A DNA stretch of 64,000 nt from Candidatus Latescibacterota bacterium (GCA_965248265.1 CBDFJF010000002.1:1504001-1568000), one strand, 5' to 3'. Shown: positions 1-64,000, counted from the stretch's first letter. Numbers and translations: made by a program. Notes: generated from the sequence alone by a model not told the origin.

Positions 1-566
1 TCCAGTCCCGAAAAGCCGACGGCGAGGGCCTCGGAGATCTCTTCGCCCATGTCGTGCTCAAACCAGGGAGACCGCCAGGTCACTGGCAGAGACGAGCCGG
101 CCATGAAAGGGGCCTGAAGCGAGCTCGCGCGGTCGCACATCCACTTTGCGTCATGCCAGTTGTAGGAGAGGTGCTTGTCGTTGAACACCGGGACGCCCCG
201 GCCACTGGTCGCCATCACACCGCATATCTGTTCCATGAAATAGCGCCGCGGAAACAAATGTTGCTCCTTCTCGTTCCAGGCGTAATCGCCGTGCTCGCCG
301 ATTAGGAGAACACCATCAACATCCAGGTCGGCTCCACCGCGCTTCAAGGCGTGGGGGATGCTGTGGTAGATGGGGATGTCGTGCTCGGCAGCGAACTGGC
401 GGCCGATATCGGTTTCGGGAAATTGATCGATGTAGAGAGAAACGATCTCCACGCGGGGCGTGCGGAAGCCCTCATCGGTGGGAAAACCCATCACGAACTT
501 CGGGACCAGGACATCGGCGTGGGAGCCGCGGAAGAAAACCGTGATGATGGCGGCGATCCTTTTCAC
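1..566 (-). CDS. Conserved hypothetical protein, Gfo/Idh/MocA-like; runs off the window edge
   Basis: Not in the ORF track. Read by hand from GTG at 566, overlapping the upstream TGA: MKRIAAIITVFFRGSHADV...VDGVLLIGEHGDY...PVFNDKHLSYNW...PFMAGSSLPVTWR, open to position 1. Confidence 0.75.
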   Translation of the reverse strand, partial: MKRIAAIITVFFRGSHADVLVPKFVMGFPTDEGFRTPRVEIVSLYIDQFPETDIGRQFAAEHDIPIYHSIPHALKRGGADLDVDGVLLIGEHGDYAWNEKEQHLFPRRYFMEQICGVMATSGRGVPVFNDKHLSYNWHDAKWMCDRASSLQAPFMAGSSLPVTWRSPWFEHDMGEEISEALAVGFSGL

Positions 567-1774
567 TCCGACACCTGCGCTCTCAGCGCCTCACCCAACG
601 CCGTGGCTGAGCTGTCGTCCAGATGCAGCGGATTGACTGACAGCTGGCCCTGGCTGAGCAGACCGTGTCCCAGATATACCGGGGGAGTGCCGTTGCGCAG
701 GTTGCGGCAGATTTCCAGGGCACTCTTGCCCGCTTTTTTTTCGTCCACCGCAACGATCAGCAGTGGCAGCTTGGCCTTCAGCGGATCCTCATTGATCTCA
801 CATTCGACGGCGCGGTGGTCGAGTATGGTAGCGATGGAACGCAGTAAATCCATTGAGATGTCATACTGGCCGTCGTAGGCCCCGTCGTTGAAAAGACGCA
901 GAGCGGTCAACAGCGCCACGATCTCCTCCTTCGATACCTTGAATCCACGCCCGATACCATGGCGCGGCAGGCCGGAGAGCTTTGACTTGTCAATCAGATT
1001 CGGCGGCGGATCCCAGAGTTCCCAATGGTCGTCCATATCCAGCATCTGCAAAGCGGCGGCACCTACGAGGTCACCCCTGCCACAGAGAATGCCGGTGGAT
1101 TGACTGCTGCGAATCGACTTGCCACCGCTGAAGGCGACGAGGTCGGCGCCCGTTGCCGCGATGGCCTGCAGGTTGGATCGCGGCAACAGCTCCCCAGCAG
1201 CGTCCACGAGTACGGGCAGTCCGTGGCGATGGGCGACATGGACCACCTCGCTCAGAGCCGGAGCGGACTCTCTGCCAAACACATAGTGCACGCCGGCCGT
1301 GTTGGGCCCGATAGCGGCCTCGTACTCCCAGGCTTCGGTGCGGCGCACTCCGGCATTGGCGACAATTTCATTCATGCCAACCTCGACAAAGCGAGCGCCG
1401 GCAGCGCGCACCGCGTGGTCGTAGCCGTTGCGCTGCTCCCGCGAGATGATGAACTCGTCAGCCATGCCGTCGGCCCCATCGTCAGTCTGGGGCAGCCGTT
1501 CCATTTTGCCAATGTCGAGCCCGGTGAGTATGGCCGCAGCGCCCAGGGTCAGGGAGGCGGCGGCGCCTGCGGTGACCATAGCCGACTCCGTCCCGGTTAA
1601 TTCGCTGATGATGGAGCAAGCCTTTCCCTGCAACTGCTCGAGCGGCACGCACTCGGCGGCAGCGGCGGCGTAGGCGTCGAGCACGGCTTGCGGCATCGGC
1701 GCCCCGCCCAGGCGGGTCACGGCTCCTGAAGCGTTTATGATCGGGGAGAGTCCAAGATCCGCGTAGATGCTCAT
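563..1774 (-). CDS. SelA/DgaE-like PLP-dependent enzyme
   Basis: IINASGAVTRLGG, VLVDAAGE, DLVAFSGGK (PLP lysine), GIGRGFKVSKEEI; likely start MSIYADLG at 1774. Confidence 0.85.
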   Translation of the reverse strand: MSIYADLGLSPIINASGAVTRLGGAPMPQAVLDAYAAAAAECVPLEQLQGKACSIISELTGTESAMVTAGAAASLTLGAAAILTGLDIGKMERLPQTDDGADGMADEFIISREQRNGYDHAVRAAGARFVEVGMNEIVANAGVRRTEAWEYEAAIGPNTAGVHYVFGRESAPALSEVVHVAHRHGLPVLVDAAGELLPRSNLQAIAATGADLVAFSGGKSIRSSQSTGILCGRGDLVGAAALQMLDMDDHWELWDPPPNLIDKSKLSGLPRHGIGRGFKVSKEEIVALLTALRLFNDGAYDGQYDISMDLLRSIATILDHRAVECEINEDPLKAKLPLLIVAVDEKKAGKSALEICRNLRNGTPPVYLGHGLLSQGQLSVNPLHLDDSSATALGEALRAQVSE

Positions 1775-1851
1775 TCCGGGAAGGCTCCTTTGACTGCACC
1801 CGTTGACAACTGGGGCTGTGACACTGATTGATCGATGACGACGGAGTGAAA

Positions 1852-2631
1852 TCATCCGCCTGCCGCAAGCAGGCCACCGTCCACGGGCAGAGAGACTCCG
1901 GTTATGCACCCGGCGGCTGGTGAACACAGGAAGGCAACCGCCCGGCCGATGTCCTCCGGGGTGCCGCGCCGGCGCAGAGGCACCTTTTCCGCGAGCTTGC
2001 CTTCTATATCGCCGATCCTGGGAGGAGGTGTATCGAACACGTGTTTGGTGTTCATGTGGCCGGGCAAAACGGCGTTACACCGTATGCCATGCTCGCCCAG
2101 ATCGTTGGCCATACTCTCCGTCATGCGCAGGATGCCGGCCTTTGCCGTACCGTAGGCCGTGTCACCCGTCCATACCCGCCGGCCATGTACGGAGGAGGTG
2201 CTGACGATGCTGCCGCCATCGCCTTGAGCCACCATGGCGCGGGCTGCCTGCTGGCTGCACAGGAAGAATCCCTTGAGGCCGATGTCCAGGTTGAGGTCCC
2301 AGTTCTCTTCCGTAAGCTCCAAGAAATTCTGTCCGGTGCCGCCGTAGGGATTGTTGGCCAGAATGTCGATTTGACCGAAGCGCTCCAAGAAGGCTGCAAA
2401 CATCTGTTCGACCTGCGCGCTATCCGAGATGTCACCGGGAAAAAACTCGGCCTCCTTGCCCATGTCGCGGATCAGTCCAAGGGTCTGTTCTGCGTCTGCA
2501 TCCAGTTCCAGATCATTGATACCGACGTCACAGCCGTCTTCGGCCAGGGCCAGAGCAATGCCTCGGCCGATGTTGCGTTTGCCGCCGGTGACGAAGGCTT
2601 TCTTGCCCGCGAGCGAATGTGCGTTGGACAT
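1852..2631 (-). CDS. SDR family NAD(P)-dependent oxidoreductase
   Basis: VTGGKRNIGRG, YGTAK (YxxxK), LPVDGG; ATG 2631 with AAGGA upstream. Confidence 0.92.
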   Translation of the reverse strand: MSNAHSLAGKKAFVTGGKRNIGRGIALALAEDGCDVGINDLELDADAEQTLGLIRDMGKEAEFFPGDISDSAQVEQMFAAFLERFGQIDILANNPYGGTGQNFLELTEENWDLNLDIGLKGFFLCSQQAARAMVAQGDGGSIVSTSSVHGRRVWTGDTAYGTAKAGILRMTESMANDLGEHGIRCNAVLPGHMNTKHVFDTPPPRIGDIEGKLAEKVPLRRRGTPEDIGRAVAFLCSPAAGCITGVSLPVDGGLLAAGG

Positions 2632-2939
2632 ATCAGTTTTCCTTTGTCTGTTGAGGTGTCTTCGCCGATGATACTGGGGCAGTCGCACATCAGCCACAGT
2701 GCACAATCAGAGGTACATAAGCAGAGTACACAAGGGCTAATCGCCGGAATGGTCAAGCGAGCCGGCTGTCACGCCGGTGTATCGTGGCCGGCCATGGCAG
2801 CAGTCGAAGCGGTCCAGGGCGGTCAGACACTGATGCGGCAGGGGCCAGGTTGAGGACTGGCTTTAGGGATAATAGAGCCTACCGATTGTCGTGGTGGAGT
2901 GGTAGGTGTGGGCAGGATGCCTCGACTATATTGTCCACC

Positions 2940-3797
2940 ATGCCATTGACAGTGAATCGTCTGAGTCCCGCACTCGGGGCCGAGATCACCGGTCTGGACG
3001 TCACCGCGCCGATGAGCGACGAGGTCTTTGCCGAGATACGCAAGGCTTTGTGCGACAACGATGGCGTGCTGGTTCTGCGCGATCAGCATCTCACGCCAGA
3101 TCAGCACATCGCCTTCAGTCGCCGCTTCGGTGAGCTGTTCGGGGATCGGGAGCAGCTGCAGGATTCGGTGACCAAGTATCTGTTGCCGGGCTACCCGCAG
3201 ATCTTCCGGGCATCAAACAAGATCGTCGATGGTCAGCAGCAGGGCCGCTCACGGGCAGGCAACTACTGGCATTCGGACGTGTCGTTCAGGCCGCGTTCGG
3301 CCATGGTGTCGTTGCTGTACGCGATCGAGATTCCGCCCAGTGGTGGGGACACTCTGTTCGCGAACATGTACAGGGCCTACGAGGGGCTTTCGCCGTCGAT
3401 GCAGCAGTTTCTCGGTGGATTGCGGGCTCGGCACGACTTTGCCGTCAACACCAACATCGGTTTCGCGCACGAGACGATAGAGCAGCAGGACCTGGAAGGT
3501 GCCAACACCTGCGTTCATCCAGTGGTGCGGACCCATGATGAATCAGGTCGCAAGTGTCTCTTCGTCAACCCGGGCAATACCGCACAGATCAAAGGCTTGA
3601 ACCCTGGAGAGAGCATGGCGTTGCTTGAGTTCCTCTACGAACACAGCGTTCAACCAGAGTTCATCTACCGGCACCAGTGGGTGGCGCGGGATTTAATGAT
3701 CTGGGACAATCGCTGCACCATGCACTACGCGGTCGTCGACTACGAAGGTGATCGCTACATGCACCGGACAACTGTCATCGGCGAACGACCCGTCTAA
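2940..3797 (+). CDS. TauD/TfdA family 2-oxoglutarate/Fe(II) dioxygenase
   Basis: LGAEITGLD, WHSDVSF, GGDTLFA, HPVVRTH, WDNRCTMH. Confidence 0.95.
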   Translation: MPLTVNRLSPALGAEITGLDVTAPMSDEVFAEIRKALCDNDGVLVLRDQHLTPDQHIAFSRRFGELFGDREQLQDSVTKYLLPGYPQIFRASNKIVDGQQQGRSRAGNYWHSDVSFRPRSAMVSLLYAIEIPPSGGDTLFANMYRAYEGLSPSMQQFLGGLRARHDFAVNTNIGFAHETIEQQDLEGANTCVHPVVRTHDESGRKCLFVNPGNTAQIKGLNPGESMALLEFLYEHSVQPEFIYRHQWVARDLMIWDNRCTMHYAVVDYEGDRYMHRTTVIGERPV

Positions 3798-3805
3798 GGG
3801 CTGGC

Positions 3806-5485
3806 TCAGGTCTTCAGCGCTTGAGCTCTGAGCTCTGACAGTGTCGTCGTCGGCAGTATCGCCTCCGGATCGATGACGAGTTCGATCAATGCCGGACCAT
3901 CCGAGGCGCGGGCGCGCTCGAAGGCGTGCGCGAAGTCGGCCGTTTTGGTCACCGTTTCCCCGTGGGCCCCATAGGCTCGCGCCAGCGCGGCGAAATCCGG
4001 GTTCACCAGGTTGGTTCCCGATACCCGCCCCGGATAATTGCGTTCCTGGTGCATGCGGATGGTCGCGTACATGCCGTTGGTGACGACGATGAAGATGACC
4101 CTGGCGTTTTCCTGCACCGCGGTGCCAATCTCCTGGCCGTTCATCTGAAAGCAGCCGTCGCCGTTGAAGGAAACGACGACCCGGTCCGGATGACGGATGG
4201 CGGCCGCGACGCCGGCCGGCACACTGTACCCCATGGCCCCAGACTGAGGTCCGAGCTGAGTACCATACTGCTTGTGGCAGAAAAATCTGTGTACCCAGAC
4301 GGAGTAATTGCCGGCGCCGTTGGTGATGATGGCATCCTCCGGCAGGTTGTCACTGAGCCAGGCGACAATCTCAGCGTAGTTGACGTCGCCCGGCATGGAC
4401 TTCGGCGTCGAAAACGCGAGGTAGTCGGCATGGGCGGTTTCGGTTTCCGCTCTCCACGACGGCGTCACCGGCTCCATGGTCCGCGCGGCCGCACAGAACT
4501 CGGCCATGCCAGAGTTTATCCCCAGATCGAACTGGTGGACCTTACCGAGTTCGTCGACACCGGCGCTTATGTGGACGAGGCGCTGCTGCGGTTTGGGGAA
4601 GTCGAAGTAGGTGTAGCCACCTGAGACGATTTCTCCCAGCTGCGGGCCAATCACAATCAACAAGTCGGTGTCAGCGATGCGGGCTTTCAACTTGGGATCA
4701 ATGCCCAGCCCGACGACGCCGGCGTAGTTGGAATGGCGGTTGTCGAGCAGGTCCTGGCGGCGGAACGTCACCGCGACGGGCAGGTCGTTGGCCTCGGCGA
4801 AGGCTCTGAGGTCATCGCACGCGCTCGTCGACCAGCTGCATCCGCCTGCCAACACCAACGGCCGGCTCGCGGCCTCCAGCATATCCCGCAGCCTGCCCAT
4901 GTCGTGAGCACCGGGAGAAGCTTGTGTCGTCTGATAGGGTTGACCGTCATCGACGTCGGCGAGCTGGCTCTGCATATCCTCCGGGATGGCGAGGACGACC
5001 GGGCCGGGACGTCCGGAGGTGGCTACGTGAAAGGCGCGGCTGACCAGTTCCGGTATGCGCGCCGGGTCGTCGATCTGTGCTACCCACTTGGTCATCTGGC
5101 CGAACATCCGGCGGAAGTCTACCTCCTGGAAGGCCTCGCGCTCGATCATGTCGCGGGCAACCTGGCCGACGAACACGATAAGGGGGGTTGAATCCTGATG
5201 GGCAGTATGGATACCGATGGACGCGTTCGACGCGCCCGGGCCGCGAGTGACGAAGGCGATGCCCGGTTTGCCGGTCAGTTTGCCCCAGGCTTCGGCCATG
5301 TTGGTAACGCCGCCTTCCTGACGGCAGACGACCAGATGCAGGTTGTCGCTAACATCATAGAGTGCGTCGAGGGATCCCAGGAAGCTCTCGCCGGGAACGC
5401 AAAATGCGGTATCGACGCCATGCAAACGCAGGCAGTCGACGAGGATCTGTCCACCGGGACGAGAGGTCGATGAGTTATCAGGCAC
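3806..5485 (-). CDS. Thiamine pyrophosphate-dependent enzyme (acetolactate synthase-like)
   Basis: VPGESFL, TRGPGASNA, AFQEVD, GDGCFQM...NGMYATIRMHQE. Confidence 0.92.
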   Translation of the reverse strand: MPDNSSTSRPGGQILVDCLRLHGVDTAFCVPGESFLGSLDALYDVSDNLHLVVCRQEGGVTNMAEAWGKLTGKPGIAFVTRGPGASNASIGIHTAHQDSTPLIVFVGQVARDMIEREAFQEVDFRRMFGQMTKWVAQIDDPARIPELVSRAFHVATSGRPGPVVLAIPEDMQSQLADVDDGQPYQTTQASPGAHDMGRLRDMLEAASRPLVLAGGCSWSTSACDDLRAFAEANDLPVAVTFRRQDLLDNRHSNYAGVVGLGIDPKLKARIADTDLLIVIGPQLGEIVSGGYTYFDFPKPQQRLVHISAGVDELGKVHQFDLGINSGMAEFCAAARTMEPVTPSWRAETETAHADYLAFSTPKSMPGDVNYAEIVAWLSDNLPEDAIITNGAGNYSVWVHRFFCHKQYGTQLGPQSGAMGYSVPAGVAAAIRHPDRVVVSFNGDGCFQMNGQEIGTAVQENARVIFIVVTNGMYATIRMHQERNYPGRVSGTNLVNPDFAALARAYGAHGETVTKTADFAHAFERARASDGPALIELVIDPEAILPTTTLSELRAQALKT

Positions 5486-5543
5486 TATGCTGTCTCAGTC
5501 AGAGGATATTTACGTAGCTGTTTCGATAGTATAGTTCATCGCC

Positions 5544-5840
5544 ATGGCTGTCGAGGGGCACGGATCGAATCAATTCACCATCTTCTTCACCACAATGAAA
5601 CCTGCCGACAAAGAGAGTACTCCCGAGAGTACTGCCGAGAGTACTGCCGAGAGCACTGCCCGAGCCAGTGTCAGTCTGTTATCCGGCAGCATGGAGGAAC
5701 GTCGCCGGATCCTGCGGGCCTTCGCCTGGACCAACGATCCGGTGGTTTCCGGTAGCGTCAGTCTCGCCATCTTGAACGACATCCTGTCCTTGCTCATCTA
5801 TTTCAGCATCGCCCTGTTCGCCCTCAGCCAATGGCGTTGA
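5544..5840 (+). pseudogene. Chimeric stub ending in an MgtE-like C-terminal transmembrane fragment
   Basis: DPVVSGSVSLAILNDILSLLIYFSIA resembles the last MgtE helix (DPA.ASGPF...NDI..LLIYF..A); the rest of the ORF is low complexity. Confidence 0.5.
5613..5660. repeat. Four tandem copies of a 12-bp unit GAGAGTACTGCC
   Basis: gagagtactccc gagagtactgcc gagagtactgcc gagagcactgcc. Confidence 0.9.
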
Positions 5841-7084
5841 CGGTTCTCGGTGGTGAGCAGGATGCCGAGCCCCGACGTTGGCACTCCCTTCGAGCATTCC
5901 GCAACGGTGCCTTCCGGCATCTGTGGGCTGGCATCATCGTCAACGGGTTCGCCGTCTGGATAGGCCGTTTGACGGTGGGATGGTTCGTCTTCGACCAGAC
6001 CGATTCGGCGCTGCTGACGGCCGTTTCCTTCACCATGCAATCCGCGCCCGGATTGGTGGTAGCGCCCTTCGGCGGGGCCATCGCCGACCGGATCGACCGA
6101 CGTTACGTCCTGGCCGGGGCGGCACTGGTGAAAGGGATAACGGCTCTGGGACTGGCGTTCGTCGCCGTGGATGGTATTGACTCGGTGTGGCCCGTCATCG
6201 CTCTGCTGGCGGTGGCCGGCGCCATGACCAGCTTCGAGCTTCCGTCTTCTCAGGCATTGATTCCCGATGTGATCGGTCCCAAGGATGCGATGAACGGCAT
6301 CGCCGTCTGCTCGGTCGGTCTCAGAGCGATCAGCGCCTTCGGAGCGCTGACCGGAGGGTTTCTGCTCGAACTCTACGGAGCGCCGGTTGCATTCCTGACT
6401 TCAGCCCTACTGCACTGGGTCGCCGCCACTATCGTGATACGGCTGCGGGTGCCATCCAGGCCCATACACCCGGATACGCCACGCCGGTCGTTTGTCGCCG
6501 ACACCAAGGAGGGGTTGCGTATCATGGCCAGCTTACCCACGGTGAGGGCCTTGCTGGTCATGACCCTGCTGGTCGAAGTGCTGTGCTTTTCACACGCCTC
6601 GGTGCTGCCAGTGCTCGCCCGGGATCGGCTCGGACTGGATGAGTCCGACCTGGGTACGTTGACCGCCATGGGTGGGTTCGGGTCGTTCCTGGGCGCGCTT
6701 TGTCTGGCCGGCATGAGCGAGTACCGGCGGAAGGGTCTGATGGTCATCGTCGTCGCCGCGCTCTACGGCGCCAGCATACTGGCGCTCGGCCTGTCCGACC
6801 TGTTCATGTTGTCGATCGTCGTAATCACCATCGTAGGTATGATGGCGGCCATGTTCGACGCGCTGCAGTGGGGTCTATTGCAGGCGAACGTGCCTGATGC
6901 GATGCGGGGGAGGGTACTTGGCGGCTGGATGCTGGCCGTCGCCTTCGGATGGATAGGCCACGGGGAGCTGGGGATCGTCAGCGATGCCATCGGGGTGCAC
7001 TGGGCATACGTCATCAACGGCGGTCTCATCATCGCCGTGGCCGTCGTGGCTCTGCTGGCAGTAAAGTCACTGAGGAGGGCATAG
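5831..7084 (+). CDS. MFS transporter (MFS_3/EntS-like)
   Basis: About 12 hydrophobic segments, GGAIADRIDRR, VPDAMRGRV. Confidence 0.92.
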   Translation: MALTVLGGEQDAEPRRWHSLRAFRNGAFRHLWAGIIVNGFAVWIGRLTVGWFVFDQTDSALLTAVSFTMQSAPGLVVAPFGGAIADRIDRRYVLAGAALVKGITALGLAFVAVDGIDSVWPVIALLAVAGAMTSFELPSSQALIPDVIGPKDAMNGIAVCSVGLRAISAFGALTGGFLLELYGAPVAFLTSALLHWVAATIVIRLRVPSRPIHPDTPRRSFVADTKEGLRIMASLPTVRALLVMTLLVEVLCFSHASVLPVLARDRLGLDESDLGTLTAMGGFGSFLGALCLAGMSEYRRKGLMVIVVAALYGASILALGLSDLFMLSIVVITIVGMMAAMFDALQWGLLQANVPDAMRGRVLGGWMLAVAFGWIGHGELGIVSDAIGVHWAYVINGGLIIAVAVVALLAVKSLRRA

Positions 7085-7085
7085 G

Positions 7086-8630
7086 GTGAGTGCGCACGAC
7101 GACTACGACGTCGTTGTCCTGGGTGGTGGGCACAATGGTCTGGTCGCTGCCGGGTATCTTGCGCGCGCCGGCCTCAAGGTAATCGTGCTGGAACGGCGCG
7201 ACATCGTAGGCGGTGCCTGCATGACGGAGGAGCTGTTCCCCGGATATCGTTTCTCAGCCTGTTCCTACATCTGTTACCTGTTGCAGAGCCAGGTTATCGA
7301 AGACCTCGAGTTACGCGAACACGGATTCGACGTCTACGCCCATGATCCGACACGCTTTCAGCCATTCCCGGACGGCAGCCGCCTTTTACTGTGGGAAGAC
7401 GTCTCGCGGACCCAGGAGGAGATTGCCCGGATTTCTCGCAGAGATGCCGACCGCTATCCGGAGTGGCTCGCGTTCTGGGAGCGAGCCGCCGGCATCATAC
7501 ATCCATTCTTCTTGACGGCCGCGCCCACAGTAGACGAGATCGCTGAAGGCCTACGCGGTACTCGTGATGAAGCCTTTTTCCAGCGCCTGCTCACCGTCAG
7601 CATGAAGGAGTTGCTGACCGAACTGTTCGAGTCGACCCAGGTGCGCGCCGCATTCACCCACGCTCACGATGTCGGTGACCTGACAGCCCCCGGAAGTGCC
7701 TGGTGTTACGCCCATATCAAGACCAGCGTCAAGAACAAGCCGGAGGATGTCGGACTCGTGCATGGAGGCATGGGCGGGATTACACAGGCGATGGCGAGAT
7801 CGGCACAGAGTGTGGGGGTGACCGTGAAGACAGGTGCTGAGGTCGATCACATTCTGGTGGATGATGGCGAGGCTCGCGGTGTAGCTCTCAAGGATGGCAC
7901 TCAGGTGTGCAGTCGCACGGTGATTTCGAACGCCGATCCCAAGCGCACCTTTCTCAAGCTGATAAAGCAGGAGCACATTGATGCCGACTTCACCCAGCGA
8001 ATTGGCGAGTTGAAGACGGATGCGGCATACCTGAAATTCCACGCGTCGCTGCGGGGACTGCCCGACTTCTCCGCGTACTTCGACGGAGAGTTCGATCCCC
8101 GTTGGCTGTCCGAGATCAAGATCTGCCCGTCGATGGAGTACTTCGAAAGCAGCTGGCGTGATGCCACCGAGGGGATTCCGTCACGTACGCCGATGATGGA
8201 GGTGCAGATTCCGTCCGTCTACGACCCCACGATGGCTCCACCCGGCCATCATGTCATGTCCGTCTGGTCTTGCTACGCACCGGTACGGCTGCGTGAGGGC
8301 AGTTGGGAGGACAGGCGCCGTGAGGTCGGCGAACATTTGATCGACACCCTTGCCGAATACGCTCCGAACATCCGCGAGGTGATCATCGACTGGTCACTGT
8401 TCACGCCGCAGGACATCGAACGGCGGGTCGGCCTCACGGACGGTAACATTCGCCAACTCGACATCATCCCCGGCCAGTTCATGGCCCAACGACCGATGGC
8501 TGGATGGTCCGACTACCGCACCCCGATATCGCATCTCTATCTGTGCGGTGGCGGAACGCACCCGGGAGGCGAAGTCACCGGGGCACCCGGCCACAACGCG
8601 GCGGCGGCCGTCCTCGCCGACTGGGGATAG
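7086..8630 (+). CDS. Phytoene desaturase-like FAD-dependent oxidoreductase
   Basis: GGGHNGLVAAGYLA, GGMGGITQA, YRTPISHLYLCGGGTHPGGEVTGAPGHNAA. Confidence 0.9.
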   Translation: MSAHDDYDVVVLGGGHNGLVAAGYLARAGLKVIVLERRDIVGGACMTEELFPGYRFSACSYICYLLQSQVIEDLELREHGFDVYAHDPTRFQPFPDGSRLLLWEDVSRTQEEIARISRRDADRYPEWLAFWERAAGIIHPFFLTAAPTVDEIAEGLRGTRDEAFFQRLLTVSMKELLTELFESTQVRAAFTHAHDVGDLTAPGSAWCYAHIKTSVKNKPEDVGLVHGGMGGITQAMARSAQSVGVTVKTGAEVDHILVDDGEARGVALKDGTQVCSRTVISNADPKRTFLKLIKQEHIDADFTQRIGELKTDAAYLKFHASLRGLPDFSAYFDGEFDPRWLSEIKICPSMEYFESSWRDATEGIPSRTPMMEVQIPSVYDPTMAPPGHHVMSVWSCYAPVRLREGSWEDRRREVGEHLIDTLAEYAPNIREVIIDWSLFTPQDIERRVGLTDGNIRQLDIIPGQFMAQRPMAGWSDYRTPISHLYLCGGGTHPGGEVTGAPGHNAAAAVLADWG

Positions 8631-8733
8631 CAGCACAGGGATGCGAATTCGACACCTGAGGACGACTACGCTCTCGACAACGCCGGGTCTCTCCGGTACC
8701 CTTATTCTACCGGCTACTTGATAGGACACTGAG

Positions 8734-9759
8734 TCAGAACCGAGTCTCTTCGAAAACCTCGTAACCGCATTCGACTTCAACACGGGCGGCCAGGGCTTCG
8801 AGTTGCTGGCGGTGTTCGTCTCCCAGAGCGATGGCACCTCGCTGCCGGTTTTCACGCTCCCACTGCCACTCCATGCCACCGGGCAGTTCGGCGCGATCGA
8901 GCCCGGGGAAGGGTTGCATTTGTCTGACTTTGCCTACGAAACGGTCCATGTCGTCACGGAAGTCGTCTGCCTCCATAAAACAGGAGACGTCCCACGCACA
9001 AAGGAACGCGCCCTGGTTCGAGGCCCATTCAGAGGAGAGCGGTTCCGGTTTCTGGACGCCTGCGAGGACGCTGGCAAAGGTCTGAGTGGCGGCAGAAATT
9101 CCGAGTGCCTTGAAGACCCCGTTGGGAATCTGCGCCATCAGATCTTCTCGCGGGGGTAGAATATGTCCTCCCATGTCGATGACGAAGGGCGGCTGATCGC
9201 CGGCGGGAAAGCCGATGCTCAAGGGGGATGAGGTCACGACCCCCATCACCATCTGTGCCGGGTCGAGCATTCGCCGATGGTCAGACATCGCCATGCCGAT
9301 GAAGCCCTCCTCCACGGCCATACGGGTCCAGATGCCGGCCGAGCCGATGTGGAAGTGATTGCGCGTGGTGGCCGCGCCCATGCCCAGAGCCCGGGTCTTC
9401 TCCAGCACCTGTTTCATGGCGACCCGGCAGGCGAAGTAGCCCATGCCGCCATCCCCGTCGACGACGGCCGTTGCTCCATAGTCTGAGATCACCCTGACTT
9501 CGGGCTCGTGATTGATCAACCCCTCGCTGAAGGACTCCAGGTAATGGTCCAGCAGGCGACTGCCATGACTATAGAGACAGCGCAGTTCATTGGTTGCCAG
9601 CAGATCGGCTAGGTAATCCGCGTCGGACGGGCGCATCGGCGTGGATCCCAAAAGAGCACGGATCACGGATCGATGGTGATCGATCGGCACTATGATGCCG
9701 TGTTCGGGCGGGTAGTTTCTGGATTGCAGAATCGGGGAAGACATATCCTTATGCCTCAC
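8734..9759 (-). CDS. Ldh_2 family (malate/L-lactate/ureidoglycolate-type) oxidoreductase
   Basis: SHG, VVDGDGGMG, RNHFHIGSAG, VIDM, LPGGMEW. Confidence 0.85.
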   Translation of the reverse strand: MRHKDMSSPILQSRNYPPEHGIIVPIDHHRSVIRALLGSTPMRPSDADYLADLLATNELRCLYSHGSRLLDHYLESFSEGLINHEPEVRVISDYGATAVVDGDGGMGYFACRVAMKQVLEKTRALGMGAATTRNHFHIGSAGIWTRMAVEEGFIGMAMSDHRRMLDPAQMVMGVVTSSPLSIGFPAGDQPPFVIDMGGHILPPREDLMAQIPNGVFKALGISAATQTFASVLAGVQKPEPLSSEWASNQGAFLCAWDVSCFMEADDFRDDMDRFVGKVRQMQPFPGLDRAELPGGMEWQWERENRQRGAIALGDEHRQQLEALAARVEVECGYEVFEETRF

Positions 9760-10480
9760 GCGCCATCAGAGCCCCGGCGATGGAGATCGCGGCGATGACG
9801 GCCGTTTCCGTGCGCAGCGGCCGCGTTCCCAGGTGAGCAAACAGAAAGTCCGACTGTCTGAACAACTCGCGCTCGGCTGCCGTCCAGCCGCGCTCTGAGC
9901 CTACACACAAGAGAATTTCTCGATCCATTACGGCAGGCGGTTTCAGGTGCGCGGCCAGAGCACACGGCGACTCGTAGTTGTCGAGGACGATTCTCAGCGC
10001 GCCATCCGGGCATTGGCTAACTGACTGCTCGAGGTCATCACCGAACTCGACTTTGGGCAAACGCGTCGTAAATGCCTGGGCAGCACCTGCAACGAGGTGT
10101 CGGCGCCACTCTCCCGTGGACCACAGCCGCGACTTGGCATAGGATGCCTCTCCCCGTTCCGTTTTGACGAAGCTCATGCTGCGCACACCCAGAGCGGTCG
10201 CTTCCTGCAGGATCTTGCGATTCGTCTGCGGGCGCGACAGGCCGACGACAAGATTGATCGGCGGCAAGGGTGGTTCTGCCTGACCCCATTCAAATTCGAG
10301 CTCCAGTCCCTCGGCATCTACGGAGACCAGCGTTGCTTTTCCCCTGGTACCGTCGATGATGCCGGCATCGAAGGTGTCACCAGCAGCCCTGTGCAAAACA
10401 CTGAGGATGTGCTGAGCACGCTCATCCGCCAGCGGAAGTCTCTGGTCGATCTCATCACGCTCGAACAGGACGATGTTCAT
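9749..10480 (-). CDS. rsmE: 16S rRNA m3U1498 methyltransferase RsmE
   Basis: HILSVLH, LQEATALGV, VGSERGWT, LGTRPLRTETA. Confidence 0.88.
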   Translation of the reverse strand: MNIVLFERDEIDQRLPLADERAQHILSVLHRAAGDTFDAGIIDGTRGKATLVSVDAEGLELEFEWGQAEPPLPPINLVVGLSRPQTNRKILQEATALGVRSMSFVKTERGEASYAKSRLWSTGEWRRHLVAGAAQAFTTRLPKVEFGDDLEQSVSQCPDGALRIVLDNYESPCALAAHLKPPAVMDREILLCVGSERGWTAAERELFRQSDFLFAHLGTRPLRTETAVIAAISIAGALMAREA

Positions 10481-10637
10481 CGATTATTACCTGTCACCGC
10501 TGCCGAGGTTGATGTGACTGGATTGACGTGATCATGATTGCGTGATGATGTGGGGTGCGTGAATGATGAAAGGTAGGACTGATGCGGACAGGCATCCACC
10601 GAACGAGTGGGACCCGATCGATGAGCGACGGCGTCGC

Positions 10638-13600
10638 TTAGCGGGCGACGAGGAAGGGCGCTCGATGCTCGACCGCAGATCCGGCGTCGTCGCGAGCCCG
10701 GATGCGATATAGGTACGTGCCGTTAGCCAGCTGACTCCCGCCGCTGTCACGCCCGTTCCACTTCGTCTGGGAAAAGCCTGGTGGCTGGCGATGAGGGTCG
10801 AGACGCCTGATCAAGCGGCCATTTAAGGAAAACAGCTCCACCGTCACTACAGCTTCGTGTGAGAGCACGTAAGTGAAGGAAGCCGGTCCGGTGACTGGGT
10901 TGGGATAGACCAGTGGATTGGCCAGGGTCAGGTCATCGGTGACTAAGAGGCGAATTTCCGACTGATAGCGTTTCTCTCCGATGTGCAGACTGACTCGCAA
11001 AAGATGGTCTCCTCGGTCCGCGCTCGGGCGGTAGAGAACGCGCCCACCGCTCAACAGCGAATCGGCCTCTGCGGGTTGCCCGTCGACGACAAGCTCGATC
11101 TCTCCCTCATCCACACCGGTCGCCGCGATAATGAGGCCCTGTCCCGCCAGGATCGGATCCCCGGACACAAAAGGACGACCCTCCGGCCACAGGCTGAAGG
11201 CGAATGCAGGCAACACAGTCTGGGATAGCTCAATTTCGAACACATTGTCGCCCGGGTCCGCGTCAGGGATTGGGATCTCGAGGTGGGCAAACAATCGACG
11301 GCCGGTCAGCGGCCTGGGTATGGAATCCAGCGAAACAACATGGGTTTCTCCGCGAAGAAGCACCGGTACGGTGGTCGAGACCAATTCCACGCCATCGTCC
11401 GTTCGGGCGACCACCCGGACCCCGGCGACGGCGAATGGCGAGAGATTGCGGATCGTCACCAGCGCCCGCAGGCCATCATCCCCGTCGGCGTGTTCGACAG
11501 CGGCAATCCGTAACGACGGATTCGCTCTGAAACGGACCTGTAACGCCGAGAGTGTCGGAGCGAGCGTGTTCCGCTGGCGCAGTGATGCGCGCAATCGCAA
11601 CCGCGGGTGCCGGGTTGCATCGATGGCGTTCAAGTCGATGCGCTGCGCCTCCATGTCCCGGTATTCCTCGAGCGGTCGCCATTCGCCACTGCTCTCATTT
11701 TCGCTCAGCAGATCAATGCGCAGATCGCCAGTGGTCGCTGTTGCCTCGATATCGAGACTCGACCAGGTGTGAGCCGGTCCGATAGGGTCTGTTGTGAGTG
11801 TGCCTGAACTCAGCTGGCTCAAACCCGTATACCGATACACGTCGGAGCCCAAAAGATCCCCGAGCCAGACCTTGTTGTTGACCCAGTCGTACTGACCGGA
11901 TACCGAATGAGTCGTTTCCTGCTCAGACACCCACTCGTCCAGAAAACGCCCATCGAAGGCATCTATCATGCGAATGCGGTAGCTGTCGTCGAATTCGAGC
12001 AGGTAGAGTCGCTCGCCATCCGCCAACAGGCCATCCGTCCACATGTAGGTGAAGCCGGTTTCCGTTGGCTCCGAGGTGAATTCGCGCACAATGCGCCAGC
12101 CGTCGGCCGGGTCGAACACCCGCACGCCCCACCCGGTGCGAACCCCCGACACCGAGCTCATCGAGGCGTTGTAGATGTAGCGGCCGTCAGAGGCGATCAG
12201 AAAGTGCCCGTCCTCGACAAGGCCGGATCGCCATTCGAGCATTCCCTCAGTAACCGCGATCGTGTCCAGCAGGCCGGATTCGGTCGAGATGCGCTCGAGC
12301 TCGAAGGCGTTCCCGTTTTCGTTGTAGATGAAGCCATCGCTGTGATAGGTCGCCGAGATACCCGCCGTTGACGGGCCGGAAAGGAACTCGTACAGGCGTC
12401 CGGCCTCGGTGCCGTTGAATCCGGTGCCGATGCGGGCGAACTCATCCACTCCCGGATAGACCGTCGACCCGTCATTGAACCAGCGCTTGGCGTAGAGGTA
12501 GGTACCGTCGGTACAGACGATCCCGGCACCTTCCAGGCCGGTCACGGCGAAGTTGTCTTCGCGCTGCGTGCCGTCGGGATGAAACGAGAGGGCCGCCGCC
12601 GAGATCTGCAACTGACGCGCCTCGTCGAGGATGAGATTGCCGGCATCGCCTCCCAGCAGCTGCGGTCCCTGCTGCCGCCACAAACGCTCATCGTCCGGGG
12701 CATCGGCACCGATGCCGTCCGCGAGCAGGGCGAATCCCTGGCTGTCACTCCAGGGACCTGACGTCGCGCCGTCGACGACACGAGCACGCCAAATGAGGTC
12801 GGCTCCTGATTGCGCTGAATCGACCACGGCAGGGCTCACCCCCGGGGAATAGATCGCGATGCCGTTGTCGGTAGCCACCGGCATCGAAGCCGCCAGAGCC
12901 GACTCCGGAGTGAGGGGACGCTGTGTTCCGAGCAGGAATTCTACGGAGTAGGTATTTCCCCCCGCATCATCAGCCAGCGGTACGACGGCTTCGAGGGTGA
13001 AATCGGGAGACGACACCACTCCACCAGCCGGTGGGAAGATCGGCGTGGCCACCGTTGACTCGAGAATCTCGACGTCTACGGACAGCTGGTTGTTAAACTC
13101 GTCGATCTCGGCGACGCGACCGTGCGGGTCGACGACGACCTCAAGACGGTACGGCCCGGCGCTATGTTCGATTGCCCAGTCCAGGTTGAGCGTGTCTGAG
13201 CCGACGAAAGAGGGATACACCAGATGGGCAATCGTGTCCGGTTCGGCGTCGCCGCGGCTGAAGCCGAACAGAGCGATAGCCAGGCTATCCGCTGTGAGCC
13301 TGGCGTTGTTCCGCACCACCAGTTCGATCTGGGTATTGAATCCATGCATCAGAGGCGCTGATTGAGCGCGTAACGACACCGGGGTGTAATCGGCAAGAAC
13401 CGGCAAGGCCAGTTCCTGCGCAGGGTCGCCGAACAGCTGCATCGTGAGAGCGGCCTCGACAAAGGAGGAGCGCTCAGTCAGCACAGCGACCTTGGCGGCG
13501 TTGAGTGTCGGGCCAAAAGCGAGCAAGCCGTCCTCGAATATCTGACGGTACATATGGTCGGACAGCAGATCGTTCTGGGCGACGAAACTGATAGCACTGG

Positions 13601-16274
13601 AAGAGATGTAGGCGATAGCACCGCCGTCCTCTAGCCTCGTGAATACCTCGCCGACGCTGTCGACCGTTGGGTTCACAGACATGCCGTTTAGGCACGACAG
13701 AGCCAGAACCAGCGGGAGTTTGCGGCCGTTGTTGATGTGACCGGCGTATCCCCAATCAGGTATCAGGCCTATGACGAACTGCATGAAGTTGGCGCTGCCG
13801 TGGCCGGCAAAGTTTACGAGCAGGGCTCCCCGATTCAACGCGTTGAGAAAGGCCTGACCGGTCACGTTTGGTACTGGAGTGTTGTCCGGGTTGTAGATCT
13901 TGACCGACTCGAGTCCAAACGGTTCGGTATAGGTCCGCGCGAGTGCGTCGCTCGGTTCTGTAAAGCTCCCTTTAGCGTGGTAGTTGGCCAGATAAATGAC
14001 TCGACTGCGCCAATCGCCGCCCTCGGGATCCGTGTCGTAGCGGATGATGCGATCGACGGTCTCATCCGCCTGCTCCGTGCCCTCTACGGCGAGGCGGCCC
14101 AGGGCGAGGTCCGGCAGCAGGTCGTCGCCGTCGACGAGCGTGTACAGGTAATCACTGGGGGAGTGCCCGCGATTGCGCGCCTGGTAATACTGCGAGGGCA
14201 CGTAGCTCGGTCTACCGCCGCCAATGATGTTGCGGTAGTCGTAGGTGGCGTCGCCCATCAACAAGACGTAGGCGGGGGCAGGTTGCCAGTTGTCGTAGGT
14301 GTACTGTATGAAGTCGGCGATCGCGTTGCGCTGGATCTGACCACCGGAAAACTCGTCGTAAACGTCTGTCACGTTGACGACCTCGACGTCCAACCCGCTC
14401 TGCCGGCGATGGTCGGCCAATCGGTTCGAGGCGTTGACGAACAGGTCATGAGTGATGATGACGTAGTCGGCCCCGTTTGCCGGTGAGCGCCAATCAGAGG
14501 CCATGTCGACGAATCCTCGCGGGACGAGTATGCTGAGGCTGTCGGCGGCCACGTAAAACGGCTCATGGGAGGGTGCGTCTTCGAAGGTGGCTACGAAAAG
14601 CCCATCGGGTGACGGTTCTACCAGCGCGTCCGTGATGCGGACACTGCTGGCTACATCAAACAGGAAGACGTTCGGATGGGAGAGTTTGCGCAAGGTGATG
14701 CGTCTGCCAACGGAGGGGGTCTGAGGGAAAGCCAGATGCCCCGGGAAGGTGTCGTAACGCCGGCGGTACTGGAGCTCGAACCAGTTGAAATAGACGCGGT
14801 CAAAGGGGGCCTGGTCGGCAAAAACCTGCACGGTCACGCGATTGGTCGGTTCGTCCTCATTGATGTAGGTAGATGGGATTTCCTCATCGACCAGCAACCC
14901 GACCTGACCCTCCCAAATAGTGTCGTCGACTATGTGTTCGTTAAATTTCAAAACGGTATGGTGTCCAAGTTGGCTCCAACCATGCAAGGAAACCCGCAGG
15001 CGGGTGAGGTATTCCTCTTCGAGAAAAGGCGCGGAGATCTCTCCCCTCACCACAGTCGATCCGATTTTGCCTGGTTGGTCTGCTTTGATCCGCGGATTGA
15101 ACCAGTGGTCACCCTCGTTGTCGACGACGAACTCGAGCTGGTCGAACCAGAGATCGCTTTCAAAATGGGAGGTCGCCCAATACCACTCCGAGGCCGGGTA
15201 ATCGTTGATCGGAGCCCCCGACTGTGAACCAAAGCGCTTGCCTGGCTCGCCGCCCCAGGAGAACCAGTAGATATTCTTCTTGCCATAGAGGCTGTCGTGG
15301 TCTCTCTCCACTCCCTGTGCGTCCCGAAATCGCCGCTTGCGCCCGAAAAACAGGCAGAAGTCGGCTTCGTCGAACGAACCGTCCTCTCCTCCCTCCACGT
15401 AGAGGGGCTGCTCCTCGCCATCCAGAAACAGGCGAAACGTCCGGGGGTCGATACCGTCCGCTTCGAGGAAGCGGCGCTCGAGCCAACCTCTGTCAATCTT
15501 GTGGATGCTCTCCTCCACGACGAGGATTTTGACCCACTTTTTCGCAGGGTCGTACCAACCGCCGTCAACACCCCCCTGCGTCGTTTTTCTTACCGCGATG
15601 GGTGACCGTTGGAAACGAGGAGGGTTCAGGAACGGGGCGTATAGGGCTGCGGTGGGCCCCACAGACGCCGTCGCGGGAAACGGTTTGCCGCGAAAGCCGC
15701 CTTCGAAGCGGAGGGCCAGGACCATCCGCTCATAGACCCGGAGGGTGCGTCCCTGCGCATGGTAAGCGACCGGGTACAGGCGTAGCGCGTGCGCAGGCAC
15801 GCCTCTGATGGAGCCTATCTGCTCCAGTCTGGCTCTCGCCTGCGGCCACAACAGGCCAGGTTCGTAAGGCAACTGTTGATCGAGGTCGTTGGGCTCTTGG
15901 CCTTGAGCGACGGCGTAGTCAACTCCCTCGTATTCGACGAATTCCGCTTCAAGCACCTCGACTGATACCGTGGCATTTGGAGGCGCGGCCACGAGCTCGG
16001 CAAAGAAAGGAAGGGCCGGCAAACCCGAGCTCTGCAGGCGTGGCACCGCGCCGGGTAGCATCAACTCCTGGTGTTGGCCACTCTCCGTGGCGGAGAGGAG
16101 CGCAGTCGGCATCACAAACTCGACGAGCAATCGGTCGGCGGACTCGTCCACAATCCGCAATGGCGAAGCCTCAGCGCCGATACACCAGATGAACACAAGC
16201 ACGATGCAGAAGAGCATCCTCAAGCAGCCGGTCAGTACCGAGATACAGCTAGCCATGCGACGGTCAGGTAACAA
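10638..16274 (-). CDS. Secreted C25 (gingipain/PorU-like) cysteine peptidase with CARDB-like domains and a C-terminal FlgD-Ig/T9SS-like tail; start uncertain
   Basis: ADYVIITH, VYDEFSGG, YVLLMGDATYDYR, LGRL, NFAGHGS and LSCLNG (His/Cys), LFGDPA, VDPHGRVAEIDEFNN, YPNP...WNGRD..G..LANGTYLYRI. Confidence 0.88.
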   Translation of the reverse strand: MLPDRRMASCISVLTGCLRMLFCIVLVFIWCIGAEASPLRIVDESADRLLVEFVMPTALLSATESGQHQELMLPGAVPRLQSSGLPALPFFAELVAAPPNATVSVEVLEAEFVEYEGVDYAVAQGQEPNDLDQQLPYEPGLLWPQARARLEQIGSIRGVPAHALRLYPVAYHAQGRTLRVYERMVLALRFEGGFRGKPFPATASVGPTAALYAPFLNPPRFQRSPIAVRKTTQGGVDGGWYDPAKKWVKILVVEESIHKIDRGWLERRFLEADGIDPRTFRLFLDGEEQPLYVEGGEDGSFDEADFCLFFGRKRRFRDAQGVERDHDSLYGKKNIYWFSWGGEPGKRFGSQSGAPINDYPASEWYWATSHFESDLWFDQLEFVVDNEGDHWFNPRIKADQPGKIGSTVVRGEISAPFLEEEYLTRLRVSLHGWSQLGHHTVLKFNEHIVDDTIWEGQVGLLVDEEIPSTYINEDEPTNRVTVQVFADQAPFDRVYFNWFELQYRRRYDTFPGHLAFPQTPSVGRRITLRKLSHPNVFLFDVASSVRITDALVEPSPDGLFVATFEDAPSHEPFYVAADSLSILVPRGFVDMASDWRSPANGADYVIITHDLFVNASNRLADHRRQSGLDVEVVNVTDVYDEFSGGQIQRNAIADFIQYTYDNWQPAPAYVLLMGDATYDYRNIIGGGRPSYVPSQYYQARNRGHSPSDYLYTLVDGDDLLPDLALGRLAVEGTEQADETVDRIIRYDTDPEGGDWRSRVIYLANYHAKGSFTEPSDALARTYTEPFGLESVKIYNPDNTPVPNVTGQAFLNALNRGALLVNFAGHGSANFMQFVIGLIPDWGYAGHINNGRKLPLVLALSCLNGMSVNPTVDSVGEVFTRLEDGGAIAYISSSAISFVAQNDLLSDHMYRQIFEDGLLAFGPTLNAAKVAVLTERSSFVEAALTMQLFGDPAQELALPVLADYTPVSLRAQSAPLMHGFNTQIELVVRNNARLTADSLAIALFGFSRGDAEPDTIAHLVYPSFVGSDTLNLDWAIEHSAGPYRLEVVVDPHGRVAEIDEFNNQLSVDVEILESTVATPIFPPAGGVVSSPDFTLEAVVPLADDAGGNTYSVEFLLGTQRPLTPESALAASMPVATDNGIAIYSPGVSPAVVDSAQSGADLIWRARVVDGATSGPWSDSQGFALLADGIGADAPDDERLWRQQGPQLLGGDAGNLILDEARQLQISAAALSFHPDGTQREDNFAVTGLEGAGIVCTDGTYLYAKRWFNDGSTVYPGVDEFARIGTGFNGTEAGRLYEFLSGPSTAGISATYHSDGFIYNENGNAFELERISTESGLLDTIAVTEGMLEWRSGLVEDGHFLIASDGRYIYNASMSSVSGVRTGWGVRVFDPADGWRIVREFTSEPTETGFTYMWTDGLLADGERLYLLEFDDSYRIRMIDAFDGRFLDEWVSEQETTHSVSGQYDWVNNKVWLGDLLGSDVYRYTGLSQLSSGTLTTDPIGPAHTWSSLDIEATATTGDLRIDLLSENESSGEWRPLEEYRDMEAQRIDLNAIDATRHPRLRLRASLRQRNTLAPTLSALQVRFRANPSLRIAAVEHADGDDGLRALVTIRNLSPFAVAGVRVVARTDDGVELVSTTVPVLLRGETHVVSLDSIPRPLTGRRLFAHLEIPIPDADPGDNVFEIELSQTVLPAFAFSLWPEGRPFVSGDPILAGQGLIIAATGVDEGEIELVVDGQPAEADSLLSGGRVLYRPSADRGDHLLRVSLHIGEKRYQSEIRLLVTDDLTLANPLVYPNPVTGPASFTYVLSHEAVVTVELFSLNGRLIRRLDPHRQPPGFSQTKWNGRDSGGSQLANGTYLYRIRARDDAGSAVEHRAPFLVAR

Positions 16275-16435
16275 CGCGGTCCGTAAATACTGGGGGTAGT
16301 GTTATACAGTTCGATGAGGGACAAGACCATTTCCGGGGTATGCGTAACGTACGGATTGGGCGTCTGGTGTCCATGGTCTGACCATCACAATCGGTAAATA
16401 GTTCCGGCGGCAGCGATCCGACTCGATCATGTCAC

Positions 16436-17572
16436 TTACTTCACAAATTCTCCGTCGGGATTCAGCAGGAAATCATAAATCGACTTGGCTACAACCCGAT
16501 TCCCCTCCGGGGTGTGGTGGCAGTGGTCGAAGAAGAGAGGCGTCGATGAGGCGTGGGCCTCACGCAATACGGGAAGCAAGTCGAGGAAGGGAACACCGAG
16601 CACTCCGGTGAGCTCCGTAAGTCGCCTCTGTGGATAGTCTTCGACGAACGCGGCTTCAACCTGAGCGCGGACAGGAAACCCCACGACACGGAGTTGAAAT
16701 CCGTTCTCATCCGCGAGACGCTTCATTTGCTCGAAGCAGGAAGATACGAGCGGCCAGGTGCGTGGACTCCAGGCGCCTCCCCAATCGCGGAACGCTCCGA
16801 GCACCTGATCATCGAACTGCCTCAAATCTTCGCGACCCCTATGACGTGAGGCGAGTTCAGCCTCGAATTCACTTCGGGCAGCTCGCGTGTCGAGGCGTCG
16901 CGAAACGGACGCCTTCACACGGTGGTAGGTCCACCACGTGTGCGAGGCGAGCCGACTCCCGTCAAGGGGGTAAGGCAGTGGTTTGATCCGAACCCCAGGG
17001 GACTCGTGAAAGTCGTTCAGATACCAGCAGACAATCACGACGTCAGGCTCTACGGAGATGCCCGTTTCCATCAGGACGGCGAGTTCATTCTCGATTCCAA
17101 TCGCTCCGATGCCGGCGTTGATGGTCTCCCACGCGAGGCCGTCAGATCGAGCCCTTTCTTCGACGACTCTCACGAAGGTTTCCGCTTCGGGCAAGTAGTC
17201 GCCGAAGGTGATCGAATCTCCGAGGAACAGGATACGGCTGCCACGCTTCTTTGCGATCTCACGGTTGCGGTAGCCTAGGCTGTTCGTTGAGATTTCGACT
17301 TTGCGGCCACTGAGCAGGTGATTTTCGATCGTGACCTGCGTGTTGGGACGGAGCCTGCCGCCGGTCGGCGTGTGCACGTAAATCGAAGATTGTCCAGGGT
17401 GGTTCGCGACGCTGTGTCGCGGTACAGGCGCCAACGGGTTGTAGCCCTGAGTTCTGACTCGGACGTGTAGAGGCTCGGGCAAGATAATCCGCGCCAGCCC
17501 TTCCGTGACGAGGAGAGATATCAGGACAGAGGCGCCGGCCAGTGTGAGCTTGTGGCGTGTTTCCTGTCTCAC
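16436..17572 (-). CDS. SGNH/GDSL hydrolase, membrane anchored
   Basis: NSLGYR, FLGDSITFG, INAG, YLNDF, DHCH. Confidence 0.88.
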   Translation of the reverse strand: MRQETRHKLTLAGASVLISLLVTEGLARIILPEPLHVRVRTQGYNPLAPVPRHSVANHPGQSSIYVHTPTGGRLRPNTQVTIENHLLSGRKVEISTNSLGYRNREIAKKRGSRILFLGDSITFGDYLPEAETFVRVVEERARSDGLAWETINAGIGAIGIENELAVLMETGISVEPDVVIVCWYLNDFHESPGVRIKPLPYPLDGSRLASHTWWTYHRVKASVSRRLDTRAARSEFEAELASRHRGREDLRQFDDQVLGAFRDWGGAWSPRTWPLVSSCFEQMKRLADENGFQLRVVGFPVRAQVEAAFVEDYPQRRLTELTGVLGVPFLDLLPVLREAHASSTPLFFDHCHHTPEGNRVVAKSIYDFLLNPDGEFVK

Positions 17573-17807
17573 CTTGTCGCGTCTCGTTCCTCGCCCCCCG
17601 TCGTCGCGCCGTTCCAGAAGACGTCATTCGTCCCCGCGGCTCGTGGCCAAGTCGTGGGAGTCCCATTACCGTAGAATCTACATCAGAATCTGCATCGCCG
17701 TCGTCGGCAGCTCAGCAGTGGGCACCTGAATATGTTAAAGTAGAGTCACGACCGCTATTGATAAACTTACAACCCAATCCACCCAGATCGACAGCGGCAG
17801 CTCTTTC

Positions 17808-18330
17808 TTGACGACGGGGTGGTACTGGGGGTATACCACGCTGACGGAAGCCTCCCATTCCCTCTATGCCACTTCACCAGATGGGATCAATTGGGAGCGT
17901 TCCAATCTCGGACTCTTTGAGTGGAATGGCAGCAAAGCGAACAAAATCGCCTTCGACTCAGCTGATTGGAACCTCTCTCACGTAATTCGCGACGAGGGCG
18001 ACCCCGACCCACAGCTCCGCTACAAGGCGCTGTTCAGCGATGCGGCACACCTGATCGCCATCCCGGTTTTTCACCCGATGGTTTCGAGTAACTTTCCCGG
18101 ATGTGCTACCCATCCCGAGTCAGGAAACCTCCCAGCTCGCTCATGACCGGTCCGCCAATCGCTATCCGGCCACGGTGAAGCATCGGACCCAGTGGGGTCG
18201 ATCAGCGTGGTTAGTGGAGAGCACGGACTTCGTCCACTGGACCGATCCCGAACTGGTCATGCACTCCGACGAAATCGACCAGGAGAACCGGCGCGGACGG
18301 ATACAGGACGTCGTCGACGATCCGGCCTAT
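17808..18330 (+). pseudogene. Frameshifted remnant of a beta-propeller glycosidase-like gene
   Basis: YATSPDGINWERSNLGLFEWNGS and DPDPQLRYKALF in one frame, ESTDFVHWTDPEL in another; same motifs as 44959 and 46399. Confidence 0.75.
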
Positions 18331-18474
18331 CTGTCACCACAGCGGCCAACGCCAGCACAAGCATTGGGGGGCTTCGTGGCCCTGTACATGCCACCTTCTA
18401 CGTTACGTAACTTCTCTTGTTCAAAGGAGTTAGATGCTATATCCTAATGGTTTACGAAGACGGGATAACGGACA

Positions 18475-19629
18475 ATGGCGGAAACAGACTCTGTAGAGTT
18501 ACACATTGGCACCCAAAAGCCACGCGGCAAATGGTGTACGGACGGCTCTATCGAGTTGTCGGAGCGTGATTTGCAGCCTGACGCTCGAGTTGGAGACAGG
18601 CTTGTAACGGCACCAGCCGGCGCGATTCGAGCCGGGATAAACACGCGCTCAGAGACCACCAGCACCGGCGAGGAATTTCACGCCACAACCGACGGAAACG
18701 TGCAAATCGACAAGAACGAGATAAGGATCGTGCCTCTTCTGGCCGTCGACACCGATATCGGATACGACACCGGCAATCTGGATTTTGAGGGGGATGTCTT
18801 CGTCAAGGGTGGCATCGGACGAGGATACTCAGTCAAGGCTGGTGGCAGTGTGGTCGTCGCCGGCAGCGTCGCCGAGGGATCATCGGTGATGGCAAAGGGC
18901 GATGTCATCGTGTGCCAAGGGATCGAAGGCCGCAAGACCAAGGTGATTGCCGTCGGTGACGTGCGCACACTGCACGTTTTGGAGGCGACCGTCCATTGCG
19001 CCGGCGACCTTACGGTCGGCAATCACGTCAAGGATGCCCATCTGCGCTGCGGCGGCCTGCTGACGGTCGACAAGGGCGAGGGCAATCTGGGTGGCAGCAT
19101 CGCCGGTGGGCAGTCCTGGGGCCGCAAAGGAGTGGAAGTGCACCAAGCGGGTAGTCCGACCGGAGCGTCGACGGCCCTGAATGCCGGTCTGCAGCCGGAC
19201 CAGGCCGGTCAACTCGACGCGCTGCAAAAGAAGATGAGCGAGCTCGGAAAGCAGATCGATCGGCACCTGTCACGCTTCCAACTGGAAGTCGTTGATGTGC
19301 CGCAGATTCAGAAAATGATAGCCGCCTCGACGGGGCCGCAGCGGAAGTTACTGGCGCGCGCAGCCAAGCAGCTGGGCGAATTATTGCAGATGAACCAGCG
19401 GCTACTAGATGAGCGTGGCGAGATCGAGAACAAGATGACCCGGTCGCTTTCGGGTGCCAAGATCAGGATAGCCGAGAAGGTGTACCCGGGCGTTGAGGTG
19501 CGTCTGGGTGACCACAAGCGGCGGCTGAAGGAAGCAGCGGAGGCGCTCTTGTTCTATGTGGAAGGCGAAGAACTGCGGGAAACGGCGCCAACCGGTGGCG
19601 GCAATTTGCAGACTGAGGCGGAGTCATGA
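18475..19629 (+). CDS. FapA/DUF342 family protein, short form
   Basis: DGSIEL, DIGYDTGNLDFEGDVFVKG, beta-solenoid repeats, coiled coil, VYPGVEVRLG. Confidence 0.88.
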   Translation: MAETDSVELHIGTQKPRGKWCTDGSIELSERDLQPDARVGDRLVTAPAGAIRAGINTRSETTSTGEEFHATTDGNVQIDKNEIRIVPLLAVDTDIGYDTGNLDFEGDVFVKGGIGRGYSVKAGGSVVVAGSVAEGSSVMAKGDVIVCQGIEGRKTKVIAVGDVRTLHVLEATVHCAGDLTVGNHVKDAHLRCGGLLTVDKGEGNLGGSIAGGQSWGRKGVEVHQAGSPTGASTALNAGLQPDQAGQLDALQKKMSELGKQIDRHLSRFQLEVVDVPQIQKMIAASTGPQRKLLARAAKQLGELLQMNQRLLDERGEIENKMTRSLSGAKIRIAEKVYPGVEVRLGDHKRRLKEAAEALLFYVEGEELRETAPTGGGNLQTEAES

Positions 19630-21080
19630 GAGTGGTTGCAGCCATGCTGTGGCTGTGCGCCGTCCTGCCAGCCGACAGTACGCAGCGACTGGTGTTTGCC
19701 GCTGCCCAGACAACGGACGCCTACGCTGCCGCAGCGGTTCTGGAAGAAGCGTACGGCCGCTTGGGAATCGACATCGAGGTCGATTATCTCCCCGGACTTA
19801 CCGCACTGACCCAGGCTAACGCGGGGATGTATGACGGTGACGTCCAGCGGGTCGCCGGCCTGGAGCGCCAGTACCACAACCTGGCTCAATTGTCGATCCC
19901 GGTGAACTACCTGCACGGCGCGGCTTTCTCGAAACGACGCGATGTGGTGGTTGCCGGATGGTATAGTCTGCGACCCTACCGAATAGGGATAGTCAGCGGA
20001 ATCAAGTTTGCAGAGGCAGGGACGCGCGGAATGGATGTGCGTGTCGGCGATTCGTACGTCGACCTGCTGGCATGGGTCGAGGCCGACCAGATCGACTTCG
20101 CGATCATGCCAGTCATCAACGGTCTTGTAGCCTTGAAGTCCCTCGAGGATTCTCGAATTCAGCAAGCCGGCGTCGTGCTCGAGACCTTGTTTCTCTACCA
20201 CTATGTCAACAAGAAGCACCAGGAACTCGTGCCGAGGCTAGAAAAAGTTTTGAACCAGATGTTGACGGAGCGGGCAACCAAGCGCATACGGGACGAGCTC
20301 TACGCAGATCTACTGGGCATCGAAGTAGCGGATCTGGAGCGCGCGGGGACTCCCTCTCGTCAGTCGGTCGACTCATCGGCTCCTATTGCTGCTCGTCAGC
20401 CAGGTAACGAATCTCGGCAGGGAGCCACCAAGCGTCTCGAATTCTCCACGAGCGCTGAGTCTCGTGAGACGGAAGCCGCTGCCGCGGTTCTGCGAGAGGC
20501 GTACCGACGGCTCGGTTACGAGATCGAGCTCCGCAAGTATGAGGGGCACTCCGGGTTGAGCCAGGCGAACGCAGGTTTGGTCGACGGAGAGCTCATGCGC
20601 ATCGATGGACTCAGCCGACGCTATGACAATCTGGTGCAGATTTCGATTCCATTGAACTACGCCCCCATGGTCGTGTTCGCGCGAGACGCAGACTTTAACG
20701 TCGGGGGCTGGAATAGCCTGCAACCGTACCGAATCGGAATTGTCCAAGGAGTTCTCCTGAGTGAACAGGGAACGCGCGGCATGGACACGCGCCCCGCCGA
20801 TTCGTTTGACCAACTGGTTCGATGGTTGGCCAACGGCAAGATCGATGTTGCCGTAACGCTGCGCGTGAGCGGTCTGATGACCCTGCGGGACTATCCTGAC
20901 TCCGGTGTCCGGGAGCTACCGGGTATGCTGGAAACGATATTTCTCTACCACTACCTGCATTCGAAAAACACCGGCCTCGTCCGTGACGTGGAGCGGGTGT
21001 TGAAGAGCATGCTCCTCGATGGCACGCTGAGGAATATTCACGAGCAATCATACGCCACTCTGCTCGGGACGAAATCCTGA
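19626..21080 (+). CDS. Periplasmic solute-binding protein with two tandem SBP_bac_3-like domains
   Basis: Signal peptide; duplicated VL.EAY.RLG...QANAG..DG...R..GL...Y.NL and LET.FLYHY; ATGA overlap with the fapA-like gene. Confidence 0.85.
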   Translation: MRVVAAMLWLCAVLPADSTQRLVFAAAQTTDAYAAAAVLEEAYGRLGIDIEVDYLPGLTALTQANAGMYDGDVQRVAGLERQYHNLAQLSIPVNYLHGAAFSKRRDVVVAGWYSLRPYRIGIVSGIKFAEAGTRGMDVRVGDSYVDLLAWVEADQIDFAIMPVINGLVALKSLEDSRIQQAGVVLETLFLYHYVNKKHQELVPRLEKVLNQMLTERATKRIRDELYADLLGIEVADLERAGTPSRQSVDSSAPIAARQPGNESRQGATKRLEFSTSAESRETEAAAAVLREAYRRLGYEIELRKYEGHSGLSQANAGLVDGELMRIDGLSRRYDNLVQISIPLNYAPMVVFARDADFNVGGWNSLQPYRIGIVQGVLLSEQGTRGMDTRPADSFDQLVRWLANGKIDVAVTLRVSGLMTLRDYPDSGVRELPGMLETIFLYHYLHSKNTGLVRDVERVLKSMLLDGTLRNIHEQSYATLLGTKS

Positions 21081-21084
21081 CGCC

Positions 21085-24000
21085 ATGGAAAAGCCAGTAA
21101 CACAGGGCCAAATCCAGGTTCGCTCGATCGTCATATTGATCGCCGTTGTGTTGACGGTGACCGCGTGTGGTTTCTATGTGGTGTACCAACAAACGCTTGA
21201 GGGGCGCAAGGTGCAGCTGCAGGAGCTTGTTCGCTCTCAGGCGCGACTGATGGAAGCGGTCGGCAAGTTTGACGCCTTCTTCCACAGCGGCTTGGAAGCG
21301 GGCGCGAGCATGGCGGCCACTCTCAGCCAGTTCAAGGAGGCGCATCGCAAGTACACGGGCTTCGGTGAAACCGGCGAGCTGGTGCTGGGGCAAAGGAGAG
21401 AACATCAGATCGAGTTCCTGCTTCCGGTGCGAAGCCGCGACTTCCAGATTCCGCCTCCGGTACCATGGGACGGAGAGCTAGCAGGGCCGATGCGGTTGGC
21501 GCTTTCCGGCCAGTCAGGTGTGGTGGAAGCCCTCGACCACTCGTCGAACAACGTGTTGGCCGCCTACGAGTACCTCCCGTTTCTGGAACTAGGGCTCGTT
21601 GCCAAGATCGATAAGTCCGAGATCCTCACACCCTTCAAACGCGCGGCTGAGGCTTCAGGCATCATCGCCTTAATCGCCATAGGCATCGCGACGCTGCTCA
21701 ATGTTCGCAGCGTGGGACCATTGATCCGCAGTGTTACTGAGCGTGAACAGAACATTCGCACCCTCCTGGAGTCGACGCCGGACGGGATGGTGATCGTGGG
21801 CACCGATGGCCTGATCACGATGGTCAATGGCCGCACTGAAGTGTTGTTTGGGTACCATCGAACCGAGCTGATCGGTCAGCCCGTGGAGATGCTGGTGCCG
21901 GAGCGTTTCAAGGATCAACATCCCTCTCATCGGTCCGACTATCACGACCACCCAAGCTTGCGGGAAATGGGAGCAGGCATGGAACTCCTGGGATGCCGCA
22001 AGGATGGCAGCGAGTTTCCTGTCGAGATCAACCTGAGCCACATCAGCTCCGGCGGACAGACGCAGGTACTGTCAGTAGTCCGCGATATTACCGCTCGAAA
22101 GGAAGCAGAGAGAGAGCTTAAGAAGCTATCCCGTGCCGTTGAGGAGAGCCCGGCAGCCGTGTTCGTGACCGATCGCGACGGACGAATCGAATATGTCAAC
22201 AAGGTGTTCACCGACATCACTGGATATTCATTGGACGATGTCGTCGGCCAAAACCCGAGGCTGCTCAAATCCGGCGACCAGTCACCAGAGTTCTATCAGG
22301 AACTCTGGGACACGATCCTCGCCGGTCGGGCCTGGAGCGGGGAGATGGTCAACCACACCAAGGATGGGCACGACTTCTGGGCCAGTGAGCTAATTTCTCC
22401 ACTCACCGATGACGGTGAGGTGACCCACTTCGTCGCCGTTATGGAGGACATAAGCGCACGCAAGAAAGCAGAGGCACACGAGCACATTATCCACAGGGCC
22501 TCGCAGATGGCAGCAGAGACTGATTCGTTCGAGGCTTCCCTTCAGATGTGCGTCGATATCATCTGCGAGATGACCGGGTGGCCCGTCGGTCACGCCTACC
22601 TGGCCCCGAATGAGGAAACCGGCGGCGAGCGCCTGCAACCGACTGAAATCTGGCATTGTGACAGTCAGCGTCACGCCGAGTTCAAGGAAGTGACTGAGCG
22701 CACCGAATTTGCCAGTGGCGAGGGACTGCCCGGTCGCATCTGGGAATCGGGGGAGGCCGCCTGGGTCGTCGATGTTCAGAAAGACCCGAACTTTCCTCGC
22801 GCCAAACTGTGCGAAGAAATCGGTGTGTGCGGGGCTTTCGGATTCCCGATCAAGATTCGGGAAGAGACGGTCGCTATCCTCGAATTTTTCGCCGAGAGGG
22901 AGATGTCCTCCGACGAGGATCTGCTGCGAACGGTGGAAACAGTCGGGGAGCAGGTGGGGCGCGTGCTAGAGCGTCGCCGTGCGGAGAAGGCGATCAGGGA
23001 GAGCAAGAACTTCCTCCTCAGCGTCATCGACAACACTTCGGCGGCCATCTACGCCAAGGACCTGGATGGAGGGTACCTATTGGTCAACCGAACTCTGGCT
23101 GACATGGTCGGTGTTGAGCCGTCGGCAATGGTCGGCAGGACGCCCTTCGACTTTTTTCCGCCTGCTGTCGCCGAGCAGCATCTGGCCAACGACCGCCGAG
23201 TCGTCGAGGCAGGACAATCTTTGATCGAGGAGGAGCAAGCCGTCGTCGATGGGGTCGAGCGGACATTCCTCTCCATAAAGTTCCCGATCGTTGATTCGGG
23301 TGGTGATGTGAGCGCCATATGTGGCATGTCCACGGACATTTCAGAGCGCAAGCAAATGGAGCGGGATTTAGTGCTCGCCAAAGAGCAGGCCGAGTCCGCC
23401 ATGCAGGCGGCAGACGACGCCAATGCTTCCAAGAGCTTGTTCGTGGCCAATATGTCGCATGAGATCCGCACACCCATGAATGCGATCCTCGGGTTCTCGG
23501 AGATTCTTGGGGGGCTGGTTCGCGATGCACAGCAACGGCAATTCTTGGCGTCGATTCAGTCGAGCGGAAAATCCCTGCTGGGATTGATCAACGACATCCT
23601 GGACCTGTCCAAAGTGGAGGCAGGGAAGCTGGACCTCGATTACCGAGCTTTCGACGTCGCGGCTGTGTTTCGTGAGATGGAAGCCATATTTGCGCAGAAG
23701 ATCGCCGAGAAAGGGATTGACTTCGTCATCGAAATCGATCCGTCCGTGCCGAAGGCGCTGATACTGGATGAAACTCGTTTGCGGCAGATCCTGCTCAACA
23801 TCATCGGCAATGCGATCAAGTTCACGGACGAGGGTCACGTTGCACTGACCGCATTGAAGACGAATCCGGAGGCAGATGGCAGCAAGGTCGATCTCGTGTT
23901 TTCGATTCAGGACACCGGTGTCGGCATTCCCGAGGACCAGCAGGACAAGATCTTCGGGGCCTTCGAGCAGACGAAGGGGCAGAGCTACACCAAGTTCGGG

Positions 24001-24897
24001 GGCACCGGCCTCGGCCTGGCGATCACGAAGAGGCTGATCGAGATGATGAATGGCGACGTCACGGTGACGAGCCAACTCGGGGTGGGAAGCACCTTTCAGG
24101 TCGCGTTGCGAGGCGTGGATGTCGCTGCCATCGATGAACTGGCTGACGATGACGACCGTGCCAGTATTCAAGGGCTCGCGTTCGCCAGATCCAAGATCTT
24201 GCTCGTAGACGACATCGAGACCAACCGACAGCTGGTGTTGGCCTATCTACAGGAATATGACTTCGAAATGCTGGAGGCGACTAACGGTCAGGAAGCCGTT
24301 GATCAGGCAAAGAGGTATCATCCCGACCTTGTCTTGATGGATATGCGCATGCCGGTGATGAGCGGGTACGACGCTACTATCGCAATCAAAGATGATGACA
24401 AGACCAAGGATGTTCCAGTGGTGGCGTTGACCGCCTCTGTGATGAAGCACGACGAGGGCAAGGTTCGCGAGGTGTGCGACGGGTACCTGCACAAACCGGT
24501 GACCAAAGCACAGCTGGTCATGGAGTTGACGCGGTTCCTTCAACACACGCAGTCTGCGGCAGCGGCTGAGATGGCAGACCAGGTCTCCGCGGGCGCCCAG
24601 TGGGCACCGGAATCGCTGGACGACTCAGCGCGCGACAAAATTGGCGGGCTGGTGAAACAGCTTGAAGAACAACGTGCTGCGTGGGAGGATATCAGTGCCA
24701 CGCTGACGATCAATGACATCGAGGCATTCGCGGGGGGTATGCGGGAACGGGCCGCAGAGTTTGACTACCCACCTCTGCAGGAATGGGCACAGCGGCTGGC
24801 AGATCAAGCGAGCCAATTCGACCTGGCGGCGATGCCGGCAACGCTGGGGGAATTCCCCACCGTAATCGAGCAGGCCCAGAAGGTGGCGAAGGGATAG
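21085..24897 (+). CDS. Hybrid sensor histidine kinase (TM/Cache-like, PAS, PAS, GAF, PAS, HisKA, HATPase, REC, helical tail)
   Basis: [39 protein letters not shown]; GEGLPGRIW in the GAF. Confidence 0.95.
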   Translation: MEKPVTQGQIQVRSIVILIAVVLTVTACGFYVVYQQTLEGRKVQLQELVRSQARLMEAVGKFDAFFHSGLEAGASMAATLSQFKEAHRKYTGFGETGELVLGQRREHQIEFLLPVRSRDFQIPPPVPWDGELAGPMRLALSGQSGVVEALDHSSNNVLAAYEYLPFLELGLVAKIDKSEILTPFKRAAEASGIIALIAIGIATLLNVRSVGPLIRSVTEREQNIRTLLESTPDGMVIVGTDGLITMVNGRTEVLFGYHRTELIGQPVEMLVPERFKDQHPSHRSDYHDHPSLREMGAGMELLGCRKDGSEFPVEINLSHISSGGQTQVLSVVRDITARKEAERELKKLSRAVEESPAAVFVTDRDGRIEYVNKVFTDITGYSLDDVVGQNPRLLKSGDQSPEFYQELWDTILAGRAWSGEMVNHTKDGHDFWASELISPLTDDGEVTHFVAVMEDISARKKAEAHEHIIHRASQMAAETDSFEASLQMCVDIICEMTGWPVGHAYLAPNEETGGERLQPTEIWHCDSQRHAEFKEVTERTEFASGEGLPGRIWESGEAAWVVDVQKDPNFPRAKLCEEIGVCGAFGFPIKIREETVAILEFFAEREMSSDEDLLRTVETVGEQVGRVLERRRAEKAIRESKNFLLSVIDNTSAAIYAKDLDGGYLLVNRTLADMVGVEPSAMVGRTPFDFFPPAVAEQHLANDRRVVEAGQSLIEEEQAVVDGVERTFLSIKFPIVDSGGDVSAICGMSTDISERKQMERDLVLAKEQAESAMQAADDANASKSLFVANMSHEIRTPMNAILGFSEILGGLVRDAQQRQFLASIQSSGKSLLGLINDILDLSKVEAGKLDLDYRAFDVAAVFREMEAIFAQKIAEKGIDFVIEIDPSVPKALILDETRLRQILLNIIGNAIKFTDEGHVALTALKTNPEADGSKVDLVFSIQDTGVGIPEDQQDKIFGAFEQTKGQSYTKFGGTGLGLAITKRLIEMMNGDVTVTSQLGVGSTFQVALRGVDVAAIDELADDDDRASIQGLAFARSKILLVDDIETNRQLVLAYLQEYDFEMLEATNGQEAVDQAKRYHPDLVLMDMRMPVMSGYDATIAIKDDDKTKDVPVVALTASVMKHDEGKVREVCDGYLHKPVTKAQLVMELTRFLQHTQSAAAAEMADQVSAGAQWAPESLDDSARDKIGGLVKQLEEQRAAWEDISATLTINDIEAFAGGMRERAAEFDYPPLQEWAQRLADQASQFDLAAMPATLGEFPTVIEQAQKVAKG

Positions 24898-24901
24898 CCC
24901 C

Positions 24902-25453
24902 ATGAAACAATCAAACTGCGTCTACTGGCACGTCCCGCTCGGGAAGTGGTGTGCGATCGCAGCCATTTTCGCATTTCTGGCTGAGGCCGGGGCTCAAGAG
25001 GAATGGTTTCCGCACATGAAGGACGCCTACTGGCTGGCCGTCAACTACGGCATTGCCGATGAAGCCCAACGGCTGGGCGTGCGCATGGATTCGAAAGAAG
25101 CAGGGGGGTACGAAAACCTCGATGCCCAGATCGCCCAGGTACAGGAGTGTGCGACCGGCGGAGCGGACGGAGTGATTCTGGCCGCGATCTCGTACACCGG
25201 TTTGGACAGCATCGTAGCTGCTCTGGCCGAGCAGGGCATCCCTGTGGTGGACAATATCAACGGCATGGCGTCGGAACGCATTGCGGCCAAGTCTCTGGTC
25301 TCTTTTGGCGAGATGGGGTATAAGGCTGGACATGACTGTTTGCCCGTTGGCAATGGGGCGACCGTGTCGTCGACGCGGCTGGCATGTTCGACATGGTCGA
25401 GATATCGCGCAACCTGGTCTGCTACAGTGACGTCATCCACCAACTGGCAATGA
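24902..25453 (+). pseudogene. torT: Truncated TorT-like periplasmic binding protein
   Basis: FPHMKDAYWLAVNYG...EAGGYENL...VSFGEMGYKAG; similarity stops near 25330. Confidence 0.7.
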
Positions 25454-25463
25454 AGGAGCGCGC

Positions 25464-28196
25464 ATGACGCCGGGCCATTCTTCCAATGCCAACGGCCGGG
25501 TCTACCGCCTGGTTCACCAAAAGCCGCTGCTTGTTTTCGGGGTAATCCTCGTGATCGGGTTTGCGGCCGTGACCTACCATGCCACCCGCCTGTCCAGCAG
25601 TCTGCTGGAGTCCAGCGCTGTCAGCAACGCGAGACGGTACACTGAAGTCATTGCGGAGTTCCGCTCGCTCTACACCTCGGAAGTCGTCAACCGGCTGCAG
25701 GCCCACGCGGTGGACGTCACGCACGACTACGAGTCGACGGATGGAGCCATTCCGTTGCCTGCTACCCTCAGTATGTTGTTGGGTGAGCAGATCGGCGTTG
25801 GCGGTAGCGGCACCGAGTTTCATCTGTACAGTCCGTACCCCTTCCCATGGCGAGAGCATTCGGCAGGATTGAGCGACCGTTTTCGCAAGGAGGCGTGGAG
25901 CGCGTTGAGCGTAGACCCAGGAAAGCCCTTCTACCGATTCGACCAGTACGGAGGCAGGTCCTCGTTGCGTTATGCCACCGCAGATCTGATGCGCGCTGAG
26001 TGTGTCAGTTGCCACAACTCTCACCCGGATACTCCAAAAAACGATTGGCGCGCCGGAGATGTCCGTGGCGTGCTCGAAGTCGTGATGCCGCTCGAAGCGG
26101 TCAAGGAAGAGAGCAGAGCGGGTCTATGGGGGACTATCGCTTTGCTCACAGGCATGGGACTGCTGAGCCTGGTCTGCGTAGCCCTGGCAATACGTCAACT
26201 AAAGAGCGGCGCGCGTCGGCTGGAAAGTGAAGTCGAGGTGAGGACGGCTGATCTCCAGGACGAGATCCGCGAAAGAGAGGAGGCGGAGCGAGAACTCCGG
26301 ACGAGCGAGCTGCACAAAGGTGCTGTGCTGGATTCGGCCCTCGACTGCGTCATCGGCATGGATCACCGCGGCAAGATCACGGAATTCAATCCCGCGGCGG
26401 AGCGCACGTTCGGCTACCGGCGCGAGGATGTACTCGGTGAGGAACTGTCCGACAAGATCATCCCCCCCGATTTTCGGGAGAAGCACAAGAGCGGTTTGGC
26501 GCACTACCTGGCAACTGGCGTAGGGCCGGTACTCGGCCAACGCATCGAGATCACGGCCATGCGCCGCGATGGAACAGAGTTTCCGGTCGAGCTCGCCATA
26601 GTGCCGATCGACGTGGATGAGACGCCGCTCTTCACCGCCTACCTGCGGGACATTACGGAACGACAGCAGGCAGAAGAAGGCCTTCGCGAGGCGGTGGGGC
26701 GGGCTGAGTCCGCCAACAGTGCTAAGACCACATTTCTGGCGAACATGTCACACGAAATCCGCACGCCGCTCAACGCCATCCTGGGATTTACGGAGATTCT
26801 GAGTGGTCGAATCCAGGAACCACGTCAGAAAGAGTACCTGGATTCGATCCAGGCAAGTGGCATGGCGCTGGTGACGCTGATCGATGACATCCTGGACCTG
26901 TCGAAAGTCGAGGCTGGCATCCTGGAAGTGAAACCGAGTCCTACCGATGTGCGCGCCATCCTACAAGACACCGAGCGAATTTTCTCTCAAAAAGCTCGGG
27001 ACAAGGGGGTGAGACTCGATGTCGAGATCGATCCGGGCATGCCCGACGTGTTGGTACTGGACGGCGGCCGCACGAGACAGATGTTGACCAACCTGGTTGA
27101 TAACGCGCTCAAATTCACCCACCAGGGACATGTCCGGGTGACGGCTGCGGGGTCGCGCAAGACGGATGATGCCGCACATGTGGACCTGGTTTTGGCGGTT
27201 GCCGATACTGGCATCGGAATCCCGGACAACCAGCGCGAACGAATCTTTGGCGTCTTTGCACAGCAGGAAGATCAGAGCATCAACGAGTATGGCGGTGTGG
27301 GCAGGGGGTTGGCGCTGATCAAGGCGATTATTGATCGGACCCACGGGGAAATTTCGGTGGATAGCCAGGTGGGGGTAGGCAGCACGTTCACGGTAACCTT
27401 CCGGAATGTCGAGGTGGCCTCGGTGGAACAGATCGCCATGGCCGAGGCGGAAGATCTCGACCCGGACTCTGTCTCTTTCGATTCCGGCACCGTTCTGATT
27501 GCCGATGATGTCAGCGCCAACCGCGAACTGGTCAAAGGATTTCTGGATGGTCAACCGCTCAGCTTCATCGAGGCAGAAAACGGCGAAGAAGCGATCGAGA
27601 TGACCAAACGGCAACGGCCCTCCCTGATTCTGATGGACATTAAGATGCCGGTGTTGGACGGTTTCTCGGCGTCTCAGCGTCTGAAAGGGGATGAGCAGCT
27701 GCGGCAGACTCCGATCATCGCATTGACAGGCTCCGTGTTGCGCGAAAGCGAGGAGGAGATCCTGCGGGTGTGTGACGGATTTCTGCGCAAGCCGGTGACC
27801 CGGCAGGATCTGATTCGGGCGATGAGCCGCTTGATTTCCCATACTATAGAAAGGCAAGATGAGCCAACCTCCACAGATGCGGACAGCGAAAATGCAGTAG
27901 AGTGGTCAGTCGAGCTGCTCACATCCGTAGTCCGAGGGCGGCTCCCGGGACTGATTTCTGAACTCGAGGGCCAGCGGGGTACGTGGGAGGAAGTAGCCGC
28001 AACGTTGACGATCGACGAGGTCGACAGTTTCGCATCGCGGATGGTCGTGTTGGGCAAAGAGTTTGAGTACCCGCCGCTTTCCGGGTGGGGGCGGCAACTG
28101 GCCTCCCAGGTCGGTGCGTTTGACATGAATGGCATACGGGAAACGCTCTCGGGGTTTCCCGGGATGATAGAGGAGATCAAGTCGATCTCTGTTTAA
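25464..28196 (+). CDS. Hybrid sensor kinase with a periplasmic Tll0287/DUF3365 c-type heme domain, PAS, HK, REC, helical tail
   Basis: AIPLPAT, YSPYPFPWR, CVSCHNSHPD, DVRGVLEV; SHEIRTPLN; LMDIKMP. Confidence 0.93.
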   Translation: MTPGHSSNANGRVYRLVHQKPLLVFGVILVIGFAAVTYHATRLSSSLLESSAVSNARRYTEVIAEFRSLYTSEVVNRLQAHAVDVTHDYESTDGAIPLPATLSMLLGEQIGVGGSGTEFHLYSPYPFPWREHSAGLSDRFRKEAWSALSVDPGKPFYRFDQYGGRSSLRYATADLMRAECVSCHNSHPDTPKNDWRAGDVRGVLEVVMPLEAVKEESRAGLWGTIALLTGMGLLSLVCVALAIRQLKSGARRLESEVEVRTADLQDEIREREEAERELRTSELHKGAVLDSALDCVIGMDHRGKITEFNPAAERTFGYRREDVLGEELSDKIIPPDFREKHKSGLAHYLATGVGPVLGQRIEITAMRRDGTEFPVELAIVPIDVDETPLFTAYLRDITERQQAEEGLREAVGRAESANSAKTTFLANMSHEIRTPLNAILGFTEILSGRIQEPRQKEYLDSIQASGMALVTLIDDILDLSKVEAGILEVKPSPTDVRAILQDTERIFSQKARDKGVRLDVEIDPGMPDVLVLDGGRTRQMLTNLVDNALKFTHQGHVRVTAAGSRKTDDAAHVDLVLAVADTGIGIPDNQRERIFGVFAQQEDQSINEYGGVGRGLALIKAIIDRTHGEISVDSQVGVGSTFTVTFRNVEVASVEQIAMAEAEDLDPDSVSFDSGTVLIADDVSANRELVKGFLDGQPLSFIEAENGEEAIEMTKRQRPSLILMDIKMPVLDGFSASQRLKGDEQLRQTPIIALTGSVLRESEEEILRVCDGFLRKPVTRQDLIRAMSRLISHTIERQDEPTSTDADSENAVEWSVELLTSVVRGRLPGLISELEGQRGTWEEVAATLTIDEVDSFASRMVVLGKEFEYPPLSGWGRQLASQVGAFDMNGIRETLSGFPGMIEEIKSISV

Positions 28197-28216
28197 CCAA
28201 CCACAAGGGAATTGAG

Positions 28217-29215
28217 ATGGCTGAAGACAAGGGTCCGAGAGTTCTGATCGTCGACGACACGGTGCAGAACATCCAAGTGTTGGGCACGGTGCTGCGTGAG
28301 CAGAACTACCAGATCAACGTCGCCCAAAACGGGCTGCAGGCGCTGGAGTCGGTCGAAAAGGTTCGCCCCGATCTGATTCTCCTCGACGTGATGATGCCGG
28401 AAATGGACGGCTTCGAGGCCTGCAAGCGGCTGAAGGCAAACGACGAAACCAAAGACATCCCCATCATTTTTCTCACCGCGAAGGTCGAGACCGAGGATGT
28501 CGTGCACGGGTTCGATCTGGGGGCCGTCGACTACGTGACGAAGCCATTCAACGCGACCGAGCTGCTGGCGCGAGTGCACACCCATCTGGAGCTGCAACGG
28601 CTTCGTCGGGAGCTCGAGGAGTACAATCAGATGCTCGAGCAGAAGGTACAGGAGCGCACGGCCGAACTGCAGGTGGCACACAAGAAGCTGCAGTTGCAGG
28701 TGAAGGAGTTGGATGGCCGCGACAAACTCGGGCACGCGCAGACCTCGTGCGGGTCGATTGGTGAAGGCTACGAACGAATTCTCGAGGTGTTGCAGGAGGT
28801 GCTCGAAGTCGGCAAGGCGCGGATCTATCGCGAAGATGAGTCGGGGGCTCAACTCGCTGTTGTGGCCGGACTCGGGCTATCGGGACCCGGAGTGCTGCAG
28901 CAGGCAGAGGATCTGGGAGAGGAACCGTCGGTGGCTGCCGGGTCAGATTCCCCGGTTGCGCAGGCATTCGCCGATGGGAAACCACTTTCGGGGGACGAGG
29001 GAGAAGCCGTGGTACCGATCGCCTATGGTGACCACACACTCGGTGTGGTCAGCGTCGAGGGCATGGTCAGTGAGGATCATGAGCAGAGTGTCCTGCAGGA
29101 GGTGCTCTGGAGATTGAGCAGAGAGGCGGGTACCCTGTGCCACGCACTCGAGCTGAACAAGGATCTCGAAGCCGGCGATATCGATGTCGCAGCGCTGCTC
29201 GACATAGAGGAATAG
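28217..29215 (+). CDS. Response regulator (REC, coiled coil, GAF-like domain), no recognisable output domain
   Basis: LIVDD, LLDVMMP, GAVDYVTKPF; C-terminal VAQAF...VPIAYGDHTLGVVSV. Confidence 0.88.
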   Translation: MAEDKGPRVLIVDDTVQNIQVLGTVLREQNYQINVAQNGLQALESVEKVRPDLILLDVMMPEMDGFEACKRLKANDETKDIPIIFLTAKVETEDVVHGFDLGAVDYVTKPFNATELLARVHTHLELQRLRRELEEYNQMLEQKVQERTAELQVAHKKLQLQVKELDGRDKLGHAQTSCGSIGEGYERILEVLQEVLEVGKARIYREDESGAQLAVVAGLGLSGPGVLQQAEDLGEEPSVAAGSDSPVAQAFADGKPLSGDEGEAVVPIAYGDHTLGVVSVEGMVSEDHEQSVLQEVLWRLSREAGTLCHALELNKDLEAGDIDVAALLDIEE

Positions 29216-29250
29216 TCCCACTGCAATAACGGGCCGAACACTGAGAACGT

Positions 29251-31470
29251 ATGGCTGAAGAGAATACAACAGAGGAACAGGCTGCTGTCGATCCGGGTGG
29301 CGAAGGCGAGGGGGAGGCTGCTGCCGAACCGCTGTCAGCAGTCAATGCCGCGCTCGAGGATTCCGGAGGCGAGCTGGTTACGCCCGAAGAGGACAAGCGG
29401 CTGCACTGGATCGCCAGAGGGCTCGACCGTGAGCTCGAGCACGCCGTACTGCGCAAGGCGGGTGACGAGGCGGGCGCCGACGCGGGCCAGTGGTTCTATC
29501 AGCTCGATTTCACTGAGTGCACGCTGGCGATTCGGGCCGATTGCATGAAAGCGTACCTCGCCAGTGTATCGAAACTCGCCAGTATGTCCCGCGTTTCCGA
29601 TATCGTCGGGCAATCGAATTTTCGGCAGCTGAAGGAGCCGTCGAGCAAGGAGATCCGAAAGTCGTTGATGAGCTCACCCGTACGCTGGTTGCCGTTGTGC
29701 GACGGAGAGTCGCCGCAGGCGGCGGGGGCTACGACGCTGTGCATCCGTGGCGACACCGAGAGCGTGATCGCACGTGAGACGCTGGAATCGTTGTCCTCAG
29801 ATCTGAAGCAATTGTTCGACGCTGATTTCGCCAGCGAGGAATCAGCCCAAGACTACCGTGCCATCGTTGCCAGCGCCGATGACGTGATCGCCCGCGTAAA
29901 CCCGGATCAGGAGGAACGCGAAGGCGAGGATGTCTTCGGCCGGCCCATCACTCCTGACCACCGTACGGCCCAACCGGAAGTGGGCCTACACGTAGAGCGT
30001 GACGGGGACGAGTACAGGGCAAAGCGCTACGGCTATGTGGCGCTGTTGAAGAACAAACTCTCAGTAGTGTCGCCGCTGTTCACCGATTGTTACGTGACCT
30101 CCGTCCACTGGTGTGTGCTGGATCACCGCTCGGCGGAGGTTTCTGCCGCACACATAGACGAGTGGCTGACCGATCTGGGCGTCGTCGAGGGAGTCGAACG
30201 CACGGCCATAGAGCACATGGCGCAGCAGATCACTGCTGGCGAACACCGTCTCGGATTGCATCTGATTGCCAGCGGCACGCCTCCCGTCAACGGCAAAGAC
30301 GCCGAGGTCCAAATTCTGCTGGACCTACGGTCGCGCTCTGGTGAGCAACAAGACGATGGATCGACCGATTTCAAACGTGTGAATTTCAAACCAAACGTGG
30401 GCGAAAGGCAGGAGATCGCGCGTCTGACGCCGGCGACAAAGGGTACTGATGGTCGCGACGTCATGGGCAACGCCGTGTCATGCGTCGACGGCAAGCATCA
30501 CGCGCTCAAAGTGGGGGTCGGGGTGCAATCTACCAAGGATGAATACAGGGTTGAACACTACTACGGTGCGATCGAGGGGGCGTTGAAGTACACGAGGAAG
30601 GAAATCGCCGTTGTCGATACCCTGGTCATCGAGGGAGACGTAGGGTTCGAGACCGGCAATCTGGAGTTCAAGGGAGAGGTAATCGTCAAAGGATCCATTG
30701 GTCAGGGTTTCTCCGTCAAGGCGACCGGGGATGTGGTGGTTTTCGACAAGGTCGACGCGGGTGCCACCATAGCCTTGGGGGGTAATGTCCGAGTCGGCCG
30801 CGGTGTCATGGGCCGCAAGACGAAGATCATGGCTCTCGGGGACGTGCATGCCCAGTTCATTCACGACGCGCAGGTTCGGAGCTCGGGAGATATTCTCGTC
30901 GGCGATTTCATTCATCATGCAACCTTGAGGGCCGATGGTACTGTCGCCGTCGCCAAGAGTACCGGGCAGCGAGGGGGTATCCTCTGTGGTGGGCAGGTGT
31001 GGAGCCGGAAGGGCATCGCCTTTCACGTCGCCGGCAGCTCCAATGCCATGACCACGGAGCTGGCAGCGGGGGTCGATCCGGAGCAGGCAAAGGAGCTCGA
31101 TCTGCTGTCTCGCAAAATCGACGAGAGCAATAAACATATATCCAGGCAACTGTCTCGCTTTCATCTGAAGACCGTCGATGTGGCGGCTATCACAAAATTG
31201 CTCAGTGCTTCGACTGGCCCCCAGAAGAAGGTATTGGCGCGAGCGGCGAAACAGCTCGGTCAAATGGTTCAGCTTCACCAGAAGCTGGCGGTGTCGAAGA
31301 AGGAGATCGAGGACGCCATGGCCCGGGGACTCGATATGGCCTATATCGCCGCCGAGGAGCTTGTCTATCCCGGCGTTCAGGTCCGTATCGGCGACCACAC
31401 TCGAAAGATCACCGACGAGATGAAGAAGCCGTTTTTTAGCCTGTTTCAGAATCAATTGATGGATCACTAG
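29251..31470 (+). CDS. FapA/DUF342 family protein, long form
   Basis: GEDVFGRPI, ASGTPPVNGKDA, GRDVMGN, GDVGFETGNLEFKGEV, VYPGVQVRIG. Confidence 0.9.
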   Translation: MAEENTTEEQAAVDPGGEGEGEAAAEPLSAVNAALEDSGGELVTPEEDKRLHWIARGLDRELEHAVLRKAGDEAGADAGQWFYQLDFTECTLAIRADCMKAYLASVSKLASMSRVSDIVGQSNFRQLKEPSSKEIRKSLMSSPVRWLPLCDGESPQAAGATTLCIRGDTESVIARETLESLSSDLKQLFDADFASEESAQDYRAIVASADDVIARVNPDQEEREGEDVFGRPITPDHRTAQPEVGLHVERDGDEYRAKRYGYVALLKNKLSVVSPLFTDCYVTSVHWCVLDHRSAEVSAAHIDEWLTDLGVVEGVERTAIEHMAQQITAGEHRLGLHLIASGTPPVNGKDAEVQILLDLRSRSGEQQDDGSTDFKRVNFKPNVGERQEIARLTPATKGTDGRDVMGNAVSCVDGKHHALKVGVGVQSTKDEYRVEHYYGAIEGALKYTRKEIAVVDTLVIEGDVGFETGNLEFKGEVIVKGSIGQGFSVKATGDVVVFDKVDAGATIALGGNVRVGRGVMGRKTKIMALGDVHAQFIHDAQVRSSGDILVGDFIHHATLRADGTVAVAKSTGQRGGILCGGQVWSRKGIAFHVAGSSNAMTTELAAGVDPEQAKELDLLSRKIDESNKHISRQLSRFHLKTVDVAAITKLLSASTGPQKKVLARAAKQLGQMVQLHQKLAVSKKEIEDAMARGLDMAYIAAEELVYPGVQVRIGDHTRKITDEMKKPFFSLFQNQLMDH

Positions 31471-31489
31471 CACGGGAGTCGTCAACTCT

Positions 31490-31810
31490 ATGGCATGGGT
31501 CTACACCGCGGTCGCCCTCGGCATGCTGGGGATATTGCTTGAAATCGGTCGCTCTTATAGCAAGACGAGCAAGCAGTTGATTCTCGAGCAGAAGGACCTG
31601 TACCGGGAAATCGGGAATCACCGAAATTCGATCAACGTGCTGGAACGTGATAGGAAGACCGGCGAAGACTCAGTGGCGCGCTTGACGATGGAGAAGGGAG
31701 AGGTCTCGAAAGAGCTCAACTGGCAGCGTCAGAATCTGGACGATCTCTTGCGCAGAGACGCTGGCACTCGCCTGGGCCGCCCCAAGATCGATCGGGACGA
31801 GAAGGAATAG
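31490..31810 (+). CDS. Small protein, N-terminal TM plus coiled coil
   Basis: Hydrophobic N-terminus then heptad-rich charged region; operon position. Confidence 0.7.
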   Translation: MAWVYTAVALGMLGILLEIGRSYSKTSKQLILEQKDLYREIGNHRNSINVLERDRKTGEDSVARLTMEKGEVSKELNWQRQNLDDLLRRDAGTRLGRPKIDRDEKE

Positions 31811-31822
31811 GGTAGAAGGTCG

Positions 31823-32119
31823 ATGGAAACCGCCGCCCTGATTGCCGCACTACTGCTGGCTCTGATTAGTGGGGTAGCCAAGTTCAGCAGCAGTTTGCAT
31901 CTGAGCAGGCTGCGCCGACAGAACACCGAGCTGATGAATGAGCGTGATCTCCTGCAGGGACAACGCTCGGCGCTGGAGACGGCACTGGTGGACGTACAGA
32001 AAGAGGCGCGTGACTTGGGCAACGAGTGCAGGTCGCTCTCGGACAACCTGAGGACTGTCGAAGTGGAGATCGAGAGACTCACGGACGAGGCAGATCATCC
32101 GATCGACGACGGTCACTAG
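31823..32119 (+). CDS. Small protein, N-terminal TM plus coiled coil
   Basis: Same architecture; 12 bp after the previous stop. Confidence 0.7.
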   Translation: METAALIAALLLALISGVAKFSSSLHLSRLRRQNTELMNERDLLQGQRSALETALVDVQKEARDLGNECRSLSDNLRTVEVEIERLTDEADHPIDDGH

Positions 32120-32132
32120 TACGCAGGCCGCA

Positions 32133-33017
32133 ATGACAGCGAAAATCTACGCCGTCCTCTGGATCGCGATAGCCGCTGCGGGCGTGACCGGCATGTACAA
32201 TGTCTACGCCCTCGTGATCTCGGTGAGGCACATGAATCTGACGCGCGAGGTCGAGTTGGAGATGCTCAGCTGTCGCCGCTACGAGATGGATTTCGTGGCT
32301 ACCGAGGATACGAATCTGCTCGACAAACACGCAGCCGCATTCGAACGGGTCGCTGGCGGGGCGCGGCGTCTCGAGGTCGCTATACCGGATGTTTCGGTGC
32401 TCCGTCACCTGGAGATCTACCGACTGGCCTTTCAGGATATGGTCAAAGCCATGACGGAAGTGGGGTTGAGCGAAGAGGACGGTCTGAGGGGCCGGCTACG
32501 TGCGTCCATTCACGACGTCGAGGAAGCGCTGCAGGGCCGGGACGATCTCGTCAACCTGGTTCTGATGTGTCGGAGGCACGAAAAGGACTTCATCATCAGA
32601 AACAAGGAAGTGAATGTGGAGAGGTTCGAGCGCAGTGCCGACGAGCTGTTGCGTGCCGTCCTGATGACTGATCTGGCCGCAGGTGGACAGTTTCTCATTC
32701 CCGACATGATCGTGACCTACCGCGAGTCGTTCAGGAGCCTGGTAGATCGTATGGTGGAAGTCGGCCTTGACGAAGGCCAGGGCCTGAGAGGCAAGATGCG
32801 TGATGCGGTCGACCAAACAAATGCGATTTTCGCGCAGCTGCACCGACTCGCAGAGGTAGAGCGTCAGCGTACCCTCAGGAGCTCTATTGGAGTCGCAGGG
32901 GTCATGGTCGCGCTGATGGGCATCGCTGCCGGATTGCTGGTCAGTGCCAGGAGGAAGGTGGTCGCTCTGCATACTGAAGCCGCCCCGAGGCCGGAAGCGG
33001 TGGACGGTGGGAATTAA
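32133..33017 (+). CDS. Stand-alone membrane sensor (HBM-like chemoreceptor ligand domain) with no signalling domain; may be truncated
   Basis: TM, ML.CRR.E.DF twice, GL.E..GLRG..R twice, TM, short tail. Confidence 0.7.
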   Translation: MTAKIYAVLWIAIAAAGVTGMYNVYALVISVRHMNLTREVELEMLSCRRYEMDFVATEDTNLLDKHAAAFERVAGGARRLEVAIPDVSVLRHLEIYRLAFQDMVKAMTEVGLSEEDGLRGRLRASIHDVEEALQGRDDLVNLVLMCRRHEKDFIIRNKEVNVERFERSADELLRAVLMTDLAAGGQFLIPDMIVTYRESFRSLVDRMVEVGLDEGQGLRGKMRDAVDQTNAIFAQLHRLAEVERQRTLRSSIGVAGVMVALMGIAAGLLVSARRKVVALHTEAAPRPEAVDGGN

Positions 33018-33033
33018 CTCCTGGATCAACTGC

Positions 33034-33234
33034 ATGTCAGTCAACTCCATTATTGACGCCAAGATCAGGGGCGCAACCAGTTCTTGGATCATCCGTTTCT
33101 ATCTACTAGCCCATGTATTGGCCGCGCCGCTAGTGGCCCAGACTCCTTCTCCCGTTCAGGTGAAGAGTGCCTACGTATACAACTTCCTCAAGTATGTGAC
33201 CTGGCAGGAAGAACGTTCCGGCTCCATCTCCTGA
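33034..33234 (+). pseudogene. N-terminal fragment of a YfiR/DUF4154 family protein
   Basis: Signal-like segment then QVKSAYVYNFLKYVTW, stop 9 codons later. Confidence 0.7.
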
Positions 33235-33240
33235 GAAATT

Positions 33241-36200
33241 TCAGAGTTCTTTGGTATTCGCCGCAGAGTCTGGAGTGATCCGAAGTTGTGGAATCGCGTC
33301 GCAGGCAGCTTCCAGGGCAGTGCGAGCTGCTTCCAGATTCCACACCTCCATCGGACCCTTCACGTCCGTGAAGTAGTCTCCGAGCGAGGCCTCAAGGAGG
33401 CTCTCCGATTCCTGGAAGACGTCGAGCGCGGCGCTGTCACCTTCAGAGAGATTATCGTGTAGCGCCTGGATCGCATCGCTCGCAGCATCCCAATCTATCT
33501 CAACGGCCAACGGCACCTGTGTATCATCCTGCCGCTCCGGAATCGCATCGCGAATTCGGTTGACGACTACGTCGAGCTCACTCTCAAGCGTAGACAATCG
33601 GGCTTCGACGTCCTGGCCGTCGCGGATGGCTGCTTCGACCTGTGCGGCCTGTTCCTGAACGGCAGTCGCACCGATCGTGCCTGCGACACCCTTGAGGGAA
33701 TGGGCGGTGCGCTCGGCTCCTTCGCTGTCATCCTTCTCGAGCAGCGCCTTGATCGTTGCGACGCTGTGGAGCTCATCTCCTTCGACGAACTGGCGCAGCA
33801 GGTTTTCGTAGAGCGCCGTTTTACCGAGCACGCGACGCAGCCCGGCCTGCGTGTCGAGGCCGGGGATATCGAAGGACCCGTTTGAAGTCTCTGTCCGTGG
33901 TTGCTGTGACGCGGCCACTTCATCCTTTTGTGCGTCCTCGATCTGGTCGAGTTGAATGAAATTGAGCAGGGCGTTGAAAAGCACGGAGGGCTCAATCGGC
34001 TTGGCGATGTGGTCGTTCATACCAGCTGCACGCGTCCTCTCGCGGTCCTTTTCCATGGCGTTCGCCGTCATGGCCAGGATTGGCAAGTCGGCGAAGTCAG
34101 GATTCTTGCGGATCTCTCTGGTGGCGGTGACTCCGTCCATCACCGGCATCTGCATGTCCATGAGGACGACATCGTAGTCGGTCTCGCCGACCATGCGGAC
34201 GGCTTCCTCTCCATTCTCAGCGAGATCCACTTCGAGGCCAGCTTCTTTGAGCAGTTCCATCGCCACCTGCTGGTTGAGTTCGTTGTCTTCGACCAGCAGG
34301 ATCCGTGCCCCCGCGATCGAGCCGATGCGATCTTCCCAATCCTCGTGTTGTTGTTCCTGCTCGGTAGCGACGGCGCCGCCAAGGGCACGAATGGAAGCAT
34401 CGAATAGTTGTGATTGGGTAACCGGTTTCGTAAGGACGGTGCGGATGCCGGCTTGCTCCGCTTCGTTGACCACCTCGGACCGGCCATAGGCCGTCACCAT
34501 GACCCTTTGCGGTTCGTGTGCAGCACCCAGCGCTGCGATTCGCCGGCCGGCTTCTATGCCATCGATGCCGTCGAGTTTCCAGTCGAGGAAGACGATATCG
34601 TAGGGATCACTGCCGCTGTTTTGATCGCGGACAGCGTCGACTGCCTCCTCCCCAGAGCTGACGACGTCCGCTCTGAAGGACATGGAAGTCAACATCGTGG
34701 ACAGGATCTCACGAGCGCTGTCGTTGTCGTCCACCACCAGGACACGCCGATCTCTCAGGTCGGGGTCAGGTACCCGGTCACGCCGGGAGGTCGCTGCCTT
34801 GCCAATCCCAGCCGTGAACCAGAAGGTGCTGCCCACACCCTGCTGGGAAGCCACGCCGACTTCCCCGCCCATCGCTTCAGCCAATCGTTTCGAGATGACC
34901 AGACCGAGTCCGGTGCCACCGTACTTTCGGGTGGTGCTGGTATCGGCCTGAGCGAAGGACTCGAACAGCTTGCTTCGCTGCTTCTCGGTCATGCCAATTC
35001 CGGTGTCCTCGACCTCGAAGCGGACAAACAGATCGCGTTCCCGCTCTTCCAGGATCCGGGCGCGCACGACGATCTCACCCGCTTCGGTAAACTTGACCGC
35101 GTTGGTGGCGTAGTTAATCAGAATCTGGCCGATTCTCAGCGGGTCTCCAATCAGATTGCCGGTCAGATTCGGGTCGACGTCAAAGATCAGCTCCAGTCCC
35201 TTGGCAGACGATTTCTCCCCAATCAGGCTGGCTACATTATCAAGAACCTCTTCGATATTGAACTCGATCTCTTCGATTTCGAGCTTTCCAGACTCAACCT
35301 TCGAAAAATCGAGGATATCATTGATGATTCCCAGCAGATGCTGGCCAGAGCTGTGAATCTTGGCGACGTAGTCCTTCTGTTTGGCATCGAGGTTGGTTCT
35401 CAACGCCAGATGGGCCATGCCAATGATGGCGTTCATCGGAGTCCGAATCTCGTGTGACATGTTAGCGAGAAAATCGGCTTTCGTCTGTGCCGACGATTCT
35501 GCGGCCTCACGAGCCGCCTCGGTCGACACTGTCATGCGATTGAAGGTGCGGACGATGACGAACATCAGGACGAGACCGACCATGAGTGCAATGGTGCCGA
35601 TACCGGAGACGATGTAGGTGCTCAGCGTGTTGCGTTCCTGCAACTGCGGACCGATGGTGTCCTGCACTCCTTTGATGTCGAGCTTTACGTCCTCGACGTT
35701 CTTGGCAATTTCTGGCCCCAGGCGGTCCAGAGTTTCAGTGATGATGGAGTTGCGCTCGAAGATTATGTCGACCAGGTCTTCGAACGTCGTGCGGTATTCG
35801 TCGAACGCCACCAGGACCGAGAGGAGCATTTCCCGCCGGTGTTCGTTGTCGAGGTCGCCGTCGAGAGTGTCCAGGCGCTTGTCGACAGCCGTGAACTCTC
35901 TGCGCACACGGTCGACGGAGGCCTGATCGTTGTTGACGAGGAACTTGGTCACGTAGAGACGTGCCAGCAGGAGGTGTTTCATCGCCAACCCGGCGTGGAA
36001 AGCGGCCGCCATGTCGTGGCTCTCCTCCGCCGAGGTCATGATCGCCGTGAGGTTTACCTCCATGTACGGTCCGCGAACATCGAGGACCTTGAACACCGCG
36101 TCGTTGCGGCGCTCGCGCAGGGCGACAACCTGATCGAAGGCGTCGACATAATCCCTCAGGTTGAAGGCGACATTGTCAATCTGGGCCGCGCGTTCCTCCT

Positions 36201-36531
36201 TCGTTATCTCCTGCTGTGCCTCCTCCAGGAATCCGGCCATTCTGCGGTAGTAATCGGCGTACTGCTGCAGGTCCTTGTAGCTGCCAGTGATGATGAAGTC
36301 CTTCACGTTCATCCGGACCATCAGCATGTTGGCCTGCAGGCGGCCAGACAGGTTGGCGTCTCGAGCCATTTCGCGATAGCGGGTAAACCCGGATGAGGAA
36401 GTATCAATCACGTAATAGCTGATGCCTGATACCCCACTCAAGAGAACGAGGACTGCCGTAAAACCCCAGATCAGTCTGCGTCCCGCGGACGCAGACTGGG
36501 CTTGCCCTATCATCTGTCTGAGTTTCAGCAT
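33241..36531 (-). CDS. Unorthodox hybrid kinase (HBM-like sensor, HisKA, HATPase, REC, REC, HPt)
   Basis: [47 protein letters not shown]. Confidence 0.95.
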
Positions 36532-36554
36532 GATCCCTCGAAAGCGTGGTAACG

Positions 36555-36570
36555 TGTTGCCTTGGCAACA
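36555..36570. promoter_or_regulatory. Palindrome TGTTGCC-TT-GGCAACA between divergent kinase genes
   Basis: Perfect 7-bp arms; function inferred from position only. Confidence 0.45.
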
Positions 36571-36780
36571 ACTTAGACGCGAAACTCGATATTATAGACA
36601 AAAGTGACCCCGATTGCCAAACCAAGACGCTCGGCATCTGCGCGTGCCCAGGACCGAGGAGTCGCCAGGCCCGGTGATGGCTCACACGCCAGCCTGCACG
36701 TAGCTTTTCGGTCGCGTGGTGAACCACTTCACTGGGTATCACAAAGAGGGTCTCAGCTCGGGGACCAGATCGAGGCACAT

Positions 36781-39459
36781 ATGACGCTCAGGCAAAAGCT
36801 CATCGGTACTCAGGCGCTGGCTGTGATCGCGGTATTGCTCGGGATGTCCTTCTATTACCAGTACAGCTCCCTGGCGGCGGAGCGCGAACTGGCAGACAAG
36901 CTAACAGCGACCGCCGATCTACTGGCCCAGAACACTGCAGCCGCAGTCGTGTTTCTCGACCCGGAGACGGCGAGCGAGATGCTGGCGTCGCTGCGGGTCG
37001 AGCAGCATGTGATGAACGCGTCCATCTACAACGAGGCCGGCGAGGTTTTCGCCAGCTACCAACGTGAGGACGTAACCGAGTTTTCCTTTCCTGCAGTGCA
37101 GACGTCCGGTACGACGCTCACCGAGGACCAGTTTGAGCTCTTCCATCCACTGACGTCTGGAGGCGTGTCGGTCGGCACCGTGTACCTGCGCTCGAACTTG
37201 ACGTGGCTCGAGACAAGGCGTCGAGAACTCCTCCAGCAAACCGTCATTCTACTTTGTCTCGGTGGAGGGATCTCCACCCTTTTGTTGTTGTTGTTGCAGC
37301 GATCGATCGCTGGACCCCTGCGCCGACTCTCGGAGGCCAGTGCGCGCGTTGCCGAGAGCAGTGAGCACACCCAGGTGGAAGGTGGTGGTACCGACGAATT
37401 GGAGGCTCTGGCCACGGCCTTCAACCAGATGGTGTCGCAGGTGCAGGCTCGAGACCGCTCATTGCGGGAAGCGCGCGACACACTTGAGCAGCGCGTGGAA
37501 GAGCGCACGACGGAGCTGCGGCAGGCCACGGAAGCGGTGCAGAAGGAGCTCGACGGCCGTCTCGCGGCCGAGGAACGCATCCAGGCGCTCGTTGACTCGG
37601 CGGCGGCGGGGATGCTGGTGGTCGATGGCCAGGGCCGGATGGCGCTCGTCAACGATTACTTCGTGTCCATGTTCGGCTACGAGCGCGACGAACTGATCGG
37701 GCAGCCTGCCGTGATGCTGGTTCCGGATGCGGCGCGCGAGATCCACGAGGGGGAACTGCACGATTTTCTGGATGACCCCGACGACCCTGGACAGGGACGG
37801 TTGAGGAGCCTGCACGGACGCCGAAAGGACGGCAGTGAGCTGCCTCTCGAGATCGGTATAGCGCCCATGGTCACGCAGGAGGGCACGTTCGTGTCGATGG
37901 TCGTCATCGATGTGACCGATCGCAAGCGGGCGATGGAGGAGCTGAATGCGGCGCGTGACCTGGCGGAGCGGACGAATGCGGCCAAGAGCGCCTTCATGGC
38001 CAACATATCGCACGAGCTTCGCACGCCGCTCAACGGCATCATCGGTGCCGGGGAGATCCTGCAACACGGTAGTTTCGGTCAGCTGTCGCCACAGCAACAC
38101 GAGTATGTCGGCACCGTGCTGGAGAGTGGACAGCAACTGCTCAAGTTGATCAACAACATCGTCGATGTGGCGAGGATGGAGTCCGGCGAACTGGCACTGG
38201 CACCGGGGGCGGTCGACCTAAAGAGGGTTCTCGGCGAACTGGAAGAATCCTTCGGCGTGCGCGCGGCCGAAAAGGGATTGGCGTTCAACATCGACCTCGA
38301 CGGAGAGGTGCCGCAGGCGATCGTCATCGATGGGCACAGGCTGCGTCAGGTGCTTGGCAGCCTCATCGACAACGGTATCAAGTTCACCAAAAGGGGTAGC
38401 GTCCTGCTGCAGGTGAAGAGCAGCACCGCTGCTGAGATAGGACAGTGCAACCTGACCTTCTGTGTGCGTGACACGGGCCCCGGCATCCCGGACGATCAGC
38501 AGCAGGGCATCTTCGAGGCCTTCGGGCAGCGCGAGGGCCAGAGTATCAACGAGTACGGTGGGGTCGGAGTCGGCCTGGCACTGACACGACGTATCGTCGA
38601 CAGCATGGGAGGCACAATCCATCTGCAAAGCGTCCTCGGCGTGGGCTCGACCTTTGAGGTCGTCCTGACCGAGGTCCCGACGGCGTCGTTGGAGGAGATC
38701 GCCGAGGAGGTCCCCCACGTCGACGCAGATCGCGTCACCTTCCACGCGGCAAAAGTGCTGGTGGCGGATGACGTGCACACCAACCGGCACCTGATCAGGG
38801 GGTTCCTGGAGACCTACGGTCTTGCGGTAGTGGAGGCGGATAACGGCGCCGAAGCGATCGACGCGGTGCGTCGCGAGTCGCCGGACCTGGTGCTGATGGA
38901 CGTCAAGATGCCGGTCCTCGACGGCTTCAAGGCGACGGAACGGCTGAAGGCGAACGAGGCGACGCGAGAGCTGCCCGTCATAGCCCTGACGGCGTCGGTG
39001 ATGCGTGAGTCGGAGACAGAGATCCGCGAGCTGTTCGACGGCTTCCTGCGCAAGCCGGTCGGCCGCGATCACCTCGTGGAGGAGTTGGCGCGCTTCCTCT
39101 CAAACGAAGACGCTGCCGCAGGGGAGGAGTTTGGCGCAGGCGCGGAGGGGCCGGTGTGGTCACCTGATACCCTGGACGATGCGATGCGGGCGCGGTTGCC
39201 GGAGCTGCAGGAGGTAGTGGACGGGGAACTGCAGACCGAATGGGAGGAGGCCAACCACACACAGATTCTCAACAATGTGGAGGCCCTCGGCGAGCGCGCT
39301 GGCGAGCTTGGCCGGGAGTACGGGTTCGAGCCGCTGCGCGACTGGGGCGAGCGCCTGCAGGTCCAGGCCAGCACCTTCCAGATGGACGCGATGCCGAAGA
39401 CGCTGGAAGAGTTCCCTGGAATGGTGTTGCAGTTGAGAGCAGCGGTGGAGGGGGCGTAG
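36781..39459 (+). CDS. Hybrid sensor kinase (CHASE8-like, HAMP, PAS, HK, REC, helical tail)
   Basis: LAQNTAAAVVFLD...ASIYNEAGEVFASY, DELEALATAFNQM, SHELRTPLN, LMDVKMP; ATG 36781 with GAGG upstream. Confidence 0.92.
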   Translation: MTLRQKLIGTQALAVIAVLLGMSFYYQYSSLAAERELADKLTATADLLAQNTAAAVVFLDPETASEMLASLRVEQHVMNASIYNEAGEVFASYQREDVTEFSFPAVQTSGTTLTEDQFELFHPLTSGGVSVGTVYLRSNLTWLETRRRELLQQTVILLCLGGGISTLLLLLLQRSIAGPLRRLSEASARVAESSEHTQVEGGGTDELEALATAFNQMVSQVQARDRSLREARDTLEQRVEERTTELRQATEAVQKELDGRLAAEERIQALVDSAAAGMLVVDGQGRMALVNDYFVSMFGYERDELIGQPAVMLVPDAAREIHEGELHDFLDDPDDPGQGRLRSLHGRRKDGSELPLEIGIAPMVTQEGTFVSMVVIDVTDRKRAMEELNAARDLAERTNAAKSAFMANISHELRTPLNGIIGAGEILQHGSFGQLSPQQHEYVGTVLESGQQLLKLINNIVDVARMESGELALAPGAVDLKRVLGELEESFGVRAAEKGLAFNIDLDGEVPQAIVIDGHRLRQVLGSLIDNGIKFTKRGSVLLQVKSSTAAEIGQCNLTFCVRDTGPGIPDDQQQGIFEAFGQREGQSINEYGGVGVGLALTRRIVDSMGGTIHLQSVLGVGSTFEVVLTEVPTASLEEIAEEVPHVDADRVTFHAAKVLVADDVHTNRHLIRGFLETYGLAVVEADNGAEAIDAVRRESPDLVLMDVKMPVLDGFKATERLKANEATRELPVIALTASVMRESETEIRELFDGFLRKPVGRDHLVEELARFLSNEDAAAGEEFGAGAEGPVWSPDTLDDAMRARLPELQEVVDGELQTEWEEANHTQILNNVEALGERAGELGREYGFEPLRDWGERLQVQASTFQMDAMPKTLEEFPGMVLQLRAAVEGA

Positions 39460-39503
39460 CCCATGGACCAGACGTGTCCTGCCGGGAGGATGGCCACCAG
39501 ACC

Positions 39504-41744
39504 ATGACCATTCGAGCGAAGTCCTTCCTGATCTTCATGCTCCTTGTTGCCGGCCTGCTGGTCGTGGTGTGGCAGACCTCGACGTCGATCTTGCTCGAAG
39601 ACTATGTCGCCCTCGAACAGGCCAAAGGTGAACAGAATCTGGAGCGTCTCAGGCGGTCGGTCGGGCAGGAGCTGTCGCAGATGGACCGGACAGCGAACGA
39701 TTGGGGCTCCTGGAACGAGACCTACGAGTTCGTCGCCGATTTGAATCCGGAATACATAGCGCAGAACATCACGCCAACGACCTACGATTCGTTGGGGATC
39801 ACTCTCAACCTGGCCCAATACCTCGACCTGGAGGGGCGTGTCGTCTTCGATCGTGGTTTCGACTTCCACCGTCACCAGTGGGTGGCAGCAGCGGATCTCA
39901 GCGACCACCACACTGAGGAGGGCCTCCTGCGCCCCCTCGCGCTGGACGAGGCCCTGTCGGGAATAGTCATGGTCGATGAGGGTCCCATGCTGACGATCGT
40001 GCGGTCGATCCTGACCAGCGCCGCGGAAGGTCCCAGCCGGGGCCGCATCGTCATGGGACGCTTGCTGGATGACAACGTGGTTCAGCATCTGGGCAGAACG
40101 ACGAGACTCGATGTCGTCGCCCACGAGTGGAATGCCGTCGACCTGCCGCCTGACGTCGAGTCGGCCCAGGACGAGCTGTCGAGCAAGACTCCGACGTCCG
40201 TCCAGTTCCCACGAGACGACTTAGCGCACGGCTATCTGCTGATCGACGACATCTACGGCGAGCCGGCGGTGATCCTAAAGGCGACGATGGATCGCGAGAT
40301 CTATCTCAGCGGCAAGTCGACGATCGAATTCCATATCGTGCTGCTCCTGGCGGGCGGGCTGGTCTGCGTCCTCATCTGTATGCTGTTCCTCGATCGGACC
40401 GTGCTGGTCCGACTGACTCGGCTGGTGAGCCAGGTCAACCAGATACGGGAGGACCGCAGCATTCGCATGGAGGCGCCTGGCAACGACGAGATCTCCGTCC
40501 TCGCCCGGCAGTTGAATGTTATGCTGACGGCCGTCGAGCAGGCGGAGGCGAACCTGCGCGAATCGAACCAGTCTCTGGAACGGCGAGTCGAGGAGCGCAC
40601 CGAGGAGCTGGCCGGCCTCAATAGACAGCTCGAGTCGGAGATGGTCGAGCGCAAGGCGGCCCAGCGCGAGGCGGAGGAGCAGGCCGAGGTGGCAGAGAAG
40701 GCCAATTACGCCAAGAGTGCCTTCCTGGCAAACATCAGTCACGAAGTCAGGACGCCGATGAATGCGATCCTCGGCTATTCTGACATCTTGCAGCGTGCCC
40801 TGACCGATCCACAGCAAAGGGGCTATTTGAGCTCCATCGACAGCAGCGGTCGGACCCTGATCAGCCTGCTGGAGAGCATCCTCGACTTCTCGAGGCTGCA
40901 GTCCGGCGATCTCGTCCTTGACACGTCCGCAATGCAAGTGCGAAGCCTGATCACCGATCTGGACCGATCGTTCGAGTCGGAAGCCGAAGCCAAGGGTTTG
41001 TCCTACTCCTCCAGCATCGCCGAAAACATCCCGGATGTTGTGCTGATGGACGAGAGTCGGGTCCGGCAGGTGTTGCTCAACCTGGTTGGAAACGCCATCA
41101 AGTTCACCGGATCCGGCACGGTGACCCTGCAGGTGACGGCTTCGGAGGATGCCTCAGGTGCGACGATCGTCTTCTCGATCCGTGATACGGGGATCGGGAT
41201 TGCGCCGGATCAGCAAGAGCGAATTTTCGGTGCCTTCGATCAGCAGGCCGGTCAGAGCATCAACGAATATGGTGGTACCGGCATGGGCCTCGCTCTGAGC
41301 AGGGGCCTCGCGACGTTAATGAATGGCGAAATTACCGTGGCGAGCGAACTTGGTGCGGGCAGTGAGTTCACCGTGACGATTCCCGGGGTGGAGGTGATCA
41401 CGCGTCCCACAGCTCCGCAGGAGATCGAAACTGATCAGGGACAGGTCAGCATCGATGTCGAGCTCTCAGATGACACCATCGCCGGGCTACCCGACCTGCT
41501 CGAGCGTCTGCAGTCGCAGACAGCGACGTTGGACTCGTTGACCGAGACGCTGACGATCAACGACCTGGAGTCGTTCGCGCGGAGCATGTCCAGCATGGGT
41601 CGAGAATTCGACTACCCACCCCTCGAGAACTGGGCGAACATCCTGGCGGAGCAGGTCCGTGGGTTCGACATGGACGCGATCCCGCACACGCTCCAGGCGT
41701 ATCTGGATGTGCAAGAGGCAATCAAAGCCCGTGTGGGTCGGTAG
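39504..41744 (+). CDS. Sensor kinase (CHASE4, HAMP, HK, helical tail) with no receiver domain
   Basis: DWGSWNETYEFV, ILTSAAEGPSRGRIVMGR, NDEISVLA, SHEVRTPMN, GNAIKFT. Confidence 0.92.
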   Translation: MTIRAKSFLIFMLLVAGLLVVVWQTSTSILLEDYVALEQAKGEQNLERLRRSVGQELSQMDRTANDWGSWNETYEFVADLNPEYIAQNITPTTYDSLGITLNLAQYLDLEGRVVFDRGFDFHRHQWVAAADLSDHHTEEGLLRPLALDEALSGIVMVDEGPMLTIVRSILTSAAEGPSRGRIVMGRLLDDNVVQHLGRTTRLDVVAHEWNAVDLPPDVESAQDELSSKTPTSVQFPRDDLAHGYLLIDDIYGEPAVILKATMDREIYLSGKSTIEFHIVLLLAGGLVCVLICMLFLDRTVLVRLTRLVSQVNQIREDRSIRMEAPGNDEISVLARQLNVMLTAVEQAEANLRESNQSLERRVEERTEELAGLNRQLESEMVERKAAQREAEEQAEVAEKANYAKSAFLANISHEVRTPMNAILGYSDILQRALTDPQQRGYLSSIDSSGRTLISLLESILDFSRLQSGDLVLDTSAMQVRSLITDLDRSFESEAEAKGLSYSSSIAENIPDVVLMDESRVRQVLLNLVGNAIKFTGSGTVTLQVTASEDASGATIVFSIRDTGIGIAPDQQERIFGAFDQQAGQSINEYGGTGMGLALSRGLATLMNGEITVASELGAGSEFTVTIPGVEVITRPTAPQEIETDQGQVSIDVELSDDTIAGLPDLLERLQSQTATLDSLTETLTINDLESFARSMSSMGREFDYPPLENWANILAEQVRGFDMDAIPHTLQAYLDVQEAIKARVGR

Positions 41745-41972
41745 GCTGCAAGCTCGTCTCTGAGCTGGGCGCCGACGCCCTCGATGGCCTGCCGATCCCA
41801 AACGAACCGGGCAAGGGCTATTTCGATCTGGACGAGACGCTGAAGATCAAGAAGAAGATTGCCTGGCGAAGCGAAGCTACCGTTGGGCCGCGTCGGTTTC
41901 GCCAGTGACGTCTATCAATGGATGCGCAAGAACCACAGAATGGAGGTGGAGTCCCCGCTCTGTGTAATAATA

Positions 41973-42719
41973 CTATGCCGCGAATGGGTGGGGAGTCACT
42001 CCGAAGTTCTTGTAGGAGTCGACTCCGCGCAGGAGGATGGGCTTCTGGGGGTGCACGGTCTTTTCTTCGGTTGGACGGACTTCGGGTCTGATGAAACGGA
42101 CGGTGAGGCCGCAACGGCGCCGGTCGGAGATGTTGGGGTTGCTGCAGTGGTAGGTCTTGCCGTCGTGGATGGAAATCTGACCCGCTTCCAGTTCCAGGTG
42201 CCTGACCTTTGACTTGTCGATGAGCTCATCCGGGATTTCCTGGTTGATACTGAGCAAGTTGCCGTCGCGTTCTGATTTTCCGTGTGGGGCGATGGTGCCG
42301 TTGATGTGGGAACCGGCGACCATTTGCATACAGCCATTTTCGCGGTCTGCTTTGTCGACAGCAATCCAGGCCGTGTGTGCTTCGGGCGGTTCGAGGCCCC
42401 AGTAGGTCACATCCTGGTGCCAGGCGACGAATTTTTTGCCTTCCTCCGGGCCCGGATACTTGCAGAAGAAGTGAGTCGCCAGCAGCATGACGTCGTTGCC
42501 AATGAGAGCCGAGATGGCATCGACGATGCGTTCGTCTGAGGCCAGTAGCCAGATGAATTCGTGCTCGAAGTGCCTCGACACCATGCCGATGGAGGTAGTC
42601 TCCCTGCCAAGACGTTCCTCGAGCTCATCGAATTGCTGCCGGTAGCCTGAGATCTCTTCAGGCGAGAAGATGTCGATGCCGGTGAGAAATCCATCTCTTT
42701 CGTATGCCGCTACGTCCAT
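41973..42719 (-). CDS. PhyH family dioxygenase
   Basis: YERDGF, WHQDVTYW, ENGCM..VAGSH, HCSNPN.SDRRR. Confidence 0.93.
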   Translation of the reverse strand: MDVAAYERDGFLTGIDIFSPEEISGYRQQFDELEERLGRETTSIGMVSRHFEHEFIWLLASDERIVDAISALIGNDVMLLATHFFCKYPGPEEGKKFVAWHQDVTYWGLEPPEAHTAWIAVDKADRENGCMQMVAGSHINGTIAPHGKSERDGNLLSINQEIPDELIDKSKVRHLELEAGQISIHDGKTYHCSNPNISDRRRCGLTVRFIRPEVRPTEEKTVHPQKPILLRGVDSYKNFGVTPHPFAA

Positions 42720-42821
42720 GTGTGGGTGTTCCCGTGTTCATGGGGTTGAGAAGTAGGCAGTGCAAGTCTAAGAACTTAGGGAAAGGATCCAGATGTTCAA
42801 CGCGAGGTGTCCGTCCCCATG

Positions 42822-43505
42822 CTACCACTGATGGTCGATGTCCACATTGTCACCCTTGCCCCCTGCCATTTCCTTTTCAGCGATCCAACTTGTGACGTCG
42901 GATAGCGTTTTCAGATCGACGTCATCAAAGGGAGTCGTGCGCCTGCGCTCGACCCAATGTTTGAACGCTGTCAGAAGCTTCCGGGCATGTATGTGGTCGC
43001 CGGATGCCAGTTTGTCGTACGCCTGCTGCGCCTCCTGGACGCGGTTCAACTCAAGATAGGCCTCCCCACGGTACTCGATCGCCTCAGCGTAATCGGGAGC
43101 CAGCTTGAGGCATGACTCGTAGGCTTTCAATGCCTGCTCGTATTTTCCGAGCTTTCGATAGGCGTAGCCCAGACTGCTGAAGGCTTCATGAAAACGGGGG
43201 TTCTTGTCGACGGCGGCCAGCTGCTGCGCAACAGCCTTCCCGTACTCCTTGCTGGCTTTCTCGAGCCTCTTCTTCCGGTTCTTTTCCTTCTTCTCCGTGG
43301 CTGCCTTCGACTCGTGCTTCCAGGCCTTGTCGCGGTGTTTCAAACCCTTGTTGTAGTGCTCGATGGCCTGCTGTGCGGGACTTGGCTCCTCGGCCTTCTT
43401 CGGCGCTCCGCCGGCAGCCAGAGCTTGGTCTGTGAGGCCGCCTGACAATGAGATGAAGGCAAGGATGAAGACGAGGATGAACGGCAGGACGATCGCTTTG
43501 GTCAT
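42822..43505 (-). CDS. Exported tetratricopeptide repeat protein
   Basis: Signal peptide; EAFSSLGYAYRKLGKYEQAL, EAIEYRGEAYL. Confidence 0.88.
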   Translation of the reverse strand: MTKAIVLPFILVFILAFISLSGGLTDQALAAGGAPKKAEEPSPAQQAIEHYNKGLKHRDKAWKHESKAATEKKEKNRKKRLEKASKEYGKAVAQQLAAVDKNPRFHEAFSSLGYAYRKLGKYEQALKAYESCLKLAPDYAEAIEYRGEAYLELNRVQEAQQAYDKLASGDHIHARKLLTAFKHWVERRRTTPFDDVDLKTLSDVTSWIAEKEMAGGKGDNVDIDHQW

Positions 43506-43522
43506 TGAATGCTCCTACGTAG

Positions 43523-44146
43523 CTAGGGTGTACGCCAGTTCTCCGGAAAACGAGCTGGAACCCACTCCCGTGGGTACTGCCAATCGAGCCAGCGGCCCAG
43601 ATGCGCCAACCGGTCACGCTCTATGCGCGCTACTGCCTCTGCCTTGGCGTTCTCGACCCCTTCGATGTAGGCGTCCGTGAAGACACCCGAGGCCAGGGCA
43701 TCTTCCCAGTCATCCTCGTCCTTCCAGTGCCAGTCGAATGTCGGCGGCACGATGATGTCGAGGTCGAGATCGAGAGTGTCGAAACCGGCGTGAGAGCGAG
43801 TGAACGGAACCTGGAAATTCACGTAGTAACTGATGAACTCGCCGGTAGCCGTGCTCCAGAACATGGCGAGTGCGTAATAGCGCTCGGGCTCCAGGAACCA
43901 GAGCACGCGGGTCCGCCCCCAGGGTCTCGATACCAGGTCCCAACTGCCACTCTTCACCGCTTCCCAACGGAGGGCGCCATCCTTCTTGTGTCCGGAGCTG
44001 GTTGCGAGTTGGCGCTCACACCCGGGAATGACTAGCAAGACTGATTGTTCGGGAGAGTCCTCGACGACGGTCGCGGCGGTTGCACTCCAGATGCCGCCGT
44101 CTATTACACCTCGTATGGCTACGTGCGTGCCCGGGGCGTGACTCAT
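43523..44146 (-). CDS. DUF402 family protein
   Basis: YYVNFQVPF...FDTLDLDLDIIV...WKDEDD. Confidence 0.85.
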   Translation of the reverse strand: MSHAPGTHVAIRGVIDGGIWSATAATVVEDSPEQSVLLVIPGCERQLATSSGHKKDGALRWEAVKSGSWDLVSRPWGRTRVLWFLEPERYYALAMFWSTATGEFISYYVNFQVPFTRSHAGFDTLDLDLDIIVPPTFDWHWKDEDDWEDALASGVFTDAYIEGVENAKAEAVARIERDRLAHLGRWLDWQYPREWVPARFPENWRTP

Positions 44147-44262
44147 GGAATCAGCAACACAGATGGATCGTCATGGACAATGTTTCAGATTGCTTAGGTA
44201 GAGATGGGTAGATCACCATCAGTCGGTACACGGTTGTTCTAAAATGTCCCGGCGCCGACTGA

Positions 44263-44280
44263 TTGTCGAGGGCTCGACAA
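44263..44280. promoter_or_regulatory. Palindrome TTGTCGAG-GG-CTCGACAA in a divergent intergenic region
   Basis: Perfect 8-bp arms. Confidence 0.4.
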
Positions 44281-44344
44281 CACAGACGCGTTAAGGCACT
44301 ATTGGATCCTTGGTGCTGCCAACGCGATCCCAGGATCTACTGTC

Positions 44345-44956
44345 ATGGCCATAACCTACAGCTTCGACTCTGAAGAGCCCGTCAAAGCGGTCAGAGTGTC
44401 AGATATCTCTGAGGGCGACGCCGATGTTCCGGAACGAGTATGGCAGGGAGAGTGGGCATCTGAATATCCGCTCAACACCTTCCATCTGAGCCAGGATGGT
44501 GGCGGCGCTAACGGCTCGCCGGGATATCTCGTGCTGCCGGTGTGTGATGCACCTGAGTTCTATGCGGAGTCAACACCCCAGTGGTGGGAGCAAACGACGA
44601 CCTTCGATCTGCGCGGAACCCGAGCCTCGTTCTATCTCAAACAGATTGCGCCCATCACGGTAAACGAGGGGTATGGACCGCGATTGTTCATCGCAGACTA
44701 CGAGCGCGGCCATGGGTACTGTGGATGGGACCTGCGAGCGCAAATCGTCGTCGGCATCGAGGATTGGGTCTTCAATGAGGTCGAACTCGTTAATGATGAG
44801 TCGGCCTGGGCGCGTTATTCGAACGAGCGTGACCTCGACCAGGTCCTTTCCCGGGTCGGCTTCATCGGCATTCGCTACGGGGTGGATCACGGGCGCAAGG
44901 GAGTCGGAGCCACGGGAGCGCTCGGCATCGACGAGTTCACTTACGATCTGAGGTAG
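44345..44956 (+). CDS. Hypothetical protein
   Basis: 203-aa ORF with coding-like codon usage, stop 2 bp before the next start. Confidence 0.7.
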   Translation: MAITYSFDSEEPVKAVRVSDISEGDADVPERVWQGEWASEYPLNTFHLSQDGGGANGSPGYLVLPVCDAPEFYAESTPQWWEQTTTFDLRGTRASFYLKQIAPITVNEGYGPRLFIADYERGHGYCGWDLRAQIVVGIEDWVFNEVELVNDESAWARYSNERDLDQVLSRVGFIGIRYGVDHGRKGVGATGALGIDEFTYDLR

Positions 44957-44958
44957 GG

Positions 44959-46341
44959 ATGGACTCGATCCTGAATATCGCGTCTCGCGTTGAACCCTTT
45001 GTAGACGACTGGCTTATCGATCGAATGCGGAACGTCGGTCTACGCCTCCACCATCCAGTGGCGCGCGAGGTGTCGTTCCAGTTCGACCAACCCTGGGAGG
45101 GGTCGTCGAGCATTTTTCTGCGCGTCATGAAGGACGGCGACACCTATCGCAACTGGTACCGGGCAGGGGCGGATGCCGATCAATTCCCGGCCTATGCCCA
45201 GAGCGCGGACGGGATCCACTGGACTCGTCCCGACCTAGGCCTCGTCGAATACGCCGGCTCGCGACACAACAATCTCCTGTTCGATCTTCCTGACGTTGCC
45301 AATTTGAGTGTGTTTCGCGACGACAATCCTGCGGCTGTCGATAGGGAATGCTACAAGGCGATCGCGATCGGTCCGAAGGTGGACGGCAGGCGGACGGTAC
45401 GTGGATTGATATCGCCAGATGGTCTTGAGTGGGCGATCCTCGACAAGGATCCCATACTGGTGGCACCGCCCGATCGCTGGCCGATGTTCGATTCACCAAA
45501 CGTCGCGTTCTGGGATGGGGTTCAGCACCAGTACGTCGCCTACTTGCGTGGATGGGTTCCAGGTCCACCTGACGTTGTGTCCGATCACGACGGTGGAGTG
45601 CGCACGATCCGGCGCAGCACCTCCGATGACTTTAGAACATGGTCTGAACCCGAGTTCATCGACATGGCGGACGCACCATTGGAACACCTGTACACCAACG
45701 CCTGCACGCCTTATTTCCGAGCACCCCACATCTATGTCATGTTCCCGCGCCGCTTCGTTCTGGGCCGCAAGGTTCACGATGAGTGGGAAGAAGACGGGCT
45801 GTCGGATGTCGTGTTTATGACCAGCCGTGACGGGGTCCGTTGGGATCGACGATTCATGGAGCCGTTCATTGCACCCGGCCTGGACGGGAACAACTGGAAC
45901 GACCGCAGCCTGACGGTCGGAGTCGGGCTGGTGCCCACGGGTGCGAACGAGATGTCGCTTTACTACAAGGAGCACAACCGGCTACCCACCTCCCGCATGC
46001 GGCGGGGAAGCCTGCGAACGGATGGGTTTGCCTCGATCAACGCTGGTTACACCGGTGGGGAGTTCGTGACAAAGGCGCTGATTTTCGATGGCCGGGAGCT
46101 GGCCATCAACTACAGTACATCAGCGGTGGGCAGCATTCAGGTAGAGATTCAGGATGAGCACGGAGCGCCTCTGCCTGGATTCGGCCTGAAAGACTGCACG
46201 CCGATCTTCGGCGACGAGATCGAGCGTGTCGTTCGCTGGAAGGAGGTGGGGGATCTTTCCGGTCTGGCTGGGCGGCCCGTACGCCTGCGCTTCGTCATGG
46301 ACAAGGTCGCGGATATCTACTCATTGCGATTCAACCCGTAG
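44959..46341 (+). CDS. Beta-propeller glycoside hydrolase-like protein (GH32/43/130-like fold)
   Basis: YAQSADGIHWTRPDLG, SDDFRTWS, SRDGVRW, LRTDGFAS. Confidence 0.78.
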   Translation: MDSILNIASRVEPFVDDWLIDRMRNVGLRLHHPVAREVSFQFDQPWEGSSSIFLRVMKDGDTYRNWYRAGADADQFPAYAQSADGIHWTRPDLGLVEYAGSRHNNLLFDLPDVANLSVFRDDNPAAVDRECYKAIAIGPKVDGRRTVRGLISPDGLEWAILDKDPILVAPPDRWPMFDSPNVAFWDGVQHQYVAYLRGWVPGPPDVVSDHDGGVRTIRRSTSDDFRTWSEPEFIDMADAPLEHLYTNACTPYFRAPHIYVMFPRRFVLGRKVHDEWEEDGLSDVVFMTSRDGVRWDRRFMEPFIAPGLDGNNWNDRSLTVGVGLVPTGANEMSLYYKEHNRLPTSRMRRGSLRTDGFASINAGYTGGEFVTKALIFDGRELAINYSTSAVGSIQVEIQDEHGAPLPGFGLKDCTPIFGDEIERVVRWKEVGDLSGLAGRPVRLRFVMDKVADIYSLRFNP

Positions 46342-46398
46342 GTGCGCAGCGATAGCAACCATGCACGACGCGCGACGGGCGGTTCGCGCAGGGATCCG

Positions 46399-47982
46399 CT
46401 ATTGCGGCGTACCCCGGCAACCCGGACAAAGAGGGTTGGCCAGATTCCGTTCTGGTGTTCCGTCCGCAAACTGGAAGGCGTAGAGGGCAGTGTTGGTCAG
46501 GTGGAAACGCAATCGCACAGGCTGCACCAGGTCCGCGATCGCGGAACGGCCGAGCCAGGTAACCGTGTGGTTGAGCTCGTCTCCCGTAAACGTATCGCAG
46601 TCTTTCCGGGCGTACCCCGCCACCGGCCGGCCCTCGGCATCGAGCACTTCGACCTCCAGGGTCCCATAGGGAGTAGGAGAGTCGTGACTCCCGGAGAACC
46701 CATCTTCGGGCGTTCTGGCATTTACCGACAGACGGTTCCCGTCGAACAGCAACGGCCTCGTCGTCAGCGAGCCGCCTTTCTGGTCACCATCCATCGACGC
46801 AAACCCGTCCAAGCGCATCCTGGCCAGGCCGATGGCGTGCCCCATGCGTTGACCGTCTTGGACCGTATTGGCGATGTCGTGAAGCGGATGATCGGTACCG
46901 GTGGCGCCCATGGGCATGTTGCTGCCCGAATAGAACAGGAACAACTCGCTGTCTTTGACGATCGGCTTCGTCAATCCGATATGGTCACGATCCCAGGTAC
47001 CCCAGAGCCCAGGGCGCATGAACTCCCAATGAGGCTGTAGCCGATGCCAGCCGGTGCCGTCCCGGCTGAAAACCAGTTCGGTGCGATACTCCGCGAAGGA
47101 ATCGGAATAGACAGTCTCCCATAGATCAGGTGGGACGTCATTAGTGTCGTAAGCGGTAGTCGAGTCGACGAAGCCGACGTACAGATCATCCGTGTACAGC
47201 AAGCCGGCCAGGTCGATGCCGTGACTCGGGTTCCAGTTCGGAGGATCTGCCTCGGCACGGGTAAGAGCCTCAGCGGTATCACCCCACGTTTCGAAATCGG
47301 GACTGGATGTGCGCATGACGGCCTGGCGGGTTCGTGTGCTGCGTCCGTCGATATTGACGGTGATCCGGCCATCCTTGCGGTGATAGTGGACGAACTCCCG
47401 AAGTTTGGGGTCCCAGCCGAAGAGGATTCCGTTGGGAGCTATCGGTCGATCGAAGCGGGTCGGCTCACCGACATTCAGTTGCCAGTGGATGCCGTCGGCG
47501 GAGTATCCCTGGCACAGCGCCCAGCGTCCGTCGATGCTGTCCATGTAGAGCATCTTGTAGCGCCGGCCGGGGTCGGACTCCTCGTAGTCCAGGATCAGGT
47601 TGGGGCGCCGGATCTGCTTGTCGGTGCCGATGGCTGGCGGCAACAGGTTGTTGCGGGTCGAGCCCTCATGGTCGACGAGACCGAGCTCTGGCCGCTCCCA
47701 TGCGAGGCCGTCTTCCGAGATGGCATAACAGGCGCGGTAAAGGCCATCCGTCGAGGTGCGATACCACATCTTGAAGACGTGGTCCTCCTCGTCGTAGAGC
47801 ACTGTCCCTCCGTACAGATGGATGCCGCCACCAGACAGTTCCCACGGCTGCTCCGGCTCGAGAACCGGATTGTCTTCGAAGCGTCGCGGTCGGTGTAGCC
47901 GTCTTTCGACACCGTCAACACGCTCGATGACGCGATCATCGAGAAAGAGCTGGCGGGTGGTACCGACAGTGATGGATTCCAT
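46399..47982 (-). CDS. Beta-propeller glycoside hydrolase-like protein
   Basis: RQLFLDD, YAISEDGLAWERPELG, SADGIHW, SRDGTGW, MRLDGFAS. Confidence 0.78.
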   Translation of the reverse strand: MESITVGTTRQLFLDDRVIERVDGVERRLHRPRRFEDNPVLEPEQPWELSGGGIHLYGGTVLYDEEDHVFKMWYRTSTDGLYRACYAISEDGLAWERPELGLVDHEGSTRNNLLPPAIGTDKQIRRPNLILDYEESDPGRRYKMLYMDSIDGRWALCQGYSADGIHWQLNVGEPTRFDRPIAPNGILFGWDPKLREFVHYHRKDGRITVNIDGRSTRTRQAVMRTSSPDFETWGDTAEALTRAEADPPNWNPSHGIDLAGLLYTDDLYVGFVDSTTAYDTNDVPPDLWETVYSDSFAEYRTELVFSRDGTGWHRLQPHWEFMRPGLWGTWDRDHIGLTKPIVKDSELFLFYSGSNMPMGATGTDHPLHDIANTVQDGQRMGHAIGLARMRLDGFASMDGDQKGGSLTTRPLLFDGNRLSVNARTPEDGFSGSHDSPTPYGTLEVEVLDAEGRPVAGYARKDCDTFTGDELNHTVTWLGRSAIADLVQPVRLRFHLTNTALYAFQFADGTPERNLANPLCPGCRGTPQ

Positions 47983-48042
47983 GCGGTTTCGTTTTGAGTA
48001 CGCTCGCGATTGCGGGAAAGATTATCGATAGTATAGTCCGGA

Positions 48043-50790
48043 ATGACACTCATGGACCAAAACCACTCCAACACCGAAACCAACGACGCCGCACTGCGGC
48101 GGGACATCCGCGAACTCGGGCAGCTCCTGGGTGACGTGCTTCGAGAGCAGTGGGGGGACGAGTTCTTTGACCTAGTGGAGAGTGTGCGGCAAGGATCTCG
48201 TTCCATCCGAGTCTCCGAGGACGAGATCGACCGGACGGCGCTGTTCGACCGACTCGACACGTCTTCCACCTGGGAGATCGTGCGGCTGGTCCGGGCATTC
48301 ACCATCTATTTCCATATTGCCAATACCGCAGAACAACACTACCGGGTGCCGCCCGGACTCACGCAATCTGGTTACCAGATCTCCCAAGTCATCGAGCGAG
48401 TGATCGCCGCCGGGGTAACCCCTCAGCGGATCGCTGATTTCGCGAAGCAAGCTCACATCCGTCCCGTTTTCACCGCTCACCCAACGGAGTCAGCTCGACG
48501 ATCCATTCTGAGCAAGCTCCAGGCCATGGACGGTCCACTCGCACGCCCGGCCGGCCCAGACGGCCGTGACGCCGCGTGGCGCCGGCGCATGGTCGAATTG
48601 ATCGAGGGGATCGTGCAGATCGACGAACTGCGACAGAGCAGACCGGGTCCGCTCGATGAAGCCAGAAACGTCCTCTACTACCTGGAGCAGCTGGCGCAGG
48701 GTACGGTCGCCGAAGTGGTGGAGCAGTTCTTCGAATCACTGCATGATCAAGGGGTCAACACCACCGATCTACCCAGTCCGTTGCGCTTCGGCACCTGGGT
48801 TGGTGGCGACCGTGACGGCAATCCGCAGGTGACGGCAGAGATGACGCGTCGCGCGCTGGCGTTGTACAACCAGCGCGCGCTGCGGACGCTCCGAGAAGCA
48901 ATCAGGGCGTTGGCGACCGATTTGGGCCAATCGACGCGGATCGTCGAAATCTCGGAGGAATTGCGCCAGTCGCTCGAGGGCGAACGGGTCGAAATGCCCG
49001 AGATTTACGAGGAGTATCACCGGCTCGACGAAGAAGAACCATACCGGCTCAAGTGCGCCTACATGTTTCAGCGCATACAGAATCAGCTCACCACCGCCAT
49101 CGACTGGGTGACGCCTGACGGTCCGGGCTACGGCGATACCAGTGAGATGCTCGATGATCTCTACATCATGCGCCGCTCTCTCGAGCAGAATCGCTCCGTT
49201 CACGTCGCGCGCGGACCGCTGCGGCGGGTCATCACGCTGGTCCAGACCTTCGGCTTTACCATGGCACAGATGGACGTGCGCGAGGACTCCAGCGAGACGA
49301 ATGCCGCCATGGACGAGTTGATGACGCAATCGGGTGCCACCGAAACACCGTTCGGTGAGTTGAGCTCGGATGAACGGTCGGTGGCTCTATCGGCGGAGCT
49401 TGCGAGTCGGAGACCGCTGCACAGTACGGCAGCCAAACTATCCGACCGCACGCGTGAGATCCTGGCCGTGATGGAGACCGTGCGCGACGCGCAGGACCGC
49501 TTCGGCGAAGATGCCATCGACACCTGGATCATTTCCATGACGAGAACCGCGGCGGACATGAAAGCGGTCCTCGTGCTGTCACGCGAAGCGGGCTTGACGC
49601 TGCCTTCCGAGGGCGTGGCGCGGCTCAGGGTAGTGCCCCTGTTTGAGACCATCGAAGACCTGCGCAATGCGGCTTCGATCATGGAGGAGTTCTGGTCGGA
49701 TTCCGAGGTCCGCAAGGTCATCGCGGTGCAGGGTGACGCCTGCGAAGTGATGCTGGGCTATTCGGATTCCAACAAGGACGGTGGCATAACGACCTCACAA
49801 TGGGAGCTCTACAAGGCACAACGGGAACTTCGTGATCATGCCGCCAGGCACGGAATCAGGTTGTTTCTGTTCCACGGCCGCGGGGGTTCCGTCGGCCGCG
49901 GTGGCGGACCCACGCGCGAGGCCATTCTGGCTCAACCGTCCGGCACCGTGAACGGCATGATCAAAATCACCGAGCAGGGCGAGGTGATCTCGGATCATTT
50001 CGGCAACCGTCGAATCGCGGAATCGCAACTCAACCTGATGATCTGTTCGGTCACCGAGGCCTCGCTGCTGCACACCGAGCCGCGTTACTCGAAAGAGGAA
50101 ATTGCCAAGTGGGCGGCCGCCATGGAGACCATCTCCGCTGATGCGCTGACGGCTTACCGGGGGTTGGTCGAGACCGAAGGCTTCGTCGAGTACTTCACCA
50201 CCAGCACACCGGTCGAGGAACTCGGCTCGATGAACATCGGGTCACGCCCGGCCCGGCGCGGCGGCAAGACCGACGGGCTCTCCAGTCTGCGAGCCATCCC
50301 ATGGGTCTTCGGATGGACCCAGTCACGCCAGATCATCCCCGGATGGTTCGGTCTCGGAACGGCCCTCGAGAGTGCGTCCGGAAACCGGGGCAACCTGGTT
50401 GACGAGATGTACGCCGAGTGGAGCTTCTTCCAGACCCTGGTGTCGAATGTCGAGATGGCACTGGTGAAGACCGACATGGAGATTGCCCAACGTTACGTGG
50501 AGGTGCTGGTCGATCCCTCGCTGCACCATATTTTCGAGGTGATCCGCAACGAATTCGAGCGTACCATTCAGGAAGTGCTGAGGGTCACGGGGCAGGCGCA
50601 GCTTCTTGATCGCATCCCGGTGCTTCAGCGCACATTGAACGTGCGCGCCCCCTACATCGATCCGCTCAACTACCTGCAGATTTCGCTGCTCGCCCGCAAC
50701 CGCGGTGACCAACCGGTGGATCCACTGCAGGAAAGGGCCCTGTTGTTGACAGTCAACGGCATCGCAGCAGGTCTCAAGAACACGGGCTAA
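48043..50790 (+). CDS. ppc: Phosphoenolpyruvate carboxylase
   Basis: VFTAHPTE, WVGGDRDGNP, VMLGYSDSNKDGG, FHGRGGSVGRGGGP, LRAIPWVFGW, GLKNTG. Confidence 0.98.
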   Translation: MTLMDQNHSNTETNDAALRRDIRELGQLLGDVLREQWGDEFFDLVESVRQGSRSIRVSEDEIDRTALFDRLDTSSTWEIVRLVRAFTIYFHIANTAEQHYRVPPGLTQSGYQISQVIERVIAAGVTPQRIADFAKQAHIRPVFTAHPTESARRSILSKLQAMDGPLARPAGPDGRDAAWRRRMVELIEGIVQIDELRQSRPGPLDEARNVLYYLEQLAQGTVAEVVEQFFESLHDQGVNTTDLPSPLRFGTWVGGDRDGNPQVTAEMTRRALALYNQRALRTLREAIRALATDLGQSTRIVEISEELRQSLEGERVEMPEIYEEYHRLDEEEPYRLKCAYMFQRIQNQLTTAIDWVTPDGPGYGDTSEMLDDLYIMRRSLEQNRSVHVARGPLRRVITLVQTFGFTMAQMDVREDSSETNAAMDELMTQSGATETPFGELSSDERSVALSAELASRRPLHSTAAKLSDRTREILAVMETVRDAQDRFGEDAIDTWIISMTRTAADMKAVLVLSREAGLTLPSEGVARLRVVPLFETIEDLRNAASIMEEFWSDSEVRKVIAVQGDACEVMLGYSDSNKDGGITTSQWELYKAQRELRDHAARHGIRLFLFHGRGGSVGRGGGPTREAILAQPSGTVNGMIKITEQGEVISDHFGNRRIAESQLNLMICSVTEASLLHTEPRYSKEEIAKWAAAMETISADALTAYRGLVETEGFVEYFTTSTPVEELGSMNIGSRPARRGGKTDGLSSLRAIPWVFGWTQSRQIIPGWFGLGTALESASGNRGNLVDEMYAEWSFFQTLVSNVEMALVKTDMEIAQRYVEVLVDPSLHHIFEVIRNEFERTIQEVLRVTGQAQLLDRIPVLQRTLNVRAPYIDPLNYLQISLLARNRGDQPVDPLQERALLLTVNGIAAGLKNTG

Positions 50791-50808
50791 CGGTCGGAAG
50801 GTGGGTAC

Positions 50809-51978
50809 ATGAAAAAGTCCTACAAGACTGCGATCATCGGATGCGGAGGTATCGCCCACGCCCACGTCGAGGGATATCAGCAAATCGATCAGGTTGAGAT
50901 CGTCGCCGTAGTCGATCCGCACGCTCCCGCTTGTCAGATCTACATGGATACTTATGGAATTCCTGCAGGTTACGCTGCGGTCGAAGACATGCTGGAAAAA
51001 GAAAAACCCGACATCGTCAGTATCTGCACCTGGCACCTGCTGCATCCACAGGCCACGATCGCGGCGGCGCGGGCGGGTGTGGCCGGGATAATTTGCGAAA
51101 AGCCGATGGCCATCGGAGCTGCAGCCGCAGACAGCATGGTCGAAGCGTGTGAGGCGAGTGGGACCAAGTTGGTCATCGGCCATCAGCGCCGCTTCACGCC
51201 GGGTTGGCAAAAGGCACGAGATCTGGTCGCGGAGGGCGCAATCGGTCAGCCGATCCTCGCCAAGAACCGAGTCGCCGAGGGGTTGATGAACTGGGGCACA
51301 CATACGATTGACGGTACTCGTTTTGCTCTCGGAGATCCGGTTCCTGACTGGGTCTTTGGCGCGGTCGAACGCAAAAGCGATCGTCACGAGCGTGACGTCG
51401 CCATCGAAGACGCGTGTATGGGGCTGGTTCATTTCAACAATGGAGCGGAGCTTCTGGTCGAGTCGGATCTTGAACGCGAGGGAGCGGCGGCAGGATGGTT
51501 TCAGATCCAGGGATCGGAAGGGCTGATGGAGGCGAGTGAGCGGTGCCTTCGCCTGTTCAATGCTACTTCGAGTGGGTGGTCGGATATCGATCTTCGGCTC
51601 GAGGACGGGGACAAGGAGATCGGAGGGAACACGAACGCCAACCAGGTCAGAGAGCTGATCGCGTGGATCGAGGGAGGTCCGGAGCACCGTGGATCGGGAC
51701 ATGAGGCCCGTGTTACGGTCGAGATCATGATGGCGATCTACGAATCGGCGCGACGCCATAGCGTGGTACGGTTTCCGCTGAGCGAGCGAGAGTATCCACT
51801 CGATCTGATGATCGCCGAAGGGAAACTTCCACTCGAAGCGGAGGGAAGGCATGACATCCGGGGATTCCTGACGCGGGATGCCGTCGATGAGGCCGCGTAC
51901 AAAAAACTGTGGTCGCAGGGAGTGCCGCACCATGAGATCATGAGACAGCTGAACGAATGGGACGATGCTACGGGATGA
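50809..51978 (+). CDS. Gfo/Idh/MocA oxidoreductase
   Basis: IIGCGGIA, CEKPMA, HQRRF, WGTHTID. Confidence 0.93.
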   Translation: MKKSYKTAIIGCGGIAHAHVEGYQQIDQVEIVAVVDPHAPACQIYMDTYGIPAGYAAVEDMLEKEKPDIVSICTWHLLHPQATIAAARAGVAGIICEKPMAIGAAAADSMVEACEASGTKLVIGHQRRFTPGWQKARDLVAEGAIGQPILAKNRVAEGLMNWGTHTIDGTRFALGDPVPDWVFGAVERKSDRHERDVAIEDACMGLVHFNNGAELLVESDLEREGAAAGWFQIQGSEGLMEASERCLRLFNATSSGWSDIDLRLEDGDKEIGGNTNANQVRELIAWIEGGPEHRGSGHEARVTVEIMMAIYESARRHSVVRFPLSEREYPLDLMIAEGKLPLEAEGRHDIRGFLTRDAVDEAAYKKLWSQGVPHHEIMRQLNEWDDATG

Positions 51979-52019
51979 GGTTGCTCACCGTCACGAGCTG
52001 GGCGAGAGTGTGTGTGCGC

Positions 52020-52922
52020 TCAGTAATCCACGGGGGTAGTCCAACGCTCTTCCTCGTGCGCGTCCCAGTAACGCTGCCGCATCTGCAGCGTCACAGGACC
52101 CGGCTTTCCGGCGCCGACCGGTGCACCGTCCAGTGTGGTCGCCGGCATGACGCCGCCGGCGGTGCTGGTGATGAAAACTTCCTCGGCGTCCCGCAACACA
52201 CTGGCATCGAATTGTTCGACCTTGGTTGAAATACCGAGTTCGGCAGCTTGTTCCAGCACTGTACGCCGGGTGATGCCTTCGAGCATACCGGAGGCGGGTG
52301 TCAGCAGGGCATTGCCATCATAGGCGAAGACGTTGAAGCCGGGTCCTTCCATGATGTTGCCATCGGCGTCGGCCAAAACGATCGTCTGACCGCCTTTTTC
52401 ATAGGCTTCGAAGAGACCGCGTACCATGTCCCCCCAGTGGAAATTCTTCACCGTCGGGTCCACGGCCTGGTTCGGGATGCGAATGGTTTTCTCGCTGATT
52501 ACCATGTGCGTGCCGATTTCCTGATCCTCGGGCTTGAGGATCCATATATAGGCGGTGGCATAGGCGTAGAACCGGTTTTTCATCAATCTGGGATCGCGGA
52601 CGCCGGGAAGGGCCATGCCGCGCGACATGATCATGGAGACATAGGCATTGTCGAGGCCGGCACGGCTGACGCAGCCGTCGAGGATGGCTCTCATTTCCGG
52701 TGCGGACAGCGGCGGGGTCATGTGCAGCCGCTGCCAGCTTGCTTCGAAGCGCTCGAGGTGTTCGTTCAAGCGGAAGTACTTCCTGTTCCAGACGGCCACG
52801 ACATCGTAGGTTGCATCGCAGCGCAGAAATCCCATGTCCGTGAGGGGTATTCGAGCCTCGGTCAAAGGGACATAGTCGCCGTCGACCCAGGCACAGCCGC
52901 TTTCGTAGTTGTTTTTGCTCAT
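52020..52922 (-). CDS. Fold-type IV PLP aminotransferase, (R)-selective amine transaminase-like
   Basis: DMGFLRCDATYDV, DPTVKNFHWGD, EGPGFNV, LEGITRRTV, TSTAGG; start MSKNNY. Confidence 0.88.
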   Translation of the reverse strand: MSKNNYESGCAWVDGDYVPLTEARIPLTDMGFLRCDATYDVVAVWNRKYFRLNEHLERFEASWQRLHMTPPLSAPEMRAILDGCVSRAGLDNAYVSMIMSRGMALPGVRDPRLMKNRFYAYATAYIWILKPEDQEIGTHMVISEKTIRIPNQAVDPTVKNFHWGDMVRGLFEAYEKGGQTIVLADADGNIMEGPGFNVFAYDGNALLTPASGMLEGITRRTVLEQAAELGISTKVEQFDASVLRDAEEVFITSTAGGVMPATTLDGAPVGAGKPGPVTLQMRQRYWDAHEEERWTTPVDY

Positions 52923-52940
52923 CAGCACAACATAACCATT

Positions 52941-53810
52941 ATGGATCTCCACATCATCGCCGTTATTCTGTTGTCGGCAGCTCTGCATCCATTTCGCGAG
53001 TTCTGGATCAAGGGCAACTCCGGGCCGGAAAGCCTGACTCTTGCCGTGGTCAGCGTATTCACGGTGCTGGCCGCCATCCATGCGACCGCATTGGGCCTGG
53101 ATCTGACTTCAGCCGTTTCGGTGTGGCCACTGGTAGTCGTATCCGCGGCGAGTGTCGTCGGTTTTTACTGGTTCCTGTTGCGCACCTTCGCCCATGGGGA
53201 TCTGTCCGTCTACTACCCCATCACACGGTCTTCGCCTCTTTTCGTCGTCATCGCCGGATCCCTTTTCCTGGGCCACTCCTATTCCGCGCTCTTGCTGCTC
53301 GGCGTAGCCCTGGTGTTGATCGGTGCTTTCTTTCTGCAATACGAGCGCGGAGCCCGGTTGCTGAGCCAACCGGCGACTCTGGCCATGGCCGTCATGACCA
53401 TGTCGGTCCAGGGGGTTACCACCCTCGCCGACGCTCAGGCCATGAATACCGTCAAGCCCGCGGCCTTCCTGTTCGCCGCATGCCTGATTATCACTCCCTG
53501 CGTGGCCCTCCTCTTTGCAATAACCAGGCCGAATTCCAGGTCGCTGGGCAGCCACCTTTTCGGGGGTTGGCGACACCAACCGGTGAGATTCCTGGCCGCA
53601 GGCACTTCCTGCTACCTCTCATATTATCTGCTCCTCGTCGCATTTCAACTCGGGGCAGGAGTAGCTGCGGCCAGCGCGGTGCGACAGGTATCGATTCCGA
53701 TTTCAGTGATAATGGGTGGGATGCTGTTCGGGGAGGCCAGGATGATGGGCCGGCTCGGATGGTCATTCGTGCTCGCCGTCGGTGTCGTCGTCATCATTCT
53801 GAGTCATTGA
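52941..53810 (+). CDS. DMT/EamA family transporter
   Basis: About 10 TMs, SAALH, GDLSVYYPITRSSP, AVRQVSI. Confidence 0.88.
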   Translation: MDLHIIAVILLSAALHPFREFWIKGNSGPESLTLAVVSVFTVLAAIHATALGLDLTSAVSVWPLVVVSAASVVGFYWFLLRTFAHGDLSVYYPITRSSPLFVVIAGSLFLGHSYSALLLLGVALVLIGAFFLQYERGARLLSQPATLAMAVMTMSVQGVTTLADAQAMNTVKPAAFLFAACLIITPCVALLFAITRPNSRSLGSHLFGGWRHQPVRFLAAGTSCYLSYYLLLVAFQLGAGVAAASAVRQVSIPISVIMGGMLFGEARMMGRLGWSFVLAVGVVVIILSH

Positions 53811-53936
53811 CGACTCAGTGTCATTCCGGGTAGAATCGCACAGTTGAGCAGTTGGGCGGGGACATCTATATCGCAAGTGGTGGTGGCGTGGAGCCTACGG
53901 GACGATGAAGGCACCGACCACGTTTCAGTTGATGTC

Positions 53937-53965
53937 TTGATAGCACACTATATTGATGTTATGAT
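53937..53965 (+). promoter_or_regulatory. Sigma70-type promoter of the vapBC pair, probably leaderless
   Basis: TTGATA-17 bp-TATGAT, 6 bp before ATG 53972; overlapped by direct repeats TTGATGT. Confidence 0.65.
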
Positions 53966-53971
53966 TGCAGA

Positions 53972-54250
53972 ATGAGAAGAACGACAGTCACACTGGATGC
54001 CGATGTGGAGCAACGCCTCAGGGAAGCGATGCGGCGGCAGGGCAAGGGCTTCAAGGAAACCCTCAACGACGTCCTGCGCCGCGGCTTGACCCCGTGTTCG
54101 GATCAGGAAAGCGAGCCATTCGAGGTAGAGTCTCGCCCGTTGCGCCTGCGGACGGGACTCGATCCTGCGCGACTCCGGGATTTGGACGATGACCTCGAAA
54201 TCGAGGAATTCCTACGCAAAACGGCTCGTCTCGCCGAGCACGGGAAGTGA
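53972..54250 (+). CDS. vapB: VapB-like RHH antitoxin
   Basis: MRRTTVTLDADV...FKETLNDVLRRGL; GTGA overlap with the PIN gene. Confidence 0.85.
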   Translation: MRRTTVTLDADVEQRLREAMRRQGKGFKETLNDVLRRGLTPCSDQESEPFEVESRPLRLRTGLDPARLRDLDDDLEIEEFLRKTARLAEHGK

Positions 54251-54675
54251 TCGTCCCCGACGCCAACCTGCTGCTCTACGCGTATGATGAAGCCAGTCCG
54301 TTCCACGCCCGAGCCAAGGCGTGGTGGAGCAACTGCCTCTCGGATCCCGAACCGGTGGGCCTCGTCGCCGTCGTCCTATTCGCCTTCGTACGCGTCGGCA
54401 CCAGTCCCAAGGTTTTCGAGAGCCCTCTGTCTATCACCGAGGCCACCCATCACGTCCGGGCTTGGATGCAGCTCCCCACGACGGAGCTGCTATCAGTGGT
54501 CAGCGCCGATGTCGATCAGGCTCTGGTCTGGTTGGCGGAGGCAGGCTCAGGCGCCCATCTGACAACGGACGCCCAGATCGCCGCCGTCGCCATGAGATGC
54601 CGCGCGCAAGTGCAGACCGCCGACACGGACTTCGCACGCTTCCCCGGTGTGAAATGGAAGAATCCCATCATTTGA
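54247..54675 (+). CDS. vapC: VapC PIN-domain toxin
   Basis: MIVPDANLLLYA, TDAQIAA, TADTDFARFPG. Confidence 0.92.
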   Translation: MIVPDANLLLYAYDEASPFHARAKAWWSNCLSDPEPVGLVAVVLFAFVRVGTSPKVFESPLSITEATHHVRAWMQLPTTELLSVVSADVDQALVWLAEAGSGAHLTTDAQIAAVAMRCRAQVQTADTDFARFPGVKWKNPII

Positions 54676-54807
54676 AACAAGCATGGCTGGAACGCGTTCG
54701 TATCCGTGTACCACGCTGCAAGGTCAGTGACGGGAGGAGGTTGGTGGAAAGTGGTGGGTGAGTGGCCAAGAGCGCCGGTTAGGTTTGGCGCAGGGCGGGA
54801 TGATGAG

Positions 54808-55335
54808 CTATGGAAACAGGTAGCCCTGGTCGCCTGGCCCCTTCGAATCGATCTTCAGAATCTTGACTTTTTTGGGCAGCGGATCTACAGCAGCGGCGTC
54901 GACGAACCCGATCGCGCCCGCATGGTCGCCCACGTGGCCAACAATCTCCGCCCGGGACCTGGCAGCCTTGGGGAGTTCGGGCATTTCGCCCCGAAAGACC
55001 ATTCCGAACCACTGGGTGCGCAAGCGCATGGCTGACATACCTGTCGCATTCTTGTAGAACGCTTTGGCCCAATCGAATTTGCCCTTGCAATCGATCAACA
55101 TGACCCGCTCTTTGCTCTCGGAAGCAAAGTCCCAGCGCCCGATGTCTCCCTTGTAGAGCTGTTTGAGCTCACTGTGACTTACGGAATCCACCGTGTTGGC
55201 GGCGTTGATGATAACTGCGGTGGCTGCATGGACCGGTGCAGCAACGGCGATTAGCGCCAGCAGCAGGAAGGGCATTCCCAGCCAGTGTCTGCGATGTGGC
55301 CTGTGGTCCGTGAGTGACACTCCGTCCGTCCTCAT
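54808..55335 (-). CDS. Small periplasmic binding-like protein (phosphate ABC SBP-like)
   Basis: AVIINAAN, LKQLYKG, W..MVFRG..P, GAIGFV. Confidence 0.75.
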   Translation of the reverse strand: MRTDGVSLTDHRPHRRHWLGMPFLLLALIAVAAPVHAATAVIINAANTVDSVSHSELKQLYKGDIGRWDFASESKERVMLIDCKGKFDWAKAFYKNATGMSAMRLRTQWFGMVFRGEMPELPKAARSRAEIVGHVGDHAGAIGFVDAAAVDPLPKKVKILKIDSKGPGDQGYLFP

Positions 55336-56348
55336 TAAAAGGCGATGGCGACTTGCGTCAACAAGTCGTTACTGCTGCTGCCTGCCGGGCTGTTGTGGCG
55401 GAGTTGCAATTTGGCCACCGCCAGGTCGGAGAAGTGATAACCGAAACCCAGCGAATAAACCTTTTTGTCAGATGCCTTAAAGAAAATGTCGTCCGCATCG
55501 ACCTTCAGGTAATCGAACTTGACGAACGGTGTCCACAAACCGCTGTCGTAGGCCGCAAGAGCTCCTACGGCCTTGGCCGAGGAGTCGTTGCCGCTGGTGT
55601 CGCCGTCGCTGTTGGCCAGGACGAGCTCAGCCTCGATCATGACGTCCCCTCGACGAGCAGCGATGCTGGGAGACAAGATGAGCAAGGTCAAGTCTTCGGT
55701 GGCTGCTCCAGCCTGCAGCGACATCTCCCCTCTCGCCGCGCCCTGAGATACGCTCTCGCGATATACCGACAGGCCCAGGTCGACGTCGTCGATCGCTCTG
55801 CTGCGCAAGTGGATATTTACAGATTTCCCATCATCGTTATCACTTTTAGGCGATCCACCGGTTCCGTTGCCAATCATCAAATCGTAAGAAATGCGCGCAC
55901 CAGAAGACTGCTTTCCTGAGAGCAGCAGGCCCGTCGTGTGGATTGGGAAAAGGCTTCTGCTCACTGGCTTGTCGATGGATGCGAACAGGAACGAGCCGTG
56001 GTGGTAGGTGCGGTTCCAGTAACCGACAGCCGAGTGGAATTTTCCGACAGATGCGTTCAGGAACTGGTTGAACTCGTAGCGCACCCAGAATCTTTCGAGC
56101 GCGAGTTCCCAGCCGTCCGCTCCTTCGTGCTCGACCGTGATCTCACTCAGGTACGACGTCCGTTCGTCCAGAGTGCCAGTGACGTAGGTGTCGTATTCGC
56201 CCAGTTTGAAGCGTGAGTCGCTCCCGGGCCCTTCGATCATATCAAAGTTGACATCCGCAAAGCCGTGCACGGACTTGATGATTTCCTGAGCCGAGCCGAG
56301 GGCCGGACAGAGTAACAGTGCCGAGGCGATATAAGAAATTGTGCGCAT
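55335..56348 (-). CDS. Outer-membrane porin-like beta-barrel protein
   Basis: Signal peptide, LERFWVRY, GKFHSAVGYWN..HHG, terminal Phe (VAIAF). Confidence 0.8.
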   Translation of the reverse strand: MRTISYIASALLLCPALGSAQEIIKSVHGFADVNFDMIEGPGSDSRFKLGEYDTYVTGTLDERTSYLSEITVEHEGADGWELALERFWVRYEFNQFLNASVGKFHSAVGYWNRTYHHGSFLFASIDKPVSRSLFPIHTTGLLLSGKQSSGARISYDLMIGNGTGGSPKSDNDDGKSVNIHLRSRAIDDVDLGLSVYRESVSQGAARGEMSLQAGAATEDLTLLILSPSIAARRGDVMIEAELVLANSDGDTSGNDSSAKAVGALAAYDSGLWTPFVKFDYLKVDADDIFFKASDKKVYSLGFGYHFSDLAVAKLQLRHNSPAGSSSNDLLTQVAIAF

Positions 56349-56429
56349 GCCAGGCAAGATAAGGACAAAACTCGATTCACCAACAAAAAAATTCGGTTGG
56401 CCGGCCGGCTCGCCGCTGACAGCCAGCCA

Positions 56430-57527
56430 TCATTCCTGTCGCTGTCGCCACCTTTTTCTGCGCTCCTGTCGCCATCGATCGAACTCCTCCTGACCGAACT
56501 CGATGGCCGGGACTTGGCCTTGCCAGGCTTCGGCGATGATGCGCATGATGGGCGGTGTCGCCAGTTGGAAATCGCGGCCGATGGGGTGGGGGTGGGGGAA
56601 CCACTTCCACAAGAGGGCGCCGAGAATGCGGGGTTCATCGCCGATGGCATCGAGAGCGGTGAGCCAACACAACTCCTGGATGACTCGAGCCCCTTCATCG
56701 TCGATACGGTAGTTCCAGGGTTCGGCAGCCGTCGTGTAGGATTGATTGTAACCCAGCTCGGTGAACAGAATGTTGCGATTGTGCTTCTCGCCATAAGCGC
56801 GCAGCTCAGCGACGATTCTCTGCCATCCAGCCTTGATATCCACTGCCGTCGGGTTTTCTACCTCTGAAACGGGAAAGTACCCCTGGATGCCTATCACATC
56901 CAAAGCATCCCAAAAGGGCACGCGTCGGTAATCCGACCAGTTGGCCGCATAGGTGACGGGACCATCGTACACCTTTCGCACGTCTGCGATGAGCGTACGC
57001 CATTGGGCTTCGTGTTGCAGAGTCCGGTCGAGTTCCGTGCCGATGATGAAGGCGTCGGCCTTGCTGCAGGCCGCGGCCAGTTCGAGGATCCATGCGCTGT
57101 AGTCTTCCCAGAAACGTTCCCACTGTTCGTCGGTGTCGAAGGTGATGTCGCCGCGCCAGGAGAAGCCACTGCGCCAGTAAGCCAGATGGGGTTTGATGCA
57201 GACTTTGAGGCCCTGCGCGTGACCTTCGACGATAGGACGAGTCCAGTGCGCAGGCGGGGTGTCGCCATTCCCGCGTCGGCGCCTGACCACGCCATCGGCG
57301 GTGATACTGCCATAGGGATGCGTGGCAATCCAGTTGGCGCCAAGGGTTTTGACGTCCCGGACTGTCGGCACCATTGCGTCGTGGGCCCAGTCCTGGCCAC
57401 TGCCATGGGTAGAGATGGTGATGCCGCGAACGACGATATCGTCCTCCGCGGGAGTACTTGCCGTCGTCGGGCCGACCACAGCGCCCAGAAGTACCCCGAG
57501 GATCAACCGGAAAATCATCTCATACAT
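56430..57527 (-). CDS. GH113-like TIM-barrel glycoside hydrolase
   Basis: IKPHL, WRGDI, IGTELD, TYAANW, FWDALDVIG, FTELGY. Confidence 0.85.
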   Translation of the reverse strand: MYEMIFRLILGVLLGAVVGPTTASTPAEDDIVVRGITISTHGSGQDWAHDAMVPTVRDVKTLGANWIATHPYGSITADGVVRRRRGNGDTPPAHWTRPIVEGHAQGLKVCIKPHLAYWRSGFSWRGDITFDTDEQWERFWEDYSAWILELAAACSKADAFIIGTELDRTLQHEAQWRTLIADVRKVYDGPVTYAANWSDYRRVPFWDALDVIGIQGYFPVSEVENPTAVDIKAGWQRIVAELRAYGEKHNRNILFTELGYNQSYTTAAEPWNYRIDDEGARVIQELCWLTALDAIGDEPRILGALLWKWFPHPHPIGRDFQLATPPIMRIIAEAWQGQVPAIEFGQEEFDRWRQERRKRWRQRQE

Positions 57528-57582
57528 ATCTTATGTTGCTCTACTAGCCACGTATATGTATACGATCCAATACGGAGGGCTC

Positions 57583-57734
57583 ATGGTCAGCGAAGAGTGC
57601 ATATTGTTCAGCGGAGGAAGAGCTGGAGAAAGGCGACGTTCAGCCTCAGCTACGTGTCCAAATTGCTGAATCGAACCTACACCGAAACGTCGACTTTCCG
57701 CAAAATCTTGCAGAGCATCTGGTACCAGATCAAC
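57583..57734 (+). pseudogene. Internally deleted, frameshifted remnant of a hypothetical gene
   Basis: GGAGG RBS, MVSEECILFSGG, then EELEKGDV, then SLSYVSKLLNRTY...RKILQSIWYQIN in three different frames. Confidence 0.5.
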
Positions 57735-57765
57735 CCACCCCACATAGTCGGGATCGGAAATTAAC

Positions 57766-58896
57766 ATGACCAAACCAGCAGTGATGAAATTGGAGACAGG
57801 CGGTGGCGCGTACGAGCGAGGTGTTGAACATGGCTCCAAGGCAGGGGGCCTGGTGCGCAAGGGAGTGGACTTCTACGTCAACATGTGGGAGCAGAATACC
57901 GGTGGAAGCAGGGCGGAAGTGTTGGAGACGGCCGGCAAGTTCGCCGCGCCGATCGGCGACTTCGATGCGGAAATCTTGCGCGAAATCGAAGGTATTGCCG
58001 ACGGTGCCAATGTTCCCGTTGAAGAGGTCCTGTTGATCAATGCTCGTTACGAGTTGATGATCGCGACGGTATTCGACAATCCCTCACCGAATGGTGCGGC
58101 TCCAGGGGAGTGCACGTCGCTGGCTGCTTCCCCCGAGGCTACCGGCGGCCATACACTGATCGCCCAGAACTGGGACTGGACGGTCGAGGCGGGCCAGCGC
58201 TGTGTGCTACTGGAGATCCACCAGGATGGCCGTCCCGATCTGTTGACGCACGTGGAAGCAGGGATGATCGGGCATAAGGGATTGAACACAGAAGGTCTCG
58301 GGTTGTGCGCCAATGCGATGGCCTCGCAGCACGACCGCTTCGTTCCTGCGGTGCCGGTGTGGGTGCTGGCTCGATCGGCGTTGACCTGCGCGAGCCTCGA
58401 GCAGGTCGAAGAGAGGATGAACCAGGCTGAGCGCACGGCGTCGATCAATTTCACCGTGGCATCGAGCGATGGGGAAGTCGGTGCGGTCGAGGTGACACCG
58501 AAGGATGTCAAGGTCGTGGCGTCCAAGCGCGGCCGGGTGTCACACGGGAACGTATTTGCAGGCCTGTCCCCCGAGCGTGACGTCGAAGATCGCCTCGCCG
58601 TCCTCTACCCGCAGTTTTGCGACCGCGCCCGGCGCGCGGAGGAGCTGGTCCAGAAGGAAGGTGTGAGCGTGGAGCGTTTGATGGCGGTGCTGATCGACCA
58701 TGAGAATCGACCGGAGTCGATCTGCCGTCACTGGGAGGATGCTCCTGCCGAGACTTCCGAGGGCCTGCTGTTGGAGACCGTTGCCTCAGTAATCATGGAC
58801 CTGAATGATGGGAAGCTCTGGGTTACGGCAGGGCCACCTTGCCAGGGAGAATACGACGAGCACGTGCTGTCGCGAGAGGTTTCCGCGGTGAAATAG
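57766..58896 (+). CDS. C45 family autoproteolytic acyltransferase/hydrolase
   Basis: INARYE, ECTSLA (nucleophile Cys), AQNWDW, EAGMIGHKGLN, SICRH. Confidence 0.9.
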   Translation: MTKPAVMKLETGGGAYERGVEHGSKAGGLVRKGVDFYVNMWEQNTGGSRAEVLETAGKFAAPIGDFDAEILREIEGIADGANVPVEEVLLINARYELMIATVFDNPSPNGAAPGECTSLAASPEATGGHTLIAQNWDWTVEAGQRCVLLEIHQDGRPDLLTHVEAGMIGHKGLNTEGLGLCANAMASQHDRFVPAVPVWVLARSALTCASLEQVEERMNQAERTASINFTVASSDGEVGAVEVTPKDVKVVASKRGRVSHGNVFAGLSPERDVEDRLAVLYPQFCDRARRAEELVQKEGVSVERLMAVLIDHENRPESICRHWEDAPAETSEGLLLETVASVIMDLNDGKLWVTAGPPCQGEYDEHVLSREVSAVK

Positions 58897-59058
58897 CGGC
58901 AGCTTGCGCCACCACCTCTCCCGCCCTGACGGGCATTCGCTGGATGACGCCGAGGAAACAAATGCGGCTTCATGTGAGCCTCCATACAGAAATTTGATAC
59001 AGCTCCCGCATCTTTAGCATCAGATGTTGCCACCGAACATGGGAAACGAGATTACGAC

Positions 59059-61194
59059 ATGAGCCAAGTCATTCACGCCGGTTTCACACTTTGTGCACTG
59101 ACGTGTGCACTATTTCTGACGACGGCCAGTGTGGCTCAAAATCTGCCGACCCCCACTGCCGGATCCGTTGTCATCGGCCTGCGGCCGCTGGTGCCTGCAC
59201 AAGGCGAGGTGACAACCCTGACCGTTACGGGTGAATTCCCGTTCGCCAATGGGATCGTGGCGCCGGATCAACTCGAGATCGTCCCCGAACTGGTAACGGT
59301 CGATCTTACGTCATCCTGGATTGAGGGTACGGATGGCCCTGACGGGGGAGAATCGACGAGTTGGGCGGTCCCGCTGGAATTGGGCGATCTGGAGCAGAAC
59401 GTCTACGACGTGATCGTGCGAATAAACGGCGAGCAAGTTCTCTTCACCTTCTTCATGGTTGAGGCTGCCAGGACGGAGCCAGAACCATTGCGCGATCCGG
59501 CACCTACAGTCGTTCCGCAACGCTCCCTGGGAATAAACCTGGCGCCGGCGAAAGATGCCTCGCATGTGCTCATCTTCGTCGATGCCTTCAAGGTCGCGCG
59601 GACGTGGATTCCCCACCGCCCTTCGGACGAAACCTGGGATACGGGCGAAGCGCTCGATCTTGATGAGCTCGGCTGGGTGCGATCAGTACAACCGGATCAG
59701 GAGGCCGGCACGCTGGCCATGCTGGAACTCGGCGACGCTTACCCGGGCGGTCGCTGGACGGCCCTCTACGATGGAGAGGGGGATCTTGATTTCGAGTGGG
59801 ATGCCCGTGTCATCGACCGTGAACCTGGCCGCATCACCCTTTGGGTGACGCCGGAAGAGGGAATCCACGTGGTGATCCGGGAGACCAACCCCGATAACTA
59901 CATCCGCAACATCCGTCTGATCATGCCGGGACATGAGGAGACCTATCTCGACCAGCCGTTTCACGTGAGCTATGTAGACTTCCTGCGTCAGTTTGGCGTG
60001 CTGCGGTTCATGGACTGGGCTGACATGAACGAGCCGGAGAACAACGTGCCCGAGGTGGGCGAATGGTCGCAGCGCATCACACCCGACCACGCTTCACAAG
60101 GCACTATTCGTGGTGTTTCGGTCGAATACATGATCCGTTTTGCCAACACCGTGGGTGCCGATCCCTGGATATGCGTGCCGATCGTGGCGACCGATGACTA
60201 CATCCAGCGCCTTGCAGTGACGGTTGAGGAAGAACTGGATCCCGAGCGCCGGGTGTACGTCGAGCTCTCCAACGAGGTGTGGAATCCGTCTTTTCCGCAG
60301 CACTTCGTTGCCGCAGAACAGGGGCGTGCGCGGGGGTACGATGACGCCGATGCGGCTGAGCTGTTCCGTTTCTTCGTACCCGACCACGAAACCTTTCTGG
60401 CGGCGCTGCGTTTTCACTCGGCGCGTTCGGTTGAAGTATTCGGGTTTTTCGAGGCCGTGTTCGGTACGTCGTCCAACCGGTTAGTCAAGGTCATGGCTGG
60501 ATTCTCGCCGGACGGCGCCGAATTCGCTAACAATGTCGCCACCGAGATCCTCGATTGGCAGGACGCCTATCTGCACACGGACAAGTACGCGATAGCTCCT
60601 TACTTCGGCGGCTTCCTGGCCACGGAGGAGTACGTAGACGACGTGGAGTCCACGAGCGTCGACGATCTGATCGAGATCGTCAGGGGCGACATGCGGTTCA
60701 TGATCGACGTCGGGCGCAACGTCAGCGAGACGGTGGCCTCGCGCGGCCTCGACCTCGTCACCTACGAAGCGGGGCAGCATATGGTGCAGGCTTCAGAGAC
60801 TCCCTATCTCAGCGAGGCCGTGCGCGATAAGCTCCACATGGTCCACGACGATTCCCGCATGTTCGATATTTACCAGGAGTACCTGGCCAGCTGGCATGAG
60901 TACAGCAGCCTGATGAACCTGTTCAACGACAGCCTGCCGCTGGGCAGATTCGGTCTGGTATCACGATGGGATCAGAGCGAGCCTTACCCGAAAACCCTGG
61001 CCGTCCTGGAGTTCCTGCAGACCGTCCCCTTCACCTTCGCAGGGGACGGCGACGGGGATCGGGACGTCGACTACGACGACTTCTTCCTATTCTCGGAGGC
61101 CTTCGGAACCGATGATCGGCGGTTCGACTTCGATGAGGACGGACGCGTCGATTTTACCGACTTTTTCGGATTCGTGGACGTGTTTGGCACGTAA
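59059..61194 (+). CDS. Secreted cellulose-binding/GH-A-like protein with C-terminal EF-hand (dockerin-like) pair
   Basis: LRFMDW, YVELSNEVWN, IAPYFG, YEAGQH; DGDGDRDVDYDDF and DFDEDGRVDFTDF. Confidence 0.8.
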   Translation: MSQVIHAGFTLCALTCALFLTTASVAQNLPTPTAGSVVIGLRPLVPAQGEVTTLTVTGEFPFANGIVAPDQLEIVPELVTVDLTSSWIEGTDGPDGGESTSWAVPLELGDLEQNVYDVIVRINGEQVLFTFFMVEAARTEPEPLRDPAPTVVPQRSLGINLAPAKDASHVLIFVDAFKVARTWIPHRPSDETWDTGEALDLDELGWVRSVQPDQEAGTLAMLELGDAYPGGRWTALYDGEGDLDFEWDARVIDREPGRITLWVTPEEGIHVVIRETNPDNYIRNIRLIMPGHEETYLDQPFHVSYVDFLRQFGVLRFMDWADMNEPENNVPEVGEWSQRITPDHASQGTIRGVSVEYMIRFANTVGADPWICVPIVATDDYIQRLAVTVEEELDPERRVYVELSNEVWNPSFPQHFVAAEQGRARGYDDADAAELFRFFVPDHETFLAALRFHSARSVEVFGFFEAVFGTSSNRLVKVMAGFSPDGAEFANNVATEILDWQDAYLHTDKYAIAPYFGGFLATEEYVDDVESTSVDDLIEIVRGDMRFMIDVGRNVSETVASRGLDLVTYEAGQHMVQASETPYLSEAVRDKLHMVHDDSRMFDIYQEYLASWHEYSSLMNLFNDSLPLGRFGLVSRWDQSEPYPKTLAVLEFLQTVPFTFAGDGDGDRDVDYDDFFLFSEAFGTDDRRFDFDEDGRVDFTDFFGFVDVFGT

Positions 61195-61321
61195 GCTGAA
61201 CGTCCAAACAACACATTCCACCGGCGCGGTGAGTAGGATGATGGATGTGCTCTTGAAGGGAGCCGCCAGTCCGGGGGAAAGGCCGAGCCTACCTTCTACG
61301 TCGTCTACATAGCAGCTTCTT

Positions 61322-62578
61322 TCAGCCCGGCAAGATCCGTTCAACCGGCTCGTGCAATACGGTCTTCACGATAACTTCAGAATGCAGGGTGCGGTGCACC
61401 GGACAGCGCTCGGCGATTTCCAGCAGGCGTTGGCGTTGCACCTCGTCGAGATCGCCACGTAGCTCAATCCTGCGCTCGATGTGATCGATCCACCCATCGG
61501 TAGCCTCGCATTCGGCACAATCCCGCGCGTGAATCTTGCTGTGGCTGGATTCTACAGTCACCGACTCGAGTGGCCACTTCTTTCTGTCGGCGTACATGCG
61601 CAGGGTTATGGAGGTGCAGGCGTTCAGGGAAGCCAGCAACAGATCGTAGGGTGTCGGACCCTGATCTGTGCCGCCAGCGTCAAGGGGTTCATCGGCTACG
61701 AGCTGGTGGCCGCGGACTTCGATGTCGGTGGCGTACCCTGACGGTCCTGTGCGAGCCGTCACAGGGGAGTCCGCCGCTGCCGGGTCCGGCACAGCCTCTG
61801 CTGCCTCGCTGACATCACCCGACAGGTACTTGTGTGCCCACGCGGCGATGACGGAACCGATGTACTGCGAGTCGGCCCTGTTCGAAAGCAGATGATTGGC
61901 CGTGTCCAGCGAGACGAAGCTCTTGGGATGCTTGGCAGCAAGGAAGATGCGAGAGGCATTTTCGATGCTGACCGTTTCGTCGTCAGGGGCATGGAACACG
62001 AGCAGGGCCCGATCCAGGCCGGCGATTGCAGTCTGGGCATCGGCTGCCTCGACATCGTCGAGGAACTGCTTCTTGAAGGTGTAGGTGGTTCCCGCCACGT
62101 CGACCTCGGCCTGGCCCTGCGACACTATGGTTTCTCTTACGGAGTCCAGCACGTGGGTCAGATGGGCGGGCTCGTAGGGCGAGTTGATGGTGGCGACCGC
62201 GACGGAATTCGGTATGGACGATGCCGCCCACAGGGCAGCGGTTCCGCCCAGGGAATGGCCAACCAGAATACGGACCGGGCCGTAGTTGGATTCCACGAAA
62301 CGGGCGGCGGCCAACAGGTCGTCGACGTTGGTGGTGAAGTTGGTGTCGCTGAAGTCGCCTTCGCTGTCGCCGAGTCCGGTGAAGTCGAAGCGCAGGACGC
62401 CGATCCCCTCATTCACCAGGGAACGACTGATGTTCACCGGCGCCTTGAAATCCTTGTTGCAGGTGAAGCAGTGGGCGAAGAGGGCATAGGCTACAGGATG
62501 ATTCCCCTGTGGCTGCTCCAGCAGCGCGGCGAGTTTGTGACCGGACGCGGAATCAATAGTGACCTTCTTCGGGGCCAT
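61322..62578 (-). CDS. Bifunctional alpha/beta hydrolase-OsmC protein
   Basis: [43 protein letters not shown]. Confidence 0.93.
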
Positions 62579-62589
62579 GGTTCTCTCGT

Positions 62590-63345
62590 TTAGCGAAAGT
62601 GCACGTCCGCGGCATGCATTGCTCCCGGTCCTTTGTCCATTCGGAGCAGCTGTCGTTGACGCGGCGTGAGTCCGTCGAACCATTCGGGTGGAAAGTCGTC
62701 GTGGGGATCAAGTTGGAACAGGAGCATGTGTTTGCGGTAATGGCCGAAAAGGGCATGACGGGTACGGTCGCTGGTGTTGGCACCTCCTCCGTGCCAGGTC
62801 TGGCCGTTGAAGACGATCACCGAGCCGGCCGCGGCCGTGGGTTGAAACACGTGCTTGACATCGAATTCCTCCGGAGGCTCGCCCAGTCCGCTCTTGTGCG
62901 AGCCCGGGACCACGCGGGTGCCACCGATTTCCCGACTGAAATCATCCAGCATCCACACCGTATTCATCATCACGGGTGAGGTCATGTTGAGCATGTAGGT
63001 AGGTATGTCGCTGTGCAGACTCTGGTAGCCGTCTCCGGGACGGACGATGCGTGAATTGAGACTGCCGAGGATGAGGGAAGGTTCGAGGAAATGCTCCAGC
63101 AGGGGCAAGACGCGCGGATGGTCGATACATTGGTGGAATACGCGATCGAGGACCGGCAAATTGGAGACGTGGCGGGCAGTGCCACGGTGTGCGTGTTCGG
63201 TGCCCGCTTCCTGCTCGCAGCGGATGAGCGCTTCGCGCATGCCGCTGACTTCATCCGGCGTCAGCACGCCTACGAGCAGGGTGAAGCCATACACCTCTAT
63301 TTCCTGAATGGCCTGTTCCTGTTCGTTCACAGAAGATCTCCTCAC
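62590..63345 (-). CDS. PhyH family dioxygenase
   Basis: LHSDIP, GGTRVVPGSH, WHGGGAN. Confidence 0.9.
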   Translation of the reverse strand: MRRSSVNEQEQAIQEIEVYGFTLLVGVLTPDEVSGMREALIRCEQEAGTEHAHRGTARHVSNLPVLDRVFHQCIDHPRVLPLLEHFLEPSLILGSLNSRIVRPGDGYQSLHSDIPTYMLNMTSPVMMNTVWMLDDFSREIGGTRVVPGSHKSGLGEPPEEFDVKHVFQPTAAAGSVIVFNGQTWHGGGANTSDRTRHALFGHYRKHMLLFQLDPHDDFPPEWFDGLTPRQRQLLRMDKGPGAMHAADVHFR

Positions 63346-64000
63346 ATCAAAGCGTTGGCGATCAAGCGCAGGGCAAGGACGGTGACGAGTACCTTGAAGA
63401 TCTTGCGGAACAAGGCCTCAGAGAGTCGCCGGCGCAATCGGGTGCCGGCGTACGAGCCCACGGTCACGGCCACGATCATGCCGGCGATCAGTGGAAGGTA
63501 CGGGGCAAAGGCGAATCCGATCAGTCCGAAGACGAGTATCTTGAACAAGTGGGTGATCGCCATCAAGAGGCCGGAGGTGATGACGAGCCGATCCTTGGAA
63601 AGGCCCTGCCGCAGCAGGAAAGCATTCGTCAACGGTCCCGTCGCCCCGACGAAAAGGGACAATCCGGTCTGCAATGCTCCGAGGACGGCGAAATGCCCCG
63701 GGAAACGGAAATTCCTTTCGGGAACCGGCACCCAGACGGCCAGCAGGATGAACACCCCCAGGATCAGGGTCATGGTGTCCGGCTCAAGGTGCACGACGAT
63801 GCGGGAACCGAGTAGTGCGCCGACGACGGAGCCCCCCAGAAAGGGCCAAAGAATCGTCCACTGCATATGGCGCAGGCCGAGAGCCACGCGGCTGCAGTTG
63901 GAGGCCAGCTGTACCGCACCGTGCACGGGTATGATGGCGGCCGGGGCCACGAGGCCGGGCATGATGGAAATGAGCATGATGCCGCCGCCCATGCCGATGA
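63342..64000 (-). CDS. TauE/SafE (TSUP) family exporter; start lies outside the window
   Basis: GMGGGIML, IPVHGAVQLASN, GATGP; hydrophobic. Confidence 0.88.
   Translation of the reverse strand, partial: IGMGGGIMLISIMPGLVAPAAIIPVHGAVQLASNCSRVALGLRHMQWTILWPFLGGSVVGALLGSRIVVHLEPDTMTLILGVFILLAVWVPVPERNFRFPGHFAVLGALQTGLSLFVGATGPLTNAFLLRQGLSKDRLVITSGLLMAITHLFKILVFGLIGFAFAPYLPLIAGMIVAVTVGSYAGTRLRRRLSEALFRKIFKVLVTVLALRLIANALM

Follow-up and report, generated by a model that had tools for sequence, protein, structure and literature searches.

A response regulator gene of REC-S-helix-GAF type lies directly upstream of a gene for FapA, a scaffold-type protein of the FapA/DUF342 family, in a signalling array of Candidatus Latescibacterota, and the pair recurs across two phyla, in 10 of the 11 related loci. 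Since the regulator stands beside FapA in both phyla, the end point of the signal is probably a scaffold protein and not a gene switch or an enzyme. We put the probability of the corresponding working scheme, in which one or more core kinases act through the regulator on FapA-long, at about one half. The array itself (positions 18475–41744) is genuine: five membrane sensor kinases are grouped with a single response regulator. The conserved unit within the array is shorter than its 23 kb. The window, i.e., the whole stretch of DNA analysed, comprised 64,000 nt of a 4.14-Mb contig (CBDFJF010000002.1:1504001-1568000).

The array contains two FapA/DUF342 paralogues, five intact sensor histidine kinases (four of them hybrid), one HPt and one stand-alone regulator, together with a tandem solute-binding protein (SBP), two small membrane coiled-coil proteins, an orphan two-TM sensor and two gene remnants:

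18475..19629, + strand, FapA-short (384 aa): β-solenoid, helical hairpin and C-terminal part; no FapA_N
19626..21080, + strand, tandem SBP: periplasmic, two SBP_bac_3-like halves
21085..24897, + strand, hybrid kinase HK1270: 2 TM, 3 PAS, GAF, HisKA, HATPase, REC, C-terminal tail domain
24902..25464, + strand, deletion scar: N-terminal third of a TorT-like binding protein, then the last ~33 tail-domain codons of a lost kinase
25464..28196, + strand, heme-c hybrid kinase: Tll0287-like domain with CXXCH, PAS, HisKA, HATPase, REC, tail
28217..29215, + strand, REC-GAF response regulator: REC, S-helix (ERT signature), GAF-like domain, acidic C-terminus
29251..31470, + strand, FapA-long (739 aa): acidic N-terminus, diverged FapA_N copy, FapA_N, MinC-like β-solenoid, helical hairpin
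31490..31810, + strand, g08 (106 aa): N-terminal TM-like segment, charged helical remainder
31823..32119, + strand, g09 (98 aa): N-terminal TM-like segment, coiled-coil-like remainder
32133..33017, + strand, g10 (294 aa), orphan sensor: TM, ~210-aa helical domain with internal repeat, TM, 25-residue tail
33034..33231, + strand, 5' remnant of a YfiR/DUF4154-type kinase gene: signal peptide and first ~22 domain positions
33241..36531, − strand, hybrid kinase g11: HBM-like sensor (weak), HisKA, HATPase, 2 REC, the only Hpt; no tail
36604..39459, + strand, hybrid kinase g12: CHASE8, HAMP, PAS, HisKA, HATPase, REC, tail; likely start 36781
39240..41744, + strand, non-hybrid kinase g13: CHASE4, HAMP, HisKA, HATPase, tail, no REC; likely start 39501

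The ORFs and their Pfam and NCBIfam profiles bore out every gene named in an earlier sequence-only reading, which had overlooked the 183-aa TorT-like remnant (24902–25453). In the Pfam scan, 11 of the 13 array ORFs gave matches at E ≤ 0.01, and g08 and g10 gave none. The mostly co-directional, tight run that had been described was likewise found, with the ten genes g01–g10 all on the + strand at spacings of −4 to +35 nt; the stop of FapA-short overlaps the start of the SBP gene by 4 nt. As also claimed, Pfam detected a single Hpt and a single stand-alone regulator among the 13 ORFs and no HTH, GGDEF, EAL or HD-GYP domain, and this only stand-alone regulator carries no enzymatic or DNA-binding output domain. 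The H-box is intact in all five kinases, and the acceptor Asp is present in all six REC domains (five kinase-borne and that of the regulator). The starts of g12 and g13 are likely to be 36781 and 39501 rather than those of the longest ORFs, because of the position of the first TM segment. Rfam matches and tRNA genes were absent from the window.

The 11 related loci (L001–L011) were gathered by alignment to FapA-long, and the pairing rate therefore counts FapA-bearing loci only. L001–L004 are MAGs labelled Latescibacterota or Gemmatimonadetes, and L005–L010 are from Desulfobulbia; L011 carries a FapA that belongs to the wider FapA group of these loci but lacks a regulator gene in front of it. 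Where the starts are clear, the regulator and FapA genes are 4–35 nt apart. A kinase gene lies directly upstream of the regulator in all seven loci with upstream sequence (L001, L002, L004, L005, L006, L007 and L009). The gene after FapA varies by lineage (sulfatase, Glu-tRNA ligase, ABC permease), indicating that the conserved unit ends at FapA, and in nine of the ten paired loci a convergent gene begins close to the FapA stop, at a distance of up to about 90 nt. L004 keeps the whole order SBP, HK1270, heme kinase, REC-GAF, FapA-long, so this arrangement is more than chance: its SBP orthologue (54% identity) lies directly upstream of the HK1270 orthologue (HK918), and its kinase cores are 80% and 68% identical to those of HK1270 and the heme kinase. 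The heme kinase orthologues are 66% identical in L004 and 61–69% in L001, where the gene is frameshifted. In three further assemblies, orthologues of the regulator and FapA-long share longest-contig values (897378, 101410 and 13483), the first of which is also that of a FapA-short orthologue. Synteny in relatives had been set beforehand as one point on which the sequence-only reading was to be judged: the regulator–FapA core was conserved, and the coiled-coil genes g08 and g09 had no counterpart in the 11 loci. We read the region as a two-component signalling cluster whose core is conserved and whose periphery varies. In searches of full-text literature outside subscription journals, no paper turned up that describes a regulator–FapA pair or a REC-GAF partner of DUF342.

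The adjacency could mean co-expression only, with FapA merely co-transcribed and the regulator acting elsewhere, either as a phosphate sink that serves the hybrid kinases or, by way of its GAF domain, as a binder of small ligands (cyclic nucleotides). We regard this as unlikely. Ligand binding is the typical role of GAF domains (PMC1592074), and three Desulfobulbia loci (L005, L007 and L009) have a gene for a REC + HD-GYP-like regulator 3–4 kb off. However, the 4–35-nt adjacency has held over two phyla while the kinase type and the other neighbours change, and a phosphate sink would leave the constant partnership with FapA unexplained.

The REC domain of the regulator scored 114.8 bits in Pfam. 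Its GAF_3 match (24.1 bits) was under the cut-off of 27, but orthologues exceeded it (32.0 in L001, 30.9 in L003, 33.4 in L005 and 34.1 in L007); those of L002 and L004 gave no GAF match at E ≤ 1e-5, and a PDB sequence search with the GAF part of the regulator returned nothing significant. In an alignment of 18 regulator sequences from two phyla, the acceptor and pocket positions D13, D14, D57, T87 and K109 were kept, as was the linker motif. Within this motif, the ERT signature (residues 146–148), R147 was nearly invariant and T148 invariant. An S-helix is a helix of ~40 residues that lies between two signalling domains and carries an ERT signature at its centre, and such helices join receivers to downstream domains, GAF among them (PMC1592074). 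The regulator has such an ERT-signature helix between REC and GAF, as in the receiver-S-helix-GAF class of Anantharaman et al. 2006, the passages on which describe the architecture and make no reference to function or FapA (PMC1592074).

Both FapA paralogues scored well above the PF03961 cut-off of 31 bits (167.7 for FapA-short and 181.9 for FapA-long). FapA-long also matched FapA_N (PF20250) at 109.8 bits, against a cut-off of 27, and a second, diverged FapA_N copy was found in its N-terminal extension (hhalign probability 96.8%, E 2e-10, 145 columns). FapA-short, which is 44% identical to residues 418–736 of FapA-long, lacks FapA_N, as do its orthologues P0048, P0050 and P0057. About 10 short, PF03961-only proteins resemble it at 34–94% identity, and in the tree it falls in a six-row clade (support 99/98) beside the core FapA-long clade. 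FapA-short is a solenoid-only paralogue with orthologues of its own. All FapAs with a REC-GAF gene upstream fall in one 25-row clade (support 88/84), nested in a 27-row group (91/97), gene context being known only for rows with loci. Orthologues of FapA-long are 36–56% identical to it. Its best relative reaches 54–56%, compared with 81–94% for the closest relatives of FapA-short and 84% (in the GAF part) for those of the regulator, which suggests that FapA-long evolves faster, or that its counterparts in the closest relatives are missing or unsampled.

No motility, DNA-binding or c-di-GMP domain was detected anywhere in the 64-kb window. Motility genes were absent from its 47 ORFs (13 in the array and 34 flanking), as the earlier reading had claimed of the neighbourhood, and none of the 34 flanking ORFs belonged to a flagellar or chemotaxis family. 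In the eight loci scanned with Pfam, including L001–L005, L007 and L011 (the last over 5581–15211 only), there were no fla/che genes within 10 kb of FapA. The gene context of flagellar or chemotaxis operons, with flhF, flhG, fliA and flgV as neighbours, was seen neither among the 47 ORFs nor in the scanned loci. The sole match in the window with "Flg" in its name is an Ig-like domain that ends a C25 peptidase.

To our knowledge, the widespread FapA/DUF342 family has been studied in three flagellated bacteria only, always as a flagellar accessory. The V. cholerae FapA is VCA1085 (PMC6877527). Vibrio FapA (V. vulnificus; VCA1085) combines FapA_N with a PF03961 solenoid, as does FapA-long, which differs in its second FapA_N copy. 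It is also of the scaffold type and is controlled by a signalling protein to which it binds in one phosphorylation state only, namely dephosphorylated EIIAGlc (PMC6877527, citing Park 2016). In the array, the candidate controller of FapA is instead the adjacent two-component regulator, and no HubP, PTS or flagellar genes are in view. FapA of Borrelia burgdorferi (bb0267, in a flgV-flhG-fliA-fapA sub-module) belongs to the same family. Genes of this type lie within flagellar operons, and canonical FapA genes sit in flagellar superoperons beside flhG and fliA (PMC11607428), whereas in the window and the 11 loci signalling genes lie upstream of FapA and unrelated genes downstream. The Helicobacter pylori FapA (HPG27_837) is a polar, motor-associated cytoplasmic β-solenoid that shapes behaviour rather than motor assembly; unlike the array FapAs, it does not match PF03961, and the survey reported with it describes flagellated genomes only and no regulator pairing (preprint 10.64898/2026.10.23.761471).

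Could the FapA pair serve a machine other than the flagellum, as the sequence-only reading considered possible? Candidates would be the control of division sites or of polarity by means of the MinC-like solenoid, or some other complex of the envelope, g08 and g09 being the membrane anchors. The lack of fla/che genes in the 64 kb and near FapA in the scanned loci fits this idea, as does the position of the FapA-long clade outside flagellar operons. The first turns of the FapA-long solenoid also show a weak sequence likeness to the C-terminal domain of MinC (MinC_C, 22.7 bits in Pfam; PDB 1hf2, E 0.002), though far under the family cut-offs. However, no MinD/ParA-type ATPase lies near the array, the proposed anchors are absent from all 11 loci, and the window is only 64 kb of the genome. 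VCA1085 is presumably located outside the main V. cholerae flagellar clusters, so that distance from fla genes proves little. Genes for flagella and pili have been reported in single-cell genomes of the phylum to which the array belongs (PMC4454575). A non-flagellar role thus appears rather improbable.

In the working scheme, for which we infer the phosphoryl route, the regulator–FapA binding and the target, the core consists of one or more membrane sensor kinases, then the REC-S-helix-GAF regulator, and then a FapA with two FapA_N domains and a MinC-like β-solenoid. The kinases would respond to cues from both the periplasm and the cytoplasm, detecting a solute by way of the tandem SBP and redox by way of heme c, with further inputs from the ligands of the CHASE4, CHASE8 and HBM-like domains, and would control whether the regulator is phosphorylated at Asp57. 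For the non-hybrid kinase g13 this step would be direct, and the hybrid kinases would go through the g11 HPt or another HPt elsewhere in the genome. Phosphorylation of Asp57 is predicted to shift the dimeric S-helix and GAF pair, which would alter binding to FapA-long and thereby its position or assembly. FapA-long would then act on a cell-envelope machine, most likely the polar flagellar apparatus by family precedent, while the FapA-short solenoid may pair with, or compete against, that of FapA-long. If this is true, the conserved pair provides an upstream input for the FapA/DUF342 family, and a scaffold protein joins the few non-transcriptional, non-enzymatic outputs of two-component systems.

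Relays in which many kinases converge on one regulator include Vibrio LuxQ/CqsS–LuxU–LuxO and the GacS network. Like these, the array combines several hybrid kinases that differ in their sensors with one HPt and one regulator; unlike in these, the regulator has no DNA-binding or AAA+ output, and the HPt, which forms part of one kinase, does not recur consistently near the regulator in relatives. The g11 Hpt (43.5 bits, cut-off 24.6, His present) was otherwise found in L001 HK1153, whose core is 70% identical and which is the only orthologue of g11 in the loci; kinases in the neighbourhoods of L002 and L004 had no Hpt at E ≤ 1e-6, though one may be encoded elsewhere in those genomes. A single HPt as the general route is therefore not upheld. 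Of the convergent relay with a protein–protein output through FapA that had been proposed, the regulator–FapA linkage stands, and neither the single HPt as general route nor the coiled coils as conserved output find support.

The SBP (SBP_bac_3, 28.7 bits) is a true internal duplication, its halves being 45% identical over 215 aa. The heme kinase has both features of a Tll0287-like heme-c sensor, a PF11845 match (49.6 bits, cut-off 24.1) and one CXXCH (residue 180). The "Cache-like" input previously assigned to HK1270 found no backing in Pfam or in a PDB sequence search with its periplasmic domain, which returned nothing significant; the "HBM-like" sensor of g11 did give a match, but at 20.1 bits against a cut-off of 29.8.

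Four of the array kinases share a C-terminal tail of ~95 residues, delineated by profile and alignment (profile matches E 1e-37 to 1e-43):

24580–24894, + strand, tail of HK1270
27906–28193, + strand, tail of the heme kinase
39151–39456, + strand, tail of g12
41442..41741, + strand, tail of g13

Neither Pfam nor NCBIfam returned a match to the tail (at E ≤ 10 or E ≤ 1), and a PDB sequence search gave nothing significant. It is present in 3165 protein cluster representatives elsewhere, which excludes a tail specific to the FapA pathway; 50 long representatives had HATPase_c (50), HisKA (49), REC (35) and Hpt (2). A degenerate HPt was rejected on sequence grounds, with hhalign probabilities of 0.06% and 0.2% and a top His frequency of 12.5% in any column of 136 segments. 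By phmmer, a g11-like HPt segment immediately precedes the tail in L001 HK1153 and in about 15 of the best 150 tail matches, so the tail is an added module and not an HPt replacement. The idea that the C-terminal 112 residues of g11 are a decayed tail was dropped as well (hhalign 10.7, within the range of 6.9–19.6 for 20 shuffles). The tail is a separate lead, an unannotated domain at the HPt position in thousands of kinase clusters. We tentatively suggest, while inclining somewhat to doubt, that the REC-S-helix-GAF regulator and the tandem-FapA_N FapA together make up a two-gene output module for two-component systems, conserved in Latescibacterota-type bacteria and Desulfobulbia, with a β-solenoid scaffold as effector in place of a transcription factor or enzyme and a solenoid-only paralogue in one lineage, and that the feeding kinases carry a widespread, His-less C-terminal helical domain at the HPt position, which may serve docking or regulation in a large subfamily of kinases.

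Cassettes have been lost from the array, as two gene remnants show, and the kinase set is in flux. In the deletion scar, the junction lies near 25335 and is out of frame. The TorT-like ORF (g04) scored 125.4 bits against the NCBIfam TorT cut-off of 200, with the match limited to residues 36–144 (profile positions 54–159 of 346), and is thus not a full-length TorT equivalog; GC3 was 0.36 in the g04 frame versus 0.77 in the remnant frame. The tail profile matched at 25336–25464 (E 3e-6), and this DNA is 81% identical to the g13 tail. L002 holds an intact TorT and a tail-bearing kinase. The second remnant (33034–33231) matched DUF4154 (Pfam, E 2e-4) and the N-terminus of L001 HK1153 (38% over 52 aa, E 4e-10).

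That the 23-kb array is a pile-up of paralogous kinase cassettes signalling to unrelated partners elsewhere would fit the differing kinase content of each relative, the cassette loss, the lack of g12 and g13 orthologues in the related loci (cores 32–50% identical to others), the opposite strand and own promoter-like site of g11 (sigma-70-like, 11/12 at 36620–36591) and the broad occurrence of the tail, but is doubtful, given that g01–g10 are co-directional with gaps ≤35 nt, that the SBP-to-FapA-long block is syntenic in L004 and that there is a single regulator for five kinases.

The extra kinases and g08, g09 and g10 are proposed to be lineage-specific additions. In tblastn, the latter three had no homologues in the 11 loci (no match for g08; best E 4.9 for g09 and 0.14 for g10), so that a conserved output which includes the small coiled-coil membrane proteins, as had been suggested, or g10 is not supported. 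No Pfam or NCBIfam family was found for g08 or g10, and g09 had only sub-threshold coiled-coil matches in Pfam; membership of g08 and g09 in a known family is therefore unsupported, as is paralogy between the two (similarity E 2.6 only). A PDB sequence search with g10 gave nothing significant. The codon-position GC of g08 and g09 (GC3 0.75 and 0.73) is typical of coding sequence. The orphan sensor g10 is weakly similar to the sensor domain of g11 (24% over 216 aa, E 0.006), and the two share a 37-nt stretch that is 81% identical.

ORF listing combined with Pfam and NCBIfam scans confirmed the gene list that the sequence-only reading had drawn up for the array (18475–41744). Ten genes run on the plus strand from FapA-short (from 18475) to the orphan sensor g10 (end 33017), with spacings of −4 to +35 nt, and are followed by the kinase gene g11 on the minus strand and the kinase genes g12 and g13 on the plus strand. 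All five kinases have an intact H-box and two TM-like segments flanking a periplasmic domain. Four of the five are hybrids, and the acceptor Asp is kept in every REC domain of these four. Among the kinases, an Hpt domain was found in g11 only (Pfam, 43.5 bits), and the heme kinase has a Tll0287-like match (Pfam, 49.6 bits) and one CXXCH motif. The domain scan detected no DNA-binding, GGDEF, EAL or HD-GYP domains among the 13 ORFs of the array, flagellar and chemotaxis families were absent from the flanking ORFs of the 64-kb window (0 of 34), and Rfam and tRNA scans of the window gave no matches.

Related loci were collected through an alignment of FapA-long, which reduced 45 pattern matches to 11 confirmed loci, and these were compared by tblastn of the window proteins, crude gene calls and Pfam. 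The closest genomic relatives of FapA-long were found in MAGs, labelled as Gemmatimonadetes in one case and otherwise as Latescibacterota, with Desulfobulbia farther off. The REC-GAF regulator gene directly precedes FapA in ten of the 11 loci, the exception being L011, and a kinase lies upstream of the regulator in all seven loci that have upstream sequence. The gene order of L004 is that of the window (tandem solute-binding protein, HK1270, heme kinase, regulator, FapA), with kinase-core identities of 80% for HK1270 and 68% for the heme kinase. Downstream of FapA lie convergent genes of varying type (sulfatase, Glu-tRNA ligase, ABC permease); therefore, the conserved unit ends at FapA. The small membrane proteins, which the sequence-only reading had included in the system, were wrongly counted as part of the conserved unit. 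For g08, g09 and the orphan sensor g10, tblastn gave no counterpart in any of the 11 loci (no match, E = 4.9 and E = 0.14, respectively). Word-based protein searches gave indirect support, in that orthologues of the regulator and FapA-long apparently occur together in three assemblies, one of which apparently also has a FapA-short orthologue. Two kinase orthologues are split by frameshifts, that of the heme kinase in L001 (646–2983) and that of HK1270 in L004 (2347–5669), reflecting either assembly errors or pseudogenes.

Identity to the window regulator is 65–68% in L001, L002 and L004 and falls to 34% in L003; in the Desulfobulbia loci (L005–L010) it is about 27%, along almost the whole protein. 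Four of six neighbouring regulators scanned with Pfam had both REC and GAF at E ≤ 1e-5; those of L002 and L004 had no GAF match at this cutoff, yet are 65–66% identical to the window protein end to end. In an alignment of 18 regulators from both phyla, residues D13, D14, D57, T87 and K109 are kept, and in the linker an invariant Gly-Arg-Asp comes after an ERT signature. This ERT-bearing linker is the S-helix, an element described as always lying between a receiver on its upstream side and a domain with catalytic or ligand-binding function, such as GAF (PMC1592074). After the GAF-like domain, the regulator has only a short acidic C-terminus. The closest database relatives of FapA-short are 81–94% identical to it, and those of the regulator 84% in its GAF part, but identity reaches just 54–56% for FapA-long, which either evolves faster or is absent or unsampled among the closest relatives.

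In its N-terminal extension, FapA-long has a second, diverged FapA_N (hhalign 96.8%, E = 2e-10), and two FapA_N stretches are also present in the Desulfobulbia FapAs of L005 and L007. FapA-short aligns at 44% identity with the last 319 residues of FapA-long, and its orthologues, about ten, are short as well. A maximum-likelihood tree built on the C-terminal 330 residues (37 rows) places six short proteins in one clade (99/98) beside a core clade of 12 long proteins (100/98), both within a 25-row clade (88/84) with the L003 and Desulfobulbia proteins, which itself lies inside a 27-row group (91/97) that includes L011. Because the short clade is nested in the 25-row clade, we infer that FapA-short derives from a regulator-linked FapA through loss of the N-terminal half. 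A sequence search found no solved structure of the FapA family, the nearest being MinC (E = 0.002). Upstream of FapA-short, 17739–18444 (plus strand) may be a decayed gene; the two overlapping reading frames there encode peptides with no family match, the best being to GH32 N-terminal at E = 0.13.

We propose from sequence that several sensors would converge on the phosphorylation state of one S-helix regulator, whose output would be a protein contact, the only plausible kind. The best candidate for the partner is FapA with tandem FapA_N, the constant neighbour of the regulator. The regulator-to-FapA output of the sequence-only reading is probably right. As a precedent, Vibrio FapA is reported to bind EIIAGlc only in its dephosphorylated form and to require HubP for polar arrival (PMC6877527). 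Other studied FapAs are encoded within flagellar operons (PMC11607428) or associate with the motor (preprint 10.64898/2026.10.23.761471). The window shows no motility gene, although flagella are reported to be encoded in genomes of the same phylum (PMC4454575); an output independent of flagella, as the sequence-only reading suggested, is a possibility. Full-text literature searches found no description of the regulator–FapA pairing. In three of the Desulfobulbia loci, a REC + HD-GYP-like (HD_5) regulator is encoded on the minus strand 3–4 kb past the FapA gene, with ABC transporter genes between (L005, 14480–16033; L007, 14518–16071; L009, about 9663–10118, detected by tblastn only), a possible link to c-di-GMP.

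Four of the kinases have in common a C-terminal tail domain of ~95 residues.

Copies of the tail domain in the array
24580–24894, plus strand, tail of HK1270
27906–28193, plus strand, tail of the heme kinase
39151–39456, plus strand, tail of g12
41442–41741, plus strand, tail of g13

The tail is also present on all six kinases adjoining the regulator in L001, L002 and L004. It matched no Pfam or NCBIfam model and no PDB sequence. Searched against 1.84 billion representatives, a profile of the tail matched 3165 proteins at E ≤ 1e-3, of which 855 reached E ≤ 1e-10, and the match nearly always lay at the extreme C-terminus. Fifty long matches contained HATPase_c (50/50), HisKA (49/50), REC (35/50) and Hpt (2/50). 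We found no conserved His in the tail and no detectable likeness to HPt; the tail follows an HPt in L001 and in about 15 of the best 150 matches, and is sometimes present twice in tandem.

The array also retains traces of kinase turnover. At 24902–25464, a TorT-like gene is reduced to its N-terminal third, which runs out of frame into the ~33 final codons of a kinase tail, and the stop codon of this remnant overlaps the start codon of the heme kinase. The arrangement is a deletion scar, its tail codons stemming from a lost kinase; an intact TorT and kinase pair is kept in L002. A 5′ remnant of a kinase gene of the YfiR/DUF4154-domain type, resembling HK1153, the HPt-containing kinase of L001, occupies 33034–33231 (plus strand), where g10 is followed by the 3′ end of g11. 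The sensor part of g12 resembles the NCBIfam "kinase, YfiR-like protein-associated" model (138.8 bits, below the cut-off of 194), and neither g12 nor g13 has an orthologue in the related loci. The orphan sensor g10 may be derived from a g11-type kinase sensor. A motif common to g10 (32562–32598) and the g11 sensor domain (36288–36324) is seen at the DNA level, 81% over 37 nt and inverted.

Elsewhere in the window, four consecutive ORFs (203, 460, 232 and 225 aa) at 44345–47898 (plus strand) belong to no Pfam or NCBIfam family. The only "Flg"-named match of the window belongs to a C25 (gingipain-type) peptidase of 1878 aa (10638–16274, minus strand) that has a propeptide and ends in an Ig-like domain, and is not a flagellar gene.
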